A stretch of 64,000 bases of DNA from Naegleria gruberi (lineage: Eukaryota), in the NCBI GenBank assembly GCA_000004985.1, contig GG738914.1; one strand, given 5' to 3'. Under the pieces are notes generated by a model. The model was not told where the DNA came from. It saw only the letters and a program-made list of their open reading frames with translations, and made no database searches. The position numbers and the translations under genes are program-made. Positions 1-64,000 of this stretch are shown here, piece by piece; positions within the stretch are counted from its first letter, which is position 1; every line of letters starts with the position of its first letter.

Positions 1-952
1 GATATTTCAATGAATAGATTTGGACTAGATCAAGATATTTATAACAAATTAGAAACCGATATTGATACAGTCATTCATTGTGCAGCCAATGTCAACTTCA
101 TCATGAATTATACTCAACTTGAAGCACGTCAATGTTCAAAGTGTTATTGAATGTTTGAAATTATGTACCTCTCAAAGAATCAAACACTTGCACTTTGTTT
201 CAACTATTAGTGTCATTCCATATTCAATGATTGATCAATATAAGGAGCTGAACAAGCTTGTCGCACAAGATTTCATTCCTCTTTCTCTTCAAAATTTCAA
301 TGACCTTTCAGATGGTTATCCACAATCCAAATACATTGCAGAGCATGCTCTCCGTTTAGCTATGGAACAATGCAACTTTAGTCAATTGAAAATTTACAGA
401 CCTGGACTCGTAGTTGGACATACCATGAATGGATTCAGCAGTGTGAGGGAATGGATTTGTAGATTGATATGTGGATTTGCTCATTTGGGTGAAATTCCAA
501 TTGAATATTCCAAACATGGCATGCAAGTTATTCCAGTCAATTGCTGCGCCAAAGGAATTATTGACCTCATCAATAATCAATCAAAATCCAACACTACAAT
601 TCATCATTTAACCAATTGGAACAAACTCTACAGAACCATTGATAACATCCTGCTAGCCATGAAGAATTTAAATCTCACATGGAAATCCATCCATTACAAA
701 AATTGGATTGAAAATATTCACACACAAATGAATAATGGAAAAATGGAAAAGTTTCCACAAATGACAAAAGAAAATTCGATATTTGGAATTGTACACATGT
801 TTCCACTCGAACATGACATGCTTAATATTGATTCGACAATGGAAGAGCAAATTTGCCAACACGATTTGAGTTATCTTTCGGATGAGAAAGTGGACGATAG
901 AAAGTTAGTGGAAAGGGAAATTGAATTTCTAATTAGAAACAAACAGATCTAA
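1..952 (+). CDS. NAD(P)-binding reductase-domain protein (NAD_binding_4-like; thioester/fatty-acyl reductase family), 5'-partial; apparent +1 frameshift near 128-131
   Basis: Frame 1 (1-150) reads ..LGLDQDIYNKLETDIDTVIHCAANVNFIMNYTQLEAR then stops at 148-150. Frame 2 (119-952) continues NVQSVIECLKLC..HFVSTISV..KYIAEHAL..YRPGLVVGHT. Joined, they reproduce the conserved 'HxAAxVNxxxxYxxLxxxNVxGTxxxLxL' reductase block. No GT..AG intron fits between the frames. Confidence 0.5.
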
Positions 953-1365
953 TGGTTATACAAAATGAAATTGGAATTGCTGTAGAAACTCAAATAAAGT
1001 TAGAACCAAATTCTAGACCTTTCAGATTTTTTATTCGAACAGATACGAAACCTTTCAAAAATCATTATTTAACATTCCAATCTTTTTCAAACAATGCTTT
1101 ACAATGCAACATTAGATCTCATGGATAATAATCATTTCACACCTCAAACAAGGAAAGTGAAAAGGTTGAAATTTGATTGATTTGACACTGGTCGCTTATT
1201 TCAAACCTCATTTGTGAATGTCAAGCTTTTAAATGGGTAATTACAAGGATTATAAGCAAACATGAATGGTTGGATTATCTAAACAGCTCCGCTCAACCAC
1301 TATTCGAAACATTTTTCACACAAGGACAATAAATTATATTATTCGAAAGGTATCTTACTTAAAAA

Positions 1366-4300
1366 ATGACTCAACAAGTTAGTACAACCAACATGTTGCG
1401 TTTAGTCTTGTTTCTACTCTCATTGATGTGTTGTTTGTCCACCATAACACATGCCACAACCATCAATGGTTACACTTTGGATTTGTTCATTGGTGGTAAT
1501 TTTACGAGTGGATTGAAAGTTGCCGAAACTTCACCAACCTTCTCAACCAACAACTTTGAATATCGACTCGTCTATCTGGATAAGAGAAACGGTGATTTGT
1601 ACTATTCTGTTTCAGGAAAGGTTATTCGAAAGCTCGATAAGAATGGAATTGTAACCAATGTGGCAGGAAGCATGAGAAATAATGGTAATTATGAAGATAT
1701 AGCCACCATTCAAGATTATTACTATGCCTTGGACAGAGAATTGATAGATATTGGTGGTTTAATTATTGACACCAAGTCAAATGATATTTACTATTTAAAT
1801 AATGGAATTTATATGGAAAGAATTCGAAACTCTGATAAGAAATCGATTATTGCAGTTGGTTATGGCACCAATAACGAACTTCCCTCTGAAGGATTGGGAA
1901 ATCAAATCAATTTTGCTTACAATTATCCTTCTTACAATAATTACGTTCGTGGACTTGCCATAAATGGTAAGAATGAAATATTTATTGTCCAAAGAAGTTC
2001 AATTTCCAAATATAATATTGGAAATTATAGCGTTACTAATATTTTGACAGATTTTGAACCTGGCACTTATTCACAAATTGTTCTTTCCAAAGACGAAACT
2101 TTTTTGTTTGCCAAAAATGGTGAAGCAATTGATAAGATTTCCATGAATGGACAAGTGACATTTGGTTATACTAGTATTTCTAATTTAATGAGTATTGATA
2201 CTGTTGATAATGAACTCTACATGTTAACTTTAACTGGTGTTTACGTTTTCAGAAACAATTCGAATCAACTTATTGCTGCCGGAAGTTCAGGAAGTTTCGT
2301 CGATGGCATGAATTCTACCAATTTACTAATTAATTATGGTACTACCATGCTTGTTGATGATAATAAGGATATTTACTTGACTGATTTGTATAGTTCTGTA
2401 ATTCTCAAGATTGACCATGCTAGTCAATTGGTCACAAATTTGTTAGCTGTTGAAATTCCAACATCTAGTGAAACAGTTTATTCAGCAAAGAATTTTACTA
2501 GTAGAGGTATTTCACATGCAGTTCATAATAAGGTCAATGGTTTCGTATACATGTGTGATTCGAATGGAAATGTATTCGAATATGACAATAATTTAGTTTC
2601 TCAAAAAGTAACTGGTTATTCCTGTATTGATATTGCTGTAAATTCCCTCGGAGAAGTATACTTCCTTTCTAATTACTTTATTTATCAATTATTAAGCAAT
2701 GGAACTGTTATTACCTTTGCAGGAGATGGAACTTGGGGTGTTCCTATAAATGGAACTTATCTTGACCAAAACCCAGTTGCAGCAGTTAGATTTGGTTTCT
2801 ATTCGAATAATGACATGTTTCTTCAATCCAGTTATTACATTTTCAGAGTTGACCACACAACCAAATTTGTCCAAAAAATTTATTCCTCAACCAATAGTGA
2901 ATTAAGAATTACAATCATCGATCCAGACACTGACAACTTGTACACTTCTGAAGGATCGTCAATTAGTTTAGTTTATCCTAATGGAATTGCCGAAATAGTT
3001 GCTGGAATTAACTCTCAACCAGCAGTTCGTTCATTCAAGAGAAAGATTAGTTTATCCGATGTAGGAGAAGATGCATTCGCCAATTACATTAATCCAACTG
3101 GTATGTCCATTGGAGCCGATGGAAAATTATACATTTCCTATCAATATATGGTTAAGAGACTTGAGAATGGATTGTTATGGACACAGCAATTTGTGGACAC
3201 ACAACAAGGACCTATGAGTGCTGCCTTTATTAGTGATGTGGTCATTTTGGGAAGATTTGGAGATGCAATCATGTTGACGAATCCAAATGGAAATATTTAT
3301 TTATTGAATCCAGTTTCTAGTTTTACCTGTTTTGGTAATTTACCTTCTTCATCAAGTGTTTGTTCAGGTTACGGTTCATGTGTTGGTCCAAATCGATGCA
3401 ACTGTCAAAATACCAACTTTGGTTTCGAATGTGAATATTCCACTTGTTTCGACGTTTCAGGATTCGACTATCAAACTGTTTGTGGAGGTGTCGGTAAATG
3501 TTCCATACAAGATCAATGCTCATGTCCATCTGGATACACTGGCACCACCTGTTCCACACCACTTTACAATATCTGTTATGGAATTTCCTCAAATTCGTCG
3601 AATGTTTGTTCTGGAAAGGGAAGTTGCGTTTCGACTGATTCCTGTAAATGCAATGCTGGAAGAGTTGGAAGTTATTGTCAGTATGAGTTTTGTGCAAGTA
3701 CTTGGAATGCAAATTCTGAAACCTTGACATGTGCTGTTCCATCCTCGAGTTCTGTTGAGGTCAATCAGGAAATTGTGGCTGTCAATCAATTAAGTTCAAA
3801 GGTTTTGAGGTTTAGTAGAACTCCATCAGTTTCTATAACGTTCCCATCTGATTTTTATTCGTATGTGTTAAAGACTTATCCTGAAATTGGTGATCAGTTG
3901 ACAGTTGTTTCTTCCATTTATGATCCAACACTTGACACTTCTCAAGAATTGCTTGTAGTGAGTTCGACTGCTTCAGTTTCTGTCTTTAAAAATACTTCAG
4001 ATATTCTCCCAGTCTATAATCTTCCAAATCCAATTGTCATTCAATTCAACAGCATCAAAATTGACAAGACAGGTGGCAGTTTCAACTATTCCTGTATGTA
4101 TTATGACACTGCATCAAATTCTTGGAGCAGTAGTGGAATTAAGAGTACCATCACATCCTCACAACTTTCCTCTACTTATTACACATTCTCACTCAAGTGT
4201 GAAACCTATCACTTGACATCTTTCTCAGTAATTGACATGAATTATAAAAAGACAAGTCGAGATGACACATTACAATTAGGAGGATTGACTACTGGTGGAA

Positions 4301-4428
4301 TCATTGCACTTGCTGTTACATTGGGAGGTGCTGGTTTGATTTGTATTGTGGTTGGAATAATCGTGGCTGCCATTATTGGCGTTTGTATGTGGACGAAACA
4401 TAACAAGAAGAAGAATATGGCCAATTAG
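1366..4428 (+). CDS. Type I membrane protein with N-terminal signal peptide, beta-propeller-like repeats, several EGF/tenascin-type Cys-rich repeats, one C-terminal TM helix and a short basic tail
   Basis: ATG at 1366. Hydrophobic N-terminus LRLVLFLLSLMCCLSTITHA. Repeats of type CSGxGxCxxxxxCxCxxGxxGxxC (CSGYGSCVGPNRCNCQ, CGGVGKCSIQDQCSC, CSGKGSCVSTDSCKC). TM GGIIALAVTLGGAGLICIVVGIIVAAIIGV followed by KHNKKKNMAN and stop. Confidence 0.7.
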   Translation: MTQQVSTTNMLRLVLFLLSLMCCLSTITHATTINGYTLDLFIGGNFTSGLKVAETSPTFSTNNFEYRLVYLDKRNGDLYYSVSGKVIRKLDKNGIVTNVAGSMRNNGNYEDIATIQDYYYALDRELIDIGGLIIDTKSNDIYYLNNGIYMERIRNSDKKSIIAVGYGTNNELPSEGLGNQINFAYNYPSYNNYVRGLAINGKNEIFIVQRSSISKYNIGNYSVTNILTDFEPGTYSQIVLSKDETFLFAKNGEAIDKISMNGQVTFGYTSISNLMSIDTVDNELYMLTLTGVYVFRNNSNQLIAAGSSGSFVDGMNSTNLLINYGTTMLVDDNKDIYLTDLYSSVILKIDHASQLVTNLLAVEIPTSSETVYSAKNFTSRGISHAVHNKVNGFVYMCDSNGNVFEYDNNLVSQKVTGYSCIDIAVNSLGEVYFLSNYFIYQLLSNGTVITFAGDGTWGVPINGTYLDQNPVAAVRFGFYSNNDMFLQSSYYIFRVDHTTKFVQKIYSSTNSELRITIIDPDTDNLYTSEGSSISLVYPNGIAEIVAGINSQPAVRSFKRKISLSDVGEDAFANYINPTGMSIGADGKLYISYQYMVKRLENGLLWTQQFVDTQQGPMSAAFISDVVILGRFGDAIMLTNPNGNIYLLNPVSSFTCFGNLPSSSSVCSGYGSCVGPNRCNCQNTNFGFECEYSTCFDVSGFDYQTVCGGVGKCSIQDQCSCPSGYTGTTCSTPLYNICYGISSNSSNVCSGKGSCVSTDSCKCNAGRVGSYCQYEFCASTWNANSETLTCAVPSSSSVEVNQEIVAVNQLSSKVLRFSRTPSVSITFPSDFYSYVLKTYPEIGDQLTVVSSIYDPTLDTSQELLVVSSTASVSVFKNTSDILPVYNLPNPIVIQFNSIKIDKTGGSFNYSCMYYDTASNSWSSSGIKSTITSSQLSSTYYTFSLKCETYHLTSFSVIDMNYKKTSRDDTLQLGGLTTGGIIALAVTLGGAGLICIVVGIIVAAIIGVCMWTKHNKKKNMAN

Positions 4429-4641
4429 AATTAGTTAACATATTTCCATTATTGAACAATAAACCTATCGCTCTATTTTTTCACAGAGCCTTATAAATTC
4501 TTAGATATAAATCAATTAAAAAACATCATTGTGAAATTAATCAATTTGAAAGCAATTTGTATGTGAACCAATTATTTTGTTCAAGTAAAAAGTTGATTGC
4601 TCAACTCATAGAGTTGGAGCATTGAAATACGGAAGAGCTTC

Positions 4642-5790
4642 TCATTCAATTGGTTCTTCCTCGCTGTCACTAAATGTATCAGCATTTTCTTGATATTCCT
4701 CATCATCATCCTCATCATCCTCTTCCTCACTACTAGATCCAAAATCTGTCGAGCCCACTTCACGAACCACCAATCTAACTTTTCCAACAAACGGTACCCA
4801 TCCAAGACTAAATCTTCTGAACATGGTACCATTCTTTCCGAAGCAACATTGTAAAAATTCATATAACAAAGAGAGCTTGACATCTGTAAGATCCTTCTCT
4901 GGAATTTTACCTTCCTTCACCAGTACTTCATCAACATTTTTGGAGAAGAGTAATTCTTGTAGAGTTGCTAACATTTCCTTATCGAACTTATCGGTGGCAT
5001 CTCCATGACTCAATTGATGCATGAACACATGTTTTCCAAACACATCCAATTTCTCCTTAATAGATCCATGACTCATACTAAAATATTCACTCTTAAAGAA
5101 GAGTGGATATCCAAAACTAGTAAATAAACAAAGATTAATCTCTGTCGAATTTGCAGTAGTTGCTATCAAGAACAAATCCTTCACATTTCCAAAAATCTTC
5201 AATAAAACCTTCTCTGAAATGATAAAATCCTTAGAACGAGTCATGATTCTCTGTGGCTCCTCACTCGTGAAATAATTAAACGATTTCAATAAGTAACTTT
5301 CCAATTGTAAGGTCATCAATTCCTCCTGAGCAGTTTCCAACACATGAACCGTTCCCTTATGAAACTCTTTCAATCTCTCAATAACATCCCACTTGATAGA
5401 CTCTGAATCATATGCACTACACATTTCAAAATAAATCCACAACACTTCCCTCATTGATTTTGCAATTCTATTCATTCCCAATTTTTCATTAGCCTCATCG
5501 TCATCATCATCGTGATGAATTTTTCTCTTCTTTTTTCTAGGCTTTAATAACGAACGTGAATTATTATACATCATCAGACATGCCTTTTCTAATTGTTCTA
5601 CCTGTTCCGAAGAGAGTTTGAATAAATTGATGAGAAATTGCTTGGCGAATTCTTCCGATGAGCAAACGAGAGAAAATTTGCTCGAGATGAGGAAAGGCTT
5701 GCTAATTCGCCAATCCTTCGGAGGTAAGAAGAGTAGAATGGAATTGCAAATAATTTCATCGAAGAGAGTATTATTGTTGTTGTTGGACAT
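4642..5790 (-). CDS. Hypothetical protein with N-terminal F-box-like motif, a KKKRK basic patch and an acidic E/D-rich C-terminus
   Basis: 382-aa ORF with ATG at 5790 (MSNNNNNTLFDEIICNSILLFLPPKDW). F-box-like LxxEIxxxILxxLxxKD pattern. Poly-D and EEEDDEDDDEE tails. Confidence 0.5.
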   Translation of the reverse strand: MSNNNNNTLFDEIICNSILLFLPPKDWRISKPFLISSKFSLVCSSEEFAKQFLINLFKLSSEQVEQLEKACLMMYNNSRSLLKPRKKKRKIHHDDDDDEANEKLGMNRIAKSMREVLWIYFEMCSAYDSESIKWDVIERLKEFHKGTVHVLETAQEELMTLQLESYLLKSFNYFTSEEPQRIMTRSKDFIISEKVLLKIFGNVKDLFLIATTANSTEINLCLFTSFGYPLFFKSEYFSMSHGSIKEKLDVFGKHVFMHQLSHGDATDKFDKEMLATLQELLFSKNVDEVLVKEGKIPEKDLTDVKLSLLYEFLQCCFGKNGTMFRRFSLGWVPFVGKVRLVVREVGSTDFGSSSEEEDDEDDDEEYQENADTFSDSEEEPIE

Positions 5791-6214
5791 TTTTTTTTAG
5801 TATTAAAACTTTTAAAAGTTAAATGTAATTGGTTAATATTTTAAATATTAAATAATGTTAAATGTTAATGTATGTTTCAATATGAAATTTTCTGAAAATG
5901 ATAGTAATTCGCTAATTGCACTAATGCCTTTTTAAAGATGAGCGTACAATAATATTTTAATATTGTAAAGTGGTGCATTCCTGAAAATCTAACATTGATT
6001 TTAGAAATATTAACCAATTAGGTAGCGATTCACAACATTCCTAAAATCCTTACAAAATCCATGATCTAACCGGCTATTATGAAACTCCTAAAGAAAATGA
6101 GCGAAATTGCACTTTAAATTTCCAAATAAATTGCACCTAATCATTTCACACCAATTCGTTTGTAACACAAAAAAAACAATTAATCGATTATCCGTGTGTG
6201 TGTTGTGGTGGAAA

Positions 6215-7018
6215 ATGAAAGCTGTTCGTTGTGTGAATGTTTGTTGCTTGCTCTTGTTAGCAATTGTCTCTGCTATGATGTTATTAGAAACTAGTGTTGG
6301 AAAGGATGTCAAGTTTTGCATGCCTCCACAAGCTACCTTCTGGGAGACTACCAAGGATGCTAGCTATATCATGAAGGAATTCAAAAATAATGATCAGGTT
6401 ATCAAGAACCAATACAATGTCAAGACTTCACAACAACGTCAAGATTTTATCGTAAAAGGAAATGTTGTAAAAAGTGAAATTTCCATTCAAAATCCAATGA
6501 ATAATGATACCATCGTGTATACTCTGACCAGTGACAATGGTGATTGTTCTTGCATGAATTTTGGTCCATCTGATTCCAGTGTTTTTGTACAATGTCACAC
6601 TTTACCAATTTTGGAAAAGGGTAGTATAGCTGGAATTAATGCATTGAAAATTGGTTACAATCAAAGTGATTTGTATCCAACATGGACTGAAATTAATTAT
6701 TATTGGGTTGTTCCTGCTAAGGAAAGTGGATATTGGTGGTTTTTGAGTAGAACTAGTTATGTCATTGATGATTCGAATAATGTTCAATTGGGAACTACTA
6801 CTTATTATAATCAAGAAGATAAGGCTGATCCTTATGCATTCTATCTTCCAAAGTATTGTCCTCATTACTCACAATGTACCAATCCAAGAAAAAATAAACT
6901 GTTTTTGAATGACTTCCATATTTGGCAGTTTACTTGTCAATCACAAGATGAATTAAATTTTGCATTTGATTTAGAAATTTCTGTCCTTCATCAGTTATAC
7001 CATTTGAATAAACATTAA
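6215..7018 (+). CDS. Secreted hypothetical protein (signal peptide MKAVRCVNVCCLLLLAIVSAMMLLETSVG). 3' end uncertain; it overlaps the convergent LRR gene
   Basis: In-frame ATG at 6215 followed by a hydrophobic h-region. The ORF runs to 7018 but the last ~90 nt overlap the minus-strand LRR gene ending at 6930, so the true stop or splice is unresolved. Confidence 0.4.
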   Translation: MKAVRCVNVCCLLLLAIVSAMMLLETSVGKDVKFCMPPQATFWETTKDASYIMKEFKNNDQVIKNQYNVKTSQQRQDFIVKGNVVKSEISIQNPMNNDTIVYTLTSDNGDCSCMNFGPSDSSVFVQCHTLPILEKGSIAGINALKIGYNQSDLYPTWTEINYYWVVPAKESGYWWFLSRTSYVIDDSNNVQLGTTTYYNQEDKADPYAFYLPKYCPHYSQCTNPRKNKLFLNDFHIWQFTCQSQDELNFAFDLEISVLHQLYHLNKH

Positions 7019-8154
7019 GATCAGTCAAACTATTCAATTGACTAATGAAATTTGCTCCCTGATCACGAATGCAGTTATTACCAATGTTAAGCGTAGTCAA
7101 TCTATCCAATCCACTAATGTGTTCAGCTCCTTTTTGTCCAATATTATTTCCACAAATAGTAAGGTTGGTCAACTGTTTCATTTCACTAATATATTGAGCG
7201 CCTTCATCGCCTAATTTGTTATATCCAATACCAAGAGTAGTCAATTGCTTGAGTACACATAAATGTTTTGCACCTTCTTCACTAATATTAGATGTGTAAA
7301 TATAAAGATTTGTGAGTTTGGACATTTCGCTAATATATTTAGCTCCTTCATCACCAACTTTTGTGTTATTAATAGAGATAGGTTAATTGTTTCAAAGAGT
7401 GAATGTGTTTAGCACCTTCAACTCCAATATCATTGTTACTAATGTTGAGACTAGTCAATTGATTCATTCTACCAATGTATTGAGCTCCTATATGACCAAT
7501 ATTATTCGAAAGGATGAGCAGTGTGGTTAACTGGTTGAGTTGACTAATAGATTTTGCTCCTTCATCTCCAATTTCATTTTCTGATATTTCGAGATATCTT
7601 AGTTGTTGCATATTACCGATATACTTGGCTCCCCCCATATCGATAGGATACAAATACCCACACATATCAAGATGAGTCAATTGATTCATTTTGCTAATGT
7701 ATTTAGCACCTTCATTACCAAAATCATTGGCAGTAATATCAAGAATTCTTAATTTCTTCAGTTGACTAATGTGTTTTATATCTTCACTACCAAGATTGTT
7801 ATAATGAATATCAAGAACAGTCAACTGCTTCATCAATTCCAATATTTTACAATCAAATTTAAAAGATAAATCTCTATTTTCCACTTTTAAAGTTACAATA
7901 TTTTGTAAAAATTGACCTTTCACCATTCTATCATTCCTACATATTACCGAAAGTTTACATCTTTCTCTAACAATTTTCAACCACTGTTTTGAAACTAGTG
8001 CACAACTCATTGCAATAAATTTAAAATCATCGGAATGAAAAGATAAAATCTCTCCGAGTATATCATCATCAATAACATGATGAGAATTATTCATTGTATT
8101 GAGTGTCGATACCTCTGCAGCAGCAGAAGGGTTGCTTGTTTGTTGTTGGCCCAT
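6930..8154 (-). CDS. F-box / leucine-rich-repeat (RNI-like) protein, interrupted by an apparent 1- or 2-nt indel near 7362-7370 (possible pseudogene or assembly error)
   Basis: ATG at 8154 (MGQQQTSNPS). F-box-like ILGEILSFHSDDFKFIAMSCALVSKQWLKIV. Tandem ~24-aa LRRs xLxxLxxLxISxNxIGxEGAKxIS in ORFs 7369-8154 and 6930-7325. These join seamlessly (..LKQLTYL|SINNTKVGDEGAKYISEMSKLTNLYI..) if 'ctctat' were 'ctctctat'. Confidence 0.6.
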
Positions 8155-8258
8155 TTTTTTAAAATTCTATTTTTGAAAAACTTTTATTAAGGAAGGAAAT
8201 TTTGTTTGAATTTGAATGTAATTTATATTAGAAATTTTGGAAATGGGCCCATAGTTGA

Positions 8259-9553
8259 CTAATGGTTTAAGCAAACTGTCTTGATATATTTCCCAGAATA
8301 GGTAATATTTGGTCGTCTCAACATTTGAGCTGTACTTCCAACCACATGCAAATAATAATTCATATAACATTGAATTACTGACAATGCTCCACAATCAGAA
8401 GGATCTACCGAAATGGAAATTTCAAATAAGAGAGATCCTTTTTGTAAGTTTTCAGGGCTCACATAGAATTGAACCCAAGGATTCAAATAGCTTGTATCAA
8501 TTCCTGATTTGGCAATTACTTTTCTACTCTTCTTTTCAGTAATTTGAATCTTGAAATTCTTGGCATAAATATCTGGAACTACCAATACGGAAACATATTG
8601 AGGTTCTGTAACGTTAACAACATAAACGTCTGCGTTAAGTGAGCCAGTTGTTGTAACCATAAAACTGGTATCCAATTGACCAAGAGAACTTAATTGCATC
8701 GCTCTATTTTTTGTGTAATCTTCATAGAGTGGCCATCTCACATTCGTTTTATCATCCCATGCAACAGTGACAAATCTCTGAATAACTCCCTTTGAATCTA
8801 CATAATCTCCATTTTCATTCCTAGTAAACCCATGAATTCCAATTGGTCCCAATGGCCCTAATCCACCCAGAGGGCCCAAAGGACCTAGAGGACCCATAAT
8901 TGACCAAACTCCCAATCCTTGCATGTGTTTAGTAAAATCATTAATCAATGGCATTAAATTATAGAAAGAATCACCTAGAGGCCCATCAGCAGACAATGGA
9001 TTTTCCGAATTATAAATAAGAGGATTATATTCCTTATAGTATGGACCTAGCAAGATTTCCAAATATTCCTGAAAGAGAGCATAAGCTCCACTAGGACTAG
9101 GTACTTCATGACTCAATGGTCTATCAATTGGTTCGATATTCTCATTCAAAAACAACTTACCCTAATGTTCCCAGAGGTCCATACGCAGCTATTGGTCTAT
9201 GTCCCCATTTGTGAGAATTATTTAACAATCATTCACACTTACCCATTCCATCCCAAACAACTCGAAGGTGTAATATACAAATCACAATCAGGTGCAGCTG
9301 GACAATTTCTAGGATAAGGCACCACACCAGACCCCACAAACGTATCATCCAATCCAAATATCGTGTCAGAACTAGTATATCTGTAGCAGTTTGGAGAATT
9401 TGTTTGTATCTTGCCAGATACGAGCGAGAGAGCATCCACTACCACTACTACTTGATTGTTACTGATCAGTAGCAGTACAAGCAGTAGTAGTTGTGTGATC
9501 AATAATGAGGTGTTGTTGAATTTTTGGTGGGTTGTGACCTTGTTTTGTTGCAT
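8259..9553 (-). CDS. Secreted protein with a short collagen-like Gly-X-Y run. Two exons (9553-9243, 9120-8259) separated by a predicted 122-nt GTAAGT..AG intron
   Basis: Exon 1 has ATG at 9553, signal-like LLITQLLLLVLLLI, and ends ..SSCLGWNG at a GTAAGT donor. An acceptor ..gatag at 9121 restores the frame into PLSHEVPSPSGAYALFQEY.. Contains GPLGPLGPLGGLGPLGPIG. Confidence 0.55.
9121..9242 (-). other. Predicted spliceosomal intron (GTAAGT...AG, 122 nt, AT-rich)
   Basis: Canonical donor sits immediately after the GWNG codons. The only in-frame AG acceptor without an intervening stop is at 9121-9122. Joining yields a continuous ORF. Confidence 0.5.
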
Positions 9554-9872
9554 TTTTTTTGCTTGTAGAAAAACGCGAAAAGATTACAATTTATTTTCGC
9601 GTTTTTCATTTGGAAATTGTGCGAATGGTAGTATCACCAAATGTTAATGTTGAACGCATTCGGAGCATTTTCCTACGTGGATATTTGTTTTAAGATGATG
9701 ATGAGGAGAATGAATAGTTTTTAATGGTGATCGATTTATTACTTCCTTTATAGCTTCCTTTTGAATATTAATTAAATTATTTTTCAATATTGTTTGTGAT
9801 GCAAATTGATATCATCCTAGAAATTGCATTGTAATTAAAATTTTATTTATTAATTTTCAAATTAAAAAAATT

Positions 9873-12161
9873 ATGAAGAATGAATTTTCCAGGGAGTATG
9901 ACTTGTTATTGTTCATAGAGGAGGCAATTGAAGCGAAAATTATTCTTCCTTCATCATTATCATCAAATCATCATCAAAATCAACCGACATCATCGACATC
10001 TTCCTCTCAAATTCTTCATGTTTACTTGTATGGATCCCGAGCCTACTTTCCATCTGATGAAGATCAACAACAACAGCAGCTCGGATCTAACAGAGACTAT
10101 GATACTGTTGTCATTGTTGAGAATTGTACCTTTATCAAATTGATGAATTATTGCAAAACTCTTCAACAAGAACCTTCTCATCATCACACAGAGGAAAATA
10201 TTAAACTTGAAGAATTCCTACTCAATTCTAACAAGCAATACTACAAGATTCTGTACACTTTTATGAGGAATAACGTGGAAATATCCATGTCGATCTATTC
10301 GGAAAGGATTTTCCAGAGAATGATTCAGGATCACTCGATATTCATCTTGTTTTGTGTTCATAATAGGAATTCAATAGTAAAGTGGAAGGAAACTTGGAAT
10401 GAACGAGTGGAGGGCTATAATTCCAATGATCTCTCCCTTTCCGAATGTTACTATAGGAAATACTTTCAGAAACACAAGTTTGTTCCATCTGTACTATCGG
10501 AAGTGAATAGAGCTTGGCAAAAGTTCTATAACAAGATTGTGAAAGATCATGATGAGAGTAAGGGAACTAAGTTGGTGGTGTACTGCTTTAGATTCTTGGC
10601 TTGGGCTACAGAATTATTGCAATATCATTGTGTGGATGAGTCAGTGTTTAGTGGAAATGAAATTTATTGGAATTTACAGCAAAATGTGTTGGATAAATTT
10701 GATAGACAGGATTATAAGGCCCTGTACAAGACTATCGATGAAGAGTATGGAGAAAAGTATAGTCTGACAGTAGATTCATTCACGAAATTGTCTGAATTTT
10801 CATCTCTCTATCCAAATATTAGTCTCACAAAATCCGAAACAACTGAAGTGATTATTAGTGATCCTTCAATGGTATTGAAAGAAATGAAGCAATTATTGGA
10901 AGGATTGAACAGCATTGAGGATCTGTATAGACTCTTTTCAATTTATTACAAAAATTCAGCACAAAGTCAAGGTATTGCATTGAGTGCTACCGATATGAGT
11001 CCAAGGGATTATCCAATTATTAGCCTGTGCATTAACTCATCTGTAAATAATTCAATATTATTTGACACTGCTCAACATTCAATTCTCAAAGCAATACCAT
11101 TTATTCCTAATATTAGAATAGAGATGAACGAAAGTGCTTGCAGAGAAGTGATGTTGAAGAATAGTCCTGGATCAACTTGGCATGAAATTTATACCTCTCG
11201 AAATCATCAGAATTGCTTTTTAGTTTGGTGGAACTTTCAAAGTTCAAAGTGGTGCGTGAATGAAGCAACTAATTTAACATTGGCTTTGAGAATATTCATT
11301 AATTACCTACCATGTTTATTGAATAATGATCAATTTGAAAATTATTCAATAACTATACAACTAGAAAATTCGAATGATATTACTATAATAGGATTTAATT
11401 ATTTGGAAAAATCTGGAAATTATAGACAACAACTGGTTACCAAATTTGAGGATTTTGCTCCAAATATTATTTTCTCTAAAGAGAATTTTAATAGAGATGA
11501 ATTTAATTTAACATTTAGAAAACCAATACTCAAAATTCAGCAACCTAGTGTAGCTTTAACATTTGATGGATACAGAACCTTTGTATTGAATCACGATGAA
11601 ATTCAAGATATTCTCCATGACAATCAAGTGGAAGTTATTGAAATATTTACCTATTCTTCTGATGTGGACACAAAGCCACTCTATACCTCCATAACTACGC
11701 CTTCATATAATTGCCTTCGTAAAATGAAACAGGTAATTCTCGATAATGGAGATTGCACGCTCAGAGAAGTCTCACAACTACCAAAGCATATAAAGGAATT
11801 GTGCTTGGAATTCACTCGTTGGAATTTAAATATTAACAAGTTATTGGAGGACATACAGCTTGAATTTTATGGAAATACAGTGGAGATGATTTGTCAACAA
11901 ATTGAATTATATAGTTCTTTAATTTCAAACCTTAGAGAAACTATTCAAAAGCTATCTAATATTTCGGAACCCAAACTTTTGGACAAGAATATAAAAGAAA
12001 TTATCACCAGTAAGCAAACAGTTTCACTACTCAAGGCAATTCTATTCCGAGTTCAACAAAAATCCTCAGTGGGTGATATAATTATTAGATGCATTAGAAA
12101 TACATACCGTCAAAGATTATTAACACTGTTGGAAGAAGTTTCTAAAAAACCTCAACAGTAG
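9873..12161 (+). CDS. Hypothetical 762-aa protein (poly-Q/S N-terminal region, no confidently recognised domain)
   Basis: Long ORF starting at ATG 9873 (MKNEFSREYDLLLFIEE) with coding-like composition and no internal stops. Confidence 0.5.
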   Translation: MKNEFSREYDLLLFIEEAIEAKIILPSSLSSNHHQNQPTSSTSSSQILHVYLYGSRAYFPSDEDQQQQQLGSNRDYDTVVIVENCTFIKLMNYCKTLQQEPSHHHTEENIKLEEFLLNSNKQYYKILYTFMRNNVEISMSIYSERIFQRMIQDHSIFILFCVHNRNSIVKWKETWNERVEGYNSNDLSLSECYYRKYFQKHKFVPSVLSEVNRAWQKFYNKIVKDHDESKGTKLVVYCFRFLAWATELLQYHCVDESVFSGNEIYWNLQQNVLDKFDRQDYKALYKTIDEEYGEKYSLTVDSFTKLSEFSSLYPNISLTKSETTEVIISDPSMVLKEMKQLLEGLNSIEDLYRLFSIYYKNSAQSQGIALSATDMSPRDYPIISLCINSSVNNSILFDTAQHSILKAIPFIPNIRIEMNESACREVMLKNSPGSTWHEIYTSRNHQNCFLVWWNFQSSKWCVNEATNLTLALRIFINYLPCLLNNDQFENYSITIQLENSNDITIIGFNYLEKSGNYRQQLVTKFEDFAPNIIFSKENFNRDEFNLTFRKPILKIQQPSVALTFDGYRTFVLNHDEIQDILHDNQVEVIEIFTYSSDVDTKPLYTSITTPSYNCLRKMKQVILDNGDCTLREVSQLPKHIKELCLEFTRWNLNINKLLEDIQLEFYGNTVEMICQQIELYSSLISNLRETIQKLSNISEPKLLDKNIKEIITSKQTVSLLKAILFRVQQKSSVGDIIIRCIRNTYRQRLLTLLEEVSKKPQQ

Positions 12162-12215
12162 CAGTAGATTTTCAACAATGAAGTACACCAAGGTTGATTA
12201 TTAATAAGGAGCTAT

Positions 12216-14852
12216 CTACTGTTTCCACATTTTATTGATTTTCTTACAGAAAACATCACTCATCAACAGTTGATTTCCATTCGAATTGAAATTTCTGAAA
12301 CAACTTTGCATTTCACATTCCTTTCCAAAATATCCCTCATCACAAACACAACTATTCGGTGCAGCACAATAACCACGGGATGAGCATGCTAGGGCATTTG
12401 TTGAATTATATCCAAAACATGAAAATTCATCTCTTGTGTAAAGGGAAACTCTTGTTTGTCTAAGAGCTACCAAATAAGGAATTCCATCGTATAGTTTAGG
12501 ATAGAGATCTGGAGTGGCTATTGGTGGTTGTCTATATCGAATAGGAGAAGTTTGAAAGTAATCATTCACACCACCTGCATATAAATTACCTTTCCTTGTG
12601 ATCAAATAATAACTCTTGTCCATCGTATAGCCCGAAACTACATACGAATCATCGGAAGGTAATATGATGGGATAGGGTTGACCATAAAAATAATAAGGCT
12701 TTCCAATTGTTGAGATAAGAAGCATAGAAGAAGTACCTCCTGTAACCAATTGCCTAACTTTGACATCTCCATTAACTCGAATAAAGTTTACAATATTTGT
12801 TTCTGAACTCAATGACAAGTATTTTGAATTATCATTATTTCCACAGCCATACACATTTCCTTGATTGGTTAATAATAGCAATGTTGCTGCATAGGTTATT
12901 ACTTTCAAATCCACAACTCTTTCACCAACTCCTAAAAAGGAAATATCTAACATGGTAAATGAATTGAAAACTGTTGGAGCATTTACACCAAATCCAAATT
13001 GATAATTGGAATTTCTACCAATTCCAAGGACACTTCCATTTTTCATCAAGAAGAAAATATTGTCGTCTCCTATTAAGGCGAATTTTTCAACATTCGAATA
13101 GAAAAGTTGTGGACTTGAAGTGAAGGTAATTGGAAGAGAGAATTGGTAAGCTGGGGATCCCCAACCATACAAATCTCCATTCGAAAGCAGAATGAATCCA
13201 ACTTGGTTTCCCAATTCGATTGAAACTATTTCTTGTTTCGTCAAGTTGGACGAAATTAAACTTTCCTTAACTGGTAATATAGAAGATGGGAAGAGTCCAG
13301 AGCAGAGTCCCCAATACTCCATTGAAGTGATATTTCCATTAGATTTTGAAATTATCACTGAACAATCTCCATTCGATTTGGCAGAAATAATCGAAACACT
13401 GTTCGAAATGTTCATTGATGGAATTGTCAAATTTCTAGGATAACGAATCTCTCTTTCTTCACCTTTAGCCAATATTCCATCTCTATTTGTTCCCCAAACA
13501 TATGCCATCCCTTCAGAAGTGACTGAAACTCCATTTGCATCTGTAAACCCAACTTTCGTCAAGTTTCCACCATTCATCATTACAATCTTATCAAAATTTG
13601 GACCATAAAAATCATGTCCATAATTATCTTGTCTTCCATATCCCCAAGAATACAAATTTCCACCAATAATACAAGCCGAAATCAAACCAGAAGCATAACA
13701 TTCGGTAACATTCGAATTAATGTAACTCATTTTTCTTGGAACCCAAACAACCTGTCCAGCACTTGGATCACACTGTTGTGCATCATTATCACCAAACACA
13801 TACACATTTCCATTTTCCAAAATTGTCAAGGCATGTGAAACTCCAAAATGAATTTTTTTGACTTTTGAAGGAAGCAATGTGACTTGTCTAGGTGTTTCAG
13901 TATAATCAAGAGAAGTATCATTCACACCCATAGATCCACGATAATTACTTCCCCACGTATATAATTTACCATCCTTATCAATTGCTGCCATTACTGACCT
14001 TCCACTAGAATAGGAAGATTTCGAACCACTTAACGAAACTATATTTTGCAATGAAGCAATCTGATTAATCACATAACTATTAATAGCAGTTGCTACTCCT
14101 CTAATATAATCTCCACATCCAAAACTGAAAACATGTCCATAATTAGTAAGTGCAAAATAAGTTTGGCAATAAATATAACCACAAATTTCAATATCAACAA
14201 TTTCTACATTCTGATAAGGTTGAAAATCATCTTGATTGATGTAATTATTGAGAATGAATGTTTCTGTCCAAGGTGTCATTGAATTAGACGTGTCAAGATA
14301 TTCTTGAATGAAAACTTTTCCATCACTTGTCAAAATTAAACATGAAAATAAGCAAACCATTTTAGTGACAGTTCTGTTACCAGTAATGAATGGATTTTCA
14401 TTCTTTCCTTCTTCTGTATAGATGTATGTTGGTTCTGGAAGTGTGAAAATTTTTGGTGGTGAAGTTTTTGGATTTCCTCCACTTACGAGAATTGTTTGAT
14501 TGATTGGCATGGATGTGGTTGTGTTGGAGTATTGTAGAATGTAGTAAATTGAATAAGTTGCTGGAACTATTTGTTGAAGCTTGACAGAAACGTCACGTGC
14601 TTGAATGCCAGTTGTCAATCTGTAAGATTCAGAGCCGTTGAAGAATAAAGTGGAAAGATAAGAGTTGGGTTCTGCTGGATATCCGATTGATGTTGGGTAA
14701 TAGAAATTAAAACCATTGTTGTCAGCGTTACCAAAGTTGTAAATATTTTTCACATTAATTGAACAGCTGGCATGATGTAATATTGACAGGAAGCATATCA
14801 CAAACAATAGACCTATCGGTAGCAATTGTTCCCCGCTACGTTTTACACTCAT
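12216..14852 (-). CDS. Secreted RCC1-like repeat (beta-propeller) protein with C-terminal EGF-like Cys-rich module
   Basis: ATG at 14852 and signal peptide LLPIGLLFVICFLSILHHASC. Repeated xYxWGxNxxGxLG motifs (LYTWGSNYRGSMGV, VYVFGDNDAQQCD, LYSWGYGRQDNYGH, VYVWGTNRDGILAKG, LYGWGSPAYQF, VYGCGNNDNSKYL). C-terminus CAAPNSCVCDEGYFGKECEMQSC. Confidence 0.65.
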   Translation of the reverse strand: MSVKRSGEQLLPIGLLFVICFLSILHHASCSINVKNIYNFGNADNNGFNFYYPTSIGYPAEPNSYLSTLFFNGSESYRLTTGIQARDVSVKLQQIVPATYSIYYILQYSNTTTSMPINQTILVSGGNPKTSPPKIFTLPEPTYIYTEEGKNENPFITGNRTVTKMVCLFSCLILTSDGKVFIQEYLDTSNSMTPWTETFILNNYINQDDFQPYQNVEIVDIEICGYIYCQTYFALTNYGHVFSFGCGDYIRGVATAINSYVINQIASLQNIVSLSGSKSSYSSGRSVMAAIDKDGKLYTWGSNYRGSMGVNDTSLDYTETPRQVTLLPSKVKKIHFGVSHALTILENGNVYVFGDNDAQQCDPSAGQVVWVPRKMSYINSNVTECYASGLISACIIGGNLYSWGYGRQDNYGHDFYGPNFDKIVMMNGGNLTKVGFTDANGVSVTSEGMAYVWGTNRDGILAKGEEREIRYPRNLTIPSMNISNSVSIISAKSNGDCSVIISKSNGNITSMEYWGLCSGLFPSSILPVKESLISSNLTKQEIVSIELGNQVGFILLSNGDLYGWGSPAYQFSLPITFTSSPQLFYSNVEKFALIGDDNIFFLMKNGSVLGIGRNSNYQFGFGVNAPTVFNSFTMLDISFLGVGERVVDLKVITYAATLLLLTNQGNVYGCGNNDNSKYLSLSSETNIVNFIRVNGDVKVRQLVTGGTSSMLLISTIGKPYYFYGQPYPIILPSDDSYVVSGYTMDKSYYLITRKGNLYAGGVNDYFQTSPIRYRQPPIATPDLYPKLYDGIPYLVALRQTRVSLYTRDEFSCFGYNSTNALACSSRGYCAAPNSCVCDEGYFGKECEMQSCFRNFNSNGNQLLMSDVFCKKINKMWKQ

Positions 14853-15246
14853 TGTTTGGGTGTTGTTCTTTTGATATTGTTTAATTTTTTTATAATGACG
14901 TTTGGCAGTGAAATCCGATAATTCACCTACGAAGAGCTTTCATTATTTGGAAAATAATTCGCACAACACAGTAACACCAATGTCGGACTATTTGACCATC
15001 ACTGTTATTAATGACTTTTGGCAGTGATATTAAAGTGACATTTGAAGTTGACTGACTTTGAATTTAATTTCCATTCCAATGAGAAACTAGTTGAATATCT
15101 TAATAATATTTTGAACAAGACGAATGAGGTTGAACATTAGAAACTGGCGTTACTTGTTTCGATGTCGAAACCTTTCGTCTTGTTTCTCTATCTTGCTTCC
15201 AGATTCCCAAACTTTTAAGATTCGAATATTTTTCTCTTAAAAAAAA

Positions 15247-16638
15247 ATGTCAGAATTAAAAACCACACCATCACCATCTTGCTCTCTATTTCTTCCTGAT
15301 GATATTTGTTATGAAATATTAACTTTTTTACATTGTAACGATGAATACGATGAATACGATGATGATGGATCATTTTTAACACATCAATTATTTATTTTAA
15401 ATACTTGTTGTTTAATATCTAAACAATGGTTAAATGTAATTCGGAATCGATGTGAATTTACTATTTTTATTCATCATGCCAGCTGTCAAGTATTAAATTC
15501 TTTAATGGATTCGCAATTTGTTTCTAATTTTACAACACTACATGTCACTGAATCTTGGGATTGTAATATGGAAATGATTAGTTCTATGAATCATTTAACT
15601 AAATTGCACATTAACAATAATTACACCAGTAAGAAAATGGAATTTATATGTAAATTGAATCAATTGAAAATATTGGAATTGGAATTGAGTGATATTGGAA
15701 ATGAACAACTTATTCAAATTTCCCAATCTATGAAACAATTAACAAAACTTAGTGTTGGTTTTAATGATATTGGAGGAGAAGGATTGAAATTAATTAAAGA
15801 GTTGAGTAATTCCTTGACTATCTTAAATATTGAACATAATCAAATAGGAAATGAAGGTTTGGAATTATTAAGTGGATTGACACGATTGGATAGTCTTGAT
15901 ATTTCTACGAATAAGATTGATAAATTCAATTCAATTTGTAATTTGAATCAATTAACAATATTAAATGTCAGTAATAATATTGTTGGAAATGAGGGTGTGA
16001 AATTCATAAGTAAATTGAAACATTTAACTGAGCTAGTTATGCAGAGTTGTAACGTTAAGGAGGAAGGAATGAAATCAATTTGTGAATTGAAGAATTTAAC
16101 CAACTTTAACATTAGTAATAATTTTATTCGAAATGAAGGAATGATATTGATATGTAATTCATTTCCACTATTGAAATGTCTACGTGCAAGCTCAAACAAG
16201 ATTAGCAACGAAGGAGTTCAAGATATTACTAAATTAGAAAGATTGACCGATCTGAATATTTGCCGAAATGAAATTAGCAATAATGGAATGAAATCAATTA
16301 GTGGATTAAAGAAGCTAACTTGTCTAGATGTTAGTGGTAATAATATTAGTGATGAAGGTGCAACATCTATTAGTCAACTTTCTCAATTATCAAGTCTTTA
16401 TATTAATGACAATCAAATTGGTGATGAAGGAATGGAATCAATTAGTGAAATGAACAATTTATCTAAACTTTGGATTAATGATAATCAAATTGGCAATATA
16501 GGAGCCAAGGCAATTTCAGTTAACATGCATCAATTAACCTTCCTTTTTATTGCCAACAATAGGATTGGTGAGGAAGGAATTAAACTTCTTGAGAATATGA
16601 AACTGACCTATTTGGAGACCTTTGATAAACTTTATTAG
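15247..16638 (+). CDS. F-box / leucine-rich-repeat (RNI-like) protein
   Basis: ATG at 15247. F-box-like DDICYEILTFLHCND...ISKQWLNVIRNRC. About 14 tandem LRRs of form LxxLxxLxISxNxIxNEGxKxIS. Confidence 0.7.
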   Translation: MSELKTTPSPSCSLFLPDDICYEILTFLHCNDEYDEYDDDGSFLTHQLFILNTCCLISKQWLNVIRNRCEFTIFIHHASCQVLNSLMDSQFVSNFTTLHVTESWDCNMEMISSMNHLTKLHINNNYTSKKMEFICKLNQLKILELELSDIGNEQLIQISQSMKQLTKLSVGFNDIGGEGLKLIKELSNSLTILNIEHNQIGNEGLELLSGLTRLDSLDISTNKIDKFNSICNLNQLTILNVSNNIVGNEGVKFISKLKHLTELVMQSCNVKEEGMKSICELKNLTNFNISNNFIRNEGMILICNSFPLLKCLRASSNKISNEGVQDITKLERLTDLNICRNEISNNGMKSISGLKKLTCLDVSGNNISDEGATSISQLSQLSSLYINDNQIGDEGMESISEMNNLSKLWINDNQIGNIGAKAISVNMHQLTFLFIANNRIGEEGIKLLENMKLTYLETFDKLY

Positions 16639-16714
16639 TGAAACATTTCGAATAAACAATCATGATATGTAAGCAATTGTTTTCACATATATTAAATTTT
16701 CTCAAGTAAATGTA

Positions 16715-16795
16715 GCAGACTTGGCCGAGTGGTTAAGGCGACAGACTTGAAATCTGTTGGGGAAACCTTCGTAGGTTCGAATCCTGCAGTCTGCG
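16715..16795 (+). tRNA. tRNA-Ser (anticodon TGA), class II with long variable arm
   Basis: Acceptor GCAGACT/AGTCTGC+G. A box TGGCCGAGTGG. Anticodon loop CTTGAAA. T-arm GGTTCGAATCC. Long variable arm. Confidence 0.85.
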
Positions 16796-16877
16796 TCTGA
16801 GATTTTGATTTGGCTTTAATTGGGGAGCGTAAAGTGTTTCCCTAGTATTGATTAAGAGGCTTTTATCAGAGTGTAAG

Positions 16878-16958
16878 GCGGTCTTGACCGAGTGGTTAAG
16901 GTGATTGACTAGAAATCAATTGGGGCGACCCGCACAGGTTCGAGTCCTGTAGATCGCG
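16878..16958 (+). tRNA. tRNA-Ser (anticodon AGA), class II
   Basis: Acceptor GCGGTCT/AGATCGC (one G-T wobble) + G discriminator. D-arm ACC-GAGTGGTTAA-GGT. Anticodon loop CTAGAAA. T-loop TTCGAGT. Followed by T-runs (cagttttatctttt). Confidence 0.85.
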
Positions 16959-17405
16959 ATCAGTTTTATCTTTTAAAAAATTAACTATCTTTTACAAATA
17001 TTTAAACATATTACACCATTAATAATGAATTAATCACATATCATATCACATAATCTTTCTATTAAGTTAACTTGCATACTTGAGAGATTCATACAAGATA
17101 TTGTACTACTTTTTGTTGTCGAGAAAAGGTTTACCCGAGCTAAAGTCTTACACCAGGTTTTACAGTACTCTGCCTTCAACTCATCTCCTTTAAAGTGGGT
17201 AATAACCTTATTAATAATTCCACAGTAAACCATCTGGAAATTGTCCATTGAATTTCCAAACCGTAACACTCGCTGCTGTTCACGCCACGCACCTTCACGC
17301 TATCAATAGTAAAATCAATCTACACAGCCTTAATCAAAAAAGTGTTTGCTGGCAATTTTTCGTAAATTTTGAGTGGCGCTCAAATCCGTTTTTTGATTAA
17401 AAAAA

Positions 17406-18149
17406 ATGCAAGGAAGAACGCTACTGCTTTTCACGCTCATCCTTTTATGTGTGCTAGCTTATTGTTGTGTAGAGAATGTTACTGCTGAATCATGGGGAAG
17501 TTTCTTGAGTCAATCTATGCAAGTTACAAATGGTAAGTGGAGTGTAATTTGACATTTTGGAAGAATTAAGCATTATGATCATTATTCATATTTAGGAAAA
17601 TTATTTTCATCATCAAAAAGATCACAAGTTGTTTGTCCTCCAAATACCTTTGGAAGTAAATGTAATAATAAGGTGAATCTCCCAGATACATATCCTCTCA
17701 AAAAAGGTCCGTTAATGATTGGCCAGATGGAGATTAATGATGGAAATTCTTATTCATGCGAGTGGACTATTTTTGTTTTAGAATTTAATCAAAGTTTTAG
17801 TTATCCCTGTTTTTTTGTCGTAGCCGATACAACTGTTCCACCAATCAATTACACTCTAACCTATTCAGTGTGGTCTGCAGGTTTCATAATTTTTTCAAAG
17901 GATGTTGTGTTTATTGATGGGATAATTCCAACATTGAATACTAAGGTGACCTACATGGGTGATTTCAATTTCTTGATTGACAAACCAATGAGCTGGGATG
18001 ATTCTGCCAACACATGCCAAGTTGGAATAGTTCAACAAAAGATTTCTTCATTGCAAGAACTTTCAAAGTTGAAAAACTTAACTACATTTGACATTCCTTG
18101 CAATTCATCTTCAACAATCAAGGTTCCATATTTTGGATATCCTTACTAA
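17406..18149 (+). CDS. Signal-peptide-bearing protein, two exons (17406-17532, 17596-18149). Possibly the 5' part of the downstream giant EGF protein gene
   Basis: ATG at 17406 gives MQGRTLLLFTLILLCVLAYCCVENVTAESWGSFLSQSMQVTN with a GTAAGT donor at 17533. A 63-nt AT-rich intron ends tatttag at 17595. Phase-1 junction is in frame with ORF 17673-18149. Confidence 0.45.
17533..17595 (+). other. Predicted spliceosomal intron (GTAAGT...TAG, 63 nt)
   Basis: Canonical donor directly after the signal-peptide exon. The acceptor restores the frame into the long ORF. Confidence 0.5.
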
Positions 18150-18183
18150 GATAGTGTTTTCCTATCATAATTTAAAATATTCA

Positions 18184-21100
18184 ATGTATGATAATTATAT
18201 TCAAGAAAGAACCTTAATTGAATACTTTCCAACATTTTTTGCAAATCTTGGAAACACGACAGACATTAGCATTTCAAACTCTGATAGAATTATCTCTTTC
18301 TATAGCATTGTGAGTTCTAACATTCCTGTTTTGAAATGCAAAGTCCAATTGAGTCTAGGAAATTCTCTCACTACCCTATTCGAATCTAATTGTTCTTCCT
18401 TTTTGAACTTTACCCATTCACTCACTCAATACAGCACCAATACGAATGCCTCCATCATAGTCACTCTCTCAAATCAAGAATACATGTTTGAAGAAAGTGA
18501 AACTTTTGACATGAATCTATCAAATTGTTCTCAGTGTCAAAATGGAATTTGTCGATTGTCTCAAAGTAGTATTGATGGTTCAACTCATTGCGAATGCTCA
18601 GGCTTGTTTGAAGGAGAATTTTGTCAAGAGTGTAAAGATGGTTTTGTCAAATTATCGGACAAGTGCGTTTGTCCGAATGGTTATCAACAAATTGGTTTTG
18701 GCTGTGTCTTTGTTAGTAGCTCAAACGCCACTTCCTGTTTTGGATATAGTGTCAAAGAAGGTGATCGTGCATGTTCTTATCATGGAATTTGTAATTTGAA
18801 TACTCATTTGTGTGAATGTAGTGAAAACTTTGATGGTGACAGATGTTCAACATGTAAGACAGGTTACACTGGTTCAAAGTGTGATATTCCAATTTGTCAT
18901 GATGTGAGTGCCATCGATTCAACTGTTTGTAATTCCAAAGGTGATTGTGTAGCACCTGACAGCTGTCAATGTAATGCAAATTATTATGGACCTAATTGTG
19001 CAAGCTTTAAATGTAATGGCATTGAAAAGAATAATGCTTTAGTTTGTTCATCACATGGTACATGTTCCAATGCTGATGTATGCACTTGTTCCTCAAATTA
19101 TGATTCGTCCACTTTCTGTTCAAAATGTCTTCCTTCCTACAATGGAACTGATTGTTCCATAAAAATTTGCAGCCCAGAAACCACTTGTAGAGGCCATGGA
19201 CAATGTAACGATCAATTACAATGTATCTGTAATGGAAAATTCACAGGCACCTATTGTGAAAAGTGTTTAGATGGTTGGGTTGGCAGTAATTGCGACATTA
19301 CTTGTTCTGCACAGACAACTTGTTCTGGAAAGGGAAGTTGTTCATCAACTGGATCTTGTATCTGCTCGGCAACTTCCTATGGAGATCATTGTGAGAATTG
19401 TAAAGATGGTTGGTATGGAGCTAATTGCGACTTTAGAATAGATTTTACATCTTTTGAATTTAATGAGAATGGTGATTCGATTAGTGCTTCTGTAAACTCT
19501 GTCATGAAGAAGAATATCAACTGTTCATCGCTCATTGTAAACACTGAAGTGTTAGGACAAGGTGCAACTTGTGTATTGGATGGTGATAAGAGTTTATTGA
19601 TCATTAATCTTGGCACCTTGGCAACTATTGTCATTAATGGAAATCTCATTATCAGAAACTACATTGACAGCAAATTAACAACCAATGCCAAAGTGTCAGG
19701 AACTTTCTATCAAAGAGTTGATCCTGTCGCCTCCTTGACATCTGAAAAGTCTGTCATTGGTTGTGGAACAATGTTCTTGGATGCTTCTTCATCCACTTCA
19801 TTGGACAGAAGAAGATTGTTATTCACATTCTCTGCAGTCACAGCTCCAAATAATCAAGCCTTATCAAACCTTAATAATCTCATTTCTGGAAATAGTGCAA
19901 GTACTGTCAAATTCTCAGTGAATAATTTTACAGGTGGATCTTATTCTGTTCAGGTTGCTGTTCAGAGCACATTCTCTGGTAGAGTTTCGTATGCTACGTT
20001 TGCATTCATGGTGACTGATGCCTCCCCACCAAATTTGAGTATTAAGAATGGTGTTTCGAGTACTGTGACTATTGGAAACTCATTTGTGGTTACACCAATT
20101 GTTTCATTCCCTTCATGTTATTCTGGTTCTGCTTTAATATCTAATCTGAAATTTACCTATACTCAAGTTAGCGGTGCTGCACTCCAGATTAAACAAAAGA
20201 ATGAATTGTTGGTGTTTAGTTCAGATTATACCAAGTTGACTGAAGAAGGTAAATATGTATTTAGTTTGAGTGCTGTTGAACAGGGATATCCAGGAGCATC
20301 CATCACATTCGAAATCATCGCAGTAGCCCTTCCATTGAAAGTTTCGTTCAATATTCGTGACATGTCTCAATCCATGGAAGATAAAATCTCGTTTACAGTA
20401 CTCAAACAGGATCCAAGTAATCCAGATGATGCAAGTGGACAAGTAGCTCTATCTTGTGTCAATATGGAAACTTTACAAAGTTGTGATGGTTTCGTCCAGA
20501 ATGGTGCAAATATTGATCAGACCACTTTGTTATTTAACCAAAAGTATGGACCTGGCGTTTATTTGTTTACTGCTGTGTACACCAAGGGTTCGAGATTCTC
20601 CTCTTCCAAAGTTAAAATCACTGTCACAAGTCAATCGAAATCATCCTTCTTGAGAATATACATTAATACTCCTTCCAATATTGATCTGACCTCAGTTGAC
20701 CCATCCACTTATTTAATTCTTCAAGCACAAAGCATCGACTCACTAAGCGTTCAAAGAATCTACTCATGGACAACTGATTTTGATTCCTCCTCCACCTCCT
20801 CATTGGATCTCAACAAGAAATACTTGTCCATTCCAAAGAGTTTACTTGTTCCTGGTGCTTCTTACACAGTTTCTGTTAAGGTTGTGGATGGAGCAAAGGT
20901 AGGTGAGGGAGTTATTTCATTTGTGGTCAATTCGCCTCCAACATTGGGAAGTTTGGAAATTAATCCATCGACAGGTGTTGCCCTCACTGATGAATTTAAG
21001 GTTTCATGTGGAAATGGGTGGTCGGATGTTCAACTCCCGCTGACCTTCAAGTTTTTGTACAGACTTCAAGGAGATGTGTTCTGGAAAGTATTGAAAGAAA

Positions 21101-22344
21101 GATCTGAAACGAGGTCTTTCAGTACTGTCATGCCAAGTGGACATATAGAAATCAAATCCATTGTCTATGATGCTTTAGGAGCCGCCACAGAAACAACACA
21201 AATCATTCAAGTCACTAATCCAGTTGACATTACATCAGCCGTTCAATCTTTGAATGCTATTAGTACTTCTTCAGTCACTTCCTCTTCGACCTCATCTGCA
21301 TTGAGTGTTATTCAATCATTGAAACCTCAAACTCAAGAAGAAAAGCAAAAATTGAGTGAAACTGGATCAAAGATTGCAATTGCCTATTTTTCACAGATAG
21401 AAAAGGAAGAAACCGTCACTTCCCAAACAGTTTCATCAACAGCCTCTTCAATTTCTGTTATTTCATCCATCAGTACTTGTATTTCAAATCTGCCTGAAAG
21501 CACAGTCAGTTTTATCATTACTAAATTCAAGTCAACTGTCGATGGCGCCAATTCAAAGCTTAATTTACCAGATGAAGATATTGAATCATCATTCAACAGT
21601 GCCACCACCATTCAATCCTATGTTGTCAAAAATGGAGAAAAGAGGGCAATCTATGTCTTCTCCAAAGTTGATATTACAATGTTAGATCAAATTAAGGAAA
21701 CTCTTGTTAACCTACAAGTGAAGAATTTAGTTGCAGACATGCCTGCTGCTAGAACATTCGGCACAGATTACTATTCATATATGAGATTAATGAGCGTTTC
21801 GTCTTTGAGTAATTTGAATGATACAATCAGTTCAGAATCTTCATTCTCTCTCAGTCAACCATTCAGCACACTATCACAATTTTCTAATTTGGATACTGTT
21901 AAACTTGTGATGAAAGTCCAACAACAAAACGAAAGTGTTACCAAACTTTTCTCATTCAAGGTAGTTTCTACCAATACTGAAATACCAATCAGTTCTGATT
22001 CAATTGCTGAACTCACCATTGAAAATAATGATGGAGTTGTACAAAATGCTGCCACTTACGAATGCAAGATTTTACAAAATGGACAATTGACATCATTGTC
22101 CTCATGTGTGATTGTTTCACACTCTGCAACCAGCTTTACAGTTAGGGTTCCTTCAACTGGTTCTTATGCAATTGTGGCCAATGTTAAGAAAGATGTTATT
22201 GTTGACATATTGTCAGAAGATAATTTGAAATATCTTGCTTTCCTATCATTGATTGTTCCAATTGTTGTGTTGATTGTCATTGTTTTCATTGTTGTGGTTT
22301 GTGTTATTAGAAAGAGAAAGAGAGCAAAAGTTCAAGGTGTTTAA
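18184..22344 (+). CDS. Very large type I membrane protein with ~12 EGF/tenascin-type repeats, a long S/T-rich extracellular region, C-terminal TM and basic tail. 5' end unresolved (frame open from 18088)
   Basis: First in-frame ATG at 18184 and no signal peptide of its own. EGF repeats CxCxxxFxGxxCxxC x12 (e.g. CECSGLFEGEFCQEC, CNGKFTGTYCEKC). TM LAFLSLIVPIVVLIVIVFIVVVCVI followed by RKRKRAKVQGV and stop. Confidence 0.65.
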   Translation: MYDNYIQERTLIEYFPTFFANLGNTTDISISNSDRIISFYSIVSSNIPVLKCKVQLSLGNSLTTLFESNCSSFLNFTHSLTQYSTNTNASIIVTLSNQEYMFEESETFDMNLSNCSQCQNGICRLSQSSIDGSTHCECSGLFEGEFCQECKDGFVKLSDKCVCPNGYQQIGFGCVFVSSSNATSCFGYSVKEGDRACSYHGICNLNTHLCECSENFDGDRCSTCKTGYTGSKCDIPICHDVSAIDSTVCNSKGDCVAPDSCQCNANYYGPNCASFKCNGIEKNNALVCSSHGTCSNADVCTCSSNYDSSTFCSKCLPSYNGTDCSIKICSPETTCRGHGQCNDQLQCICNGKFTGTYCEKCLDGWVGSNCDITCSAQTTCSGKGSCSSTGSCICSATSYGDHCENCKDGWYGANCDFRIDFTSFEFNENGDSISASVNSVMKKNINCSSLIVNTEVLGQGATCVLDGDKSLLIINLGTLATIVINGNLIIRNYIDSKLTTNAKVSGTFYQRVDPVASLTSEKSVIGCGTMFLDASSSTSLDRRRLLFTFSAVTAPNNQALSNLNNLISGNSASTVKFSVNNFTGGSYSVQVAVQSTFSGRVSYATFAFMVTDASPPNLSIKNGVSSTVTIGNSFVVTPIVSFPSCYSGSALISNLKFTYTQVSGAALQIKQKNELLVFSSDYTKLTEEGKYVFSLSAVEQGYPGASITFEIIAVALPLKVSFNIRDMSQSMEDKISFTVLKQDPSNPDDASGQVALSCVNMETLQSCDGFVQNGANIDQTTLLFNQKYGPGVYLFTAVYTKGSRFSSSKVKITVTSQSKSSFLRIYINTPSNIDLTSVDPSTYLILQAQSIDSLSVQRIYSWTTDFDSSSTSSLDLNKKYLSIPKSLLVPGASYTVSVKVVDGAKVGEGVISFVVNSPPTLGSLEINPSTGVALTDEFKVSCGNGWSDVQLPLTFKFLYRLQGDVFWKVLKERSETRSFSTVMPSGHIEIKSIVYDALGAATETTQIIQVTNPVDITSAVQSLNAISTSSVTSSSTSSALSVIQSLKPQTQEEKQKLSETGSKIAIAYFSQIEKEETVTSQTVSSTASSISVISSISTCISNLPESTVSFIITKFKSTVDGANSKLNLPDEDIESSFNSATTIQSYVVKNGEKRAIYVFSKVDITMLDQIKETLVNLQVKNLVADMPAARTFGTDYYSYMRLMSVSSLSNLNDTISSESSFSLSQPFSTLSQFSNLDTVKLVMKVQQQNESVTKLFSFKVVSTNTEIPISSDSIAELTIENNDGVVQNAATYECKILQNGQLTSLSSCVIVSHSATSFTVRVPSTGSYAIVANVKKDVIVDILSEDNLKYLAFLSLIVPIVVLIVIVFIVVVCVIRKRKRAKVQGV

Positions 22345-22487
22345 GATTTTTAATAAACAATTAAAATAATTCAAGTTGCATTTCGTATTTTATTATTAAA
22401 GGGCAAGTTACGATTTAGTCACTTTTTATCAACAATTACTTGTGAATATTGGAATTATGTGTTAATGTACTCAAACATTTGTGTAAG

Positions 22488-22568
22488 GCGGTCTTGACCG
22501 AGTGGTTAAGGTGATTGACTAGAAATCAATTGGGGAGACCCGCACAGGTTCGAGTCCTGTAGATCGCG
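22488..22568 (+). tRNA. tRNA-Ser (anticodon AGA), second copy
   Basis: Identical to 16878-16958 except one variable-arm base (GGGGAGACCC vs GGGGCGACCC). About 30 nt of 3' flank (atcagttttatcttttaaaaattaac) is also conserved. Confidence 0.85.
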
Positions 22569-22602
22569 ATCAGTTTTATCTTTTAAAAATTAACAAATCT
22601 GT

Positions 22603-23127
22603 TTATTCACCCAATAATCTTCCTGCCTCCAATTTTAAGGCCTTTCCAATTGTGTTGGCCTCCATTGTTTCTTTCACATTCTCCAAATATTTTAACATGA
22701 CTTCCAAGATTCCATCATGAAATATTTTAATGGCATCTTCATTGAAAATCACTTGATTCTTCTCTGGTGTGTTGTCTTGTTCTTCTTCTAATTGATTGGA
22801 AAGAAATTCTTTAAACGTATAAAAGGATATGATATTTCTTGCCAACTTCATTTTCTTTTTCAATTCGTTTCGTTTTCGTTTCTTCTTCATTTGCTTCTTA
22901 CAAATTTTCGAATCATGATCTTCATTGCTTCTCTTGAGTTTGTCTTGTGAATCGCTTGTTTTTATATTCAATTCTTCCTTCATTTTGCTTCTTGATCTGG
23001 TGATTACACTTGGTTTGTGTTTGGTTTCGATTGTTCCAGCCAAGAGTTGAAATGCTTTCATATTTCTTTCAAACTCATCCTGGGTGAGGAGTGGAGAATT
23101 TTCTTCTGAATGATTGGATGATTCCAT
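22603..23127 (-). CDS. Hypothetical small basic/charged protein (K/E-rich, KKKRKRNELKKK)
   Basis: ATG at 23127 (MESSNHSEENSPLLTQDEF). 174-aa ORF. Lies immediately downstream of tRNA-Ser(AGA). Confidence 0.45.
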   Translation of the reverse strand: MESSNHSEENSPLLTQDEFERNMKAFQLLAGTIETKHKPSVITRSRSKMKEELNIKTSDSQDKLKRSNEDHDSKICKKQMKKKRKRNELKKKMKLARNIISFYTFKEFLSNQLEEEQDNTPEKNQVIFNEDAIKIFHDGILEVMLKYLENVKETMEANTIGKALKLEAGRLLGE

Positions 23128-23182
23128 TGGGAAGAAGTGCTTGAGAGGTTTGTTGTTGTTTTTTTGTTGATGGTTTTTTCAA

Positions 23183-23395
23183 ATTTAGATTTTAAAAGAT
23201 GTGATGAGTCATGACACAAGACAAACCTTTTTGTTTTTAATCAAAGAAAAAGGAAAAAGCAAATGTTGATGTTTGAAATTATGATTATTTTATTGTTATT
23301 AATACATGACAATAATAATACTGTAACTGAAATATTTCAATTAATTTTAATTGAACTTCTCAAAAGATATTCCAATAGAATGTTGACACATTCCT
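23183..23395. repeat. ~200-bp dispersed repeat, copy 1 (about 85% identical to 25814-26005)
   Basis: Shared blocks: aaatttagattttaa..gatgagtcat..acaagacaaa..aaatgttgatgtttg[ag]aatt[ag]tg.ttattttattgttattaata.at.acaataataata...aaatatttcaattaattttaa.t..gatattccaata.aat.tt. Confidence 0.5.
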
Positions 23396-24026
23396 TATAG
23401 AAAATTACAAAGAACAGATTTTTCAGCTGCCGTCTGTCACTTGACATGATATGGCTTTTCAATTAATAAAATATGGAGATTTTAATGTGTGGCCAGTTCT
23501 CCTCCATCGGCACTTCAGCTAAAATTGTAACTAAGGAAGAGTGGAATTATGAAAATGAAATTGTTTTGAGTCAGGAGAAGTGTCCAACTATTTGATAGAT
23601 GTATTTCTGAATCAGACATTGGTAATTTCTCTAATATTATCCAATATTCAAGATTCTGAAATTTATTCCAAGTGGATTATCAATTATAGTGCAAGCATAA
23701 AGAAATGGCCCTTAGAATGGACAATTAAATTATTTAATTTCAAATTAATCAATGTAAATTTATAATAAATTAGTGGTCTTTGCTCTGAAGAGTATCAATT
23801 TTATTTCTGTCCCGTGGCTCATTTCTTAATTCCAGAAAGTTGGAGAACTATGATGTCAGTTTTACAATGTTTGAATCAATGATTGTTCTAATTAAATAAC
23901 AACAAGTAATAAATCTCCAGTCAATAAAATAATTGAAAATGAAAATAATTGGGAGATTATTTGTTGAATATTGTTTATTTTGTTATTTACACATGTGTTA
24001 ATATAGCTTTCTTGTTGGATTAGTTA

Positions 24027-25478
24027 TTATTCCATCATCGTTTGCCTCCATTCTTTATAGGCATTGATAGGTCTATAAATCTTATCCAAGTCTTGATGGA
24101 ATAATGCAATACTGTCGGCTATTTTTTGAGTTTTAGCCTGATAATTCATCCTTGATTGATTATATATTGGAGGCAATGGATTTTGATTATTGTAAAGATT
24201 TGTAATGAAAACATTATAGTGATTAATCATATGTCCTAACAAGTCTGCAACAAGTTGTTTCATTAATTCAATGTGTGCATCTGCCTCGTTCATTTTCAAA
24301 CCTCTATGTGCTGCAGGATGACGAATATTAAAGATAACTGATTCAACTAAGGGCTTGATGTTGTTTCCAGTTACTTGTTGATACTGTTTACCATAATTTC
24401 TGACACAATCAGAAAATTCACGAGTATAGGTACCAACTAACTCATAGGCGCAGTCACAGACCAGATCCTTAAATTTTGTAAAGAAGGTCTCAAAGTCCCT
24501 GCCTGTCTTTTGATGGAGCTCTATGCTTTGATCAGTTGTTTGAATAAATGTTGGTTGACTATATTGATTTTTGTTGTATTTGTTTTGTACAGTATTACTT
24601 GGATTAATGTTTGTGTTTGGAAGGATGCTCAATGATACAGAAGCACCAAGAGATAGATAGCATTCACCTCTAATATCAATATATTGTTTAGTGTCCACAC
24701 TTTTGGAGCTGGAATTCTTAAGACCAAATGGATGATGTTTCCAAATAAGACAAGAATTGATTCCAAAATCAGATAAACGACCACCTTCTTCTCCCAGTGG
24801 TTGAAATTTACCTTGATAGGTAAATCCATCAACAGTGTTGACTGAGACAAAAGGTGCATTGGATTCACAGTTTTGGAATGATGGAATCAAATTGGTATCT
24901 CCATAATAAATAAACACCAAACTTCTCAAAGAAAATGGTTTTGAAAGATCCACAGTGAATCTACCGAAAATGGGACATTTCTCCTTGGCATACACAGTAC
25001 CCATGTTAGCATAATATCTGGTATGTGCTAATGGAAGATTACAGTGATCACTACGAAATGCTTGTAATTTGCCAAGGAGTTTGTTAGAGTTGGAGTACAA
25101 ACCCAGTAACAAGCCAGGGTAATGATATGCTTTCTTTTCTCTTTCATCATTCAAAGTAACACTATCTGATGTCAGTTCAACATACGACCCATTACGAATT
25201 GTTGCAGGGTCCTTATGTCCAATCCAAACACCAATCTTGGAAATTGTACCAATATCAATGCAAGCTGTAGGTTGAATACTAACAGCAAAATCATTGTAAA
25301 CTCTAATATTATTTAAGTACAAAATATTGCCATAACGAGCAGAACAACGACATGAAACAGGTCTCTCATATGAGGAGGAGAATATCATTACCTCCACTCC
25401 TGTGTTAATTGTGTCATCAATGGCTTGAGTAATGTGATTGATAGATGCACTTTCAAGTCCTGTGCTTTGGTATTGCAT
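24027..25478 (-). CDS. Hypothetical 483-aa protein (no recognised domain)
   Basis: ATG at 25478 (MQYQSTGLESASINHITQAIDD). Long uninterrupted ORF. Flanked on both sides by the ~200-bp repeat copies. Confidence 0.5.
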   Translation of the reverse strand: MQYQSTGLESASINHITQAIDDTINTGVEVMIFSSSYERPVSCRCSARYGNILYLNNIRVYNDFAVSIQPTACIDIGTISKIGVWIGHKDPATIRNGSYVELTSDSVTLNDEREKKAYHYPGLLLGLYSNSNKLLGKLQAFRSDHCNLPLAHTRYYANMGTVYAKEKCPIFGRFTVDLSKPFSLRSLVFIYYGDTNLIPSFQNCESNAPFVSVNTVDGFTYQGKFQPLGEEGGRLSDFGINSCLIWKHHPFGLKNSSSKSVDTKQYIDIRGECYLSLGASVSLSILPNTNINPSNTVQNKYNKNQYSQPTFIQTTDQSIELHQKTGRDFETFFTKFKDLVCDCAYELVGTYTREFSDCVRNYGKQYQQVTGNNIKPLVESVIFNIRHPAAHRGLKMNEADAHIELMKQLVADLLGHMINHYNVFITNLYNNQNPLPPIYNQSRMNYQAKTQKIADSIALFHQDLDKIYRPINAYKEWRQTMME

Positions 25479-25813
25479 TGTTTTGGATTTGGTTTTTTTT
25501 AAAGAGTTGTTTTGGTTGGTGAGAGCACGTGATGGGTTTAAATTGTCTTTACAATGAAAAGTGAAGAATTCCTAACTGGATTCTATTCTATTTTTAAATT
25601 TTCAATCACGTTGAGTGATTGAGAGATTTTTAGCATTTTACAACTTTGTTACTTCATTACTAATTTCAAAAGTAAGGGCCATCAACACATATGAATACAG
25701 ATTACTTTCTATTGAATTATTAACCTTGTTGGGTAGATTAGGTGGAGAATTGGAAAAAATTGGTTTCTTTAGGTCCATACAGAATAAGTGTTTAGACTAC
25801 TTAAAGAATATTA

Positions 25814-26005
25814 AATTTAGATTTTAACGATTTGATGAGTCATTCAAGACAAATCCTATTAATCAAAGTAAATGGAAAGTAAATGTTGATGTTTGGAATT
25901 GTGCTTATTTTATTGTTATTAATATATTACAATAATAATAACTAAAATATTTCAATTAATTTTAAATTAATCTCATATATATAGATATTCCAATAAAATA
26001 TTGGA
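25814..26005. repeat. ~200-bp dispersed repeat, copy 2
   Basis: See copy 1. Same orientation, about 2.6 kb apart. Confidence 0.5.
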
Positions 26006-26099
26006 ATTAATTTCAAATATTCAATTAATTCTTCTTTGATATCTTGATCTTTCCATGCAATAACATTCTCTCCATCAATTATTTCCACTATTAGAAAAA

Positions 26100-26938
26100 T
26101 CAATTATCTTCTGGTGGATCTAGATCAATAATATCTCCAACAATATCAAAAATCTGTCTTGCATCATCTCCATAAACAGAGAAGAAAATCTTACTAAACT
26201 CCTCTTCAAATTCATTATCATTAATCTTTGTTCCAAGAACCTTTTCAAGTCCTAAATTCAACGAAAATAGCTTGGTTGCCTCAATATTCGAATATGTACT
26301 TATTGATTGATCCACCTTCCTAACCAGTGGCATATCCCACTGTCTACAACTTGCTTTTTGATTATCCATTTCTGAACTAATCAGTGGAATCACCTCTGCC
26401 GTCAAGAGACTATGCTCCTCCTCAAGTTCAAGTGATTGTTTCACATAGGGAATTACAAAATTCACTTTCCTAGCCAATGCATGTTTAAAACTCGGAAATG
26501 ATGTATCAGCTCTCTGATAGAATTTCAATGTAGTATTAACCAATTCATCATCATCACTAGCTCCCACACCAGAAAATCCTATATTATTATTATGTGTGAT
26601 GAAGTCCTTTTGGATGAATTATGATCACCAATAAAAAGAACAGGAGTGTTGTTAGATGATGAAGTTACAAATCTATTCATTTGCCTAAATAATTGATTCC
26701 TCTCTTCAACATCCTCAGCGTCCTCAGTTTTATCGTCCTCACCGTAGAAATTATTATTATTAAAATTAGTATTTTGAATAATGGCAGCAGAAGGTGGCTG
26801 TCTACTAGTAACTTCTAAAGTAACATCTTCACCCTCTGTTAGTGCATTGCCCGCATCAGTTGATACATCATCTTCATCATCATCCATAAGATTAATCACC
26901 TCGTGCTCATTGGATGCCTGCTGCATATTTTTCATCAT
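26100..26938 (-). CDS. Hypothetical acidic protein. Two ORFs (26579-26938, 26100-26567) that become one continuous reading frame if the A4 run at ~26600 were A5
   Basis: ATG at 26938 (MMKNMQQASNEHEVINLMDDDEDD). Upstream frame ends ..SSKRTSSHIIII*. Downstream frame opens FIQKDFITHNNNIGFSGVGASDDDELV. Inserting one A in 'tccaaaagg' gives ..HNSSKKDFITHNNNIGFSG... No GT is available for an intron. Confidence 0.45.
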
Positions 26939-27055
26939 ACAGGTTATAGCAACAACGCAAACTTTTTTGAGTTCGGAATCTACGAGCCGATTACATAAGA
27001 ATTTTGTATAAGAATCGTTGTATTTTTAGAATCAAAACTTCCTGTTCCTAAAAAA

Positions 27056-29812
27056 ATGTTGGCACGTATGAAAGAGCACAAGCATGCTAGCCAACAGCAA
27101 CAACAAGCAAATTCCCAACAACAACAACAAACAACGAATAGTACTACTGTTTCTACTACTACAACTCCCAATTCTTCCAATTCTACCTCTCCAGCAACTA
27201 CGAATACATCCTCTCTAAATTCACTAGCCTCTTCTATCCAGTCAACACAAAATCCTTCTCCAGTGATTGTAGGTACTGGTAGCAGCAGCAATAATAACAG
27301 TCAAACAACATCCTCATTGCTGACAACAGCAGCAACATCTATTGGTAGTCTTGGAGGAGGCGGTTTGCAAAATTATGATGATGATAACAATAGCAAGAAG
27401 AGAAGTTTCCAAGAGATGGAACAAACAAGTTCTTCATATTCTCGTACTGACGACTCTAGCAAGTTTAACAAATCTTCTCATCCAAGCAATCCTTCAAACC
27501 TTCATCACTATGATGAGAATAATGATGAAGATGATGAAGATTTAGACCTTTCTACAACAACAACATCTTCATACAACAAGCCACCACCAACACACCAACA
27601 AGGTTCATCCTCCTCTTCGACTCATTCTGCTTATCCATCTCATTTCTCCAGCAGCAATAACCGTCCAGTTGCTCCTCCTTCCAAAGTCCTCCTCTTTTCG
27701 AACCTTCCACCAAATTGCCAAAAATCAGAATTGTTAGAATTTGATACCTTCAATGAGTGTAAATTCCAAAAGGTTTTCCTCTTCAAACAACCAGCTCCAA
27801 GTGGTCCAAATAGACACAACAACAAGAAGAGAAAACGTGATGGTTATTTGGCATTTGTCGAATTTGAAAGCGTTGAGAAGGCACAAATGTTTCTAGACAA
27901 GTTTGAAGGACAAAAGATAAAGATTAGAAACAGAACCGCCTACCTCAAGTTCTCTGAAAAACAACAATTGGAAGGTACTCCTGGAGGATTGACCATGAAT
28001 GTTAATGAAGACTTGAACACAGTACCTGTTAGCAAGACTGTTGTAAATACCAATAACGCAACCATTATACATATTACATTTACTCATTGCGATGAGTATA
28101 ATTATCCCCTCAACGTTGATTTACTCTTTAATTTATTCAGCAAGTTTGGAACCATTGAAAAGATTAATATTTTCATCAAGAATGAACTCACCCAATCACT
28201 TGTTCAATTCAAGTCAGACACTGAAGCAACAGAAGCTGTCAAGGAAATGGAAGGTGTTTTTGTCTATCCAGAGATGAAACTTTATAGAATGAATATTCAA
28301 TTCAGCAAAAAGTCACGTGAAGAACTTTTAATCAAGGAGACTAACCATAGAAATAGAGACTATGTTGTTCATCCAATGCGTTCTCAGAAACCATATGATG
28401 GTAGTGGCAGCAGCATGAGATACAACAACAATACTCCTTCTAATAATCACTATGCTCCTCCACCTGAAGACCCATACTATGTCTCTGAATCATCGAATAG
28501 CAATTCTCCAGACAGAAGAATTCCTGGTAATGATATGGATGAAATGATGCACAATAGAAGAAAATCACCTCCTCCATACATGTCATCACGTGATTCTTAC
28601 CCTTCTCATCATTTTGCTCAACCATCCTATAATAATTATCCACCTCCATCTTCTTATTATCCACCACCATCATCTAGTTCTAATGGTGCCATGATGATAC
28701 CACCACCATCATCAATGCATTCATACAATGGTCCAAACGATTATATGGGCTCATCAGGTTTCCCTCCAATGGGTGGACCACCTCCAATGCCTCCTCAACA
28801 TCACGGAGTGCCACAGCCTCATCATGGTCATCCTCAACAATTCCCTCCACCTCCTTCTTATTCATCAAACGGAGTACCACCTCCAATGCACATGCCAATG
28901 TTCCCTCCAGGTACTTGTGTTGTTATTGTTAAGAATCTTCCAGTCCAATGTACATGTGATCATTTATTCGTTCTGTTTGGCCTCTATGGTGATGTTATCA
29001 AAGTTAGTATTAGTTTATCTAAGAAGGATCACAAGACTCCATACATGGCTTTTATTCAATTCAAGTATCCACACGAGGTTGGTAATGCTCTCCGTTTCCT
29101 AGGTGCTCCATTCTATCCAACTTTCAACAAGTATACACCTGGAAATACACCTATTTCCAGTGGGTCCACTCTATTTGGAAAAGAGTTACATATTGAACCA
29201 TCTTTCCGTATTTTTGACATTATTCCTCCAAGATCATCAAAGTCAAAGGAAAATGACGGTTCAAAGGATATTTTATTTAGATCCTATGAAAACTCTCCTC
29301 TTCATCGCTTTACTCCTAGACAAGGTACTCAAGAAAGTTACCAAGCCAACATGAAGAAGCTTATGAACATTTGTCCTCCTTCTCCTGTTCTTCATATCAG
29401 TAATGTATCAGGAACAACAACTGAGGATAAGATTAGAAGAGAAATTGACAAATTGTTCGAATCACCAAATCAAAGAAAGCAAAAGTCAAGAATTGTGGAC
29501 TTTAAATTCATCGACTACAAGAAAACTCAAACATCTGATCATAAAATGAAAGAAAAGAAATCAGCAATCATCGAAATGGATAGTATTGATGCAGCAACTA
29601 CTGTTTTAGTTGAATTGCATGATATTTCCATTGATTCTCATCACTTGAACATCAAGTTTAGCAACAGAAGTGGCAGTCAATCCTCGTCACAAAGCCACTA
29701 TGATTCATACTACCAAAATGATCAAAGATCCAACAACAATAGACCACCAAGAAGAAGTAGTGATAGAATGCCTCAACAAGACACAATGATGGGAGAAAAT
29801 CAGGATAATTAG
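27056..29812 (+). CDS. PTB/hnRNP-L-like RNA-binding protein with four RRM domains and low-complexity Q/S/T/P-rich regions
   Basis: ATG at 27056. RRM-like blocks KVLLFSNLPPNCQKSELLEF..YLAFVEFESVEKAQ, TIIHITFTHCDEYNYPLNVDLLFNLFSKFGTIEKINIF, CVVIVKNLPVQCTCDHLFVLFGLYGDVIKVSI, PVLHISNVSGTTTEDKIRREIDKLF. P/Y-rich linker. Confidence 0.65.
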   Translation: MLARMKEHKHASQQQQQANSQQQQQTTNSTTVSTTTTPNSSNSTSPATTNTSSLNSLASSIQSTQNPSPVIVGTGSSSNNNSQTTSSLLTTAATSIGSLGGGGLQNYDDDNNSKKRSFQEMEQTSSSYSRTDDSSKFNKSSHPSNPSNLHHYDENNDEDDEDLDLSTTTTSSYNKPPPTHQQGSSSSSTHSAYPSHFSSSNNRPVAPPSKVLLFSNLPPNCQKSELLEFDTFNECKFQKVFLFKQPAPSGPNRHNNKKRKRDGYLAFVEFESVEKAQMFLDKFEGQKIKIRNRTAYLKFSEKQQLEGTPGGLTMNVNEDLNTVPVSKTVVNTNNATIIHITFTHCDEYNYPLNVDLLFNLFSKFGTIEKINIFIKNELTQSLVQFKSDTEATEAVKEMEGVFVYPEMKLYRMNIQFSKKSREELLIKETNHRNRDYVVHPMRSQKPYDGSGSSMRYNNNTPSNNHYAPPPEDPYYVSESSNSNSPDRRIPGNDMDEMMHNRRKSPPPYMSSRDSYPSHHFAQPSYNNYPPPSSYYPPPSSSSNGAMMIPPPSSMHSYNGPNDYMGSSGFPPMGGPPPMPPQHHGVPQPHHGHPQQFPPPPSYSSNGVPPPMHMPMFPPGTCVVIVKNLPVQCTCDHLFVLFGLYGDVIKVSISLSKKDHKTPYMAFIQFKYPHEVGNALRFLGAPFYPTFNKYTPGNTPISSGSTLFGKELHIEPSFRIFDIIPPRSSKSKENDGSKDILFRSYENSPLHRFTPRQGTQESYQANMKKLMNICPPSPVLHISNVSGTTTEDKIRREIDKLFESPNQRKQKSRIVDFKFIDYKKTQTSDHKMKEKKSAIIEMDSIDAATTVLVELHDISIDSHHLNIKFSNRSGSQSSSQSHYDSYYQNDQRSNNNRPPRRSSDRMPQQDTMMGENQDN

Positions 29813-30206
29813 TCTCATCACACTCCTCTCACAACACTCAACATTCATATCCTTCACACATTTGTGCCTCTTCTTTTCGTCAAATCTTGATGATCAACTT
29901 CTTCATCTCATTAAAACACTTTAAAATTTCAAAAATCCCTCTAAGCTTCATAACATCTTTTCATTCCTTCTTTCAAAATAGCCATTAACGGCAATATCCT
30001 CTTTTTGTTAGGTAAGGAATATTTGGAACACAACACCCAATTGCTTTTTTTATTTATTAAATAAATCTAAGTTATCTGCTCTCGATTGAGAGGATAGTTT
30101 TATCAAGGATGATTCGAATATGTTCATCCTCAAATGATTCTGTATTTAATAGCCGCAAGTTTCTCCGAAACTAATCAGGAACTAAACATTAAAAAAATAG
30201 CAAAAC

Positions 30207-31664
30207 ATGAAGAGGTCTGCCTTCGAAATTTCCACCACCAAACAACAGCAACCCACAAGCAATTGTGCAGAAGAACAAGCAAACAAGAGGAGACATTTCT
30301 CTCCAGAACTATCACTTTCCACATTGGATGCATTACCACTTCACACGATTTTCTTTTTCCTTTACAATGATTTATCATCACAATTAGCACTCTATGGAAC
30401 CTGTGCTAATTTTACGATATTTGTCAAAAGTGAAAAGCAAATTCCTTTGAATGGAGTGTTGCAACTCAAGAAATTCACACAGGAAAATCCTGATATTTCC
30501 TTGATTACTTTACATTATAGAATGTGTGGATTGTTTCAGCAATATGCATGGCTACATGATTATTCCATTTTCGAATTTCCAAAATTAGCAAAAGATTTAC
30601 CTCAATCCTTGATGGAACATTGTAAGAATGGATTGATTCAAGCTGTTTATGCATATCGTAGTGAGTTTTATGGAGGAGGATTTACATATTTGGAAGTTGC
30701 TGTAAAGAAGGTCAATTCTGATGAGAAGATTAGTTTGAAATTTAGTGAATTGAAAACTATTCATGGAAGAGATTTTCAAGTTGTTAGATCTTTGGATGTT
30801 TCAATTGATAACACAAGAGTTTTCAATCGAAGAGGCATTACTGATCTGGAGGCCTTGGATGAATTGACTCAAAATGTAGAAATTTGTAAGGAGATGAAAG
30901 GCATTGAATTATTGAACTCATTGTTCAGTATTTCTATGAATGAAAAGAAAATTTCTAAAGAATCTCGGCCATCACTCTACCCAAGATTTGCAAGAGAGCA
31001 CGAGACAATTATTGACACATTTATGAGTGAAGTTGTTGATGTAAAGGATGTGGATTCTTTCTCATCAATTTGTGAATTGGTTTCAATTACTGAAAATTTA
31101 TGTCGTGTGAAAAAGAGAGAAGAGGATGTTAATGAAGAAGAAGAAATAACAAAAGATGATGAAGAAAATCCCAATAAGGAAGCAGAATTTGATTTGTTTG
31201 AATTTGTGGCACTTGTTAAACACAATATCAATTATTTATATTATGATGGGTACAGTAACTATAGTACTGCCTATATTGATTGTAATTTGAAAAGAAAGGA
31301 TAATGGAGAGATTGTTTCTGTTTCTGTAACTGCAATTGTTGGACCAAGCTATACTGGAATAGGTGTAGAGTTGGATATGTTGGTCAATGGTGAACTGGCT
31401 CTAACATTCAAAATGGAAGAAGGAAGTGTCAAACCAAGCAAAAAACAAGACTGTTTTGAAACTTTTGTTGAGAGTTTTAAAACTTCCAAAAATCCAAATG
31501 AATTTGCTGCTGACATGTTAGAATTCAGTATTTCCAAGCCAAAATGGGCTGTTTATTCTCTTTATGATATGGAAAATTATAAAACTGGAATCACAACAGA
31601 AAATGGTTATCCAATAGAGTTTATTTCTGAAGTATTGGAATTTTTCTGTGAAAAAACTGAATAG
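30207..31664 (+). CDS. Hypothetical 485-aa protein (N-terminal F-box-like LDALPLHTIFFFLYNDLSSQLALYGTC)
   Basis: ATG at 30207 and an uninterrupted ORF. No confidently recognised catalytic domain. Confidence 0.45.
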   Translation: MKRSAFEISTTKQQQPTSNCAEEQANKRRHFSPELSLSTLDALPLHTIFFFLYNDLSSQLALYGTCANFTIFVKSEKQIPLNGVLQLKKFTQENPDISLITLHYRMCGLFQQYAWLHDYSIFEFPKLAKDLPQSLMEHCKNGLIQAVYAYRSEFYGGGFTYLEVAVKKVNSDEKISLKFSELKTIHGRDFQVVRSLDVSIDNTRVFNRRGITDLEALDELTQNVEICKEMKGIELLNSLFSISMNEKKISKESRPSLYPRFAREHETIIDTFMSEVVDVKDVDSFSSICELVSITENLCRVKKREEDVNEEEEITKDDEENPNKEAEFDLFEFVALVKHNINYLYYDGYSNYSTAYIDCNLKRKDNGEIVSVSVTAIVGPSYTGIGVELDMLVNGELALTFKMEEGSVKPSKKQDCFETFVESFKTSKNPNEFAADMLEFSISKPKWAVYSLYDMENYKTGITTENGYPIEFISEVLEFFCEKTE

Positions 31665-31717
31665 AAATATCACATTGTAACTGATAAAACAAATGACTCT
31701 GTTTTCTATTATATTTT

Positions 31718-34700
31718 TTAATCAAGATAACTTCTAAACGCACAACAAATACCATTAATCAATCCAACGTGATTGAGGTAAGCTGTGTGGTTCATCTTTT
31801 TGGTCATTCTATCTATAATTGAGGCGTTAATCTTCTTCTTTTTGGAACCATCAAAGGCCTCTTCCTTTTCATCTTCACTACTATCGTCTCCAGTTTCTGG
31901 TTTCATAAAGGAATAAGTTCCAATAGACGAAACATCTTCATATAAATCACCAGAGTTATGCTTCTTATTAAAAACCTGTACAGATGAGTATTCCTTCTTT
32001 TCACTCTTACTGAAAAGATTACTCATATCGCATTTGCATCTGATAATTTTCACATAGGAGAAGGTTTCCTGAAGATTGGAAATCATTCTCTCCAGAACAT
32101 CTTTGGAAGACTTTTTCTTGTTACTCTTCTTTCCAAATGAAATGTTATCAGACCAAATCAATGCAGACTCAATTGGAACGTATGTGTCTTGTTCTGATCC
32201 AATCAGCAAGACTTGTTTGAACCATGACAAATCGTTTGTCATTGAAAGTTTAAATAGCAAGCATTGTTCTAACTTGTGGCTTTCATAATTGGTCTTGTTA
32301 TCTTTCGAATCTTTTACATCAGAATGATCCTCCATGGATAATTCTTGTAAACATTTCTCCTTTTTAAAGGATTTCAAAAACCAAATTCCAGCCCTTACTA
32401 AATTATTGGAGGCAAAACTCTCGTTATCCTTGTTAATCAGTGTTTTAATTGGACCAATACCAAGGTGAGGCACCGACAAACTCACAAAGGTATGCAAGTA
32501 TGGAAAGACAGTTTTCCAGCTTGGTCTAAAGTAATAGAAGGCTGATCTCATAATTATTCCACCAAGTGAGTGGCAAATGAAACTAACTTTGTGGAAGAAG
32601 ATTTCATTTTCCTGAATCATTTGAGTAATTTCATCAGTTACTAGTTTGGCCATTATTTTGATTGGTGCATTGTGGAGCTCACTTGAAGTATCTTTAGTGT
32701 GCAGCTTATCAAGAGATTTGACAATATAAAACTGGTGTCTATCATCTGGGAAGTGAAGGCCAAGGATTGTTTTAAATGTAACAAAATCGTAATGACTGGA
32801 CTTGTAGCCAGGGATAAAGATAATTAAGTGATTCTTTGTAAGTGCTCCAGCATCTACCTTTTCTCCAACCAATAGTCCTTTCTTTTCAATTTCTCTATAT
32901 TCATCCTTGGGTATTAATTGTGGTTCAAGATCATCACCCATTATATCGGCCACTGAAAACAATGGCTCTGCTGGCTCTGAAACTTCTGAAATTAAACTAA
33001 ACTTGGAAAATCTTGGATAGAAAAATAAATTATTATCAATCAAATTATCAATTGAGGTGGTGATACATGTCTTTTCAGGGTACGGATCATTAATAATGGA
33101 ACCTCCAAACACGGATTGATTACATTGGTCACTATCTCCATTCCAAAACTTTTCAAATCTTTGTATAAAATGTTTTTCCAAGTTATCTACCAAAGTTTTA
33201 GGATCGTTCACTATGGTGTTTTGTTGACAATACCATAAATCTTCAATACTCTCAAGAATTGGTGTAAATTTGGTGATAATAAGATCTGGAATTAGTTCAA
33301 CATTTCCAACAGACTCAATGAGAGCACTCAGCTCGTCTAAAAATTGTTCCACTTCCTTGTTTTCTTTTCTTTCCAATATATGATGGTATTGATTTGATAA
33401 TCCACTTGTGGAGGCAAGCTCTCTTAATGAATTTGTTGTTGGCATTGGTGGTTGAGTATTTCTTGTTGTTGTGTTACCACTTGCTGTTGATAGATTCAGA
33501 GTTGGTAACACTGGTGATGACAAACTTTGAATTTTTGAATGAATATCAGAGTAGGATTTTCTTCTCTTTCCTGAAAGGGGAACCTTTTTCGATGGGGAGG
33601 GAGGAACCTCAGAATCAGTAGGTGAAACAATATTAAGTTCTGGAATATCAGATACGGAAATTGATGTGCTGGAGGATACATTCATAGTACTTGCTGATTT
33701 GTCAATGTTGTTCGACTTCTTCTCTTCTCCTATTGTCATGAGCGATATTCTTGAACCCATGAGGCAATTGAGAATCTCCTTTGTGATTTCCAGAGTGTAA
33801 GCCACAATTTCCTTCTTTTTCCACCTCCTATTTCTTTTCAACAAACTTGGAAAGAGAATGTTCAGTATCTTGATTAAATTCTTCTCGTAGGACGAAATAT
33901 TAGAGAACCAAGTCTCATCGAATTCAGTCTCTGGATCCTTATTCTCCTCAATTTCAATTACAGGTGATGAGCAACTCATCTTTGATGCAACCACTTCCTG
34001 ATTCTTCAAAAACGTAAAATCTTCCAATGACCTTGGAATATCACTGCCGTACGAAACGTCAATCATTACACAATGGATTGAAGACTTTACAATACTGTAA
34101 TACCAATTTTCAAAGATGGCTGGATAGGCAATATTGTATCCTCTCATTGCTTTTCTAATGGTGATTGTTCTGTCTGCAACTTTTACAAAATCATTGACAT
34201 CCAATTGTTTGATCTTGTATTCGTACTTGTTTGAGTGCATTGCCTTCTCGAATTTCTTTTCCTCTCGTTGAACTTCTTCCTTATCCTTCGGAAGATGAAA
34301 TAATTGAAAATCAATATCAATTAAATTATGCTTTAACAAAATTGCAATATCTGCAGTAAAATCAAAGATGAAAACCTCATTCAATAAAACCTCTTGTTCT
34401 CTATATCTGATATAGAAAACTTGACTCAGTTTTGAATTGTTATAAACTCTTGTTGTCTCTTCCTTAACAGTTTGATTCATACTCAAATCAATACCATTCC
34501 TCATCAATGATTGACTCAGAACAGTAGCATTCGGTGGTGTTGGAGGACTGGTTATTATTGCTGTTGAATCCACAAAACGAACAGAAAAGTCCGAGGCTGA
34601 ATTATTATTTACATGATTAGCATCATATTTGCCACTTCTTCCATCCTTTGATGAATGCAAAATAAAGGAATTAATATGAAAATCCGATAAGGAAGCATCA

Positions 34701-34960
34701 ATAGATCCATCATGATGTAAATTACTATTGCTACAACTACTATGAGAATTATTGTGAGAGGCAGAAGAACCCTTTTTGTATTTATGTTCCCTACTATGAT
34801 GATGAAGAGTATTTTCTTCTTGTTGATGATTTCTTCTATTCACCTTTCCAAAACGTGGATTCACCTCCACCCTCACATAATAATAACCCTTGTGGAGCAT
34901 TCCCGAGTTGATGAATCTCTCCATATTGACCATCAGCCTTACTTTGCCCTTGAACGTCAT
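31718..34960 (-). CDS. Large DUF676-type putative serine hydrolase (FAM135-like, alpha/beta-hydrolase with GHSLGG nucleophile elbow)
   Basis: ATG at 34960. C-terminal block LIIFIPGYKSSHYDFVTFKT...VSFICHSLGGIIMRSAF...LSVPHLGIG matches the DUF676 lipase-like consensus. Long low-complexity N-terminal half. Confidence 0.6.
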   Translation of the reverse strand: MTFKGKVRLMVNMERFINSGMLHKGYYYVRVEVNPRFGKVNRRNHQQEENTLHHHSREHKYKKGSSASHNNSHSSCSNSNLHHDGSIDASLSDFHINSFILHSSKDGRSGKYDANHVNNNSASDFSVRFVDSTAIITSPPTPPNATVLSQSLMRNGIDLSMNQTVKEETTRVYNNSKLSQVFYIRYREQEVLLNEVFIFDFTADIAILLKHNLIDIDFQLFHLPKDKEEVQREEKKFEKAMHSNKYEYKIKQLDVNDFVKVADRTITIRKAMRGYNIAYPAIFENWYYSIVKSSIHCVMIDVSYGSDIPRSLEDFTFLKNQEVVASKMSCSSPVIEIEENKDPETEFDETWFSNISSYEKNLIKILNILFPSLLKRNRRWKKKEIVAYTLEITKEILNCLMGSRISLMTIGEEKKSNNIDKSASTMNVSSSTSISVSDIPELNIVSPTDSEVPPSPSKKVPLSGKRRKSYSDIHSKIQSLSSPVLPTLNLSTASGNTTTRNTQPPMPTTNSLRELASTSGLSNQYHHILERKENKEVEQFLDELSALIESVGNVELIPDLIITKFTPILESIEDLWYCQQNTIVNDPKTLVDNLEKHFIQRFEKFWNGDSDQCNQSVFGGSIINDPYPEKTCITTSIDNLIDNNLFFYPRFSKFSLISEVSEPAEPLFSVADIMGDDLEPQLIPKDEYREIEKKGLLVGEKVDAGALTKNHLIIFIPGYKSSHYDFVTFKTILGLHFPDDRHQFYIVKSLDKLHTKDTSSELHNAPIKIMAKLVTDEITQMIQENEIFFHKVSFICHSLGGIIMRSAFYYFRPSWKTVFPYLHTFVSLSVPHLGIGPIKTLINKDNESFASNNLVRAGIWFLKSFKKEKCLQELSMEDHSDVKDSKDNKTNYESHKLEQCLLFKLSMTNDLSWFKQVLLIGSEQDTYVPIESALIWSDNISFGKKSNKKKSSKDVLERMISNLQETFSYVKIIRCKCDMSNLFSKSEKKEYSSVQVFNKKHNSGDLYEDVSSIGTYSFMKPETGDDSSEDEKEEAFDGSKKKKINASIIDRMTKKMNHTAYLNHVGLINGICCAFRSYLD

Positions 34961-35203
34961 GTTGTCTCGTGCTGCTGATTTTTTATTTTCCTTATTGGCG
35001 CGATAATTTTTGAGAGAGTTTATTTGAGATATTTGTCAATGAACAACACGAAGAATGAGGTTTTGAAGGGTTTTGTTTCAAAGTGGGGAAAATAAGGAAC
35101 TGGTGTTGATGCCTTAGATTGACAAGCAATGATGGAGCGAAATTTTAAAAGGATGTTGGATGTGGTATGTTCTGATATTTGTTGTTATGGTATTAAACAA
35201 GAA

Positions 35204-35274
35204 GCGTCGATGGTTTAGTGGTAGAATACGGCGTTGCCATCGCCGTGACCCGGGTTCAATTCCCGGTCGACGCA
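35204..35274 (+). tRNA. tRNA-Gly (anticodon GCC)
   Basis: Acceptor GCGTCGA/TCGACGC+A. D-loop AGTGGTAGAA. Anticodon loop TTGCCAT. T-arm CCGGGTTCAATTCCCGG. Followed by T5 run. Confidence 0.9.
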
Positions 35275-35822
35275 TCTGAAAGATATCAATTTTTGCTTTT
35301 TACTCTTGTAATTGCACTTTCAATTTTTTACTATATAAACTAGACATGTGGGACTATGATTCTTCCAAATATCTCATTCTGATATTTTATATTGATCGAG
35401 ATAATAACCGCAGTTTTGACCTCATTTTTTTACTTGACTTTTTTAAAGTTGTAAAAAAATAAAATCAATTAGGATTCTGTTCACTATCTTTCCTCTGTGT
35501 AATTACTAGCTATTACTTGATGAAAGGAAACATGAAATTGAAGTCTTCATTCATCTGATATTTATGTATCTTGGTTTCGGTTCCACAAACCTGCAAGGTG
35601 TTGGCGAGAAGGAAATATTTTGTTTTACCGGAGATGTTTTTTGTTCTTAAAATTGCCCGAGATGAATTTTTTTGAATACGAGAAATTGTTCATTGCCAAA
35701 TTTGTTCTCCGATAAGTGAAAATTTAAGGTTTTGGTTGGATCATCATGGATATTGAAAAAACAATAAGAAAAAATAACCCTACTGCTAATTTAAACATTA
35801 TATAATATATTATTGATATAAA

Positions 35823-36920
35823 ATGGCATCTAATTCAATTCCAGCACTTTTTGAACCAATTACCATAAGAGGAATGACCTTAAAGAATAGAATTGTGGTC
35901 GCACCAATGTGTCAATACTCTTGCAATGATGGATTTGCAAATACTTGGCATCAAATTCATGCTACTTCGAGAATTGTTGGTGGAGCTGCATTATTCATTA
36001 TGGAAGCCACAGGAGTTTCGGCCATTGGAAGAATTTCACCTAACTGTTTAGGATTATATAAGGATGAACATGTGGAAATGTTGAAAACCATTGTAGATCA
36101 ATCACATGAATTGGGTGGAAAGATTGGAATTCAATTGGCACATGCTGGACGAAAGGCAAGTTTAGGTAGATTATGGGATAGTGGAAGATTGGCTTTATCT
36201 GAAGATAGAGGTGGTTGGGAAGTTGTCGGTCCATCTGAATTGCAATTTGATGATATTCACAAAATGCCAAGGGAAATTACCATTCCAGAAATTGAGGAAA
36301 CTATTAAGGATTTCATTGAGGCTGCTAAGAGAGCTGTTAAAGCAGGATTTGATGTGATTGAGATTCACGGAGCTCATGGTTATTTGATTCACTCGTTCAT
36401 GTCACCTGTGTCAAATTTGAGAACTGACATGTATGGTGGAAGTTTTGAAAATAGAACGAGATTATTGTTGCAAATTGTTGATGGAGTGCGAGGTGTTATT
36501 CCTGAGGAAATGCCATTGTTTGTGAGATTGTCATGTGAAGATTATATGGAAGAAGGTTGGACAAGTGATGATACTGTCAAAGTTTCACAAATTCTCAAAG
36601 ATCATGGTGTTGATTTGATTGATTGCTCAACCGGTGGAACTAAACCAATTCAAAACGTTCATGGTTTGGTTGTTGAACCTGGTTATCAAGTTAAATATTC
36701 AGTTGCTATCAAGGAAAAGGTTGACATTTTGACAGGAGCTGTTGGTAAATTAGAAGATCCAATTTTGGCCAATAAGGTCATTGAGGAAAAGAAAGCAGAC
36801 CTCGTTTTGATTGGTAGAGCCATGATGGGTGATCCTTACTGGGCTTTGAGAGCTGCCAAAACTCTTGGTTATGCCAATGCTGGAATTCCGCCTCAATACG
36901 GTTTCGCCATCAATTTGTAA
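35823..36920 (+). CDS. Old Yellow Enzyme family NAD(P)H:flavin oxidoreductase, YqjM-like (thermophilic-like) subclass
   Basis: ATG at 35823. PMCQYS (Cys-type N-terminal motif), HAGRKAS, IEIHGAHGYLIHSFMSP, GRAMMGDPYW. About 365 aa, typical length. Confidence 0.85.
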   Translation: MASNSIPALFEPITIRGMTLKNRIVVAPMCQYSCNDGFANTWHQIHATSRIVGGAALFIMEATGVSAIGRISPNCLGLYKDEHVEMLKTIVDQSHELGGKIGIQLAHAGRKASLGRLWDSGRLALSEDRGGWEVVGPSELQFDDIHKMPREITIPEIEETIKDFIEAAKRAVKAGFDVIEIHGAHGYLIHSFMSPVSNLRTDMYGGSFENRTRLLLQIVDGVRGVIPEEMPLFVRLSCEDYMEEGWTSDDTVKVSQILKDHGVDLIDCSTGGTKPIQNVHGLVVEPGYQVKYSVAIKEKVDILTGAVGKLEDPILANKVIEEKKADLVLIGRAMMGDPYWALRAAKTLGYANAGIPPQYGFAINL

Positions 36921-36981
36921 TGTTAAATATTTCAAAAAGTATTCCAATAAATTTAAATTATGAATTCCAAATTATTGTAAA

Positions 36982-38328
36982 TTATTGTATTGAACAGTTT
37001 TTCTTCTTATCCTCATCATTTGATTCCTCTGCTTCTGGAGGAACTGCTCCATTGATTTCTTCCAACATTTCTCGAATGTCCTTTGCTAGTTCTTCACGAC
37101 CTTCCTTGAGAGTGAGTGGTTTGGTGAGTACTCTGAATTCCATTGGTCGATTTCCCATCAATATTTCATTACTCACTGGATCATTCCAATCAAACATGCA
37201 AGGACTTGCTTGTTTTGAAAAGCTGTTAATTTCAATCATCCAAATCTTACTCACTGTACAATCACCAGTCTCATTCTTATCATACTCCACTGATACATCC
37301 AATACGAAGTTCTCTGTAGTGCTCAATCGTTTGGAAACCTCTTGAGCTAGCTCTTCAATTCCCTTCTGAATCTGTTCCTTCAACGTTCCATGTTGAATAT
37401 CCTCCAAATAACAAGTTCTGAAATATTGAGTAATACCAGTCACTTGATGTTTCATTTCCTTTTCAAAATACTTGACAAACACTCGGAATTCATACTCTGG
37501 TCGTTTCATCTTTTTAAAAAGTCGAGCCACAAACTTTTGTCCAGGCAATTCACATTCTGGAGTTTTTTTCAGTTTTTCATCAATGAATAAGAGGGCTCTA
37601 AAAAGATCAGCATACATTCTCTCAGAGTGAATAACCAGATTCATGGCTTGCATTGCATTTTGGACACAGAGTTTGGCGTTGAGGGTTCTAACGACAGCCA
37701 ATGGTTCATTGTAGGTCAATTCTCTATTCGAATCTTGTGAATTCTTGACAAGTTCTTGTTTCAAATGTTCCATAAACGATTCTCTGTGTTTGAGACAACC
37801 ATCTTTTGGAGATCTTGTGGATGCACGTACGAAATATCCATTATTTCTATATTCACAATCGGAAGGCATAGATTCAAAAGTTTCGTGTAAATTTAAAGCA
37901 AGTTGTTGAATGAGAGTTGCATCCTTTTGTGTGAAAATCTTTTGTTTACGCAAGTTTGGTTCATAATTTTCCAAATCAACTTCACTTCCTTCATTAGAAA
38001 CACTTTCGAATAAATAAAAATTCTCAACAATATTCGAAGGCTCACAATTAGCAAATCTTTTCATCAATTTAACTTTAGCTCCCTTCAAATAATAATACAC
38101 CTTCTCCTCATCCAAATCTGTCCTATTCGAAAGCTCTGGAATTAATTGTCTCGGATATTTGTGAAAAATTTCATACAAGTGAACAACTGCATTTGCTTGT
38201 TCGATTGTGATTGGCATGAATTTAGTGACAAAAGTCAGTGGGTTGCCATCAAAGCAACAATCATACCAATCCTCCACCCGAAAATCGTAGAATTTCTTGT
38301 GTGATGATGGACTTTCTTGTGATGACAT
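36982..38328 (-). CDS. CDC123: CDC123 / D123-family protein (ATP-grasp-like cell-cycle / eIF2 assembly factor)
   Basis: ATG at 38328. FVRASTRSPKDG and WMIEINSFSKQASPCMFDW match D123-family signature blocks. Acidic tail. Confidence 0.65.
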   Translation of the reverse strand: MSSQESPSSHKKFYDFRVEDWYDCCFDGNPLTFVTKFMPITIEQANAVVHLYEIFHKYPRQLIPELSNRTDLDEEKVYYYLKGAKVKLMKRFANCEPSNIVENFYLFESVSNEGSEVDLENYEPNLRKQKIFTQKDATLIQQLALNLHETFESMPSDCEYRNNGYFVRASTRSPKDGCLKHRESFMEHLKQELVKNSQDSNRELTYNEPLAVVRTLNAKLCVQNAMQAMNLVIHSERMYADLFRALLFIDEKLKKTPECELPGQKFVARLFKKMKRPEYEFRVFVKYFEKEMKHQVTGITQYFRTCYLEDIQHGTLKEQIQKGIEELAQEVSKRLSTTENFVLDVSVEYDKNETGDCTVSKIWMIEINSFSKQASPCMFDWNDPVSNEILMGNRPMEFRVLTKPLTLKEGREELAKDIREMLEEINGAVPPEAEESNDEDKKKNCSIQ

Positions 38329-38434
38329 TTTTTTTATTGATTGTAAAAGATCTCTAAAATGTTCACTTTTCTTAAACTATGAACTTGTTTAGAACTAGCA
38401 GTAACCTATTTCAAAGTTCAATTATTGTAAGGAA

Positions 38435-40916
38435 TTAACCAATTGTTTCATTATCAAATAATTTCTCTAATTCCCTTTGAAAATCTTTCATTAAAATTGG
38501 TTTTTTTAATACCAAGTCGAATCCAGATTCTAGTAATGATTCATCACTCCCAAACATTTGCAGTTACTGCTACAATCTTGCATTTTCTCTCCTTCTCAAT
38601 TGACCTAATGAGTTTGCAACATTCCTTTCCACAGATAATTGGCATTAGTAAGTCCAATAAGATTAAATCAAAATTCATTTCCTTTTTGAATGTTTCTAAA
38701 GCTTCTAATCCATCACATGCTGTTTGAGAATTAAATCCAAGATTGTTTGTCATTTTCTGTAAAACTTTTCTATTGACTTGGTTGTCATCAACAACAAGAA
38801 CCTTTTTGGAATGAAAAATTGAATTAGAATTGGAAGGAGCAATTGATGTGAGTTTGGTTGATGAAATTTTAGAGTGGATTGTGGTAATAAAGTGTTCAAT
38901 TCGAGTAGGTAGGTAAATGTCAGATGTTGACAATTGAGAGGAATGCCTGAGACTCGTAGAAATAATTATAGCATTCGTAGTGATTGGACTAAATGATTCA
39001 ATAGTAAATATTTTTGAATTAGATGGGTAAAATATCAGAACTTTTGATTGTGGAAGGGTATTTGATTGGAAATATTTTGGAATATTTCCAATAACATCAT
39101 TTAGAGATTTCAAAGTATTAACTTTCATCGAATTTACATTTGGATAGATGGATCTACACAGTTGCTCTAAAGAATAGGATAAATTATCATTCTCTTCTAG
39201 AATTAAAACTTGTCTGATTGAAAAGTTCTTAATTTCCTCAATTTCCTCAGAAATTCTTGAATCAATTTTCGCAATTTGAGACATGTTACATTTCTTTAGA
39301 GGAATGTAGATTGTTACTTTGGTTCCAACTCCAATTTCACTCTCAAAATTGATTTTTCCATTCATTAGCTCAATGAATTGATTCGAAAGTGATAAACCAA
39401 TTCCATGGCTTTCGTGGAATGAGCCTCTATTTTGATTAATAACAGAATAAGAGTAATACCTTTCAAAATCCATAGATGCACCATCAACAGTGTGAAATGG
39501 TCGGAATAAATTACGAATATCTTTTGTTGGTATTCCAATACCAGTATCCTGACAAGTTACTTTCAAACATATAAATTCCTCCGTATCAATAATGCTCCTT
39601 CCCTCTAAGAATGGATAATCTTCATCTGTTTTATCACAAACTGTGCAATTCAACATAATACTTCCTTTTTTAGTGTATTTGACAGAATTAGAAACAAAGT
39701 TGAGCAAGATTTGTGACAATCTAACATGATCTCCTATCAAATATAGTGGAACCTTATTTAAATCAAGAACAGATTGCAGCATCAGTCCTTTTTCTTTGGC
39801 TAAATTTGTGAAAACTGACAATATTGAATCAGTCAATTCTAAAATATTAAATGGAAAGTTGTTGAGCTTAATTTTACCAAGTTCTAAGTTGCTAATCTGA
39901 AGATAGTTCGAAAATACATCCATGAAAATCTTGGAATTGCTTTCAATATCATGTAATAATTCTAATTGAGCCTTCAAGTCGTTTTGCAACCTAGTGACAA
40001 ACTTTCCAAAACTCTCTATTTTCAATCCCACCAAATTTTGTAAAGTTTCCGAAATCTTTTTCATATCTAGTTGCATTAATTCAACAGTAACCAAAAGTCC
40101 ATGTAATGGATTTCTCAACTCATGAGACAAATTGGAAATAAATTTCGTCTTGGATTTGTTCATTTCTTTTTGATTGTAAAGAGCAATTCTGGAATTAATG
40201 GTTTCATCGTATTGTTGTTCCACTAAATCTTCATATACAAATCCAATAAATATGGGAGTGCTGAATGCTATGATCGGTTCCAACAGTTTGATTATTCTAT
40301 CTCTGTTCGAATCCCAAATATGTTGAAATACGTAAGGTGTTTGCCTTTCTAGATGCGTTAAGGTAAAGAACTTGCCTCCATTTCCTAAATGTTTCGAACT
40401 ATACTCAAAAGCAAGGTACTGTGCAACAATATTCGAAATGAAAATAACCAGGAAGTTCAATATCAACATTTTCTTTCTAAAATAGGAAGTATGAGTCAAG
40501 GTCAACAAGGCATACATATTTATCAACCAGATTGGAACTTCCCTTCCCAAATAAACCTGCATGGTCAATCTGACCATCGCATTTGCCACAGTTTTGGCTA
40601 AATACCCAAATTCCAAAGTATTCAAATGATTCAAATCTTTGCTCTTCAACACTGCTCTACCTGCAATTGCATTCACAATCAAATCAATCGCAACAAGTAT
40701 CAAGAAATTCACTCTCTCAATAAAATTCTCAATCCAAAATGAACAAATCAGAAGAATCATGACGAAATATCCCAAAAAAACTGGAGCCATTCGTTGTTGG
40801 ACACTATTAATCTTCATTTTGAATTTGATATTGTCCATGCATCTTCCCTGTTGCTCCTGCTTAGCAAAAAGATTCGGAAGAATTTGAGAAAGCTGTTTGG
40901 CGTAGTAATTGACCAT
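38435..40916 (-). CDS. Membrane-anchored hybrid histidine kinase (multi-TM sensor region, HisKA, HATPase_c, C-terminal receiver). An apparent 1-nt indel near 38568-38578 truncates the receiver domain
   Basis: ATG at 40916. H-box LSHELRNPLHGLL. N/G boxes (NSVKYTKKGSI, DTGIGIP, GIGLSLS). Receiver VLVVDDNQVNRKVL...DLILLDLLMPIICG...IVAVTAN, then stop. The +1 frame immediately continues MFGSDESLLESGFDLVLKKPILMKDFQRELEKLF, the canonical receiver C-terminus. Confidence 0.75.
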
Positions 40917-41136
40917 TTTTTTGTGATGTTGAGGAGATATTGAACATCATGATGAATTATTTACATATCATCCTACATCGTCTTCGGTTTTGATCCATAT
41001 GATATAATTTTTTCTAAATATTCATAATCTCTTTGATGATGAACTTCATAAAGAAAGACTTAGTAGTATGGACGGCAGGTTATCTCATAAGGCCAGTTTT
41101 CATTAGGATAAAGAGATGAATGATGATGAAGTATTT

Positions 41137-41200
41137 TTTTAAAAAAATAAATATCCCTAATGACGGAAATAAGTGGTAGTTTGCAAAAAATCGAGGGGTA
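41137..41200. repeat. Left arm of an inverted-repeat pair (partner 42861-42900)
   Basis: tttttttaaaa..atccctaatgacgg..(16-19 nt)..tgcaaaaaa here. The reverse complement of 42861-42900 reads agattttttttaaaatccctaatgacgggatttacccctgaactgcaaaaaa. Confidence 0.35.
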
Positions 41201-42860
41201 AAATCAGGTACCACTATCTGAACAGTGGTTTTTATCAAATCCAGACCTGGCTTTTTGAAAAAGTGAGGGGTTGATTTGTAATAAATTGAGGACTTGAATT
41301 TTTTACAATCATAACCTAAACTTTTATTAAGAGTCAACTTAGCAGAATGGAATGGTTGGAAAAATGACCAAGACCAAATGAATCAACAAATGAAAATGTG
41401 AGGTCTTTGAGGTTAGTAATTGGCTCCGTGAAAGTGTGAGTAAATTTCCCATCCACATAATTATCCAAAACAGCAAATACAGTATTGTTCTTCTCAATAA
41501 AACTTGTGATTATTACACTTCTAAAATATTAGTTGCAATTTAGCCATGAAACCACTTACTTTCCACTGCTAGTAAAAGCATATTGAGATTGATTTAAGTG
41601 AAAAATCCATTGATTTGACACTAGCAATGTTCCCTGAAACAGTCTTGACCACCAAATCTGAAAGGGATGTATTAATACGGAAATCCTAAAGATATCAATA
41701 AATTAATTAATTTAAATACTTACATGATTCTTATCTATTAGTCGTAGAATTAAATACCTTTACCATTTTGCCAAAGTTGAGCACATATTTCAACAGAGCA
41801 TCTTTAGTTTTACATAATAAATGATCTTTGGGAAGCAATTCTCCTAATAATTTCAATAACAATCCAATCTTTGATGTTGCAATCTCGCAAAATACAATAA
41901 TAAAGAGAATAATTGTTATTGCTGTAACAACATTCACCGCCTACCCCTTATACAATGATTCGTCAACAATACTACTACTATTGTCATTTAAATCAAATCA
42001 TCCTCCCAATTCTCCAAAACTGAAACTCTCTTGCTCATGAAAAATTACTTCTTGTTGTCCAGATTTCAAATTTGATTCATCTATTCCAATTTCAAATTTC
42101 CAGTTAATAATTGTTCCTTTGTTACATTTTTGCTAATATCTTCATAGTCTCTTTTACAACCTTCTTGATACGTTTTCGTTCTCTGTATGTTTTTGTGTAT
42201 TGAATGTTTTTCTTCTTAACGCTTTTTGATTCATTTTTAATGTTTCATAAATGATAGACTTCTTAATTTAGAAATTCTTCTTTCCCAATAAAAGTGCTTT
42301 CTGTAGATGGTGTTGGAGCCAAGATTAGATTTGAAGAGGTTGTTATTTCAGATAAAATCAATGAAGTAGAACACCTTGACATTCAGTTGGTAGAGGATAT
42401 TTGCTTGACTTTTCAAAATGAGTGTCTCTTCAGTGAAATCAAGGACAAGATCAAAGACTATTTGAGTTCAGCTTTGAAAAAGAGAAGAGTCGAATTGAAG
42501 TTGAATAGTGTTTGTGACTTGTAAATTGGTGTGATGAGTGTGATGTGACAATTCTAAAAATTGAATAAACCAAATTTGTGTGCTATGGTGTGTTAGCCAT
42601 TTAGGAATTGAATTTTGGTGGTCTGTTGTTTTTCGGAATGAGGTAGTTGTTTTTCAAAAGTAGCCGCCCTCTATTCTTTTTTCGAAAAATCAACTCCCGA
42701 ATTTAATAAAACTTAATAGTTAAATACAGGGTACAATTTATGAAAAACACCAACCCTGTTGTTTAGCTGTGTGATTCTGATGAAATGTGGTAGATGATTT
42801 GTGTCAAAGTAGGACCTAAATTCATTTTTTTTTTGCTCAGGTTGGTGGTTTTTTGCAGTT

Positions 42861-42900
42861 CAGGGGTAAATCCCGTCATTAGGGATTTTAAAAAAAATCT
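42861..42900. repeat. Right arm of the inverted-repeat pair
   Basis: caggggtaaatcccgtcattagggattttaaaaaaaatct. Shares a 14-nt perfect core with the left arm in inverted orientation. Confidence 0.35.
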
Positions 42901-43385
42901 ATTAAATAGATTAACAACATATGATATTGGAATTAATTTTCATCCGAACATTCAACAAGAAAGCATAGGTCATGCTAACAACAATATTGCTGGAAATTTT
43001 TGTTAATTATTTTTCATAAATAATAAATCTATTCAATTTTCATCAAACTTACCAATTTCAAATAATCTCATACTGATATTATAATAACATTTAATTGGCA
43101 TGAATCTCAGTAGGCACCATATTTTACCTTGCCTTCCAAAAACAATGTTTACCGCCAAAAAAAATGAATATAATCTACAGCACACGACAACACATTACAA
43201 GCCTAGGGGCATCTGTTCTGGGCCAATTCAATGATAATCGGTGATGGGTGAATGATTGCAAGCAGGACAATGGAGAGTGACTGAAAAACAACCCAAGCAT
43301 TTACCAAATTAAAAAGAAATTCCAACACAATAAGCCGTACTCCCTCTACGGCTCCTCTCCTTGTTGAAATTCGCATTTGTTTGTC

Positions 43386-45302
43386 ATGATGGTGATGTTG
43401 ATGGATTGGCTGCTAGACTGGTTTCATCAGCAATACATGAATCAATTTAAAGTTCCATCATCTTCCCTCTCGAATATCAATCTTCCCTCTAATTTTAATA
43501 ATTACTATGAACTATTTGCTTCATCACAACAACAACAATATAATTCATCGAATAATGATGGTATTCAAGTGAATGGAACAAGATGCCATCCAATACTATT
43601 CAATTCTGGAGGTATTTCTATGGAACCTGAGAATCCAAAGTTCGAATATGGAATTTGTCCTGATACTATTTTCACAGTTATCTTTACAGGCATTACATTG
43701 GCCTTCTCTCTTGGCTTTCTAATATTTGGATTGATTGGAATTATTAAAAAACGAAAGAGTGGACACATCAAGGCAAGAAATCCAATTCTAATGGTTTCAA
43801 CCTTGGTGGCAAGCTTTTCGTTTGTTCTCATTTCGACGTTGAGGTACTTAGTTGGGAGAAAGATATTCCCGTGTGCATTGTTTGCATTGACTTTCTTCAT
43901 TATTGTTCCACTTATTATTATTCCAACTCTATTGAGATCTGTTAGATTGTATTGCATGTTTAAATTGAACATGATAAAGGTTGGAAATAAGAGAATGTCA
44001 ACTAGTAGTGTTCCAACAAACTTGGCAATGAATACTTCACAAGTATCAGCAACAGCTTTAAGACTAGATCTCAACAAAGTGGAACCTGTAACAACAACAA
44101 CAGACCAACAAACAGCACAAATGCAACAATCAGATTTTGCATCACCTGCAGATTCTTCAACAACAACAGATCAGACAACACAACTGCAACAATCAGAAAC
44201 ACCGACAAGTGGAAATGATTCACCTCAACCTGCTCAACAACAAACTTCCACTACACCACGTTCAGTCAAATTTCAGGAAGCAAAATCATCCAACATTGAT
44301 ACAGTGGAACCTTATGATTCTTGGAATGAAGTTTCGGATATTGATATTTTATCTGACATTGCTTCAGATTATGCCCCTCATATGATGGAAGAGGCAGATT
44401 TGAAGAAAATCAGAATATTGACCTTTCTTACTAGTAACAAATTTATTGTAATCACTTATGCTGTTCTCATTCCTATTCATCTTGCCTTTTGGCTTGTATT
44501 AGGAGGTATTGAGGAAGGAATATTTGAAAGAGATCCCACTCAGAAGAGAGTCTTTTTAGAAGATGGAGGATTACTCATGTTCTCACACGGTTGCATTACA
44601 AATTACAAAACTGTAATCATTATTGTTGTACAGGCTGTTCTCTACATACTGGCTGAGATTATTTTACTGATTTTTTGCGTATTTGCAGATAGAGATACAT
44701 GGAAAATCAAAATAGAAACATTCGTGGTAGTGATATTCCAATTTACCTTTACAGTTTTGTTTGGTTGTGAACAAATTAGTGTTATTTATACTCTCATTGA
44801 ATTCATCTTCCCCTCAGGAAACGTTATGGCGACTGCCACTGTAATTGAAGTATTTATTAGTGTAATTTTACCACTCATCTATTCCATCATTAGAGATGAG
44901 CGAGCAAAGAAGTATAGTGGTGAATCTGATTTAGAAAAGGTTTTGAAAAACAAGCGAATGTTCGCCAAATTATTGGAATTTTCAAGAAAATCATACTGTC
45001 CAGAGAATATTCTCTGCTTTAAAGATATTCAAATTTACAAACGATTGAAACAACCTGGAAAGAAAAAGATGGCAGACTATATCTGCCAAACTTATTTGCG
45101 TCAATTTGCTCCTCTAGAATTGAACATGCCTCACTCTGAAACAAGATATGATGATATTATGGGAAAGTTGGAAAGAAAGGAAACTTTGGAAAAGAACTTA
45201 TTTGATTATTTGAGTGTAACATGTCTCAACAATATGCAAGATGTATTTGAGAGATTGAAAGAAACCGATTCATCAGTTAAAGATTTTATCAATACAAAGT
45301 AA
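43386..45302 (+). CDS. Seven-transmembrane receptor fused to a C-terminal RGS (regulator of G-protein signalling) domain
   Basis: ATG at 43386. Seven hydrophobic segments between ~43660 and 44900. RGS-like C-terminus FAKLLEFSRKSYCPENILCFKDIQIYKRL...ICQTYLRQFAPLELNMP...DVFERLKETD. Confidence 0.7.
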   Translation: MMVMLMDWLLDWFHQQYMNQFKVPSSSLSNINLPSNFNNYYELFASSQQQQYNSSNNDGIQVNGTRCHPILFNSGGISMEPENPKFEYGICPDTIFTVIFTGITLAFSLGFLIFGLIGIIKKRKSGHIKARNPILMVSTLVASFSFVLISTLRYLVGRKIFPCALFALTFFIIVPLIIIPTLLRSVRLYCMFKLNMIKVGNKRMSTSSVPTNLAMNTSQVSATALRLDLNKVEPVTTTTDQQTAQMQQSDFASPADSSTTTDQTTQLQQSETPTSGNDSPQPAQQQTSTTPRSVKFQEAKSSNIDTVEPYDSWNEVSDIDILSDIASDYAPHMMEEADLKKIRILTFLTSNKFIVITYAVLIPIHLAFWLVLGGIEEGIFERDPTQKRVFLEDGGLLMFSHGCITNYKTVIIIVVQAVLYILAEIILLIFCVFADRDTWKIKIETFVVVIFQFTFTVLFGCEQISVIYTLIEFIFPSGNVMATATVIEVFISVILPLIYSIIRDERAKKYSGESDLEKVLKNKRMFAKLLEFSRKSYCPENILCFKDIQIYKRLKQPGKKKMADYICQTYLRQFAPLELNMPHSETRYDDIMGKLERKETLEKNLFDYLSVTCLNNMQDVFERLKETDSSVKDFINTK

Positions 45303-45315
45303 GACGAAACACAGT

Positions 45316-45738
45316 TTACTTTTTGAGAATATGATCTTGCATTGCAGAGGCAATTCTTCTAGCCTTACTCAATGCAATGAATCCATGACTAATTTCAATA
45401 GAGGATGAATTATTCATTATCAAACTAATGATACCACCATTCTCACCATTAACTGTAGAAGAAGTGTCAACTGCAACTGTTACATCTTTAATGTCAGCCA
45501 AATTATATTCCTCAGTAGATTCTCCACAACTTCCAAAAATACTTCCATAATTATGAACAACCAATAATTGTTGTTCCTCATCAATGGAATAGTCGGTTGA
45601 TGTTTGTTTGAGAGCAATGCAAAGGAATGGACATCCAATGCATGGACAAATAAAACAACAGACACATCCAACCATTCCAAAAATATTGGCCATAGTGTTT
45701 GGCTCGGCTTTGATGAAGAAGTTATTGTTGTTTGACAT
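45316..45738 (-). CDS. Small Cys-rich membrane-associated hypothetical protein
   Basis: ATG at 45738 (MSNNNNFFIKAEP). CC/CxC-rich hydrophobic stretch GMVGCVCCFICPCIGCPFLCIAL. 140 aa. Confidence 0.4.
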   Translation of the reverse strand: MSNNNNFFIKAEPNTMANIFGMVGCVCCFICPCIGCPFLCIALKQTSTDYSIDEEQQLLVVHNYGSIFGSCGESTEEYNLADIKDVTVAVDTSSTVNGENGGIISLIMNNSSSIEISHGFIALSKARRIASAMQDHILKK

Positions 45739-45999
45739 TTTTTTTGATTTTTGGTTGTTGATGAACTTTTGTGGCTATTTCAATCATTGCGCATGGAACT
45801 TTATTCGAAAGGGCACTTTGCTGACAAAACGTGTTCTTCACATATTGTTCAAGTCTTCTTTGAAAATATCCAAACAATCCTATTTTTTGATCAATTTTTG
45901 TAAACATTTGAAAAACATCACAATTTATCTAATTTCCATAATTGACAAATTTCCAAATCCAAAAGGCATTAGCAAATTGAAAAATTCCATCTTTAAAAA

Positions 46000-46575
46000 A
46001 TGTACACTCCTTCCATCACTGAAACCATCGAAAATCCACCACCAACATCAAAACCAATTAGTGGTGGAAGCAATGCAACCTTCGAACCATCATCTTCAAC
46101 ACCCTTCTCACCAACTGAACATGCAGTACAATTACAATATCCTCCACCAGAATCAAAATCAAATCCTAGTGATACTTATATAAGTGAACAGGTTCCTGTT
46201 TCGAAACCTGTTACTGCACTCATTGAGCCACCAGAATTAAAACCAGCAGTGGCTGCATCTGGTCAACCATCAAGTAATTCACCTCCCAAGACAGATATCA
46301 AAGATCCAAAAAGTTTACATCTTCCACATCTTCATGTACCTTCAATGTTTCATGATAAATCTGATCCTATTCATAAGGTTAATGAATATGATGTTGATGG
46401 AATAAGGCAGAGAAGGCTTATTTATGGAGCTGTATTGGATCGCTTTGTTTATGTCTGTTTGGATGTTGGTGCATTCCTTGGATACCTTTCGTATTTGTCC
46501 ATACGAAATATTCCAGAGCAACAAGTGCTAGAGCTAGAAGATATTCTCAGTTGGCTAAAATTACTTGGATTGTAA
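46000..46575 (+). CDS. Hypothetical P/S-rich protein
   Basis: ORF with ATG start (MYTPSITETIENPPPTSKP). Low-complexity N-terminal half. Coordinate taken from the ORF track. Confidence 0.4.
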   Translation: MYTPSITETIENPPPTSKPISGGSNATFEPSSSTPFSPTEHAVQLQYPPPESKSNPSDTYISEQVPVSKPVTALIEPPELKPAVAASGQPSSNSPPKTDIKDPKSLHLPHLHVPSMFHDKSDPIHKVNEYDVDGIRQRRLIYGAVLDRFVYVCLDVGAFLGYLSYLSIRNIPEQQVLELEDILSWLKLLGL

Positions 46576-46701
46576 TTTTGATATCCTTGTTGAGTGTTTT
46601 ATTGTTGGGTATTCTAGTTGCAATTGTTGTGCCTTCAGTTTATTCTGTTCGTCATCAAAAAATTTAACATTTGATTCGAATAAAAATTTTATTGTAAAGT
46701 G

Positions 46702-47274
46702 TTATCTGTTAAAAATTCCAATTGAAAATAGAACAATTAACACAATCATTACAGCAACCAAGAACATGAATACATTCGAAAATAATACCCCAATTGCAAT
46801 CCATCGACATCTCTCCGAAAATGCATAAACACGTGGACTTTCGGTTGGATTCGATCTAAATCTAAAATAAACTACACTAAATGGAATAAAAGCCAATGGA
46901 ACCATGCAAAACATTGCCAAAATTATGGAAATCAAAATTGCTAAATGATAACTCGATCTTGCATTGTTTCCTTCCACATCAATCACTTGTCCTTTTCCTG
47001 TTGGTTTTTGAATGACTGGTGGTGGTTGTGTTATTTGGGATTTGGAAGGAATTTGTAATTCTGCATCTGCTGGTTTTATTTCTTCTTTGGTTGTGGGGGT
47101 TGAGATTTCTTTGGCATTAAGAGATTCTTCACTTTTATTCGAAAGATTTTCTGCTGGCAAACTTCCATTCGAAGCTTTGGCTGGAGTTTCCTTTATGGCA
47201 GTTTCTGCAATTACTTTAATTTGCAGAGGTGAAAGTTGAGCGAATTGTTCAGGATTCAAAACTACGGTCGTCAT
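46702..47274 (-). CDS. Small membrane protein (two C-terminal TM helices) with a charged N-terminal region
   Basis: ATG at 47274 (MTTVVLNPEQFAQLSPLQIKV). TM segments LAILISIILAMFCMVPLAFIPFSVV and IAIGVLFSNVFMFLVAVMIVLIVLFSIGIF. Confidence 0.4.
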   Translation of the reverse strand: MTTVVLNPEQFAQLSPLQIKVIAETAIKETPAKASNGSLPAENLSNKSEESLNAKEISTPTTKEEIKPADAELQIPSKSQITQPPPVIQKPTGKGQVIDVEGNNARSSYHLAILISIILAMFCMVPLAFIPFSVVYFRFRSNPTESPRVYAFSERCRWIAIGVLFSNVFMFLVAVMIVLIVLFSIGIFNR

Positions 47275-47741
47275 GAGTTTCGAATAGTTTCAATTTTTTT
47301 TATTGTTGATTTCGTCGGTATGCAAATCTGGTGTGAAGGTAAAAGGAAATGTTCTTTTTGTAAATTTTCTTACAATGGAAATCGATCATGAGTGCAGGAG
47401 GATTCTGTCGCTGATGCTAAACTTTCAATTTGTGTAGAAACTCCTTTCGAATTGTTATCCTAAACTTTTTGTATCGAGCATGATCTTTCTTGAACCTTAA
47501 TCTCAATCATTCAACATCTTTGTTAACGGTTTCAATAGTTTCCTTATTAATCTTTCAATATATTTGAAGTTTCCAATAACAAACAATGTTTACAATATCT
47601 AATTAGAAACCTAAGGAGTCAATTTTTTTAATGTGCTTCCACTCCTAGCAGAACTTTCAGAATCTCCGGTAAATTATGTAATCAGAACATCNNNNNNNNN
47701 NNNNNNNNNNNNNNNNNNNNNNNNNNNNNNNNNNNNNNNNN

Positions 47742-48165
47742 CGGTTTATTAGACAAGTTGACTTTTGACAGAGTCATTTTCACAGGACATTCTCAAGGAG
47801 GTGCCGTCGCCATGCTATCCATCTATGATTTCCTCTTACACTATCCTAAATACTCCTCCAAAATTGAGTTAATCACTTTTGGTCAACCAAGAGTAGGTCA
47901 ATCAAACTTTATCGAAAAATTCAAACAAATTCTTTCCCCGCCAAAATATACTCGTCTCGTTACAATTTTTGTAAATAAAGACGCAAAAGGAAATGGAAAA
48001 AGCGTTGGTGAAGATTTGGTCTCTCAAGTTCCGCCGCCATTTCTTGGATTTAAACACGCGGGAAGTAAGGTAAATGTTGTGTGCACTGCGTTGAGTATTA
48101 CAAAGTGTCATGATATGAATACTTATTTGGATGGTGTTAAGGCTGGAAAATATGTTGAGAATTGA
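47742..48165 (+). CDS. Class-3 (fungal-type) lipase, C-terminal part only. The 5' end lies in the 47693-47741 N-gap
   Basis: FTGHSQGGAVAML (GHSxGG nucleophile elbow), ITFGQPRVGQ (lipase_3 motif), then ..DGVKAGKYVEN and stop. Confidence 0.6.
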
Positions 48166-48236
48166 GTTGTTTGAATTAATTTTTGAAAATATACGAAAGG
48201 TCTGTAATAAAAATTAATTTAAATTTTTCAAAAAAA

Positions 48237-50018
48237 ATGGAGGTCGAATCTGAAGAATTATTCGAATCATTTTTTTATTATTCAAAATCGGAGAAAATTC
48301 AACAAGTAATTTTACACGAAAATCAATTATCACCACTCGGATCAGATGTTATGCAATTAATTCTTTCCTTTCTGCAACCGATTCCTTTCTTATTTCAACT
48401 AAAACGAGTTTCGTCTAATTGGAATAAGTTATGCGAAAGTTGCATGAAAGAAAGTTGTACAGAATTATATTGGGATGAAAAAACAGCAAGTTCTCTACTT
48501 GGAAATCTAAAGAAACATGCAAAAAAGTTGTGGCAATTTCCAGAATTTTATGAAGATGAAAATTTATTAACAAATTCAAAATCTGAATCAGAAAGTACTT
48601 TTGAATTTGTAAAGAATTCAATAATGCTGCCATTTAAAAGTGGAAATTCAATTGAATACATGATGTTTGGATTGTTTAGGAGTGTATTATTCAAATTTGG
48701 CAAGTTGAGCTCACTAATTTTACATAATGTTAAGGTGAATGCTGGATTGCTTTATTTATTATTTGTGGAATGGGGAAAGGAGTTGGAACGAATCAAATTC
48801 ATTAATTGTATTGTTGATTTTGGTTTGCCGAAACAAATTACTTGTCAAGATGATGTCAATTCCCATAATAGTTATTGGCTTGTTTCAGATTTGAATCAAA
48901 TACAGAGCTTGAAATTTGAGATTCCAAGTCAATTACCTGATCTTACAATTCAAAAAAGTCTTTTAATTGAAAATTTGAAGAAAGCCAAGATGAAAGATAT
49001 CTCATTTAGCAATTGTTCAATTGATAGATCACTTGTTTTGAATCATACGCATGCTTCTCACTTTTCTCTGGAATTAATGTGCTTTTTTTCATCAATTGGA
49101 AGTTTGGAAACTGCTTATTATGATTGTTTTGAATTTAATGAAACTTTTGATCAAGACAGGACCTTCTTTAAAAAGCTTGTGCCAAATGTCAAGTTTAATA
49201 TTCCATTCTTCCTTGCAGTTAAGCAACTGTTGGACATTTTACCATTTGAAAAAGTTGTAGAATATTTCAAATTTGACATGGAACGTAATTATTCGTTAGT
49301 GAAGAATAGAATGAATGCTTATCAAAAGAGAAAAATACGAAATAAGGAAGAATTAATCAATTTTTACTATGAAGTTTTTCCCTCATTTGCATCATTCCAT
49401 GTTAGGTGCTCTCCTTTTATATTTGATTTATATTACAAAGATTATAGAGGATTCAACATGCTTCAATCGATATTGTCTTCTATTTATTTTAGTAGAAAAC
49501 ATCAAACTCATCTGCTTGATTTCATTTTTGATTATTTTTCTTTTTACAATGAAGATACAAACTCTGTAAAAGAAAGTACTGAGATTTTAAATGAATTATT
49601 TGCATCAAATAATCGAGTGGACGGGAGAAATTCGACCTTTATTGTAATTTCATATGAACTGACATTCATGTTTGAAAAGATGGTTAAACATAAAGTTCAT
49701 TTCAATGCCAAAGATAGAGAAGGATCAACCATAGCTCATTATCTAGCTCAGGTAGGAAATGGTTCAACATTACAAAAATTAATTGAGATATTGGACAAAC
49801 TACCAACTGTGGAAGAGAGGAAATACTTTTTAGATTTAAACATTCCCAATAATCAAGGACAAACTGCAGCTATGATTTGTTACAATGAGAAGAAATTTGA
49901 ATTATTGGAATATTTGATGCAAATTGCTCCAAGATATGGAATTCTTGCTGCAAATGGCATGCCATTACAAAAAGATAATGTTTCAGTACTGGAACAACAG
50001 TCTTGCTCTTTAATGTAA
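48237..50018 (+). CDS. F-box-like / ankyrin-repeat protein
   Basis: ATG at 48237 (MEVESEELFESFF). F-box-like DVMQLILSFLQPIPFLFQLKRVSSNWNKLC. C-terminal ankyrin-like repeats (GSTIAHYLAQVGNGSTLQKLIEIL, NNQGQTAAMICYNEKKFELLEYLM). Confidence 0.5.
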   Translation: MEVESEELFESFFYYSKSEKIQQVILHENQLSPLGSDVMQLILSFLQPIPFLFQLKRVSSNWNKLCESCMKESCTELYWDEKTASSLLGNLKKHAKKLWQFPEFYEDENLLTNSKSESESTFEFVKNSIMLPFKSGNSIEYMMFGLFRSVLFKFGKLSSLILHNVKVNAGLLYLLFVEWGKELERIKFINCIVDFGLPKQITCQDDVNSHNSYWLVSDLNQIQSLKFEIPSQLPDLTIQKSLLIENLKKAKMKDISFSNCSIDRSLVLNHTHASHFSLELMCFFSSIGSLETAYYDCFEFNETFDQDRTFFKKLVPNVKFNIPFFLAVKQLLDILPFEKVVEYFKFDMERNYSLVKNRMNAYQKRKIRNKEELINFYYEVFPSFASFHVRCSPFIFDLYYKDYRGFNMLQSILSSIYFSRKHQTHLLDFIFDYFSFYNEDTNSVKESTEILNELFASNNRVDGRNSTFIVISYELTFMFEKMVKHKVHFNAKDREGSTIAHYLAQVGNGSTLQKLIEILDKLPTVEERKYFLDLNIPNNQGQTAAMICYNEKKFELLEYLMQIAPRYGILAANGMPLQKDNVSVLEQQSCSLM

Positions 50019-50045
50019 TTAATGAAGAGCAATTTTTTGATCTAT

Positions 50046-51121
50046 TTAAAAGAGGCCACCAAAAACAGGGCCTTCTTCCTCTTCATCTACTGCTATGGCA
50101 ACGAAACTAGGGTGTTCTTGGTCCTCTTCATCGACTACTACTCCTTCATTTGGAGATTTGAAAATATTGTTAGCATTATCAGTTGGGGAAAGCTTGTTTA
50201 CAATATTCTTCATTCCAAATTTGTTACAAGCACACAAGAGTGCTTGTTTGGTATCTTCATCCAATTTACTTCCAATAATTCCATAATTTAATCAAGTATA
50301 TGTGAAAAAATTAATGGATTACAATCAATGAAATAAATTGGATCATCAAACTGTTTTGAAGCTGGTGTTTGATAACATGGATATTCACCATTGAACATTT
50401 TCTTAAACAAGTTATCAGGTTCTTGTTGATTGGAGGTGAAATCTCCCAACGAAACTGTCATTATAGTTCCTCTCACATTCAAGTGAATTGGTTTGTTGCT
50501 ATTTTCGAGCTTTTCTCTTGCCAATACTTGATTTTCAAATTCGTTCATTCTAGTTTCCAATAATTCTTCTTTCTTTCTAAATTGGTCTATTAATTGTTGT
50601 TCAAGGGATGCCAATCTATCTTTTGAAACAGTCAATAATTGTTCATTTTCAGTTTGTAATGCTGCCATCCGTTCCAGGTGTTCTCTTTCCAATTTACTCT
50701 TGAATTCTTCGACTTGTTGATATGCTTCATGGAGTGGACAGTACTTTTCTTGATGGTCTTTCAACTCACCTCTCAATACAATATTCTTACACATGCCACA
50801 CTTGACTTTCAATTTATCCAACATGTTTCGAATAGTTTTGGCACTTGCTGCACAATTCTTCTTGAATCCACCTTCGTTACACAATGGACAAACCGTTACA
50901 TTCTCAATACATTTGGCACAGAAAGTATTTCCGCATGAATTATGGGAAATTGGATCCACGAAAGGATGTAAACAAATAGAACAAATTAAATCTTCATCAA
51001 TTTCCTTCTCTACATAATCGAATAGCACTTCTTCTTTCTCCTCCTTGATCAATGGTGTGTTGGAGGAAGTTATTGACGAGTTGGCTATTAGCTTGCGTTG
51101 TTTGAGTTTTTTTAACCCCAT
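50046..51121 (-). CDS. RING-finger / TRAF-type zinc-finger / coiled-coil / BTB(T1, KCTD-like) protein. An apparent 1-nt deletion in a T-run near 50285-50290 splits the BTB domain
   Basis: ATG at 51121. RING CSICLHPFVDPISHNSCGNTFCAKCIENVTVCPLC. TRAF-zf-like KCGMCKNIVLRGELKDHQEKYCPL. Coiled coil. T1-like IHLNVRGTIMTVSLGDF...YFIDCNPLIFSHILD, then stop. The -1 frame continues LNYGIIGSKLDEDTKQALLCACNKFGMKNIVNKL (T1 C-terminal consensus). 'gatTTaaat' in place of 'gatTaaat' would fuse them. Confidence 0.6.
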
Positions 51122-52198
51122 AGTGTCTATTTTTTTGTGATTGTAATTCTAATTTTTGATTTGTGACACGAACACTTGTCATTGGGATTTACGGAATCAG
51201 ATTGTGATCAACAGTTGGTAAACCAAGGACAATAATGATACATTCTTTTACAACGAAATTAAATCGCCAAATCAACCAAGAAAATTATTAGGTAGAGTGG
51301 ATAGTCAAACATGCTTCTTGTTTCCGAGTGTAAGAAAATCTACATCAACCTGAAATATTTACAAGTTATCGTGTACATCCAATCATAGCTTGACCAAAAT
51401 TGATCAAATAAAGTGCTACTGTTGACCATTCCGAACAATCATCAATATGTTTTCCCATCAATTTTATAATAGTATTTGTAAATTCAATTTTAGTGATTTT
51501 TGGTGAACTCATAATCAATGCTGAATCTACAACTGACAAGTTGAGAAGGAACGTAGTATCGACGATATTCCAAGTTGTAACTTTCCATCTTCAAAAATAA
51601 TTTCCAATTTCATGATAATAATCCAACAATAAAAATTTCTATTATTACTACTATTTAAATAATGTTGAGATGATGATGTGAAAGTTTGGTGCTTTCATCA
51701 TGATGTAAAACCACTCCGAAAATCATCATGTCCTCCTTGCCACATTTCCTTTAATATTTTTTGATAATTTTTTTTATTATTAAAAAATATCAAACTCTAA
51801 CTTGGAAGCAACAACAGCTGCAATGGTCATCACGAAATAATAATTTCCAGATATTTGCTCCTTTCATCATCATTGCTTCAAATAATATATCCAATATTGA
51901 TGGAAATATTACAGTTAAAAAACCATCATGATGAATTTCTTTTAGGGTTCCTCTCGCACTCCAATGCGAGTTCCGATACAAAATTATCTTTGGAAGGTTC
52001 ACAATAGTGTTTGATGGATGAACTGAAGAATTCACATAGTAATAGAAGACTTTTTTGACATTGTTGATGCTTATACCCTACTGTAATTGAAGCCTAAAAA
52101 ATCACATTTCCAAAGTAAGGTAGGAGTCAAACGTGGATGGATATCTCAATTGTCCATTTTTCAAAAGTCCTTTTAACCAACAGAAAAACATCAAAAAA

Positions 52199-54121
52199 AT
52201 GTCAATGAAAGAATATATAGAGCTCATCTTTTTATCTTCGTATCAGAATCCTTCACTAATAGTCAATGGTCATGCTTCATCAACAGCGCCATTTTCGTCA
52301 TCTTTACATAACGTTTTATTGGAAAGTTTGAATAGCTCAACAACAATAACCAACACAACAAACAATGGTACATCAAACTTTTGTGATCCGTCACTGTTTA
52401 ATACACCTTGGAGTAGAGAAGTGAATGGAAGTGTCATTTACGGGCTTTGTCCAGATACTTATTTCTCAATGGCTTTTTGTTTGGCATTTGTTGTACTTTA
52501 TCTGTTAGTTGTCATTTTGAGTGGTGTTGGAGTTTATTGGAAGAGGAAGAGTGGTCATATTGTGGCTAGGAATCCAATCTACCTCTACTTTACATTAGGA
52601 GCTGCACTATTCTTTGTGATATCTCTTACTATGAGAGTGATTGTGGGCAGGAAAATATATCCGTGTGGATTGTTGACTGCTTCCTTTTTTACATTCCCTC
52701 CTGCAATTTGTTTACCTACCATCTTTAGAATGATGAGAACATTCTTCATGTATAAGATTAATTTACAAAAGGCCAAATTATTCGATTCCTCTACTGGCAC
52801 CAATAAGCCGGAGGGGAAAGATTTTGAATTATTTAAAGGAGCAGTAGAACCTGAAATCAAACATGAAACGCCAACACCAGGAATTGATTTTTCACAAATA
52901 TTTCATGCTGAGACTTCTCCTTCTGTTCACCAAAATAATCCATTCGTAGGAAGTCCTAGTTCAACAGTTGACTCACTCAGTAGTACCACAGATGATGTGG
53001 ATGACGTTTCGAATTCCAATACTGGAATTGATTCAGAATCTATTGCTGATGTTTCAACATGGAATTTTACAGAACTCAAAGAAATTCAATCACTCAGATC
53101 TGAAATTAGAAAGTTGAAGATTTACAATTTTGTGACCAGTTTGAAATTTATTACCATTTTTTACATTCTGGGTTTTATATTTGGACTTGTAGTATGGCTG
53201 ATTATTGGAGGTATAGAAGAAGCTTTATATTCATTCAATACTAGTCCAGATAAGAAACGTATCTTCCTCTATGATGGTGGATTGTTTGTTTTTGATCATG
53301 GTTGTGGAATGACATCAAACTCTATCATTATCGTTGGTATTGAAGCAATTTTATACATTATTCTAGAGTTTATCTGTTTCATAATGTGTGTCAGAGCTGA
53401 TAAAGATACTTGGGGTATCAAGTTAGAATCTCTCACATTGATTGTAATTCAGATTCTTAGTGCAATAATTTTCCTAGTGGCAGGAAATATAGAATTCATT
53501 TTCAACTTTACAGAATATTATTTCCCATATGGATTTGTATTGTGGGGTTACATGCTGATTGAAATTATTGTTTGTGTGACACTTCCAGTTCTCTATGCCA
53601 TTGTAAGAGATAATAAGGACAAGGTTCAACAAGCAGCTCAATTGAGTACTTTGGAAAAGATTTTGAAAAATAAGAAAACCTTCCAAGTTATGCTTGATTT
53701 TGCAAGAAGAAGTTATTGTACTGAAAGTATATTGTGTTGGAGGGATATTCAGAGATATAGATTGGCAAGAAAGAAAAGTCATAGAAAAAAGGCAATCATT
53801 CACATACTTGGAGTTTATTTGACATTTGGAGCTCCCTTGGAATTAAACATGCCAAATGTAGAGAAACTGAAACAGGAAATTCTAGCTCAAATTACTGGAG
53901 GAAAATTTATAGTAACAGAAGGATTGATTGTTGATGCCAATGAAATTTCCAAAATTATGAATGGTAATGCACTTGTACAACTTCACACAAACTTGTTCCA
54001 AGCTGTACAGGAGCATTGTTTGAATGATATGAGTGATTTATTTGAAAGATTGAAGAATTCTAATAAGGAGATTGCAGAGATTGTCAAGTCACATAAGGAA
54101 CTTTCACAAACCGTGAACTAA
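52199..54121 (+). CDS. Seven-transmembrane receptor fused to a C-terminal RGS domain, paralog of 43386-45302
   Basis: ATG at 52199 (MSMKEYIELIF). Shared blocks with the paralog: GxCPDTxF, KRKSGHIxARNPI, GRKIxPCxL, GGIEE, RxFLxDGGL, DTWxIKxE. RGS block FQVMLDFARRSYCTESILCWRDIQRYRLA...LELNMP...DLFERLKNSN. Confidence 0.7.
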   Translation: MSMKEYIELIFLSSYQNPSLIVNGHASSTAPFSSSLHNVLLESLNSSTTITNTTNNGTSNFCDPSLFNTPWSREVNGSVIYGLCPDTYFSMAFCLAFVVLYLLVVILSGVGVYWKRKSGHIVARNPIYLYFTLGAALFFVISLTMRVIVGRKIYPCGLLTASFFTFPPAICLPTIFRMMRTFFMYKINLQKAKLFDSSTGTNKPEGKDFELFKGAVEPEIKHETPTPGIDFSQIFHAETSPSVHQNNPFVGSPSSTVDSLSSTTDDVDDVSNSNTGIDSESIADVSTWNFTELKEIQSLRSEIRKLKIYNFVTSLKFITIFYILGFIFGLVVWLIIGGIEEALYSFNTSPDKKRIFLYDGGLFVFDHGCGMTSNSIIIVGIEAILYIILEFICFIMCVRADKDTWGIKLESLTLIVIQILSAIIFLVAGNIEFIFNFTEYYFPYGFVLWGYMLIEIIVCVTLPVLYAIVRDNKDKVQQAAQLSTLEKILKNKKTFQVMLDFARRSYCTESILCWRDIQRYRLARKKSHRKKAIIHILGVYLTFGAPLELNMPNVEKLKQEILAQITGGKFIVTEGLIVDANEISKIMNGNALVQLHTNLFQAVQEHCLNDMSDLFERLKNSNKEIAEIVKSHKELSQTVN

Positions 54122-55720
54122 TTGTCAGATTTATTGGCACAATATGGACAAAAGTAATCAACTATTAACAAACTTAGGGTAATTGTTTGAGAATAATATT
54201 GATCCAATATCTTTTACAATTCATTTTACAATTGAAGTTACCATATCTCTAAAAAGGTTTTTGAAGTCAAGTGACTTGTTGACCTTCATATTTTACAAGT
54301 CCTTGGAGCGCAACAGGAATGGTGAGGCATGGAAAAGGTACGGTGTGTAATAAAAATAGAATTGGCAAGGAACAGCGAAGGTTTGGTGACTTATTTTTAA
54401 GAAACGACCAAGGTACGGCAGAAAATAGGAACGGGAATAGGTATGCAAACAAGGCATGGATATTTTTAAAATTTTTACAAGTCAGTTCCACCATTGAAAT
54501 CCTTGCTAATTTTCTATAAAAGTACAAATAACACTNNNNNNNNNNNNNNNNNNNNNNNNNNNNNNNNNNNNNNNNNNNNNNNNNNNNNNNNNNNNNNNNN
54601 NNNNNNNNNNNNNNNNNNNNNNNNNNNNNNNNNNNNNNNNNNNNNNNNNNNNNNNNNNNNNNNNNNNNNNNNNNNNNNNNNNNNNNNNNNNNNNNNNNNN
54701 NNNNNNNNNNNNNNNNNNNNNNNNNNNNNNNNNNNNNNNNNNNNNNNNNNNNNNNNNNNNNNNNNNNNNNNNNNNNNNNNNNNNNNNNNNNNNNNNNNNN
54801 NNNNNNNNNNNNNNNNNNNNNNNNNNNNNNNNNNNNNNNNNNNNNNNNNNNNNNNNNNNNNNNNNNNNNNNNNNNNNNNNNNNNNNNNNNNNNNNNNNNN
54901 NNNNNNNNNNNNNNNNNNNNNNNNNNNNNNNNNNNNNNNNNNNNNNNNNNNNNNNNNNNNNNNNNNNNNNNNNNNNNNNNNNNNNNNNNNNNNNNNNNNN
55001 NNNNNNNNNNNNNNNNNNNNNNNNNNNNNNNNNNNNNNNNNNNNNNNNNNNNNNNNNNNNNNNNNNNNNNNNNNNNNNNNNNNNNNNNNNNNNNNNNNNN
55101 NNNNNNNNNNNNNNNNNNNNNNNNNNNNNNNNNNNNNNNNNNNNNNNNNNNNNNCCAACCTTTTATGATTCACTCCTTCAAGAGTGATTCAAAAATTATC
55201 AAACTCATTGTGAACATTACACAATGATATTAAAATAATAAAATTCTTGTTTTTTCTTGTTATTTCATTTCTTTCACCTTAAATCGAACAATTAACCTTA
55301 TTTCCTTAAACATCATTAAGATCAAATTGAATTTCAAAGATAACCAACTTTTTCAACATCTACACCTTATAGGGATCACACTCATATCAATTAATCCATA
55401 TTTTTCATTTTCAGTAAAAAATCAAAATTTGAACTTTCCAAAGTTTACTATTTACCTGAATTGTTTGAGAAGGAAACTTCTCATAAAAAGAAGGGTAGTT
55501 TCTCAACAGTGTTTTAATCAACTAAGTCAAATTATTTCATGTCATTCTTAAATTTGAGACAGAAAGAGAGAAATCTTTGATTTTAGTGAATATTCCACAA
55601 CAGAGGTGTTGTGTTTGTGAATTTATTTCCATTTTAAATTTTTCCATTTTGGATTTATTATAGAATGATACATTAGTATTTCCCTTAATTCCATTCTTGC
55701 TCCGTCTCTTACTGCTGACT

Positions 55721-55790
55721 GTCCCGTTTGACAGCTTATTACATCTGACGGATCCCGTTAGACGGGATTTACCGTCACACCGTCAATTAG
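55721..55790. other. GC-rich island with nested perfect hairpins inside an AT-rich gene desert (candidate small ncRNA or transposon end)
   Basis: ctgtcCCGTTTgacag (5-bp stem) followed by gACGGatCCCGTtagACGGGatttaCCGTc (nested 5+4 bp stems). Confidence 0.3.
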
Positions 55791-56488
55791 TATCTCCTCC
55801 GTAATATTATAGAATGAGTCCTTTATTACATAAATTTAATTTTTTACCTGAAAAGGTTGAACAACTATCGAATAAATATATTATTATTTCAATATTAAAT
55901 TTTTTTATTGTAAAAGAATTTCAAAATTTTTAAAATTTATAATAATTCATGATTAACATAAATTGATTCAAGTAAAACTTGGAATCAATGTAAACAACTT
56001 GGCATCTAGCATTGATATCTTTCCAATCAACGTTTAAATTGGAAGATTTCACTCTATTCAATTTTCTGAATTGACATACTTGGTGATAATCATTTGTAAC
56101 AATCCACACTTTTCCAAATTTAACTGTATCTTTTGTATGTGATTGAATACATCCTATGTATAATTTTCCTTCTTGTTTAAACATTAAGTATTGATTTGGA
56201 GCGATTGCTTTAAACCAAACACCTAAAAAGGAAAGAAAAGGGTTTAAATTATTATCAAAACAAGAAATTGAATTAATTGATTCAAAATTTGATTACAATA
56301 CTGTACAAAGAAAGCTCACTCAAATGAAAAAAAATGGTGTTACACTTGAAAAACAAGATAACCCATTGTATAAGCTAAGAAATCATGACGTATTTAAGAA
56401 TTCAACAGTTGACTTTATGCATGTGTTTGTTCAAGGTGAATTAAGAAGACATTTGACTGCATTAATAGAATATTTTTCATACCCAAGA

Positions 56489-57172
56489 TTATTTTCTGAT
56501 TTTATTTTCAATTTGTTTTGATTCAATTATTGAACTACAATCAAATAAATCTCCAATAACTTTCTTATATGATTCTTCTAATTCATCACCAACTTCCTTA
56601 ACTGATTTATCACTATTGGGCTCAAATATTAATGTTTTTGAATTTTTGCTCATTTTCCAAACTGCCCAATAAGCATTTTCATCTGTTTGTGCACCTTCTG
56701 GAACGTGCCTAAAATTAATATTATTGTCATTCTGTTGTACGGAATGGTTGCAAGAATTTGATGTTAGTTGATCTAATGAATCAATATGAGGAAGATGATT
56801 ATCAATTATATGTTCCATTATTGTTGCTTCTTCAGAGGTTATCACATTACAACAATTGAATATACTATTTCTATTTGTGTGCTCACTTTTCAAATGTTTC
56901 TTTAAAGTGGTTGCATTTGAAAAAGACTTTGAACAAAAGGGGCATATTAAGGTGGTAAATGAATCAAAATTTTTACATTCTTGATTTTTACACCTAACTT
57001 TAATTGCCCTATGAAAATGAGATTTTTTGTTACTTGAACTACAAATTTTGACATCAGTTGATGATTTCACATAATTATTACAACTAGAACAATACAGTTT
57101 TGCTTTTCGAGGGTCACCCTGTGTGAAAACAATATTTTCGCTTGTGGAATTTTCATTTATTTTTTTTTCCAA
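56489..57172 (-). CDS. C2H2 zinc-finger hypothetical protein (possibly transposable-element-derived)
   Basis: ATG at 57172 (MEKKINENSTSE). C2H2 ICPFCSKSFSNATTLKKHLKSEH plus further Cys/His clusters. Sits in a gap-flanked, AT-rich, repeat-like region. Confidence 0.35.
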   Translation of the reverse strand: MEKKINENSTSENIVFTQGDPRKAKLYCSSCNNYVKSSTDVKICSSSNKKSHFHRAIKVRCKNQECKNFDSFTTLICPFCSKSFSNATTLKKHLKSEHTNRNSIFNCCNVITSEEATIMEHIIDNHLPHIDSLDQLTSNSCNHSVQQNDNNINFRHVPEGAQTDENAYWAVWKMSKNSKTLIFEPNSDKSVKEVGDELEESYKKVIGDLFDCSSIIESKQIENKIRK

Positions 57173-57435
57173 AATTTTGCCGATATTTTAAAAATAGATT
57201 GTAAAGTGTTCATATCATCACCACTGCCAGAGAAAAGTAGAAAAACAACAACAAAAAAATATCAGTAAGNNNNNNNNNNNNNNNNNNNNNNNNNNNNNNN
57301 NNNNNNNNNNNNNNNNNNNNNNNNNNNNNNNNNNNNNNNNNNNNNNNNNNNNNNNNNNNNNNNNNNNNNNNNNNNNNNNNNNNNNNNNNNNNNNNNNNNN
57401 NNNNNNNNNNNNNNNNNNNNNNNNNNNNNNNNNNN

Positions 57436-57990
57436 AAAGAAAGTATCAAAGAGTAAGTATTCTATCTAATTATTACCAGTGTGATAATTCTTATTGACAG
57501 AAAGAACAAAAAGAATTATACCAAACCTTTCCGATACAAAATTTGCAAGTTTAAATCATACTAGATTAAAAAAGGTTTGGCAAACCAAACATAAAGTGTA
57601 AGTTATTCGTATAATTATTAAATTAAATACAGAATAGGTTTTCCAAAGGTATTATTCAAGGTTTTTACAAATATGTACAAAAACAAGGTTCGGATTTTGT
57701 ACTAGATATTTTAAAGAAGGAAGAATTGTTAGTGTCATTAGCCCATCACTTTGTAAAATTATTTTCAGAAACTTTGGAAGCAAGAAGTGAAGAAGAGCTT
57801 ACTGAAAGAGAAGAAGAAGACTTGAAAGAAATTGTATGTTAATTTTATTTATTTTTAATTAATTTTAATTATTTTTCAAATATTTTAGGGTTTGCATTAT
57901 TGTTCAAACATTTTAAGTAAAAAACTTTCTGTTTCGATAGTAAACACACAAAATAAAGTTCAAATAATATTTAGACAATTGGGTATTAAA
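57436..57990 (+). other. Fragment of a multi-exon gene (at least 3 short GTAAGT/GTATGT..AG introns). 5' end lost in the 57270-57435 gap
   Basis: Exon-like segments translating to ..NRFSKGIIQGFYKYVQKQGSDFVLDILKKEELLVSLAHHFVKLFSETLEARSEEELTEREEEDLKEI are separated by gtaagtattc..gacag, gtaagttattcg..atacag and gtatgttaatttt..attttag. Confidence 0.25.
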
Positions 57991-59318
57991 GCTCAGGGGC
58001 TGAACCACCTTAATGGTGAAACAGCCTGGAACCTGCTTTGAAGGATGTAAATCTTTATTGAGCAGGTCCCGAGATAATTAAAATTTGTCTGTAAAAAAAA
58101 CTTATCAATAGTTGACCTAAGGATAAGAAAAAAACGTCAGACCAGCGATAAATGTGAATATGAGAAAGAAGTGTTAGTGAAATAAAGAAAATTTTACAAT
58201 GTTTCCGAAACATTGATGAAAACCTCACTCAGAAATTAATCCCTTACCAAAGATTAATGAGCGCAACGGTTTTTGGGAGGGAGTGGTGGGTCCACTCTTT
58301 GTTTAGGATGAGATGGAGATGATACAGCGTGTTGTTTCCTTTGTGGAGTTCCTTTCTTGTTATTACCAGACATTTCGAATAATTTTTTGAGCATGGAAAA
58401 TTTTTAACAACTCGGAATTGAGGTCGCTTATTAAGCATATCGGAATATTTTCACTTTATTTTGTAATTTACAATCGGAAACAAGTCCATTCCTCATATTC
58501 AATCGGAATTCAACATAATTTATCTCAAGGTGTTAGAGTTGCAAAATATGATGATCCTCCTATTTCTGAACACAGTGAAGATGAACTAACGGATGAACAA
58601 TCTAAGAAACCAACTAAAAGGTTTGAATCTTATACTAAGGATGAAAATGGAAAGTTTTCAACTGAAGTTTGTTTTCGTGGATCTACTGAAGAATTTATTA
58701 CAGAATTTCAAAGGCATATCAGAAACAAATCAAGTGCTAATTGTAACAGAAGAATTAATAGACGAAATAACATTAAACCAATAAATTTAGATTAATTACA
58801 TTTATTTTAAATTTTTAAAAATTTAACATTCCAAAATTGGATTCACCAAATATAGCTTTAACTAATGTTGTTTCTCTTTGTATTTCTTTTCTCGAGTCTG
58901 TACTTGTTTCTTATGACATTACTCTATTTGTTTCTTTTACAATTTCTCTTCATGTGCTTATTAATGTTTCTTTTACAGTTTCTCGTTAATGTGCCTATTT
59001 ATTGATTCTATTCAAATTTCTTTTCATGATACTTTTCCGTTCCTTTTTTTGTGTCTTTTCTCGTTTCTAGGTTGAGATGAAAGAAACACAAAAAGAAATA
59101 AAAATAGACACACAAAAGAGGTGCGGTCAAGGTACGACAAAGGAACGTTAAAAATAACACAAAAAGACCGTGCCTATTCTGCATCTTCTACGTTACTATT
59201 GCTCTCCAAGGGTCATTCACCCATCAACCCTACTTGAACAAATCATTAAACCTGTCATCACAATTATTATTTAAACTCCCGATCATAACTTGACATTATT
59301 CACAAAAAAAACAAATAA

Positions 59319-59877
<559 letters not shown>

Positions 59878-60366
59878 NNNNNNNNNNNNNNNNNNNNNNN
59901 NNNNNNNNNNNNNNNNNNNNNNNNNNNGACCATGATGGTTGAGGGAAGAAATCTTTAAATATGAAAGTTAAAATAAATTTGATATTCGATGTATACTCAC
60001 CAAATGGAACATTTTCATGTCAGGATTCAATATGTTTTGATGAGAAACTCAAAAGTTATAGTTGACCTATTGTACCTCACAACTTCCCTTTTCCCTCTAT
60101 ACTTTTATATCTACAGACTTGAACTTTTGAAATTTGATATGAAAGTGATTATAGATGTTGTTAATGATGATATATACTATATAATCTCATTAAAGGATTT
60201 GAAATTATCATTCTTCCTATAGTTTCATTTTACAAATTTTAATCTGCCACTATTTACAAAGTTAATATTTTATAAATTGAAAAACTAAATATAACACGTT
60301 GTTCTACTCATCATTTCCAATCGAATGATATAAAATTTAATGATATTTGAATAAGTTTATAATTTT

Positions 60367-60943
60367 GGGCTAGGGTTTGAAGATTGGGTTTGGAAGAATT
60401 CTATTTTTAGAATTGGGTTTGGGTTTGGGTTTGGGTTTGGGTTTGGGTTTAGGTTTGGGTTTGGGTTTGGGTTTGGGTTTGGGTTTGGGTTTGGGTTTGG
60501 GTTTGGGTTTGGGTTTGGGTTTGGGTTTGGGTTTGGGTTTGGGTTTGGGTTTGGGTTTGGGTTTGGGTTTGGGTTTGGGTTTGGGTTTGGGTTTGGGTTT
60601 GGGTTTGGGTTTGGGTTTGGGTTTGGGTTTGGGTTTGGGTTTGGGTTTGGGTTTGGGTTTGGGTTTGGGTTTGGGTTTGGGTTTGGGTTTGGGTTTGGGT
60701 TTGGGTTTGGGTTTGGGTTTGGGTTGGGTTTGGGTTTGGGTTTGGGTTTGGGTTTGGGTTTGGGTTTGGGTTTGGGTTTGGGTTTGGGTTTGGGTTTGGG
60801 TTTGGGTTTGGGTTTGGGTTTGGGTTTGGGTTTGGGTTTGGGTTTGGGTTTGGGTTTGGGTTTGGGTTTGGGTTTGGGTTTGGGTTTGGGTTTGGGTTTG
60901 GGTTTGGGTTTGGGTTTGGGTTTGGGTTTGGGTTTGGGTTTGG
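60367..60943 (+). repeat. Telomere-like hexamer array (TTTGGG)n with the G-rich strand on +. Degenerate proximal units 60367-60414, then about 88 perfect units running into the 1.8-kb N-gap
   Basis: gggctagggtttgaagattgggtttggaag... then gggttt x n. Single 5-nt variant unit (gggtt) at ~60721, which is what flips the ORF-track translation from GLGL to WVWV. Confidence 0.8.
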
Positions 60944-63540
60944 NNNNNNNNNNNNNNNNNNNNNNNNNNNNNNNNNNNNNNNNNNNNNNNNNNNNNNNNN
61001 NNNNNNNNNNNNNNNNNNNNNNNNNNNNNNNNNNNNNNNNNNNNNNNNNNNNNNNNNNNNNNNNNNNNNNNNNNNNNNNNNNNNNNNNNNNNNNNNNNNN
61101 NNNNNNNNNNNNNNNNNNNNNNNNNNNNNNNNNNNNNNNNNNNNNNNNNNNNNNNNNNNNNNNNNNNNNNNNNNNNNNNNNNNNNNNNNNNNNNNNNNNN
61201 NNNNNNNNNNNNNNNNNNNNNNNNNNNNNNNNNNNNNNNNNNNNNNNNNNNNNNNNNNNNNNNNNNNNNNNNNNNNNNNNNNNNNNNNNNNNNNNNNNNN
61301 NNNNNNNNNNNNNNNNNNNNNNNNNNNNNNNNNNNNNNNNNNNNNNNNNNNNNNNNNNNNNNNNNNNNNNNNNNNNNNNNNNNNNNNNNNNNNNNNNNNN
61401 NNNNNNNNNNNNNNNNNNNNNNNNNNNNNNNNNNNNNNNNNNNNNNNNNNNNNNNNNNNNNNNNNNNNNNNNNNNNNNNNNNNNNNNNNNNNNNNNNNNN
61501 NNNNNNNNNNNNNNNNNNNNNNNNNNNNNNNNNNNNNNNNNNNNNNNNNNNNNNNNNNNNNNNNNNNNNNNNNNNNNNNNNNNNNNNNNNNNNNNNNNNN
61601 NNNNNNNNNNNNNNNNNNNNNNNNNNNNNNNNNNNNNNNNNNNNNNNNNNNNNNNNNNNNNNNNNNNNNNNNNNNNNNNNNNNNNNNNNNNNNNNNNNNN
61701 NNNNNNNNNNNNNNNNNNNNNNNNNNNNNNNNNNNNNNNNNNNNNNNNNNNNNNNNNNNNNNNNNNNNNNNNNNNNNNNNNNNNNNNNNNNNNNNNNNNN
61801 NNNNNNNNNNNNNNNNNNNNNNNNNNNNNNNNNNNNNNNNNNNNNNNNNNNNNNNNNNNNNNNNNNNNNNNNNNNNNNNNNNNNNNNNNNNNNNNNNNNN
61901 NNNNNNNNNNNNNNNNNNNNNNNNNNNNNNNNNNNNNNNNNNNNNNNNNNNNNNNNNNNNNNNNNNNNNNNNNNNNNNNNNNNNNNNNNNNNNNNNNNNN
62001 NNNNNNNNNNNNNNNNNNNNNNNNNNNNNNNNNNNNNNNNNNNNNNNNNNNNNNNNNNNNNNNNNNNNNNNNNNNNNNNNNNNNNNNNNNNNNNNNNNNN
62101 NNNNNNNNNNNNNNNNNNNNNNNNNNNNNNNNNNNNNNNNNNNNNNNNNNNNNNNNNNNNNNNNNNNNNNNNNNNNNNNNNNNNNNNNNNNNNNNNNNNN
62201 NNNNNNNNNNNNNNNNNNNNNNNNNNNNNNNNNNNNNNNNNNNNNNNNNNNNNNNNNNNNNNNNNNNNNNNNNNNNNNNNNNNNNNNNNNNNNNNNNNNN
62301 NNNNNNNNNNNNNNNNNNNNNNNNNNNNNNNNNNNNNNNNNNNNNNNNNNNNNNNNNNNNNNNNNNNNNNNNNNNNNNNNNNNNNNNNNNNNNNNNNNNN
62401 NNNNNNNNNNNNNNNNNNNNNNNNNNNNNNNNNNNNNNNNNNNNNNNNNNNNNNNNNNNNNNNNNNNNNNNNNNNNNNNNNNNNNNNNNNNNNNNNNNNN
62501 NNNNNNNNNNNNNNNNNNNNNNNNNNNNNNNNNNNNNNNNNNNNNNNNNNNNNNNNNNNNNNNNNNNNNNNNNNNNNNNNNNNNNNNNNNNNNNNNNNNN
62601 NNNNNNNNNNNNNNNNNNNNNNNNNNNNNNNNNNNNNNNNNNNNNNNNNNNNNNNNNNNNNNNNNNNNNNNNNNNNNNNNNNNNNNNNNNNNNNNNNNNN
62701 NNNNNNNNNNNNNNNNNNNNNNNNNNNNNNNNNNNNNNNNNNNNNNNNNNNNNNNNNNNACCATGTAGAAATGTTGGAAGTATAATATATAATATCCTTA
62801 GTATACTGTACTCATTCTACCTTAATTGACCAAGATATTGAGCCATACTATGGAAATACTATAACATTCAATCAAACTCATTATTATAGTAGAAAATATC
62901 AATTATAATCATATATAATTGAAATAATCATTATTGGATCCACATACAGACTGTAGGAAGTCAACTTGTGTGAAAATGATAATATCGGTTATTGAAGGAT
63001 GAATATCTTACATGACTTAATTCCACTCATGTATACATGTCTAATTATCATGTTTTATGATATATAATTGAAATAATTGAAATCTATCATATATATAGGG
63101 AGATAACCAATTAGGATGAAAGTAGCGGAAGTTACGCTCACTTTTTACCAGGTAAACACTTTCAATAGGGACCTATATATTTTATTTGATAATATCGTAT
63201 ATCTATGCATTTTATCGATAAATAATTGGTTTCATGATTTTATATTCTATATTTCCAATTTGGGAAATGTTGCAATGTCTAATCTCAATTGAAATATTGT
63301 CATAATACCAGTTATTGATTATATATCATGAAACTGATATTATAGACTCTATTTGATGTATATATGAATATATGAGTGAAATATTACAATTTTGATATTT
63401 CTTAATGACATGGGTAGTTCACTAAGGTAGTGACTTTGCCCTATGATAACTATCTAAGATGATATTGAAATCATTCTAAAATTGATTCTATGGCAGTATT
63501 TGATGATTATTACACGATAATATTGAATTGGTATTGATTC

Positions 63541-64000
63541 TTGCTTGGGTTTGGGTTGGGTTTGGGTTTGGGTTTGGGTTTGGGTTTGGGTTTGGGTTTG
63601 GGTTTGGGTTTGGGTTTGGGTTTGGGTTTGGGTTTGGGTTTGGGTTTGGGTTTGGGTTTGGGTTTGGGTTTGGGTTTGGGTTTGGGTTTGGGTTTGGGTT
63701 TGGGTTTGGGTTTGGGTTTGGGTTTGGGTTTGGGTTTGGGTTTGGGTTTGGGTTTGGGTTTGGGTTTGGGTTTGGGTTTGGGTTTGGGTTTGGGTTTGGG
63801 TTTGGGTTTGGGTTTGGGTTTGGGTTTGGGTTTGGGTTTGGGTTTGGGTTTGGGTTTGGGTTTGGGTTTGGGTTTGGGGTTTGGGTTTGGGTTTGGGTTT
63901 GGGTTTGGGTTTGGGTTTGGGTTTGGGTTTGGGTTTGGGTTTGGGTTTGGGTTTGGGTTTGGGTTTGGGTTTGGGTTTGGGTTTGGGTTTGGGTTTGGGT
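63541..64000 (+). repeat. Terminal telomere-like (TTTGGG)n array extending to the window end
   Basis: About 76 units in the same orientation as the first array. Variant units gggtt at ~63551 and ggggttt at ~63871. Preceded by 780 bp of unique AT-rich sequence. Confidence 0.8.

Follow-up and report, generated by a model that had tools for sequence, protein, structure and literature searches.

Single frame breaks in six genes of a subtelomere-like region of Naegleria gruberi NEG-M, probably recent loss-of-function alleles

The DNA analyzed in the current study (the window) is a 64,000-nt stretch of the Naegleria gruberi NEG-M draft, an assembly produced by Sanger technology (PMC9928731, Table 1). 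It is closed by TTTGGG telomere-like arrays, and these, at 60.4 and 63.5 kb, give it a subtelomere-like context. Among its 27 genes, six (22%) are frame-broken, each by one tiny insertion or deletion, and all six lie within about 60 kb of the telomere-like array. The features are listed in the table, in which the breaks are numbered S1 to S6. A preliminary description of this DNA had listed six single frame breaks, all of which were found, a few to about 25 bases from the positions it gave. When the whole window was scanned, strong coding scores on both sides of a junction were obtained at these six places only. The overlap of 45593-46180 with 45997-46572, considered as a seventh frameshift, proved to be two genes on opposite strands.

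Table. Frame-broken genes, break sites and reference features in the window.
Feature	Coordinates	Strand	Basis or remarks
NRPS-like reductase gene, 3' part (thioester-reductase / NAD_binding_4 domain)	1..949	+	frame 1 = 1-117, frame 2 = 119-949; Pfam and orthologues P0001-P0003
S1, one extra base in CAA-C-TTG-AAG	118..121	+	profile continuity, orthologue spacing
F-box-like / LRR_6 gene, 24-residue repeats	6933..8154	-	ORFs 7372-8154 and 6933-7382; Pfam LRR_6 and LRR_8 on both pieces
S2, 2 nt missing; simplest form (CT)3 -> (CT)2 in TATCTCTATT	7372..7382	-	repeat period, three-frame view
EGF/REJ type I membrane protein gene	17406..22344	+	exon 1 (signal peptide) 17406-17532; real intron 17533-17595; remainder coding, frame-broken
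S6 zone, contains a net +1 (or -2) nt lesion	18082..18146	+	coding log-odds per codon +0.22 upstream and +0.24 downstream, different frames
Orphan acidic protein gene	26103..26938	-	ORFs 26582-26938 and 26103-26618; coding log-odds +0.34 and +0.32, different frames
S3 zone, net -1 (or +2) nt lesion, includes A4 run (TCCAAAAGG)	26582..26618	-	three-frame view
Hybrid histidine kinase gene (HisKA, HATPase_c, receiver)	38438..40916	-	final 36-40 codons in other frame; Pfam, alignment with N. fowleri P0005 and L001
S4, 2-nt (GA) deletion, GAGAG -> GAG relative to the independent strain	38544..38553	-	L001 comparison
In-frame form at S4 would be GAGAG	38546
RING / coiled-coil / BTB_2 gene (gene 5)	50049..51121	-	JGI model is the truncated 277-aa ORF only (EFC37858)
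S5, 4-nt deletion (GGTT, TT microhomology at flanks), conserved Trp codon lost	50288..50293	-	L004 and homologues
In-frame form at S5 would be GATTGGTTAA	50289
(TTTGGG)n telomere-like array	60413..60943	+	88 copies, runs into gap
Second (TTTGGG)n array	63545..64000	+	76 copies, reaches window end
Control introns	9162-9241, 17533-17595

In the reductase gene, the Pfam domain NAD_binding_4 was matched in two pieces, with profile positions 69-106 read in frame 1 and 109-258 read in frame 2, and after repair of S1 it gave a single match of 120 bits over positions 69-258. Orthologous proteins of N. lovaniensis, N. fowleri and Willaertia align colinearly, with identical spacing, and carry the motif NYxQL(K/R)xxNV in frame. 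Since the orthologues are colinear and the profile is continuous across S1, the window carries a net +1 nt. Dropping C118, one T of 119-120, or G121 restores the frame (QLKHVNV), and the homology switches frame 30 nt ahead of the stop codon. In the F-box-like gene the unit lengths of the LRR repeats are 72, 72, 78, 72, 72, 72, [70], 72, 72 and 72 nt, and the 70-nt unit among 72-nt units indicates that S2 is short by 2 nt.

The breaks in the kinase gene and in gene 5 could be read directly against an independent strain, represented by contigs L001-L005 of an Illumina metagenome. At S4, the window's GGGAGTG corresponds to GGGAGAGTG in contig L001; over a longer stretch the L001 sequence is GTTTGGGAGAGTGATGAA (V W E S D E) and that of the window GTTTGGGAGTGATGAA. 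The receiver domain of the kinase was matched by Pfam over profile positions 1-79 ahead of the break, extending to 1-107 once it was repaired. At S5, contig L004 reads GATTGGTTAAAT, against GATTAAAT in the window, and also gives CTTGATTGGTTAAAT across the deletion. P0141, the 379-aa protein that L004 encodes, is intact and identical to that of gene 5 at 353 of 358 positions. The homologues share the motif ILDWLxxG at this place, with the W at the deleted position kept in five of them.

The remaining two frame breaks, S3 and S6, were placed by codon usage only. The acidic protein had no Pfam match, and homology searching found no homologue. For the N-terminal part of the S6 gene, a full HMMER search gave N. 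gruberi's own 226-aa model as its sole match, and there is thus no homologue with which to place the lesion. This JGI model (P0148) consists of exons 1 and 2 of the EGF/REJ gene and ends at the stop caused by the frame break. The downstream ORF begins 35 nt past this stop, has predicted REJ and EGF domains and a C-terminal TM segment, and probably belongs to the same gene as the signal-peptide exon of P0148. The statement of the preliminary description that conserved domain sequence continues in the other frame therefore applies to S1, S2, S4 and S5 (by Pfam, orthologues or repeat period), while at S3 and S6 the continuity is one of codon usage.

The contigs of the independent strain are 98-99% identical to the window, were reached by exact look-ups of ENA cluster mates, and span S4 and S5 only among the six sites. 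Both genes are intact in them, and both indels are absent. Between NEG-M and this strain the kinase differed by 20 non-synonymous and 5 synonymous changes (pN/pS 1.06), and gene 5 by 4 and 1 (pN/pS 0.95; five changes in all), compared with 51 and 117 for nine intact neighbouring genes pooled (pN/pS ~0.1; Fisher p = 3e-6). The two broken genes were the least constrained among the 11 compared, and by a rough hand estimate the chance of lesions hitting these two at random is ~0.01-0.02. The total divergence of the kinase (1.47%) and its Ts/Tv ratio (15:10) both match those of neighbouring genes, giving no sign of low-quality sequence. Of its polarisable amino-acid changes, 5/6 are derived in NEG-M. 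The strains differ in the kinase by one indel versus 25 substitutions, indicating that the ORF was maintained until very recently, and the pN/pS near 1 may reflect fast evolution instead of decay.

All remaining coding indels between the two strains are in frame (3, 3, 3, 3, 6, 3 and 2+1 nt). Aligned non-coding DNA (2.5 kb) showed 28 indel events versus 30 substitutions, and changes creating a stop make up only 4% of coding substitutions, so that six frameshifts and no nonsense mutation is what real mutation predicts. The independent strain has lesions of its own: one constrained gene is frame-broken by a 22-nt deletion and an F-box gene is truncated, which indicates a similar lesion density under a different technology.

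Other searches for related sequences were negative. No near-identical N. gruberi match was returned by homology searches with the repaired junctions and neighbouring ORFs, the clusters containing the window's own proteins having apparently been left out. JGI metagenome contigs scanned with junction peptides yielded no relatives, and ten conjectured annotator gene models for S1, S2 and S3, which were ORF fragments or versions with fake introns, were all absent from the protein collection. Two candidates were discarded. A "1184-aa" DUF676 call on contig L003, with a cluster of small indels at 35019-35133, is not a frame break; a prokaryotic gene caller had extended it through the 5' region and a tRNA-Gly. 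P0144, a JGI "cluster mate" of 30 aa, sits on bacterial contigs and is spurious.

The reading that we favour, at a probability of roughly 0.55, is that the majority of the six breaks, if not every one, are genuine, recent loss-of-function alleles of the NEG-M lineage in fast-evolving subtelomeric genes, and possibly heterozygous. The chief competitor, a less probable one to which we still give considerable weight, holds that the genes are intact in the organism and the breaks mere artefacts of assembly or consensus in the Sanger draft, either base-calling indels at thin coverage or mis-merged haplotypes differing by in-frame indels. As in known draft-assembly artefacts, the indels are isolated in otherwise perfect ORFs of a gapped draft (five N gaps, all in the final 17 kb of the window) and have led to truncated or split gene models (EFC37858, 277 aa; P0148, 226 aa). 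Each gene has a single lesion with a clean ORF beyond it and full coding potential on both sides, S1 is one extra base (at most a TT), the S3 zone holds an A4 run, and S4 and S5 are intact in a near-identical strain. NEG-M is reported to be heterozygous (PMC9928731), which permits haplotype-merging errors of 2 or 4 nt. Against such errors, no lesion lies closer than 2.5 kb to a gap (the distance for S5; >9 kb for the other five), substitutions are not in excess, S4 and S5 are clean isolated indels without mismatch clusters around them, and the lesions fall non-randomly in the least constrained genes. For six indel errors to occur in about 40 kb of coding sequence, a Sanger draft of roughly 8x coverage would have to exceed an error rate of 1e-4, which counts against an artefact. 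The preliminary description had proposed systematic homopolymer indel errors, and this proposal is not supported: Sanger sequencing, unlike 454, Nanopore or PacBio, is not systematically prone to homopolymer errors, and of the four lesions whose size could be determined, three (S2, S4 and S5) are not homopolymer slips but deletions of 2, 2 and 4 nt at short repeats or microhomology, clean deletions of a kind atypical for base-calling. Its other proposal, a subtelomeric cluster of young pseudogenes, is the better fit in view of the TTTGGG arrays, the intact S4 and S5 genes of the near-identical strain, the pN/pS of ~1 and the single lesions, although draft consensus errors of a non-homopolymer type could still account for the breaks.

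Two further explanations were considered. Unrecognised introns of a short or non-canonical type, or separate genes lying side by side at S6 and S3, are very unlikely. The upstream part of S6 was indeed modelled by JGI as a stand-alone protein, and S3 has one candidate intron of 164 nt (GTGAGG..ATATAG), whose donor is weak and which would take out 161 nt of strongly coding-like sequence. The real introns of the window have GTAAGT donors and are 40-63 nt long; no GTAAGT-type intron rescues the frame at any of the six sites, where such a local donor is absent, and every formal GT..AG rescue would remove coding or homologous sequence. The homologous protein is contiguous over the breaks at S1, S2, S4 and S5, leaving no space for an intron, and the ORF downstream of S6, so close to the stop, codes for an ectodomain and a TM segment and itself lacks a signal peptide. 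Still less probable is recoding, in which the breaks are present in the DNA and programmed ribosomal frameshifting, or RNA editing by insertion or deletion, yields full-length proteins. As in the programmed +1 frameshifting of Euplotes or the insertional RNA editing of Physarum mitochondria, many genes have one break each with intact, coding-like sequence going on in another frame, and a +1 shift on GAG-TGA at S4 would give WEDES, resembling WEDEE of N. fowleri. Unlike in those systems, the breaks in Naegleria, which are in nuclear genes, have no slippery motif or direction in common (the net shifts needed at S1 to S6 are +1, -2, -1 or +2, -2, -4, and +1 or -2). The change of frame ahead of the stop at S1 excludes a shift at the stop, and a +1 shift at the stop of S2 would disrupt the 24-residue repeat. 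Nor are the sites conserved, the sister strain being in frame at S4 and S5 and the orthologues at S1. No recoding system of the Euplotes or Physarum kind is known in heteroloboseans.

On the reading as recent loss-of-function alleles, the lesions probably sit in the DNA of NEG-M and not merely in the consensus. The genes that were hit would be dispensable, fast-evolving or lineage-specific (LRR, hybrid kinase, RING-BTB, EGF/REJ, NRPS-like reductase and an orphan), and the indels may have arisen by replication slippage or microhomology-mediated deletion at short repeats such as (CT)n, (GA)n and TT..TT. The final part of the receiver domain, in which the conserved Lys-Pro lies, would be missing from the truncated kinase; the truncation at S5 would cut the BTB fold, and the break at S6 would separate the EGF/REJ ectodomain from its signal peptide. 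Exactly one lesion per gene, followed by a clean downstream ORF, suggests that the lesions are very recent; these ORFs are pristine for up to 1,400 codons. The same pattern would also result from a low uniform error rate.

Strain-specific null alleles and young pseudogenes in fast-evolving subtelomeric families are known from yeast strains, from the subtelomeres of Plasmodium and trypanosomes, and from plant LRR genes. The six genes resemble these in having single small indels at short repeats, in belonging to multigene families or being orphans, in having an intact copy in a close relative and low protein constraint, and in adjoining telomere-like repeats. They differ in that all six lesions are too young for any second lesion to have occurred, and a share of 22% broken genes is high even by subtelomere standards. 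NEG-M has been grown for decades in axenic laboratory culture. Null alleles may accumulate near chromosome ends where they are sheltered, possibly in the heterozygous state, because Naegleria has been described as a mostly clonal heterozygous diploid (PMC9928731).

Literature searches (Naegleria frameshifts, pseudogenes and subtelomeres; PRJEB11402) found nothing relevant and no earlier account of such alleles in Naegleria. Should the lesions be real, roughly one gene in five of this NEG-M subtelomere has been freshly inactivated, which would offer a limited glimpse of how gene families turn over at chromosome ends. It may also reflect the loss of environmental-sensing genes in a strain that was isolated in 1969 (PMC9928731). 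If the lesions are artefacts, only local errors in a widely used reference have been flagged, while recoding would mean an unrecognised nuclear recoding capacity in a heterolobosean. The favoured reading is ordinary biology and not a new mechanism, and neither a real lesion nor an artefact alters general understanding. Users of the reference proteome should note that truncation affects at least two public NEG-M gene models, each a fragment of a longer gene: EFC37858 comes from a gene of about 359 aa, for which the ORF called in the sister strain has 379 aa, and P0148 is the upstream fragment of one of about 1,600 aa.

Each of six genes in the window contains a single frame break (S1-S6, see table), as the preliminary description had stated (for the S6 gene as a possibility). 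A whole-window scan of same-strand ORF pairs in different frames found strong coding scores on both sides at these six junctions only, and the broken genes represent 6/27 (22%) of the protein-coding genes counted between 1 and 54 kb from ORFs, Pfam matches and exact look-ups. The additional claim that conserved sequence continues in the other frame was shown for S1, S2, S4 and S5, not for S3 and S6, which had no homologue and were recognized by codon usage only.

Frame breaks, repeat arrays and tRNA genes in the window
Feature	Position	Strand	Copies
S1, reductase gene	118-121	+	
S2, F-box/LRR gene	7372-7382	-	
S3, acidic orphan gene	26582-26618	-	
S4, hybrid histidine kinase gene	38544-38553	-	
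S5, RING/BTB gene (gene 5)	50288-50293	-	
S6, EGF/REJ gene	18082-18146	+	
(TTTGGG)n array 1	60413-60943		88
(TTTGGG)n array 2	63545-64000		76
tRNA-Ser-TGA	16715-16795	+	
tRNA-Ser-AGA	16878-16958	+	
tRNA-Ser-AGA	22488-22568	+	
tRNA-Gly-GCC	35204-35274	+	

At S1, the Pfam NAD_binding_4 profile is matched from 69 to 106 in frame 1 (bases 1-117) and from 109 to 258 in frame 2 (119-949), and joining the frames gave a single 120-bit match (profile 69-258). Orthologues from N. lovaniensis, N. fowleri and Willaertia magna carry NYxQL(K/R)xxNV with spacing equal to that of NYTQ-LKHVNV in the window (hyphen, break), where the tabulated interval holds one surplus base. The LRR units of the S2 gene measure 72, 72, 78, 72, 72, 72, 70, 72, 72 and 72 nt; 2 nt are absent within the break interval, the simplest reading being the loss of a CT from a CT run. 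The receiver domain at S4 ends at profile position 79 of 111, was extended to 107 by repair, and is colinear through the break with the N. fowleri homologue P0005. At S5, five homologues have ILDWLxxG where the window has ILD-LNYG.

S3 and S6 had no homologue in a word-indexed search, nor among the 1.8 billion representatives scanned in full with HMMER. By codon usage (log-odds trained on the intact genes of the window), the sequence to either side of each break scored +0.22 to +0.34 per codon in its own reading frame and strongly negative in the others. The upstream piece at S6 has a signal peptide and the downstream EGF/REJ/TM ORF has none, a split between signal peptide and ectodomain suggesting, as the parsimonious reading, that the two form one gene.

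Three real introns were detected, two within 9162-9241 and one at 17533-17595 (approximately 40, 46 and 63 nt); their donors are GTAAGT and their acceptors (A/T)TAG. The annotated protein P0148 splices exactly at the third, confirming it. A 36-nt micro-exon between the first two encodes a GPLGTLG-like motif. Public annotation treats the piece upstream of S6 (226-aa P0148, 17406-18149) and that upstream of S5 (277-aa EFC37858/NAEGRDRAFT_53514, 50288-51121) as complete genes. No GTAAGT-type donor was found at the six break sites, and all formal GT..AG rescues delete coding-like or homologous sequence, in agreement with the earlier statement that introns cannot restore the frames. It is thus highly improbable that cryptic introns or separate genes explain the breaks.

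ENA cluster mates of the exact look-ups led to five contigs (L001-L005) that share ~96-99% identity with the window, for the most part 98-99%. All belong to a single Illumina metagenome (ERZ929261, run ERR1078381). S4 is in frame in L001, GTTTGGGAGAGTGATGAA (VWESDE), with GA missing from the window, and S5 is in frame in L004, CTTGATTGGTTAAAT (LDWLN), with GGTT between two TT missing from the window. L004 encodes P0141 (379 aa), which agrees with the repaired window protein at 353/358 residues and terminates at the same position. The short RING-BTB architecture, without the pentapeptide and TLDc parts of paralogues, is therefore genuine, and the peculiarity of NEG-M at this gene is limited to the 4-nt deletion. 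Other coding indels between NEG-M and the metagenome strain were all in frame (3, 3, 3, 3, 6, 3 and 2+1 nt), except for one of 22 nt, a deletion on the metagenome side that breaks NAEGRDRAFT_74488 just past the signal peptide (window 1508-1529, L002 ~298). NEG-M keeps this gene intact and under strong constraint (pN/pS 0.08), and the deletion has no flanking direct repeats. In L005 the F-box gene copy is truncated and rearranged.

The breaks would represent real, very recent loss-of-function indels of the NEG-M lineage, possibly heterozygous, to which we assign a probability of about 0.55. The preliminary description had offered homopolymer errors or young subtelomeric pseudogenes; the former was not supported, since the NEG-M draft (40.9 Mb; strain isolated in 1969) is a Sanger assembly (PMC9928731), a platform with no systematic homopolymer problem, and, of the four lesions that could be sized, three are clean deletions of 2-4 nt located at microhomology or a dinucleotide repeat. 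Lesion type, low constraint and the in-frame sister strain at S4 and S5 favor the latter. Draft consensus artefacts of other kinds are possible but less probable. Exactly one lesion per gene, followed by a flawless ORF of as many as 1,400 codons, is equally compatible with a low, uniform rate of error, and the reported heterozygosity of NEG-M (PMC9928731) permits both sheltered null alleles and artefacts from merged haplotypes with in-frame indels. However, the lesions lie at least 2.5 kb from the nearest gap, mismatches are not clustered around them, and frame-breaking lesions occur at similar density in the strain sequenced on another platform. Errors should also fall at random, yet both broken genes open to comparison rank as the least constrained of eleven: the kinase showed 20 non-synonymous and 5 synonymous differences (pN/pS 1.06) and gene 5 showed 4 and 1, versus 51 and 117 in nine pooled intact genes (individual pN/pS 0.00-0.33; Fisher p = 3e-6). 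The chance of this placement is ~0.01-0.02 by a rough hand estimate assuming errors random across genes.

The kinase matches its neighbors in total divergence (1.47%) and in Ts/Tv (15:10), which gives no sign of poor sequence, and five of its six replacements polarisable by N. fowleri are derived in NEG-M. Non-coding alignments contained 30 substitutions and 28 indel events, of which 25 have lengths not divisible by three, and stops arise from only 4% of the substitutions in these ORFs, so six frameshifts with zero nonsense mutations are no argument for error. In the kinase there is one indel for every 25 substitutions, versus nearly one per substitution in neutral DNA here, indicating that the ORF was under selection until very recently; its pN/pS near 1 may therefore reflect fast evolution rather than decay. 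Programmed frameshifting or RNA editing is very unlikely, the least probable reading: the shifts needed differ (+1, -2, -1 or +2, -2, -4, and +1 or -2 for S1 to S6), the sites share no motif, homology at S1 switches frame 30 nt ahead of the stop codon, a shift at the S2 stop would disrupt the 24-residue repeat, and sister-strain DNA is plainly in frame at S4 and S5. The remaining probability falls to mixtures of these four explanations. Either outcome is a known kind of phenomenon, with practical relevance for users of NEG-M gene models.

Fourteen of 20 ORFs looked up exactly matched N. gruberi predicted proteins (EFC377xx/378xx) on a 233,110-bp scaffold, which places the window in the NEG-M draft. 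The window has ~33% GC, dense gene packing, no introns in most genes, and five N gaps within its last 17 kb. With arrays at 60.4 and 63.5 kb, the distance of the six sites to a telomere-like end is 10-60 kb. We know of no published telomere repeat for N. gruberi. The arrays share one orientation; between them lie a 1.8-kb gap and AT-rich unique sequence of ~780 nt. The presence of two in one scaffold suggests either that one is interstitial or that two chromosome ends were joined by scaffolding. About 500 nt ahead of the first, ORF 59319-59876 matches actin over its N-terminal half (Pfam Actin positions 2-176 of 410, E = 6e-73) and ends directly in a 50-N gap, beyond which no continuation was found; it is either a truncated copy at a chromosome end or a scaffolding problem.

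The prokaryotic caller used on the metagenome contig ran across tRNA-Gly, inflating the DUF676 gene to 1184 aa. The 2.4 kb between the kinase and RGS genes (40950-43370) had no coding-like ORF or Pfam match, which is unusual in this dense region; a long-decayed gene or one rich in introns could lie here. L005 matches window 47550-49319 across the lipase and F-box genes, bridging the gap at 47692-47741 (50 N) with ~440 nt that code for Lipase_3, and past 49319 diverges completely into another BTB gene; L004 is colinear from 49448 on. Structural variation, paralogy of the locus or the presence of a second strain in the metagenome would account for this. Directly after the annotated ATG of gene 5 (window 51107), NEG-M has A7 and the metagenome strain A6; the ATG at 51121 is in frame in NEG-M, and the metagenome-strain ORF instead extends 21 codons farther upstream. 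Synonymous divergence in aligned blocks (27557-51716) is a mosaic, mostly 0.04-0.05 but 0.006-0.015 in the RRM gene, kinase, lipase and gene 5, with zero substitutions in intergenic 29810-30206 (which has a 12-nt indel at ~30153) and 51122-51716, and looks like recombination between diverged haplotypes.

What the first reader, a model, noticed from the sequence alone, without database searches (positions are those of the whole stretch)
43386..54121. Two paralogous 7TM-RGS receptor genes in tandem orientation 9 kb apart
Both genes (43386-45302 and 52199-54121, + strand) encode an N-terminal seven-helix membrane domain fused to a C-terminal RGS domain. They share many collinear sequence blocks, at roughly 40-50% identity by eye. 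7TM-RGS fusions combine receptor and GAP in one polypeptide and are restricted to particular lineages. A local duplicate pair separated by unrelated genes suggests an old tandem duplication that is now diverging.
Basis: partly seen in the sequence, partly recalled or inferred. Interest (0 to 1): 0.55.

Follow-up and report, generated by a model that had tools for sequence, protein, structure and literature searches.

The report
Two Naegleria 7TM-RGS receptor paralogues
Two intact genes 9 kb apart in this Naegleria gruberi scaffold each encode a GPCR-like seven-helix membrane domain fused to a G-protein-deactivating RGS domain; they are ordinary, anciently diverged members of the large 7TM-RGS family already described in Naegleria.

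Summary

They belong to a heterolobosean family: 193 cluster representatives, at least 9 paralogues in N. gruberi, and 66 of 82 long members carry RGS. Naegleria 7TM-RGS proteins are published: 28 in N. fowleri, with GAP activity shown for RGS domains of other members (PMC9283941).

The most likely function is a receptor-GAP that switches off Galpha at the membrane under control of an extracellular cue. This is inferred, not shown.

The 'old tandem duplication' reading is plausible but unproven. The two genes fall in different subfamilies, are not each other's closest paralogues, and their linkage is not seen in another Naegleria-like assembly.

Two modest new points are a weak but repeated class C (7tm_3) affinity of the 7TM domain and a 100-130 aa disordered insert in intracellular loop 2.

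Verdict: real, correctly read, new members of a known kind, low interest.

The parts
43386..45302 (+). Gene 1: 7TM-RGS protein, subfamily B (638 aa from this ATG; annotated N. gruberi protein P0008 starts at 43389, 637 aa)
   Evidence: Single intact ORF; 100% identical to an N. gruberi predicted protein; collinear with gene 2 at E 5e-105.
43386..43667 (+). Gene 1 N-terminal extracellular segment (about 93 aa) with 2 N-glycosylation sequons and two family-invariant cysteines (C66, C90 in P0008 numbering)
   Evidence: Invariant columns in alignment A6; sequon count. An N-out topology is inferred from the sequons and from basic residues on the predicted cytoplasmic loops.
43668..44912 (+). Gene 1 seven-helix GPCR-fold domain. 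TM helices in P0008 numbering: 94-124, 132-155, 162-204, 350-381, 406-433, 438-473, 476-508
44001..44390 (+). Gene 1 intracellular loop 2 insert (about 130 aa, low complexity, rich in S/T/Q, predicted disordered)
   Evidence: pLDDT below 50 for residues 200-332. Compact relatives lack the insert: 7TM span ranges from 256 to 626 aa across the family.
44685..44717 (+). Gene 1 short intracellular loop 3 motif ADRDTWKIKIE, the most conserved motif of the Naegleria-type members
   Evidence: D434, D436, W438, I440, K441 and E443 are invariant in A6; sequence confirmed.
44916..45299 (+). Gene 1 RGS domain. Residues at Galpha-contact positions: E539, N540, N579, D618, R622 (P0008 numbering)
   Evidence: Pfam RGS 24.1 bits against a 23.9 cutoff; family RGS HMM covers residues 510-637; profile versus PDB RGS domains; residue positions.
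52199..54121 (+). Gene 2: 7TM-RGS protein, subfamily A (640 aa, identical to N. gruberi P0001)
   Evidence: Single intact ORF; 100% match.
52199..52459 (+). Gene 2 N-terminal extracellular segment (87 aa) with 4 N-glycosylation sequons and conserved C62 and C84
52460..53641 (+). Gene 2 seven-helix GPCR-fold domain. TM helices: 88-118, 126-149, 156-196, 315-347, 373-400, 405-440, 445-481. C156 (top of TM3) and C369 (ECL2) are invariant across the whole family
52787..53086 (+). Gene 2 intracellular loop 2 insert (about 100 aa, disordered, S/T/D-rich, ending in the conserved acidic DSESIADVSTWN motif)
   Evidence: pLDDT below 50 for residues 197-295; alignment A1.
53396..53428 (+). Gene 2 intracellular loop 3 motif ADKDTWGIKLE
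   Evidence: D401, D403, W405, I407, K408 and E410 are invariant in A1; sequence confirmed.
53651..54106 (+). Gene 2 RGS domain (E509, S510, N550, D613, R617), with a roughly 24-residue insertion relative to its paralogues
   Evidence: Pfam RGS 32.6 bits; alignments to RGS10, RGS3 and RGS5; insertion visible in A1 columns 860-885; residue positions.

Best explanation
Both genes encode membrane receptor-GAPs of the Naegleria 7TM-RGS family.

Proposed mechanism:
- The N-terminus (about 90 aa, glycosylated, with conserved cysteines) and the extracellular loops face outward.
- Seven helices form a GPCR-type bundle, held by the canonical TM3-ECL2 disulfide.
- The RGS domain follows TM7 within about 10 residues and therefore sits at the cytoplasmic face of the membrane.
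- There it binds the transition state of a Galpha subunit and accelerates GTP hydrolysis, switching the G protein off.
- An extracellular cue sensed by the 7TM part would change the availability of that GAP activity (by conformation, clustering or internalisation). This sets the level of active Galpha, as proposed for plant AtRGS1 acting on self-activating Galpha.
- The long disordered, S/T- and acid-rich insert in intracellular loop 2 is a likely regulatory or phosphorylation site. The short invariant loop 3 motif (D-x-D-T-W-x-I-K-x-E) is a likely coupling surface.

Origin: the two genes are ancient paralogues (subfamilies A and B) of a heterolobosean gene family. The family grew by repeated duplication, some of it tandem. 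A local origin for this pair is more likely than not.

Shown here: domain content, seven helices, GPCR fold, conservation of Galpha-contact residues, family size and taxonomic distribution.

Inferred: topology, GAP activity of these two proteins, ligand control, plasma-membrane location and mode of duplication.
For: RGS domain:
- Pfam RGS passes in both proteins.
- The family RGS profile hits many solved RGS domains (E 9e-8 to 4e-3).
- Foldseek matches RGS4 with probability 0.96.
- In the HMMER alignments, the family-invariant E and N line up with the 'SEEN' and 'EVN' motifs of RGS3 and RGS5, and D/R line up with the 'DSYxRF' motif of RGS10. By established knowledge of the RGS4-Gialpha1 complex these are E87, N128, D163 and R167, the Galpha-contact residues.

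7TM domain:
- Seven helices in both AF2 models.
- Invariant cysteines at the top of TM3 and in ECL2 across 26 diverse members.
- N-glycosylation sequons concentrated before TM1.

Fusion under selection:
- 66 of 82 long members carry Pfam RGS.
- RGS starts just after TM7 in nearly all full-length members.
- Protein similarity is retained with no DNA similarity.

Literature:
- N. fowleri encodes 28 7TM-RGS proteins. RGS domains of three of them accelerate GTP hydrolysis on Nf Galpha2, 3, 5 and 7, including self-activating subunits, through a canonical interface (PMC9283941).
- N. gruberi has 229 RGS proteins (PMC3971589).

Duplication:
- A head-to-tail pair 127 bp apart exists in N. lovaniensis.
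- Chance proximity is estimated at 0.016-0.17 expected pairs.
Against: - No biochemical or expression data exist for these two proteins.
- The N. fowleri members tested are much larger (RGS fragments lie at residues 1036-2459) and are described as having EGF/lectin/GPS ectodomains. They may carry a different 7TM type.
- Gene 1 passes the Pfam RGS cutoff by only 0.2 bits.
- Gene 2 and most subfamily-A members have Ser instead of Asn at the RGS4-N88 position.
- AF2 confidence is modest (mean pLDDT 58-59; gene 2 RGS domain about 40-69 by 10-residue block).
- Topology rests on sequons and charge distribution, not on a dedicated predictor.
- Whether the 7TM domain also acts as a GEF is unknown.
- For the origin: the two genes are not each other's closest paralogues, and their linkage is absent in the one other assembly that could be checked.
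Confidence: 0.72

Rival explanations
1. Self-limiting GPCRs. The 7TM domain is a genuine ligand-activated exchange factor (GEF) for slow-exchanging Galpha subunits. The tethered RGS domain terminates the signal it has just started, giving short pulses. This differs from an AtRGS1-type receptor, which lacks GEF activity.
For: - The 7TM domain has a full GPCR fold with the canonical disulfide.
- Intracellular loop 3 is short and invariant, and loop 2 is long. In class C GPCRs these loops carry G-protein coupling (established knowledge).
- Naegleria has both slow-exchanging and self-activating Galpha subunits, and both kinds interact with 7TM-RGS proteins (PMC9283941).
Against: - No GEF activity is known for any 7TM-RGS protein.
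- The only characterised precedent, AtRGS1, works as a GAP on a self-activating Galpha (PMC3386157).
- Nothing in the sequence discriminates between the two models.
Confidence: 0.18
2. The RGS domain is a non-catalytic Galpha- or partner-binding module, as in GRKs, axin or sorting nexins. The proteins would then be scaffolds or effectors rather than GAPs.
For: - The RGS domain is divergent: Pfam 24-33 bits, and single-sequence PDB hits reach only E about 0.01.
- Ser replaces Asn at the N88-equivalent position in gene 2.
- There is a 24-residue insertion in the gene 2 RGS domain.
- Some RGS domains are known to have lost GAP activity (PMC3971589).
Against: - The equivalents of E87, N128, D163 and R167 are invariant in all 7 family RGS sequences.
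- The best PDB matches are canonical R4- and R12-type GAP domains, not GRK or axin.
- Naegleria RGS domains use the canonical interface (PMC9283941).
Confidence: 0.07
3. On origin: the 9 kb proximity is not a relic of tandem duplication. Two long-separated family members were brought together by rearrangement or dispersed duplication, or they simply lie close by chance in a genome with many copies.
For: - The genes belong to different subfamilies, and gene 1 ranks about 18th among relatives of gene 2.
- At least five unrelated ORFs lie between them.
- In Logan SRR29240419 the gene-1 orthologue keeps its neighbour (a homologue of window ORF 46705-47289) but has no subfamily-A gene on its contig, which extends about 9.3 kb downstream. 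The subfamily-A gene there is solitary in 18 kb.
- There is no flank synteny with the N. lovaniensis pair.
Against: - Both genes are on the same strand.
- The expected number of chance pairs within 9 kb is only 0.016-0.17.
- Tandem duplication is documented for the family.
- Loss of linkage in one other species is equally consistent with a later rearrangement in that species.
Confidence: 0.3

Closest known systems
Naegleria fowleri 7TM RGS protein family (Bosch, Jeck and Siderovski 2022, PMC9283941)
   Same: - Same genus and same architecture: seven TM helices followed by a C-terminal RGS domain.
- A named N. fowleri homologue of this 7TM family exists (P0021, FDP41_012977, annotated as an RGS domain-containing protein).
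- RGS domains of that family are proven GAPs for Nf Galpha subunits.
   Different: - The four members studied are large (RGS fragments at residues 1036-2459) and are described with EGF, lectin and GPS ectodomains.
- The window proteins are about 640 aa with only an approximately 90 aa N-terminus.
- No protein over 800 aa appears among the best 150 relatives of this 7TM domain, so the tested members may carry a different 7TM type.
- Neither window protein nor a direct orthologue has been assayed.
Arabidopsis AtRGS1 (prototype plant 7TM-RGS receptor-GAP)
   Same: - Overall architecture and proposed logic: a membrane 7TM domain tethers an RGS GAP next to Galpha, and GAP availability is the regulated step (PMC3386157).
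   Different: - No sequence relationship of the 7TM domains was found. All named relatives are Heterolobosea, apart from one Clastostelium transcript.
- A direct comparison could not be run because the AlphaFold database library was unavailable.
- The window proteins have a 100-130 aa insert in intracellular loop 2.
Class C GPCR transmembrane domain (Pfam 7tm_3; GPR156, GPRC5D, mGlu, GABA-B, TAS1R, GPR158)
   Same: - The family consensus hits 7tm_3 only, collinearly over profile positions 10-228 of 251, at E 8e-7.
- Four compact family members hit 7tm_3 below threshold.
- Both share the TM3-ECL2 disulfide, a short conserved loop 3 and a long variable loop 2.
   Different: - Neither window protein hits 7tm_3 even at E <= 1, and the consensus score of 29.4 bits is below the 33.5 cutoff.
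- Family profiles find no class C sequence in the PDB.
- There is no Venus-flytrap or cysteine-rich ectodomain.
- No known class C receptor carries a fused RGS domain; GPR158 recruits RGS7 as a separate subunit.

Membership tests
RGS domain (Pfam PF00615) | Score at or above the curated Pfam gathering threshold (23.9 bits) | tested here: met
   Gene 1 scores 24.1 bits (marginal) and gene 2 scores 32.6 bits. 66 of 82 long family members also pass at E <= 1e-3.
RGS domain (Pfam PF00615) | Homology to solved canonical RGS domains and an all-helical RGS fold | tested here: met
   The family profile hits RGS22, 3, 5, 16, 10, 2, 18, 4, 14, 6 and 12 (E 9e-8 to 8e-3). Foldseek matches RGS4 with probability 0.96 and TM-score 0.57 on the target, although the E-value is only about 1. 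AF2 shows a helical bundle after TM7.
RGS domain (Pfam PF00615) | Galpha-contact residues retained (RGS4 E87, N88, N128, D163, R167) | tested here: met
   The E, N, D and R equivalents are invariant in all 7 family RGS sequences and align to the SEEN, EVN and DSYxRF motifs. The N88 equivalent is Asn in gene 1 and Ser in gene 2. RGS4 numbering comes from established knowledge, not from a printed RGS4 alignment.
RGS domain (Pfam PF00615) | GTPase-accelerating activity on a Galpha subunit | not testable with these tools
   Requires recombinant protein and a GTP hydrolysis assay. It has been shown only for other Naegleria 7TM-RGS members (PMC9283941).
7TM-RGS receptor-GAP architecture (AtRGS1 / Naegleria 7TM RGS) | Seven transmembrane helices N-terminal to the RGS domain | tested here: met
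   [not shown]
7TM-RGS receptor-GAP architecture (AtRGS1 / Naegleria 7TM RGS) | RGS domain on the cytoplasmic side (N-terminus outside) | tested here: inconclusive
   N-glycosylation sequons cluster before TM1 (4 in gene 2, 2 in gene 1), and basic residues flank the predicted cytoplasmic loops (read from the sequences). No dedicated topology predictor was available.
7TM-RGS receptor-GAP architecture (AtRGS1 / Naegleria 7TM RGS) | Sequence homology of the 7TM domain to AtRGS1 | not tested
   The AtRGS1 sequence or model could not be reached (afdb50 unavailable). No plant protein appeared among the 30 relatives whose sources were looked up.
7TM-RGS receptor-GAP architecture (AtRGS1 / Naegleria 7TM RGS) | Partner Galpha that is self-activating, with the GAP step being the regulated one | not testable with these tools
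   Self-activating Galpha5 and Galpha7 exist in N. fowleri (PMC9283941). The partners of these two proteins are unknown.
Class C GPCR 7TM domain (Pfam PF00003 7tm_3) | Pfam 7tm_3 score at or above the gathering threshold (33.5 bits) | tested here: not met
   Neither window protein hits at E <= 1. The family consensus scores 29.4 bits, E 8e-7. Compact members score 16.8-26 bits.
Class C GPCR 7TM domain (Pfam PF00003 7tm_3) | Closest structural similarity to class C transmembrane domains | tested here: inconclusive
   [not shown]
Class C GPCR 7TM domain (Pfam PF00003 7tm_3) | Large extracellular Venus-flytrap and/or cysteine-rich ligand-binding domain (absent in some orphans such as GPRC5 and GPR156) | tested here: not met
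   Only 87-93 residues precede TM1, and no Pfam domain is found there.
Tandem gene duplicates | Same orientation and physical adjacency | tested here: inconclusive
   The genes are on the same strand, but 6.9 kb and at least five unrelated ORFs lie between them.
Tandem gene duplicates | The two copies are each other's closest relatives in the genome | tested here: not met
   Gene 2 is closer to N. gruberi P0157 (49%), P0004 (48%) and P0011 (45%) than to gene 1 (33%). The genes belong to different subfamilies.

The most novel reading that the evidence does not exclude
The 7TM domain of this heterolobosean family may be a divergent class C-type (7tm_3) GPCR domain that became fused to RGS independently of the plant AtRGS1 lineage, and probably independently of the adhesion-like, GPS-bearing 7TM-RGS proteins of Naegleria. 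Receptor-GAPs would then have arisen several times by fusing RGS to different GPCR classes. In that case the family's long intracellular loop 2 and invariant loop 3 would be inherited class C coupling features, now used to position a tethered GAP.
Probability: 0.4. Interest if true: 0.4.

Novelty: new member of a known kind. Interest (0 to 1): 0.25.

Why it matters
It matters little on its own. The pair adds two uncharacterised members to a family already catalogued in Naegleria, whose biochemical logic (an RGS GAP tethered to a 7TM domain acting on Galpha) has been demonstrated for relatives.

Its modest value is threefold:
- It delimits a compact, Heterolobosea-wide subfamily with short ectodomains: 193 cluster representatives from Naegleria, Willaertia, Acrasis and Pharyngomonas.
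- It gives the first hints that this 7TM domain is class C-like.
- It supplies small intron-free (single-ORF) genes (about 640 aa) that would be easier to express than the 1,200-2,500 aa N. fowleri proteins studied so far. These could be used to ask whether a 7TM-RGS protein is a pure GAP receptor or also a GEF.

Tried and rejected
- Foldseek against the AlphaFold database, which would have allowed direct comparison with AtRGS1 and N. fowleri models, was unavailable.
- HMM searches of the PDB with the 7TM profiles A2 and A5 found no GPCR. Single compact members P0136 and P0152 hit only RGS domains. A sequence-level class C link therefore rests only on sub-threshold Pfam hits.
- A third family member in the window was sought and rejected. 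tblastn and family HMMs find only the two genes. The weak tblastn hit inside ORF 18088-22344 is spurious: that ORF is an EGF/REJ protein with a single C-terminal TM helix and no RGS domain.
- The N. gruberi genome is not in the gene-position index. The positions of the other N. gruberi paralogues could not be examined, including P0157 and P0011, which are both reported on a 938,756 bp contig.
- The last word-indexed profile search (A5) returned only 9 proteins, so it could not give a full count of N. gruberi paralogues.
- Anantharaman et al. 2011 and Bradford et al. 2013 are not held in the paper library.
- Antisense ORFs inside the two genes (for example 43565-44077 and 52585-52860) and their tblastn 'hits' in other loci are shadows of the real genes.
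- dN/dS was not attempted, because at about 50% amino-acid identity to the nearest orthologues the synonymous sites are saturated.

Full report
**Observation.** The window is a Naegleria gruberi scaffold. Both ORFs are intact single reading frames on the + strand at the stated coordinates.

Pfam RGS (PF00615) is found in both. Gene 1 scores 24.1 bits against a cutoff of 23.9. Gene 2 scores 32.6 bits.

BLASTP between the two gives 33% identity over 613 collinear residues, E 5e-105. Within the conserved blocks the identity is 44% (TM1-3), 38% (TM4-7) and 41% (RGS). There is no nucleotide-level similarity.

The genes are 8,813 bp apart start to start, with a 6,896 bp gap. The gap holds unrelated ORFs: three small ORFs without Pfam domains, a Lipase_3 fragment next to an assembly gap, an F-box/ankyrin gene and a RING-finger gene. 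No third copy lies in the window.

**RGS domain.** Because gene 1 only just passes Pfam, I built a profile of the RGS regions of seven family members (A3) and searched the PDB. It hits RGS22 (E 9e-8), RGS3, RGS5, RGS16, RGS10, RGS2, RGS18, RGS4, RGS14, RGS6 and RGS12.

In the printed alignments:
- the family-invariant Glu falls on the second Glu of the 'SEEN' motif;
- the invariant Asn of 'LELNMP' falls on the Asn of 'KEVN';
- the invariant Asp and Arg of 'DLFERL' fall on the 'DSYxRF' motif.

From established knowledge of the RGS4-Gialpha1 complex these are E87, N128, D163 and R167, the residues that grip the Galpha switch regions. The N88 position is Asn in gene 1 (N540) and Ser in gene 2 (S510). 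The domain therefore looks like a working, canonical Galpha-binding RGS box rather than a degenerate one. Gene 2 carries a roughly 24-residue insertion inside it.

**Seven-helix domain.** Hydropathy gives seven segments in gene 1. In gene 2 it gives six above the 1.6 threshold, plus TM3 at 1.58.

AlphaFold2 models built on family alignments give seven long helices in each protein. TM pLDDT is about 70-90, although the overall mean is only 58-59 because of disordered regions.

Foldseek was much weaker.

Across 26 diverse family members the only invariant residues include a Cys at the top of TM3 ('FPC') and a Cys in extracellular loop 2 ('GC'). These are the positions of the canonical GPCR disulfide.

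N-glycosylation sequons cluster in the 87-93 residues before TM1. Basic residues flank the loops predicted to be cytoplasmic. This argues for N-terminus out and RGS in the cytosol.

Two anatomical features stand out:
- A disordered, S/T/Q/D-rich insert of about 100-130 residues between TM3 and TM4 (intracellular loop 2). It is absent from compact relatives; the 7TM span ranges from 256 to 626 residues across the family.
- A very short, nearly invariant loop 3: ADRDTWKIKIE in gene 1 and ADKDTWGIKLE in gene 2.

**The family.** A profile of the 7TM part alone (A2) was scored against 1.84 billion representative proteins. It found 193 representatives at E <= 1e-3, 130 at E <= 1e-10 and 82 at E <= 1e-30.

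Of 82 long members, 66 carry Pfam RGS. In nearly all full-length members the RGS domain starts just after TM7. The fusion is thus the ancestral, conserved state of this family.

Named members are all Heterolobosea, with one exception:
- at least nine N. gruberi paralogues on at least seven scaffolds;
- several in N. lovaniensis;
- one named N. fowleri protein (FDP41_012977);
- Willaertia magna, Acrasis kona and Pharyngomonas kirbyi;
- the exception, a Clastostelium transcriptome sequence.

Neither window protein matches any Pfam 7TM family, and the 7TM profiles find no GPCR in the PDB by sequence. However, four compact members give sub-threshold, full-length, collinear hits to 7tm_3 (16.8-26 bits against a 33.5 cutoff). 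The family consensus sequence hits 7tm_3 and no other 7TM family, at 29.4 bits and E 8e-7.

**Relationship of the two genes.** A neighbour-joining tree of the TM4-7 block separates subfamily A (gene 2 with P0002-P0007) from subfamily B (gene 1 with P0009 and P0010), with bootstrap 1.0 and 0.995.

Gene 1 is only about the 18th closest representative to gene 2. N. gruberi paralogues on other scaffolds are closer: P0157 at 49%, P0004 at 48% and P0011 at 45%.

In N. lovaniensis two subfamily-A genes (C9374_011232 and 011233) are head-to-tail, 127 bp apart, without flank synteny to the window. Tandem duplication therefore does occur in this family.

In a Naegleria-like assembly (Logan SRR29240419), the gene-1 orthologue keeps a homologue of window ORF 46705-47289 as its neighbour. 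It has no subfamily-A gene on its contig, which extends about 9.3 kb downstream. The subfamily-A gene on another contig is alone in 18 kb.

A local origin therefore remains more likely than not. If the pair is a tandem duplication, it predates the A/B split and much of the family's radiation.

**Mechanism and comparison with what is known.** The literature already covers this kind of protein.
- De Mendoza et al. 2014 count 229 RGS proteins in N. gruberi and note 7TM-RGS architectures in many bikonts (PMC3971589).
- Bosch, Jeck and Siderovski 2022 describe 28 7TM-RGS proteins in N. fowleri. They show that RGS domains of three of them accelerate GTP hydrolysis on Nf Galpha2, 3, 5 and 7, including self-activating subunits, through the canonical interface (PMC9283941).
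- The members they tested are large (RGS fragments at residues 1036-2459) and are described with EGF, lectin and GPS ectodomains. Those proteins are unlike the roughly 640-residue proteins here.

The best-supported reading is that both genes encode receptor-GAPs. A GPCR-fold sensor holds a canonical RGS domain against the inner face of the membrane. There it deactivates Galpha, with the extracellular cue modulating GAP availability as proposed for AtRGS1 (PMC3386157).

GAP activity, topology, ligand control and location are inferred for these two proteins. The main functional rival is a self-limiting GPCR that also has GEF activity, and it cannot be excluded from sequence.

**Verdict.** The finding is real and essentially correctly read, but it is ordinary for this genome: two anciently diverged members of a known, expanded family. 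I rate it a new member of a known kind with low interest.

The most novel reading not excluded is that this family represents an independent fusion of RGS to a class C-type 7TM domain.

**Dead ends.**
- The AlphaFold database fold library was unavailable.
- N. gruberi is not in the gene-position index.
- The last word-indexed search was uninformative.
- Two key papers are not held.

Noticed in passing
window 60413-60943 and 63545-64000: There are two long, nearly perfect (TTTGGG)n arrays on the + strand: 88 and 76 copies at 99% match. The first abuts an N gap (60944-62759). The second runs to the end of the window. With the G-rich strand reading 5'->3' toward the right end, this looks like a telomere-type repeat at a scaffold end. 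Two chromosome-end contigs may have been scaffolded together.
   Followed up: partly
window 38544-40916 (-): A hybrid histidine kinase (HisKA + HATPase_c + response-regulator receiver) lies about 2.5 kb upstream of gene 1. It is another signalling gene, but there is no evidence of a functional link.
   Followed up: no
window 46702-47274 (-); L002 5416-5700: This 190-aa ORF has no Pfam domain, and from its sequence it ends in a hydrophobic, membrane-anchor-like C-terminus. A homologue (42% identity) sits next to the gene-1 orthologue in a Naegleria-like assembly (Logan SRR29240419), in the opposite relative orientation. It is the only microsynteny found around either gene.
   Followed up: partly
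L001 10001-14855 (N. lovaniensis PYSW02000004.1): Two subfamily-A 7TM-RGS genes (C9374_011232, 796 aa; C9374_011233, 714 aa) lie head-to-tail, 127 bp apart. The second is interrupted by a gap of about 190 bp in the tblastn alignment, consistent with an intron. The related Logan contig L004 carries only the first gene.
   Followed up: partly
L002 2645-4725: The gene-1 orthologue in Logan SRR29240419 was called as two genes: a 463 aa 7TM part and a 166 aa RGS part. tblastn shows they are one gene split by a short intron or frameshift. Family members counted as lacking RGS may therefore be gene-calling artefacts.
   Followed up: partly
window 18088-22344 (+): A 1,418-aa ORF carries EGF-like repeats, a REJ domain and a single C-terminal TM helix. 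It resembles the adhesion-type ectodomains described on some N. fowleri 7TM-RGS proteins, but it has no 7TM or RGS part. ORFs 1366-4428 and 12216-14852 also carry EGF_2 domains, the latter together with RCC1 repeats.
   Followed up: partly
window 47692-47741, 54536-55154, 57270-57435, 59878-59927, 60944-62759: Five N runs (assembly gaps) are present. The Lipase_3 ORF (47758-48165) and the actin ORF (59325-59942) are truncated at gaps. The stretch between the two 7TM-RGS genes therefore contains one unresolved gap.
   Followed up: no
gene 2 aa 278-289 (window about 53030-53065) and equivalents in alignment A1: A conserved acidic and Ser/Thr motif (D-x-E-S-x-x-D-V-S-T-W-N) sits at the end of the disordered intracellular loop 2 insert in subfamily A. 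It is a candidate phosphorylation or trafficking signal.
   Followed up: no

Follow-up and report, generated by a model that had tools for sequence, protein, structure and literature searches.

Introduction

Among the described telomere systems that resemble the locus analyzed here are those of ciliates, which use a six-base TnGm unit devoid of A, made by telomerase and oriented with the G-strand toward the chromosome end. The unit is TTGGGG in Tetrahymena, while Paramecium mixes TTGGGG and TTTGGG. Telomeric sequence is also found away from chromosome termini: in yeast, internal TG1-3 tracts lie between Y' elements, which carry a helicase gene, and vertebrates and plants have interstitial telomeric sequences. 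A third relevant precedent is technical, as paired-end assemblies of the Sanger era are known to contain false scaffold joins formed through repeats.

In Naegleria gruberi, TTTGGG was proposed as the candidate telomere repeat in 2013 from genome searches (Fulneckova et al., Genome Biol Evol, PMC3622300). That survey was carried out in silico on the ends of assembly sequences, with orientation taken into account; its authors pointed out that experimental proof of a terminal position was still required, and that many genome assemblies also show internal telomere blocks (PMC3622300). The repeat unit of N. gruberi telomeres is already known from this literature. In the literature we searched, no later experimental confirmation of the terminal position of the Naegleria repeat was found, nor was there anything on Naegleria telomerase, TERT or subtelomeres beyond the 2013 survey. 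A nanopore re-assembly of N. gruberi exists (PMC12695648).

Here, we analyze the right end of a 64,000-nucleotide stretch of N. gruberi contig GG738914.1 (hereafter, the window), where two long hexamer arrays, two assembly gaps and two short pieces of unique DNA follow a truncated actin gene. The coordinates of all features are collected in Table 1.

Table 1. Features at the right end of the window, with the evidence for each.
Feature	Position	Strand	Evidence and remarks
Actin gene 5' half, residues 1-184	59325-59877	+	Pfam Actin E=5.8e-73, profile positions 2-176 of 410
Assembly gap, 50 N	59878-59927	.	cuts the actin gene; separates the main contig from contig B
Flank B, unique AT-rich subtelomeric DNA	59928-60362	+	485 bp and 26% GC, both taken over 59928-60412
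Degenerate telomere-like units, TTTTGGGC TAGGG TTTGAAGA TTGGG TTTGGAAGAA ...	60363-60412	+	motif count and parse
Telomeric array 1, (TTTGGG)n	60413-60943	+	TRF period 6, 88.7 copies, 99% matches, score 1048
Assembly gap, 1,816 N	60944-62759	.	between contig B and contig C
Flank C (the '780-bp spacer'), unique AT-rich DNA	62760-63544	+	785 bp, 26.5% GC
Telomeric array 2, (TTTGGG)n	63545-64000	+	TRF 76.0 copies, 99% matches, score 896

Results

Two pure TTTGGG arrays in one orientation

The arrays were located by Tandem Repeats Finder (TRF) and then parsed unit by unit. Both approaches agree with the first-pass annotation of this DNA, which had described two long hexamer arrays sharing one orientation, with the G-rich strand running toward the right edge. 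Array 1 consists of 85 perfect TTTGGG units, accounting for 96% of the tract, and array 2 of 74 (97%). The sole deviations found by parsing are a TTTAGG at 60448 and a TTGGG at 60724 in the former, and a TTGGG at 63556 and a TTTGGGG at 63873 in the latter; with 2-3 variant units per array, the two tracts are similar in this respect. In each case, unique DNA lies on the left and TTTGGG reads rightward on the + strand, such that the G-rich strand points away from the flank. Array 1 stops exactly at the first N of the 1,816-N gap, where contig B ends, while array 2 continues up to the window edge (64000), which contig C reaches while still inside the repeat. How long the tracts appear in the assembly (531 bp and at least 456 bp) depends on the reach of the reads and does not give the true telomere lengths.

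The hexamer is otherwise rare in this DNA. Neither (TTTGGG)2 nor (CCCAAA)2 is present at positions 1-60300, and the rest of the window contains six isolated copies of TTTGGG and twelve of CCCAAA, with no tandem pair of either. A chance origin of the arrays is excluded, because no tandem copy of the hexamer exists in the remaining 60 kb. Thus, both contigs display the hallmarks of a telomeric repeat, a short G-rich unit that recurs head to tail, at high fidelity, across hundreds of bases, and a G-rich strand that runs 5'->3' away from the unique flank.

The two arrays differ in how they begin. Upstream of array 1, positions 60363-60412 contain three T[T/A]GGG motifs, where the frequency elsewhere in the window would predict 0.04 in 50 nt (Poisson P ~1e-5), which substantiates the earlier description of degenerate units preceding this array. 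The junction between flank C and array 2 is abrupt, with unique sequence ending in ...CTTGC and passing directly into TTGGGTTTGGG.

The repeat belongs to Naegleria

The window has a GC content of 33.7% and densely packed genes, with long, intron-poor open reading frames in the standard genetic code. A protein identical in all 277 residues (100%) to 'predicted protein [Naegleria gruberi]' is encoded by the open reading frame at 50288-51121(-). A ciliate origin of the repeat was considered and rejected on the basis of the long standard-code open reading frames and this exact N. gruberi protein match. The resemblance to ciliate telomeres is confined to the unit itself, which shares the six-base TnGm form without A and equals one of the two Paramecium units. 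In contrast to the ciliates, N. gruberi is a heterolobosean with the standard genetic code, and its tract is essentially pure TTTGGG, with one TTTGGGG in ~165 units.

We take both arrays to be genuine telomere tracts of N. gruberi. The first-pass suggestion that the unit may be lineage-diagnostic was right, but TTTGGG had already been published for this species. Compared with the 2013 candidate, the present observation concerns the same species and the same hexamer, obtained by the same in silico approach, and there is no difference in kind; that survey very likely included this window in its count (PMC3622300).

Three contig pieces and a truncated actin gene

The window contains five runs of N, two of which frame the region of the arrays. 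These gaps leave three pieces, namely a main contig that stops at 59877, a contig B of 1,016 bp (59928-60943) and a contig C that starts at 62760 and has at least 1,241 bp. Contigs B and C, with a length of roughly one or two reads apiece, are connected to their neighbors only through N gaps. The N. gruberi NEG-M genome was assembled at JGI from Sanger whole-genome shotgun reads, and its scaffolds were built with clone-end pairs. The N runs of the window match such scaffolding in their pattern, including two runs of exactly 50, which resemble a floor value. The gap between contigs B and C has a specific size estimate (1,816), implying that there were some clone links, part of them perhaps anchored in unique sequence.

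The last gene before the telomere-bearing pieces is a truncated actin gene at the very end of the main contig. A tblastn search with a full-length actin query matched residues 3-182 to 59337-59876, while the C-terminal ~190 amino acids had no match anywhere in the window. The 50-N gap would need to accommodate at least 570 bp of coding sequence from this gene, and the sequence to the right of the gap is not actin. The join across the 50 N cannot be right in its present form, since it lacks half of actin. The gap named in the first-pass annotation comprises 1,816 N, which separate array 1 from the spacer, with no connecting base.

Unrelated flanks

Flanks B and C show no significant resemblance, whether to one another or to the remaining 60 kb of the window. 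The possibility that they are alleles or copies of one subtelomeric element was rejected, given this lack of mutual similarity. The 120 metagenome loci with TTTGGG described below contain no match to either flank, and an exact search of metagenome contigs with the junction between flank C and its telomere gave no match. As a potentially recurrent element, flank C has no second copy in the window and none in the 120 metagenome loci.

The possibility that the flanks conceal an RNA gene or a coding sequence was likewise considered and rejected: an Rfam search found no match for either flank even at E<=1, and only short frames are open, the longest spanning 79 codons in flank B (in DNA of 26% GC) and 61 codons in flank C. 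A Y'-like element would be expected to carry a gene; the 61 codons are the longest frame in the visible 785 bp, next to which 1,816 bp are unsequenced. Flank C contains an exact 18-nt direct repeat, ATATATAATTGAAATAAT, at 62911-62928 and 63060-63077, longer than the longest repeat in any of 300 base-composition shuffles (maximum 16). The duplication noticed earlier in the spacer therefore exists, but it is an exact repeat of 18 nt, not of ~30 nt.

TTTGGG at contig ends in environmental assemblies

Metagenome contigs were scanned for (TTTGGG)8, yielding 124 arrays in 120 loci. The majority (71/124) are internal to their contig, mostly as short tracts in GC-rich contigs, and the unit alone is not diagnostic of a telomere because so many arrays are internal. 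Among the 53 arrays located at contig ends, the G-strand faces outward in 42 and does not in the other 11 (binomial P=2e-5).

One WGS set, JAESGV01, behaves uniformly. In 20/20 contigs the array occupies the true end of the contig and its G-strand faces outward (for orientation alone, P=2e-6). These contigs are AT-rich and carry open reading frames of 1,000-1,350 codons in the standard code; they are not from a ciliate, because such long frames read in the standard code. One of them (L042) carries DYW-type PPR genes. A 1,293-residue SET1-like protein of the set has its closest named relative in the heterolobosean Acrasis kona (49% identity, E=3e-227), and the next named matches are animal proteins at E ~1e-65. 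On this evidence, drawn mainly from one gene, JAESGV01 appears, tentatively, to be heterolobosean. One contig end of Acrasis kona itself (L121) and a related contig (L122) have no telomere repeat at their ends, an uninformative result.

The JAESGV01 junctions are mostly abrupt, like that of flank C, and degenerate units are seen in one contig (L041). In another (L088), a short internal (TTTGGG)4 lies ~130 bp inside the terminal tract, and from this tract it follows that some internal telomere sequence is natural in this group. Genes come as close as a few hundred bases to the repeat, suggesting that subtelomeres are very short in this lineage.

Discussion

A probable chain of separate chromosome ends

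The arrays are best understood as true telomeres, whereas their order on the scaffold, in which array, gap, spacer and array follow one another, probably reflects two separate chromosome-end fragments chained across gaps, or a stray end inserted into the sequence. By analogy with general telomere biology, a telomerase with a CCCAAA-encoding RNA template would make and maintain the arrays, extending the G-strand at its 3' end by copying the CCCAAA-containing template, and capping proteins would use the repeat as their binding platform. Contigs B and C would each represent a few hundred bases of unique subtelomeric DNA running into the repeat as far as the reads extend. Reads consisting wholly of TTTGGG could be placed in any telomere, and read pairs would then falsely link different chromosome ends; false links of this kind would generate a chain of telomere-bearing contigs, all in the same orientation. 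At most one of contigs B and C would be the real end of the actin-bearing chromosome. If it were contig C, the rest of actin could be accommodated in the 2,882 bp that separate this contig from the main one, and contig B would be a stray fragment inserted there.

We infer this false linkage from the anatomy of the region. The locus shares with known repeat-mediated scaffold errors its contigs of one or two reads ending in a multi-locus repeat, joins made of N only, and an adjacent join that is faulty. A mis-scaffolded end had been the second of two options offered in the first-pass annotation, and the gaps, the purity of the arrays, the flanks and the truncated actin gene make it the better explanation.

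Alternative readings

The main alternative takes the arrangement as real: an internal tract of at least 0.5 kb, an element of ~2.6 kb (1,816 unsequenced bp plus the 785 bp of flank C) and then the terminal telomere, arising by chromosome-end capture, by healing with recombinational addition, or in the manner of the tandem subtelomeric Y' elements of yeast. The scaffold layout is indeed like that of yeast, with a tract, a kilobase-scale element and a second tract in one orientation, and the scaffolder placed contig C at a definite estimated distance. The degenerate units proximal to array 1 are as expected at a long-standing junction, the heterolobosean-like contig L088 offers a short internal TTTGGG tract near a terminal one, and internal telomere blocks are known from many genome assemblies (PMC3622300). 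However, the same orientation of the arrays is also the exact product of false links through a telomere repeat, and not one base of continuous sequence lies between array 1 and contig C. Unlike the Y'-flanking or interstitial tracts, array 1 is long and undegraded, and it runs directly into 1,816 N, with no continuous non-telomeric sequence on its distal side. A healed telomere that had become internal would be expected to decay, yet array 1 is no more degenerate than array 2 (96% and 97% perfect, respectively), and nothing marks it as older or unmaintained. In its visible part, the element shows neither a long open reading frame (at most 61 codons) nor a second copy in the window, and the neighboring 50-N join is demonstrably faulty. 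Together, the stop of array 1 at the 1,816 N, the faulty 50-N join, the equal purity, the unrelated flanks and the tiny contigs render a real internal array unlikely. The more specific version, in which the scaffold is right and a pristine internal tract of at least 0.5 kb, the ~2.6-kb element and a terminal tract record a recent capture or healing event or a tandem subtelomeric element, is improbable. The proposal of an old healed telomere with a captured 780-bp element, made when the region was first described, finds no support, given an undecayed array 1, dissimilar flanks, an intervening gap and a faulty actin join.

A different objection concerns the arrays themselves, which could be ordinary internal hexanucleotide microsatellites or satellite blocks unrelated to chromosome ends, as the 71 internal arrays among the 124 in metagenomes, mostly in GC-rich contigs, might suggest. 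Against this, the present tracts measure at least 456 and 531 bp, compared with 48-130 bp for those of the metagenome contigs; each extends to a contig end or the window edge with the G-strand outward, and no other array is present in 60 kb. Moreover, TTTGGG is the candidate telomere of this very species (PMC3622300), and the heterolobosean-like JAESGV01 assembly has it at 20/20 contig ends. A microsatellite origin is therefore most improbable, and the reading that we favor remains that of true telomeres chained by the scaffolding.

Implications

For users of this assembly, the immediate consequence is one of quality: the last 4 kb of the scaffold are not to be taken as chromosome structure, and the actin gene at 59325 is incomplete. 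Should the drawn arrangement prove true, it would be the first subtelomere structure described in Heterolobosea. As telomere tracts, the two arrays add little biological weight, being one or two further examples of an already published Naegleria repeat. The small gain lies in the comparison with environmental sequences, where the 20/20 contig ends of a heterolobosean-appearing genome provide independent support for TTTGGG as a terminal repeat in this group.

Gene content of the window
High gene density persists to approximately 1 kb before the first (TTTGGG)n array. Three protein-coding genes of the table below, encoding a histidine kinase, an EGF/REJ-domain protein and an RGS-domain protein, are ordinary signalling genes of Naegleria type, located near the end. 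All four tRNA genes of the window lie on the + strand, and the first two tRNA-Ser genes are separated by just 83 bp.

Features of the window and of the JAESGV01 environmental assembly
Feature	Location	Strand
tRNA Ser(TGA)	window 16715-16795	+
tRNA Ser(AGA)	window 16878-16958	+
EGF/REJ-domain protein, large	window 18082-22341	+
tRNA Ser(AGA)	window 22488-22568	+
tRNA Gly(GCC)	window 35204-35274	+
Hybrid histidine kinase with receiver domain	window 38547-40946	-
RGS-domain protein, membrane	window 52199-54121	+
Actin gene, cut by gap	window 59325-59927	
18-nt direct repeat, two copies	window 62911-62928 and 63060-63077	
Retroelement polyprotein and two PPR-like ORFs	L042:1-3762 and L042:5671-11509	
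Contigs with terminal (TTTGGG)n	L003, L012, L013, L019, L038, L039, L041, L042, L050, L057	
Contigs with terminal (TTTGGG)n, continued	L059, L064, L069, L080, L085, L087, L088, L093, L101, L108	

Closer to the array, the actin gene is cut past residue 184 by a gap of 50 N, and its C-terminal ~190 residues are absent throughout the window; therefore, either the size given for this gap or the join across it is incorrect. Exactly 50 N is found in two of the five gaps in the window, and looks like a floor value for gap length. The flank preceding the second array (flank C) carries an exact 18-nt direct repeat, ATATATAATTGAAATAAT, which exceeds the longest repeat in any of 300 shuffles and could reflect nothing more than slippage or duplication in AT-rich DNA.

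TTTGGG at contig ends and elsewhere
TTTGGG is also a plain microsatellite in other organisms. Counting (TTTGGG)n of at least 24 bp across the 120 metagenome loci (L001-L120), 71 of 124 arrays are internal, many of them on contigs with a GC content of 55-70%, which probably do not come from heteroloboseans. Of the arrays at contig ends, 11 are wrongly oriented. In a single environmental assembly, the WGS set JAESGV01, the repeat terminates 20 contigs, all with the G-strand outward, often only tens or hundreds of bases from coding sequence. The JAESGV01 organism uses the standard code, its SET1 protein most closely matches that of Acrasis kona, and the organism appears to be a heterolobosean that shares its telomere unit with Naegleria.

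Subtelomeres of the JAESGV01 contigs
In contig L042, the polyprotein of a Ty3/gypsy-type retroelement, comprising RT, RNase H and integrase, continues directly into the terminal telomere tract. The retroelement is adjoined by two long PPR-like ORFs, one with a DYW deaminase domain identified by a Pfam scan of that ORF, the other resembling it in C-terminal sequence. Over the ~160 bp adjoining the telomere, contigs L080 and L093 have in common a repeated motif, AAAGACATCTGGC...CTTGTAGTGT..., suggestive of a family of subtelomeric repeats in this organism; nothing resembling the motif was found in the window flanks. A short internal (TTTGGG)4 lies ~130 bp inside the terminal tract of L088, and the L041 junction carries degenerate TTGGGG/TTGGG/TGGG units; therefore, both junction styles of the window, degenerate and abrupt, are present in a related organism.
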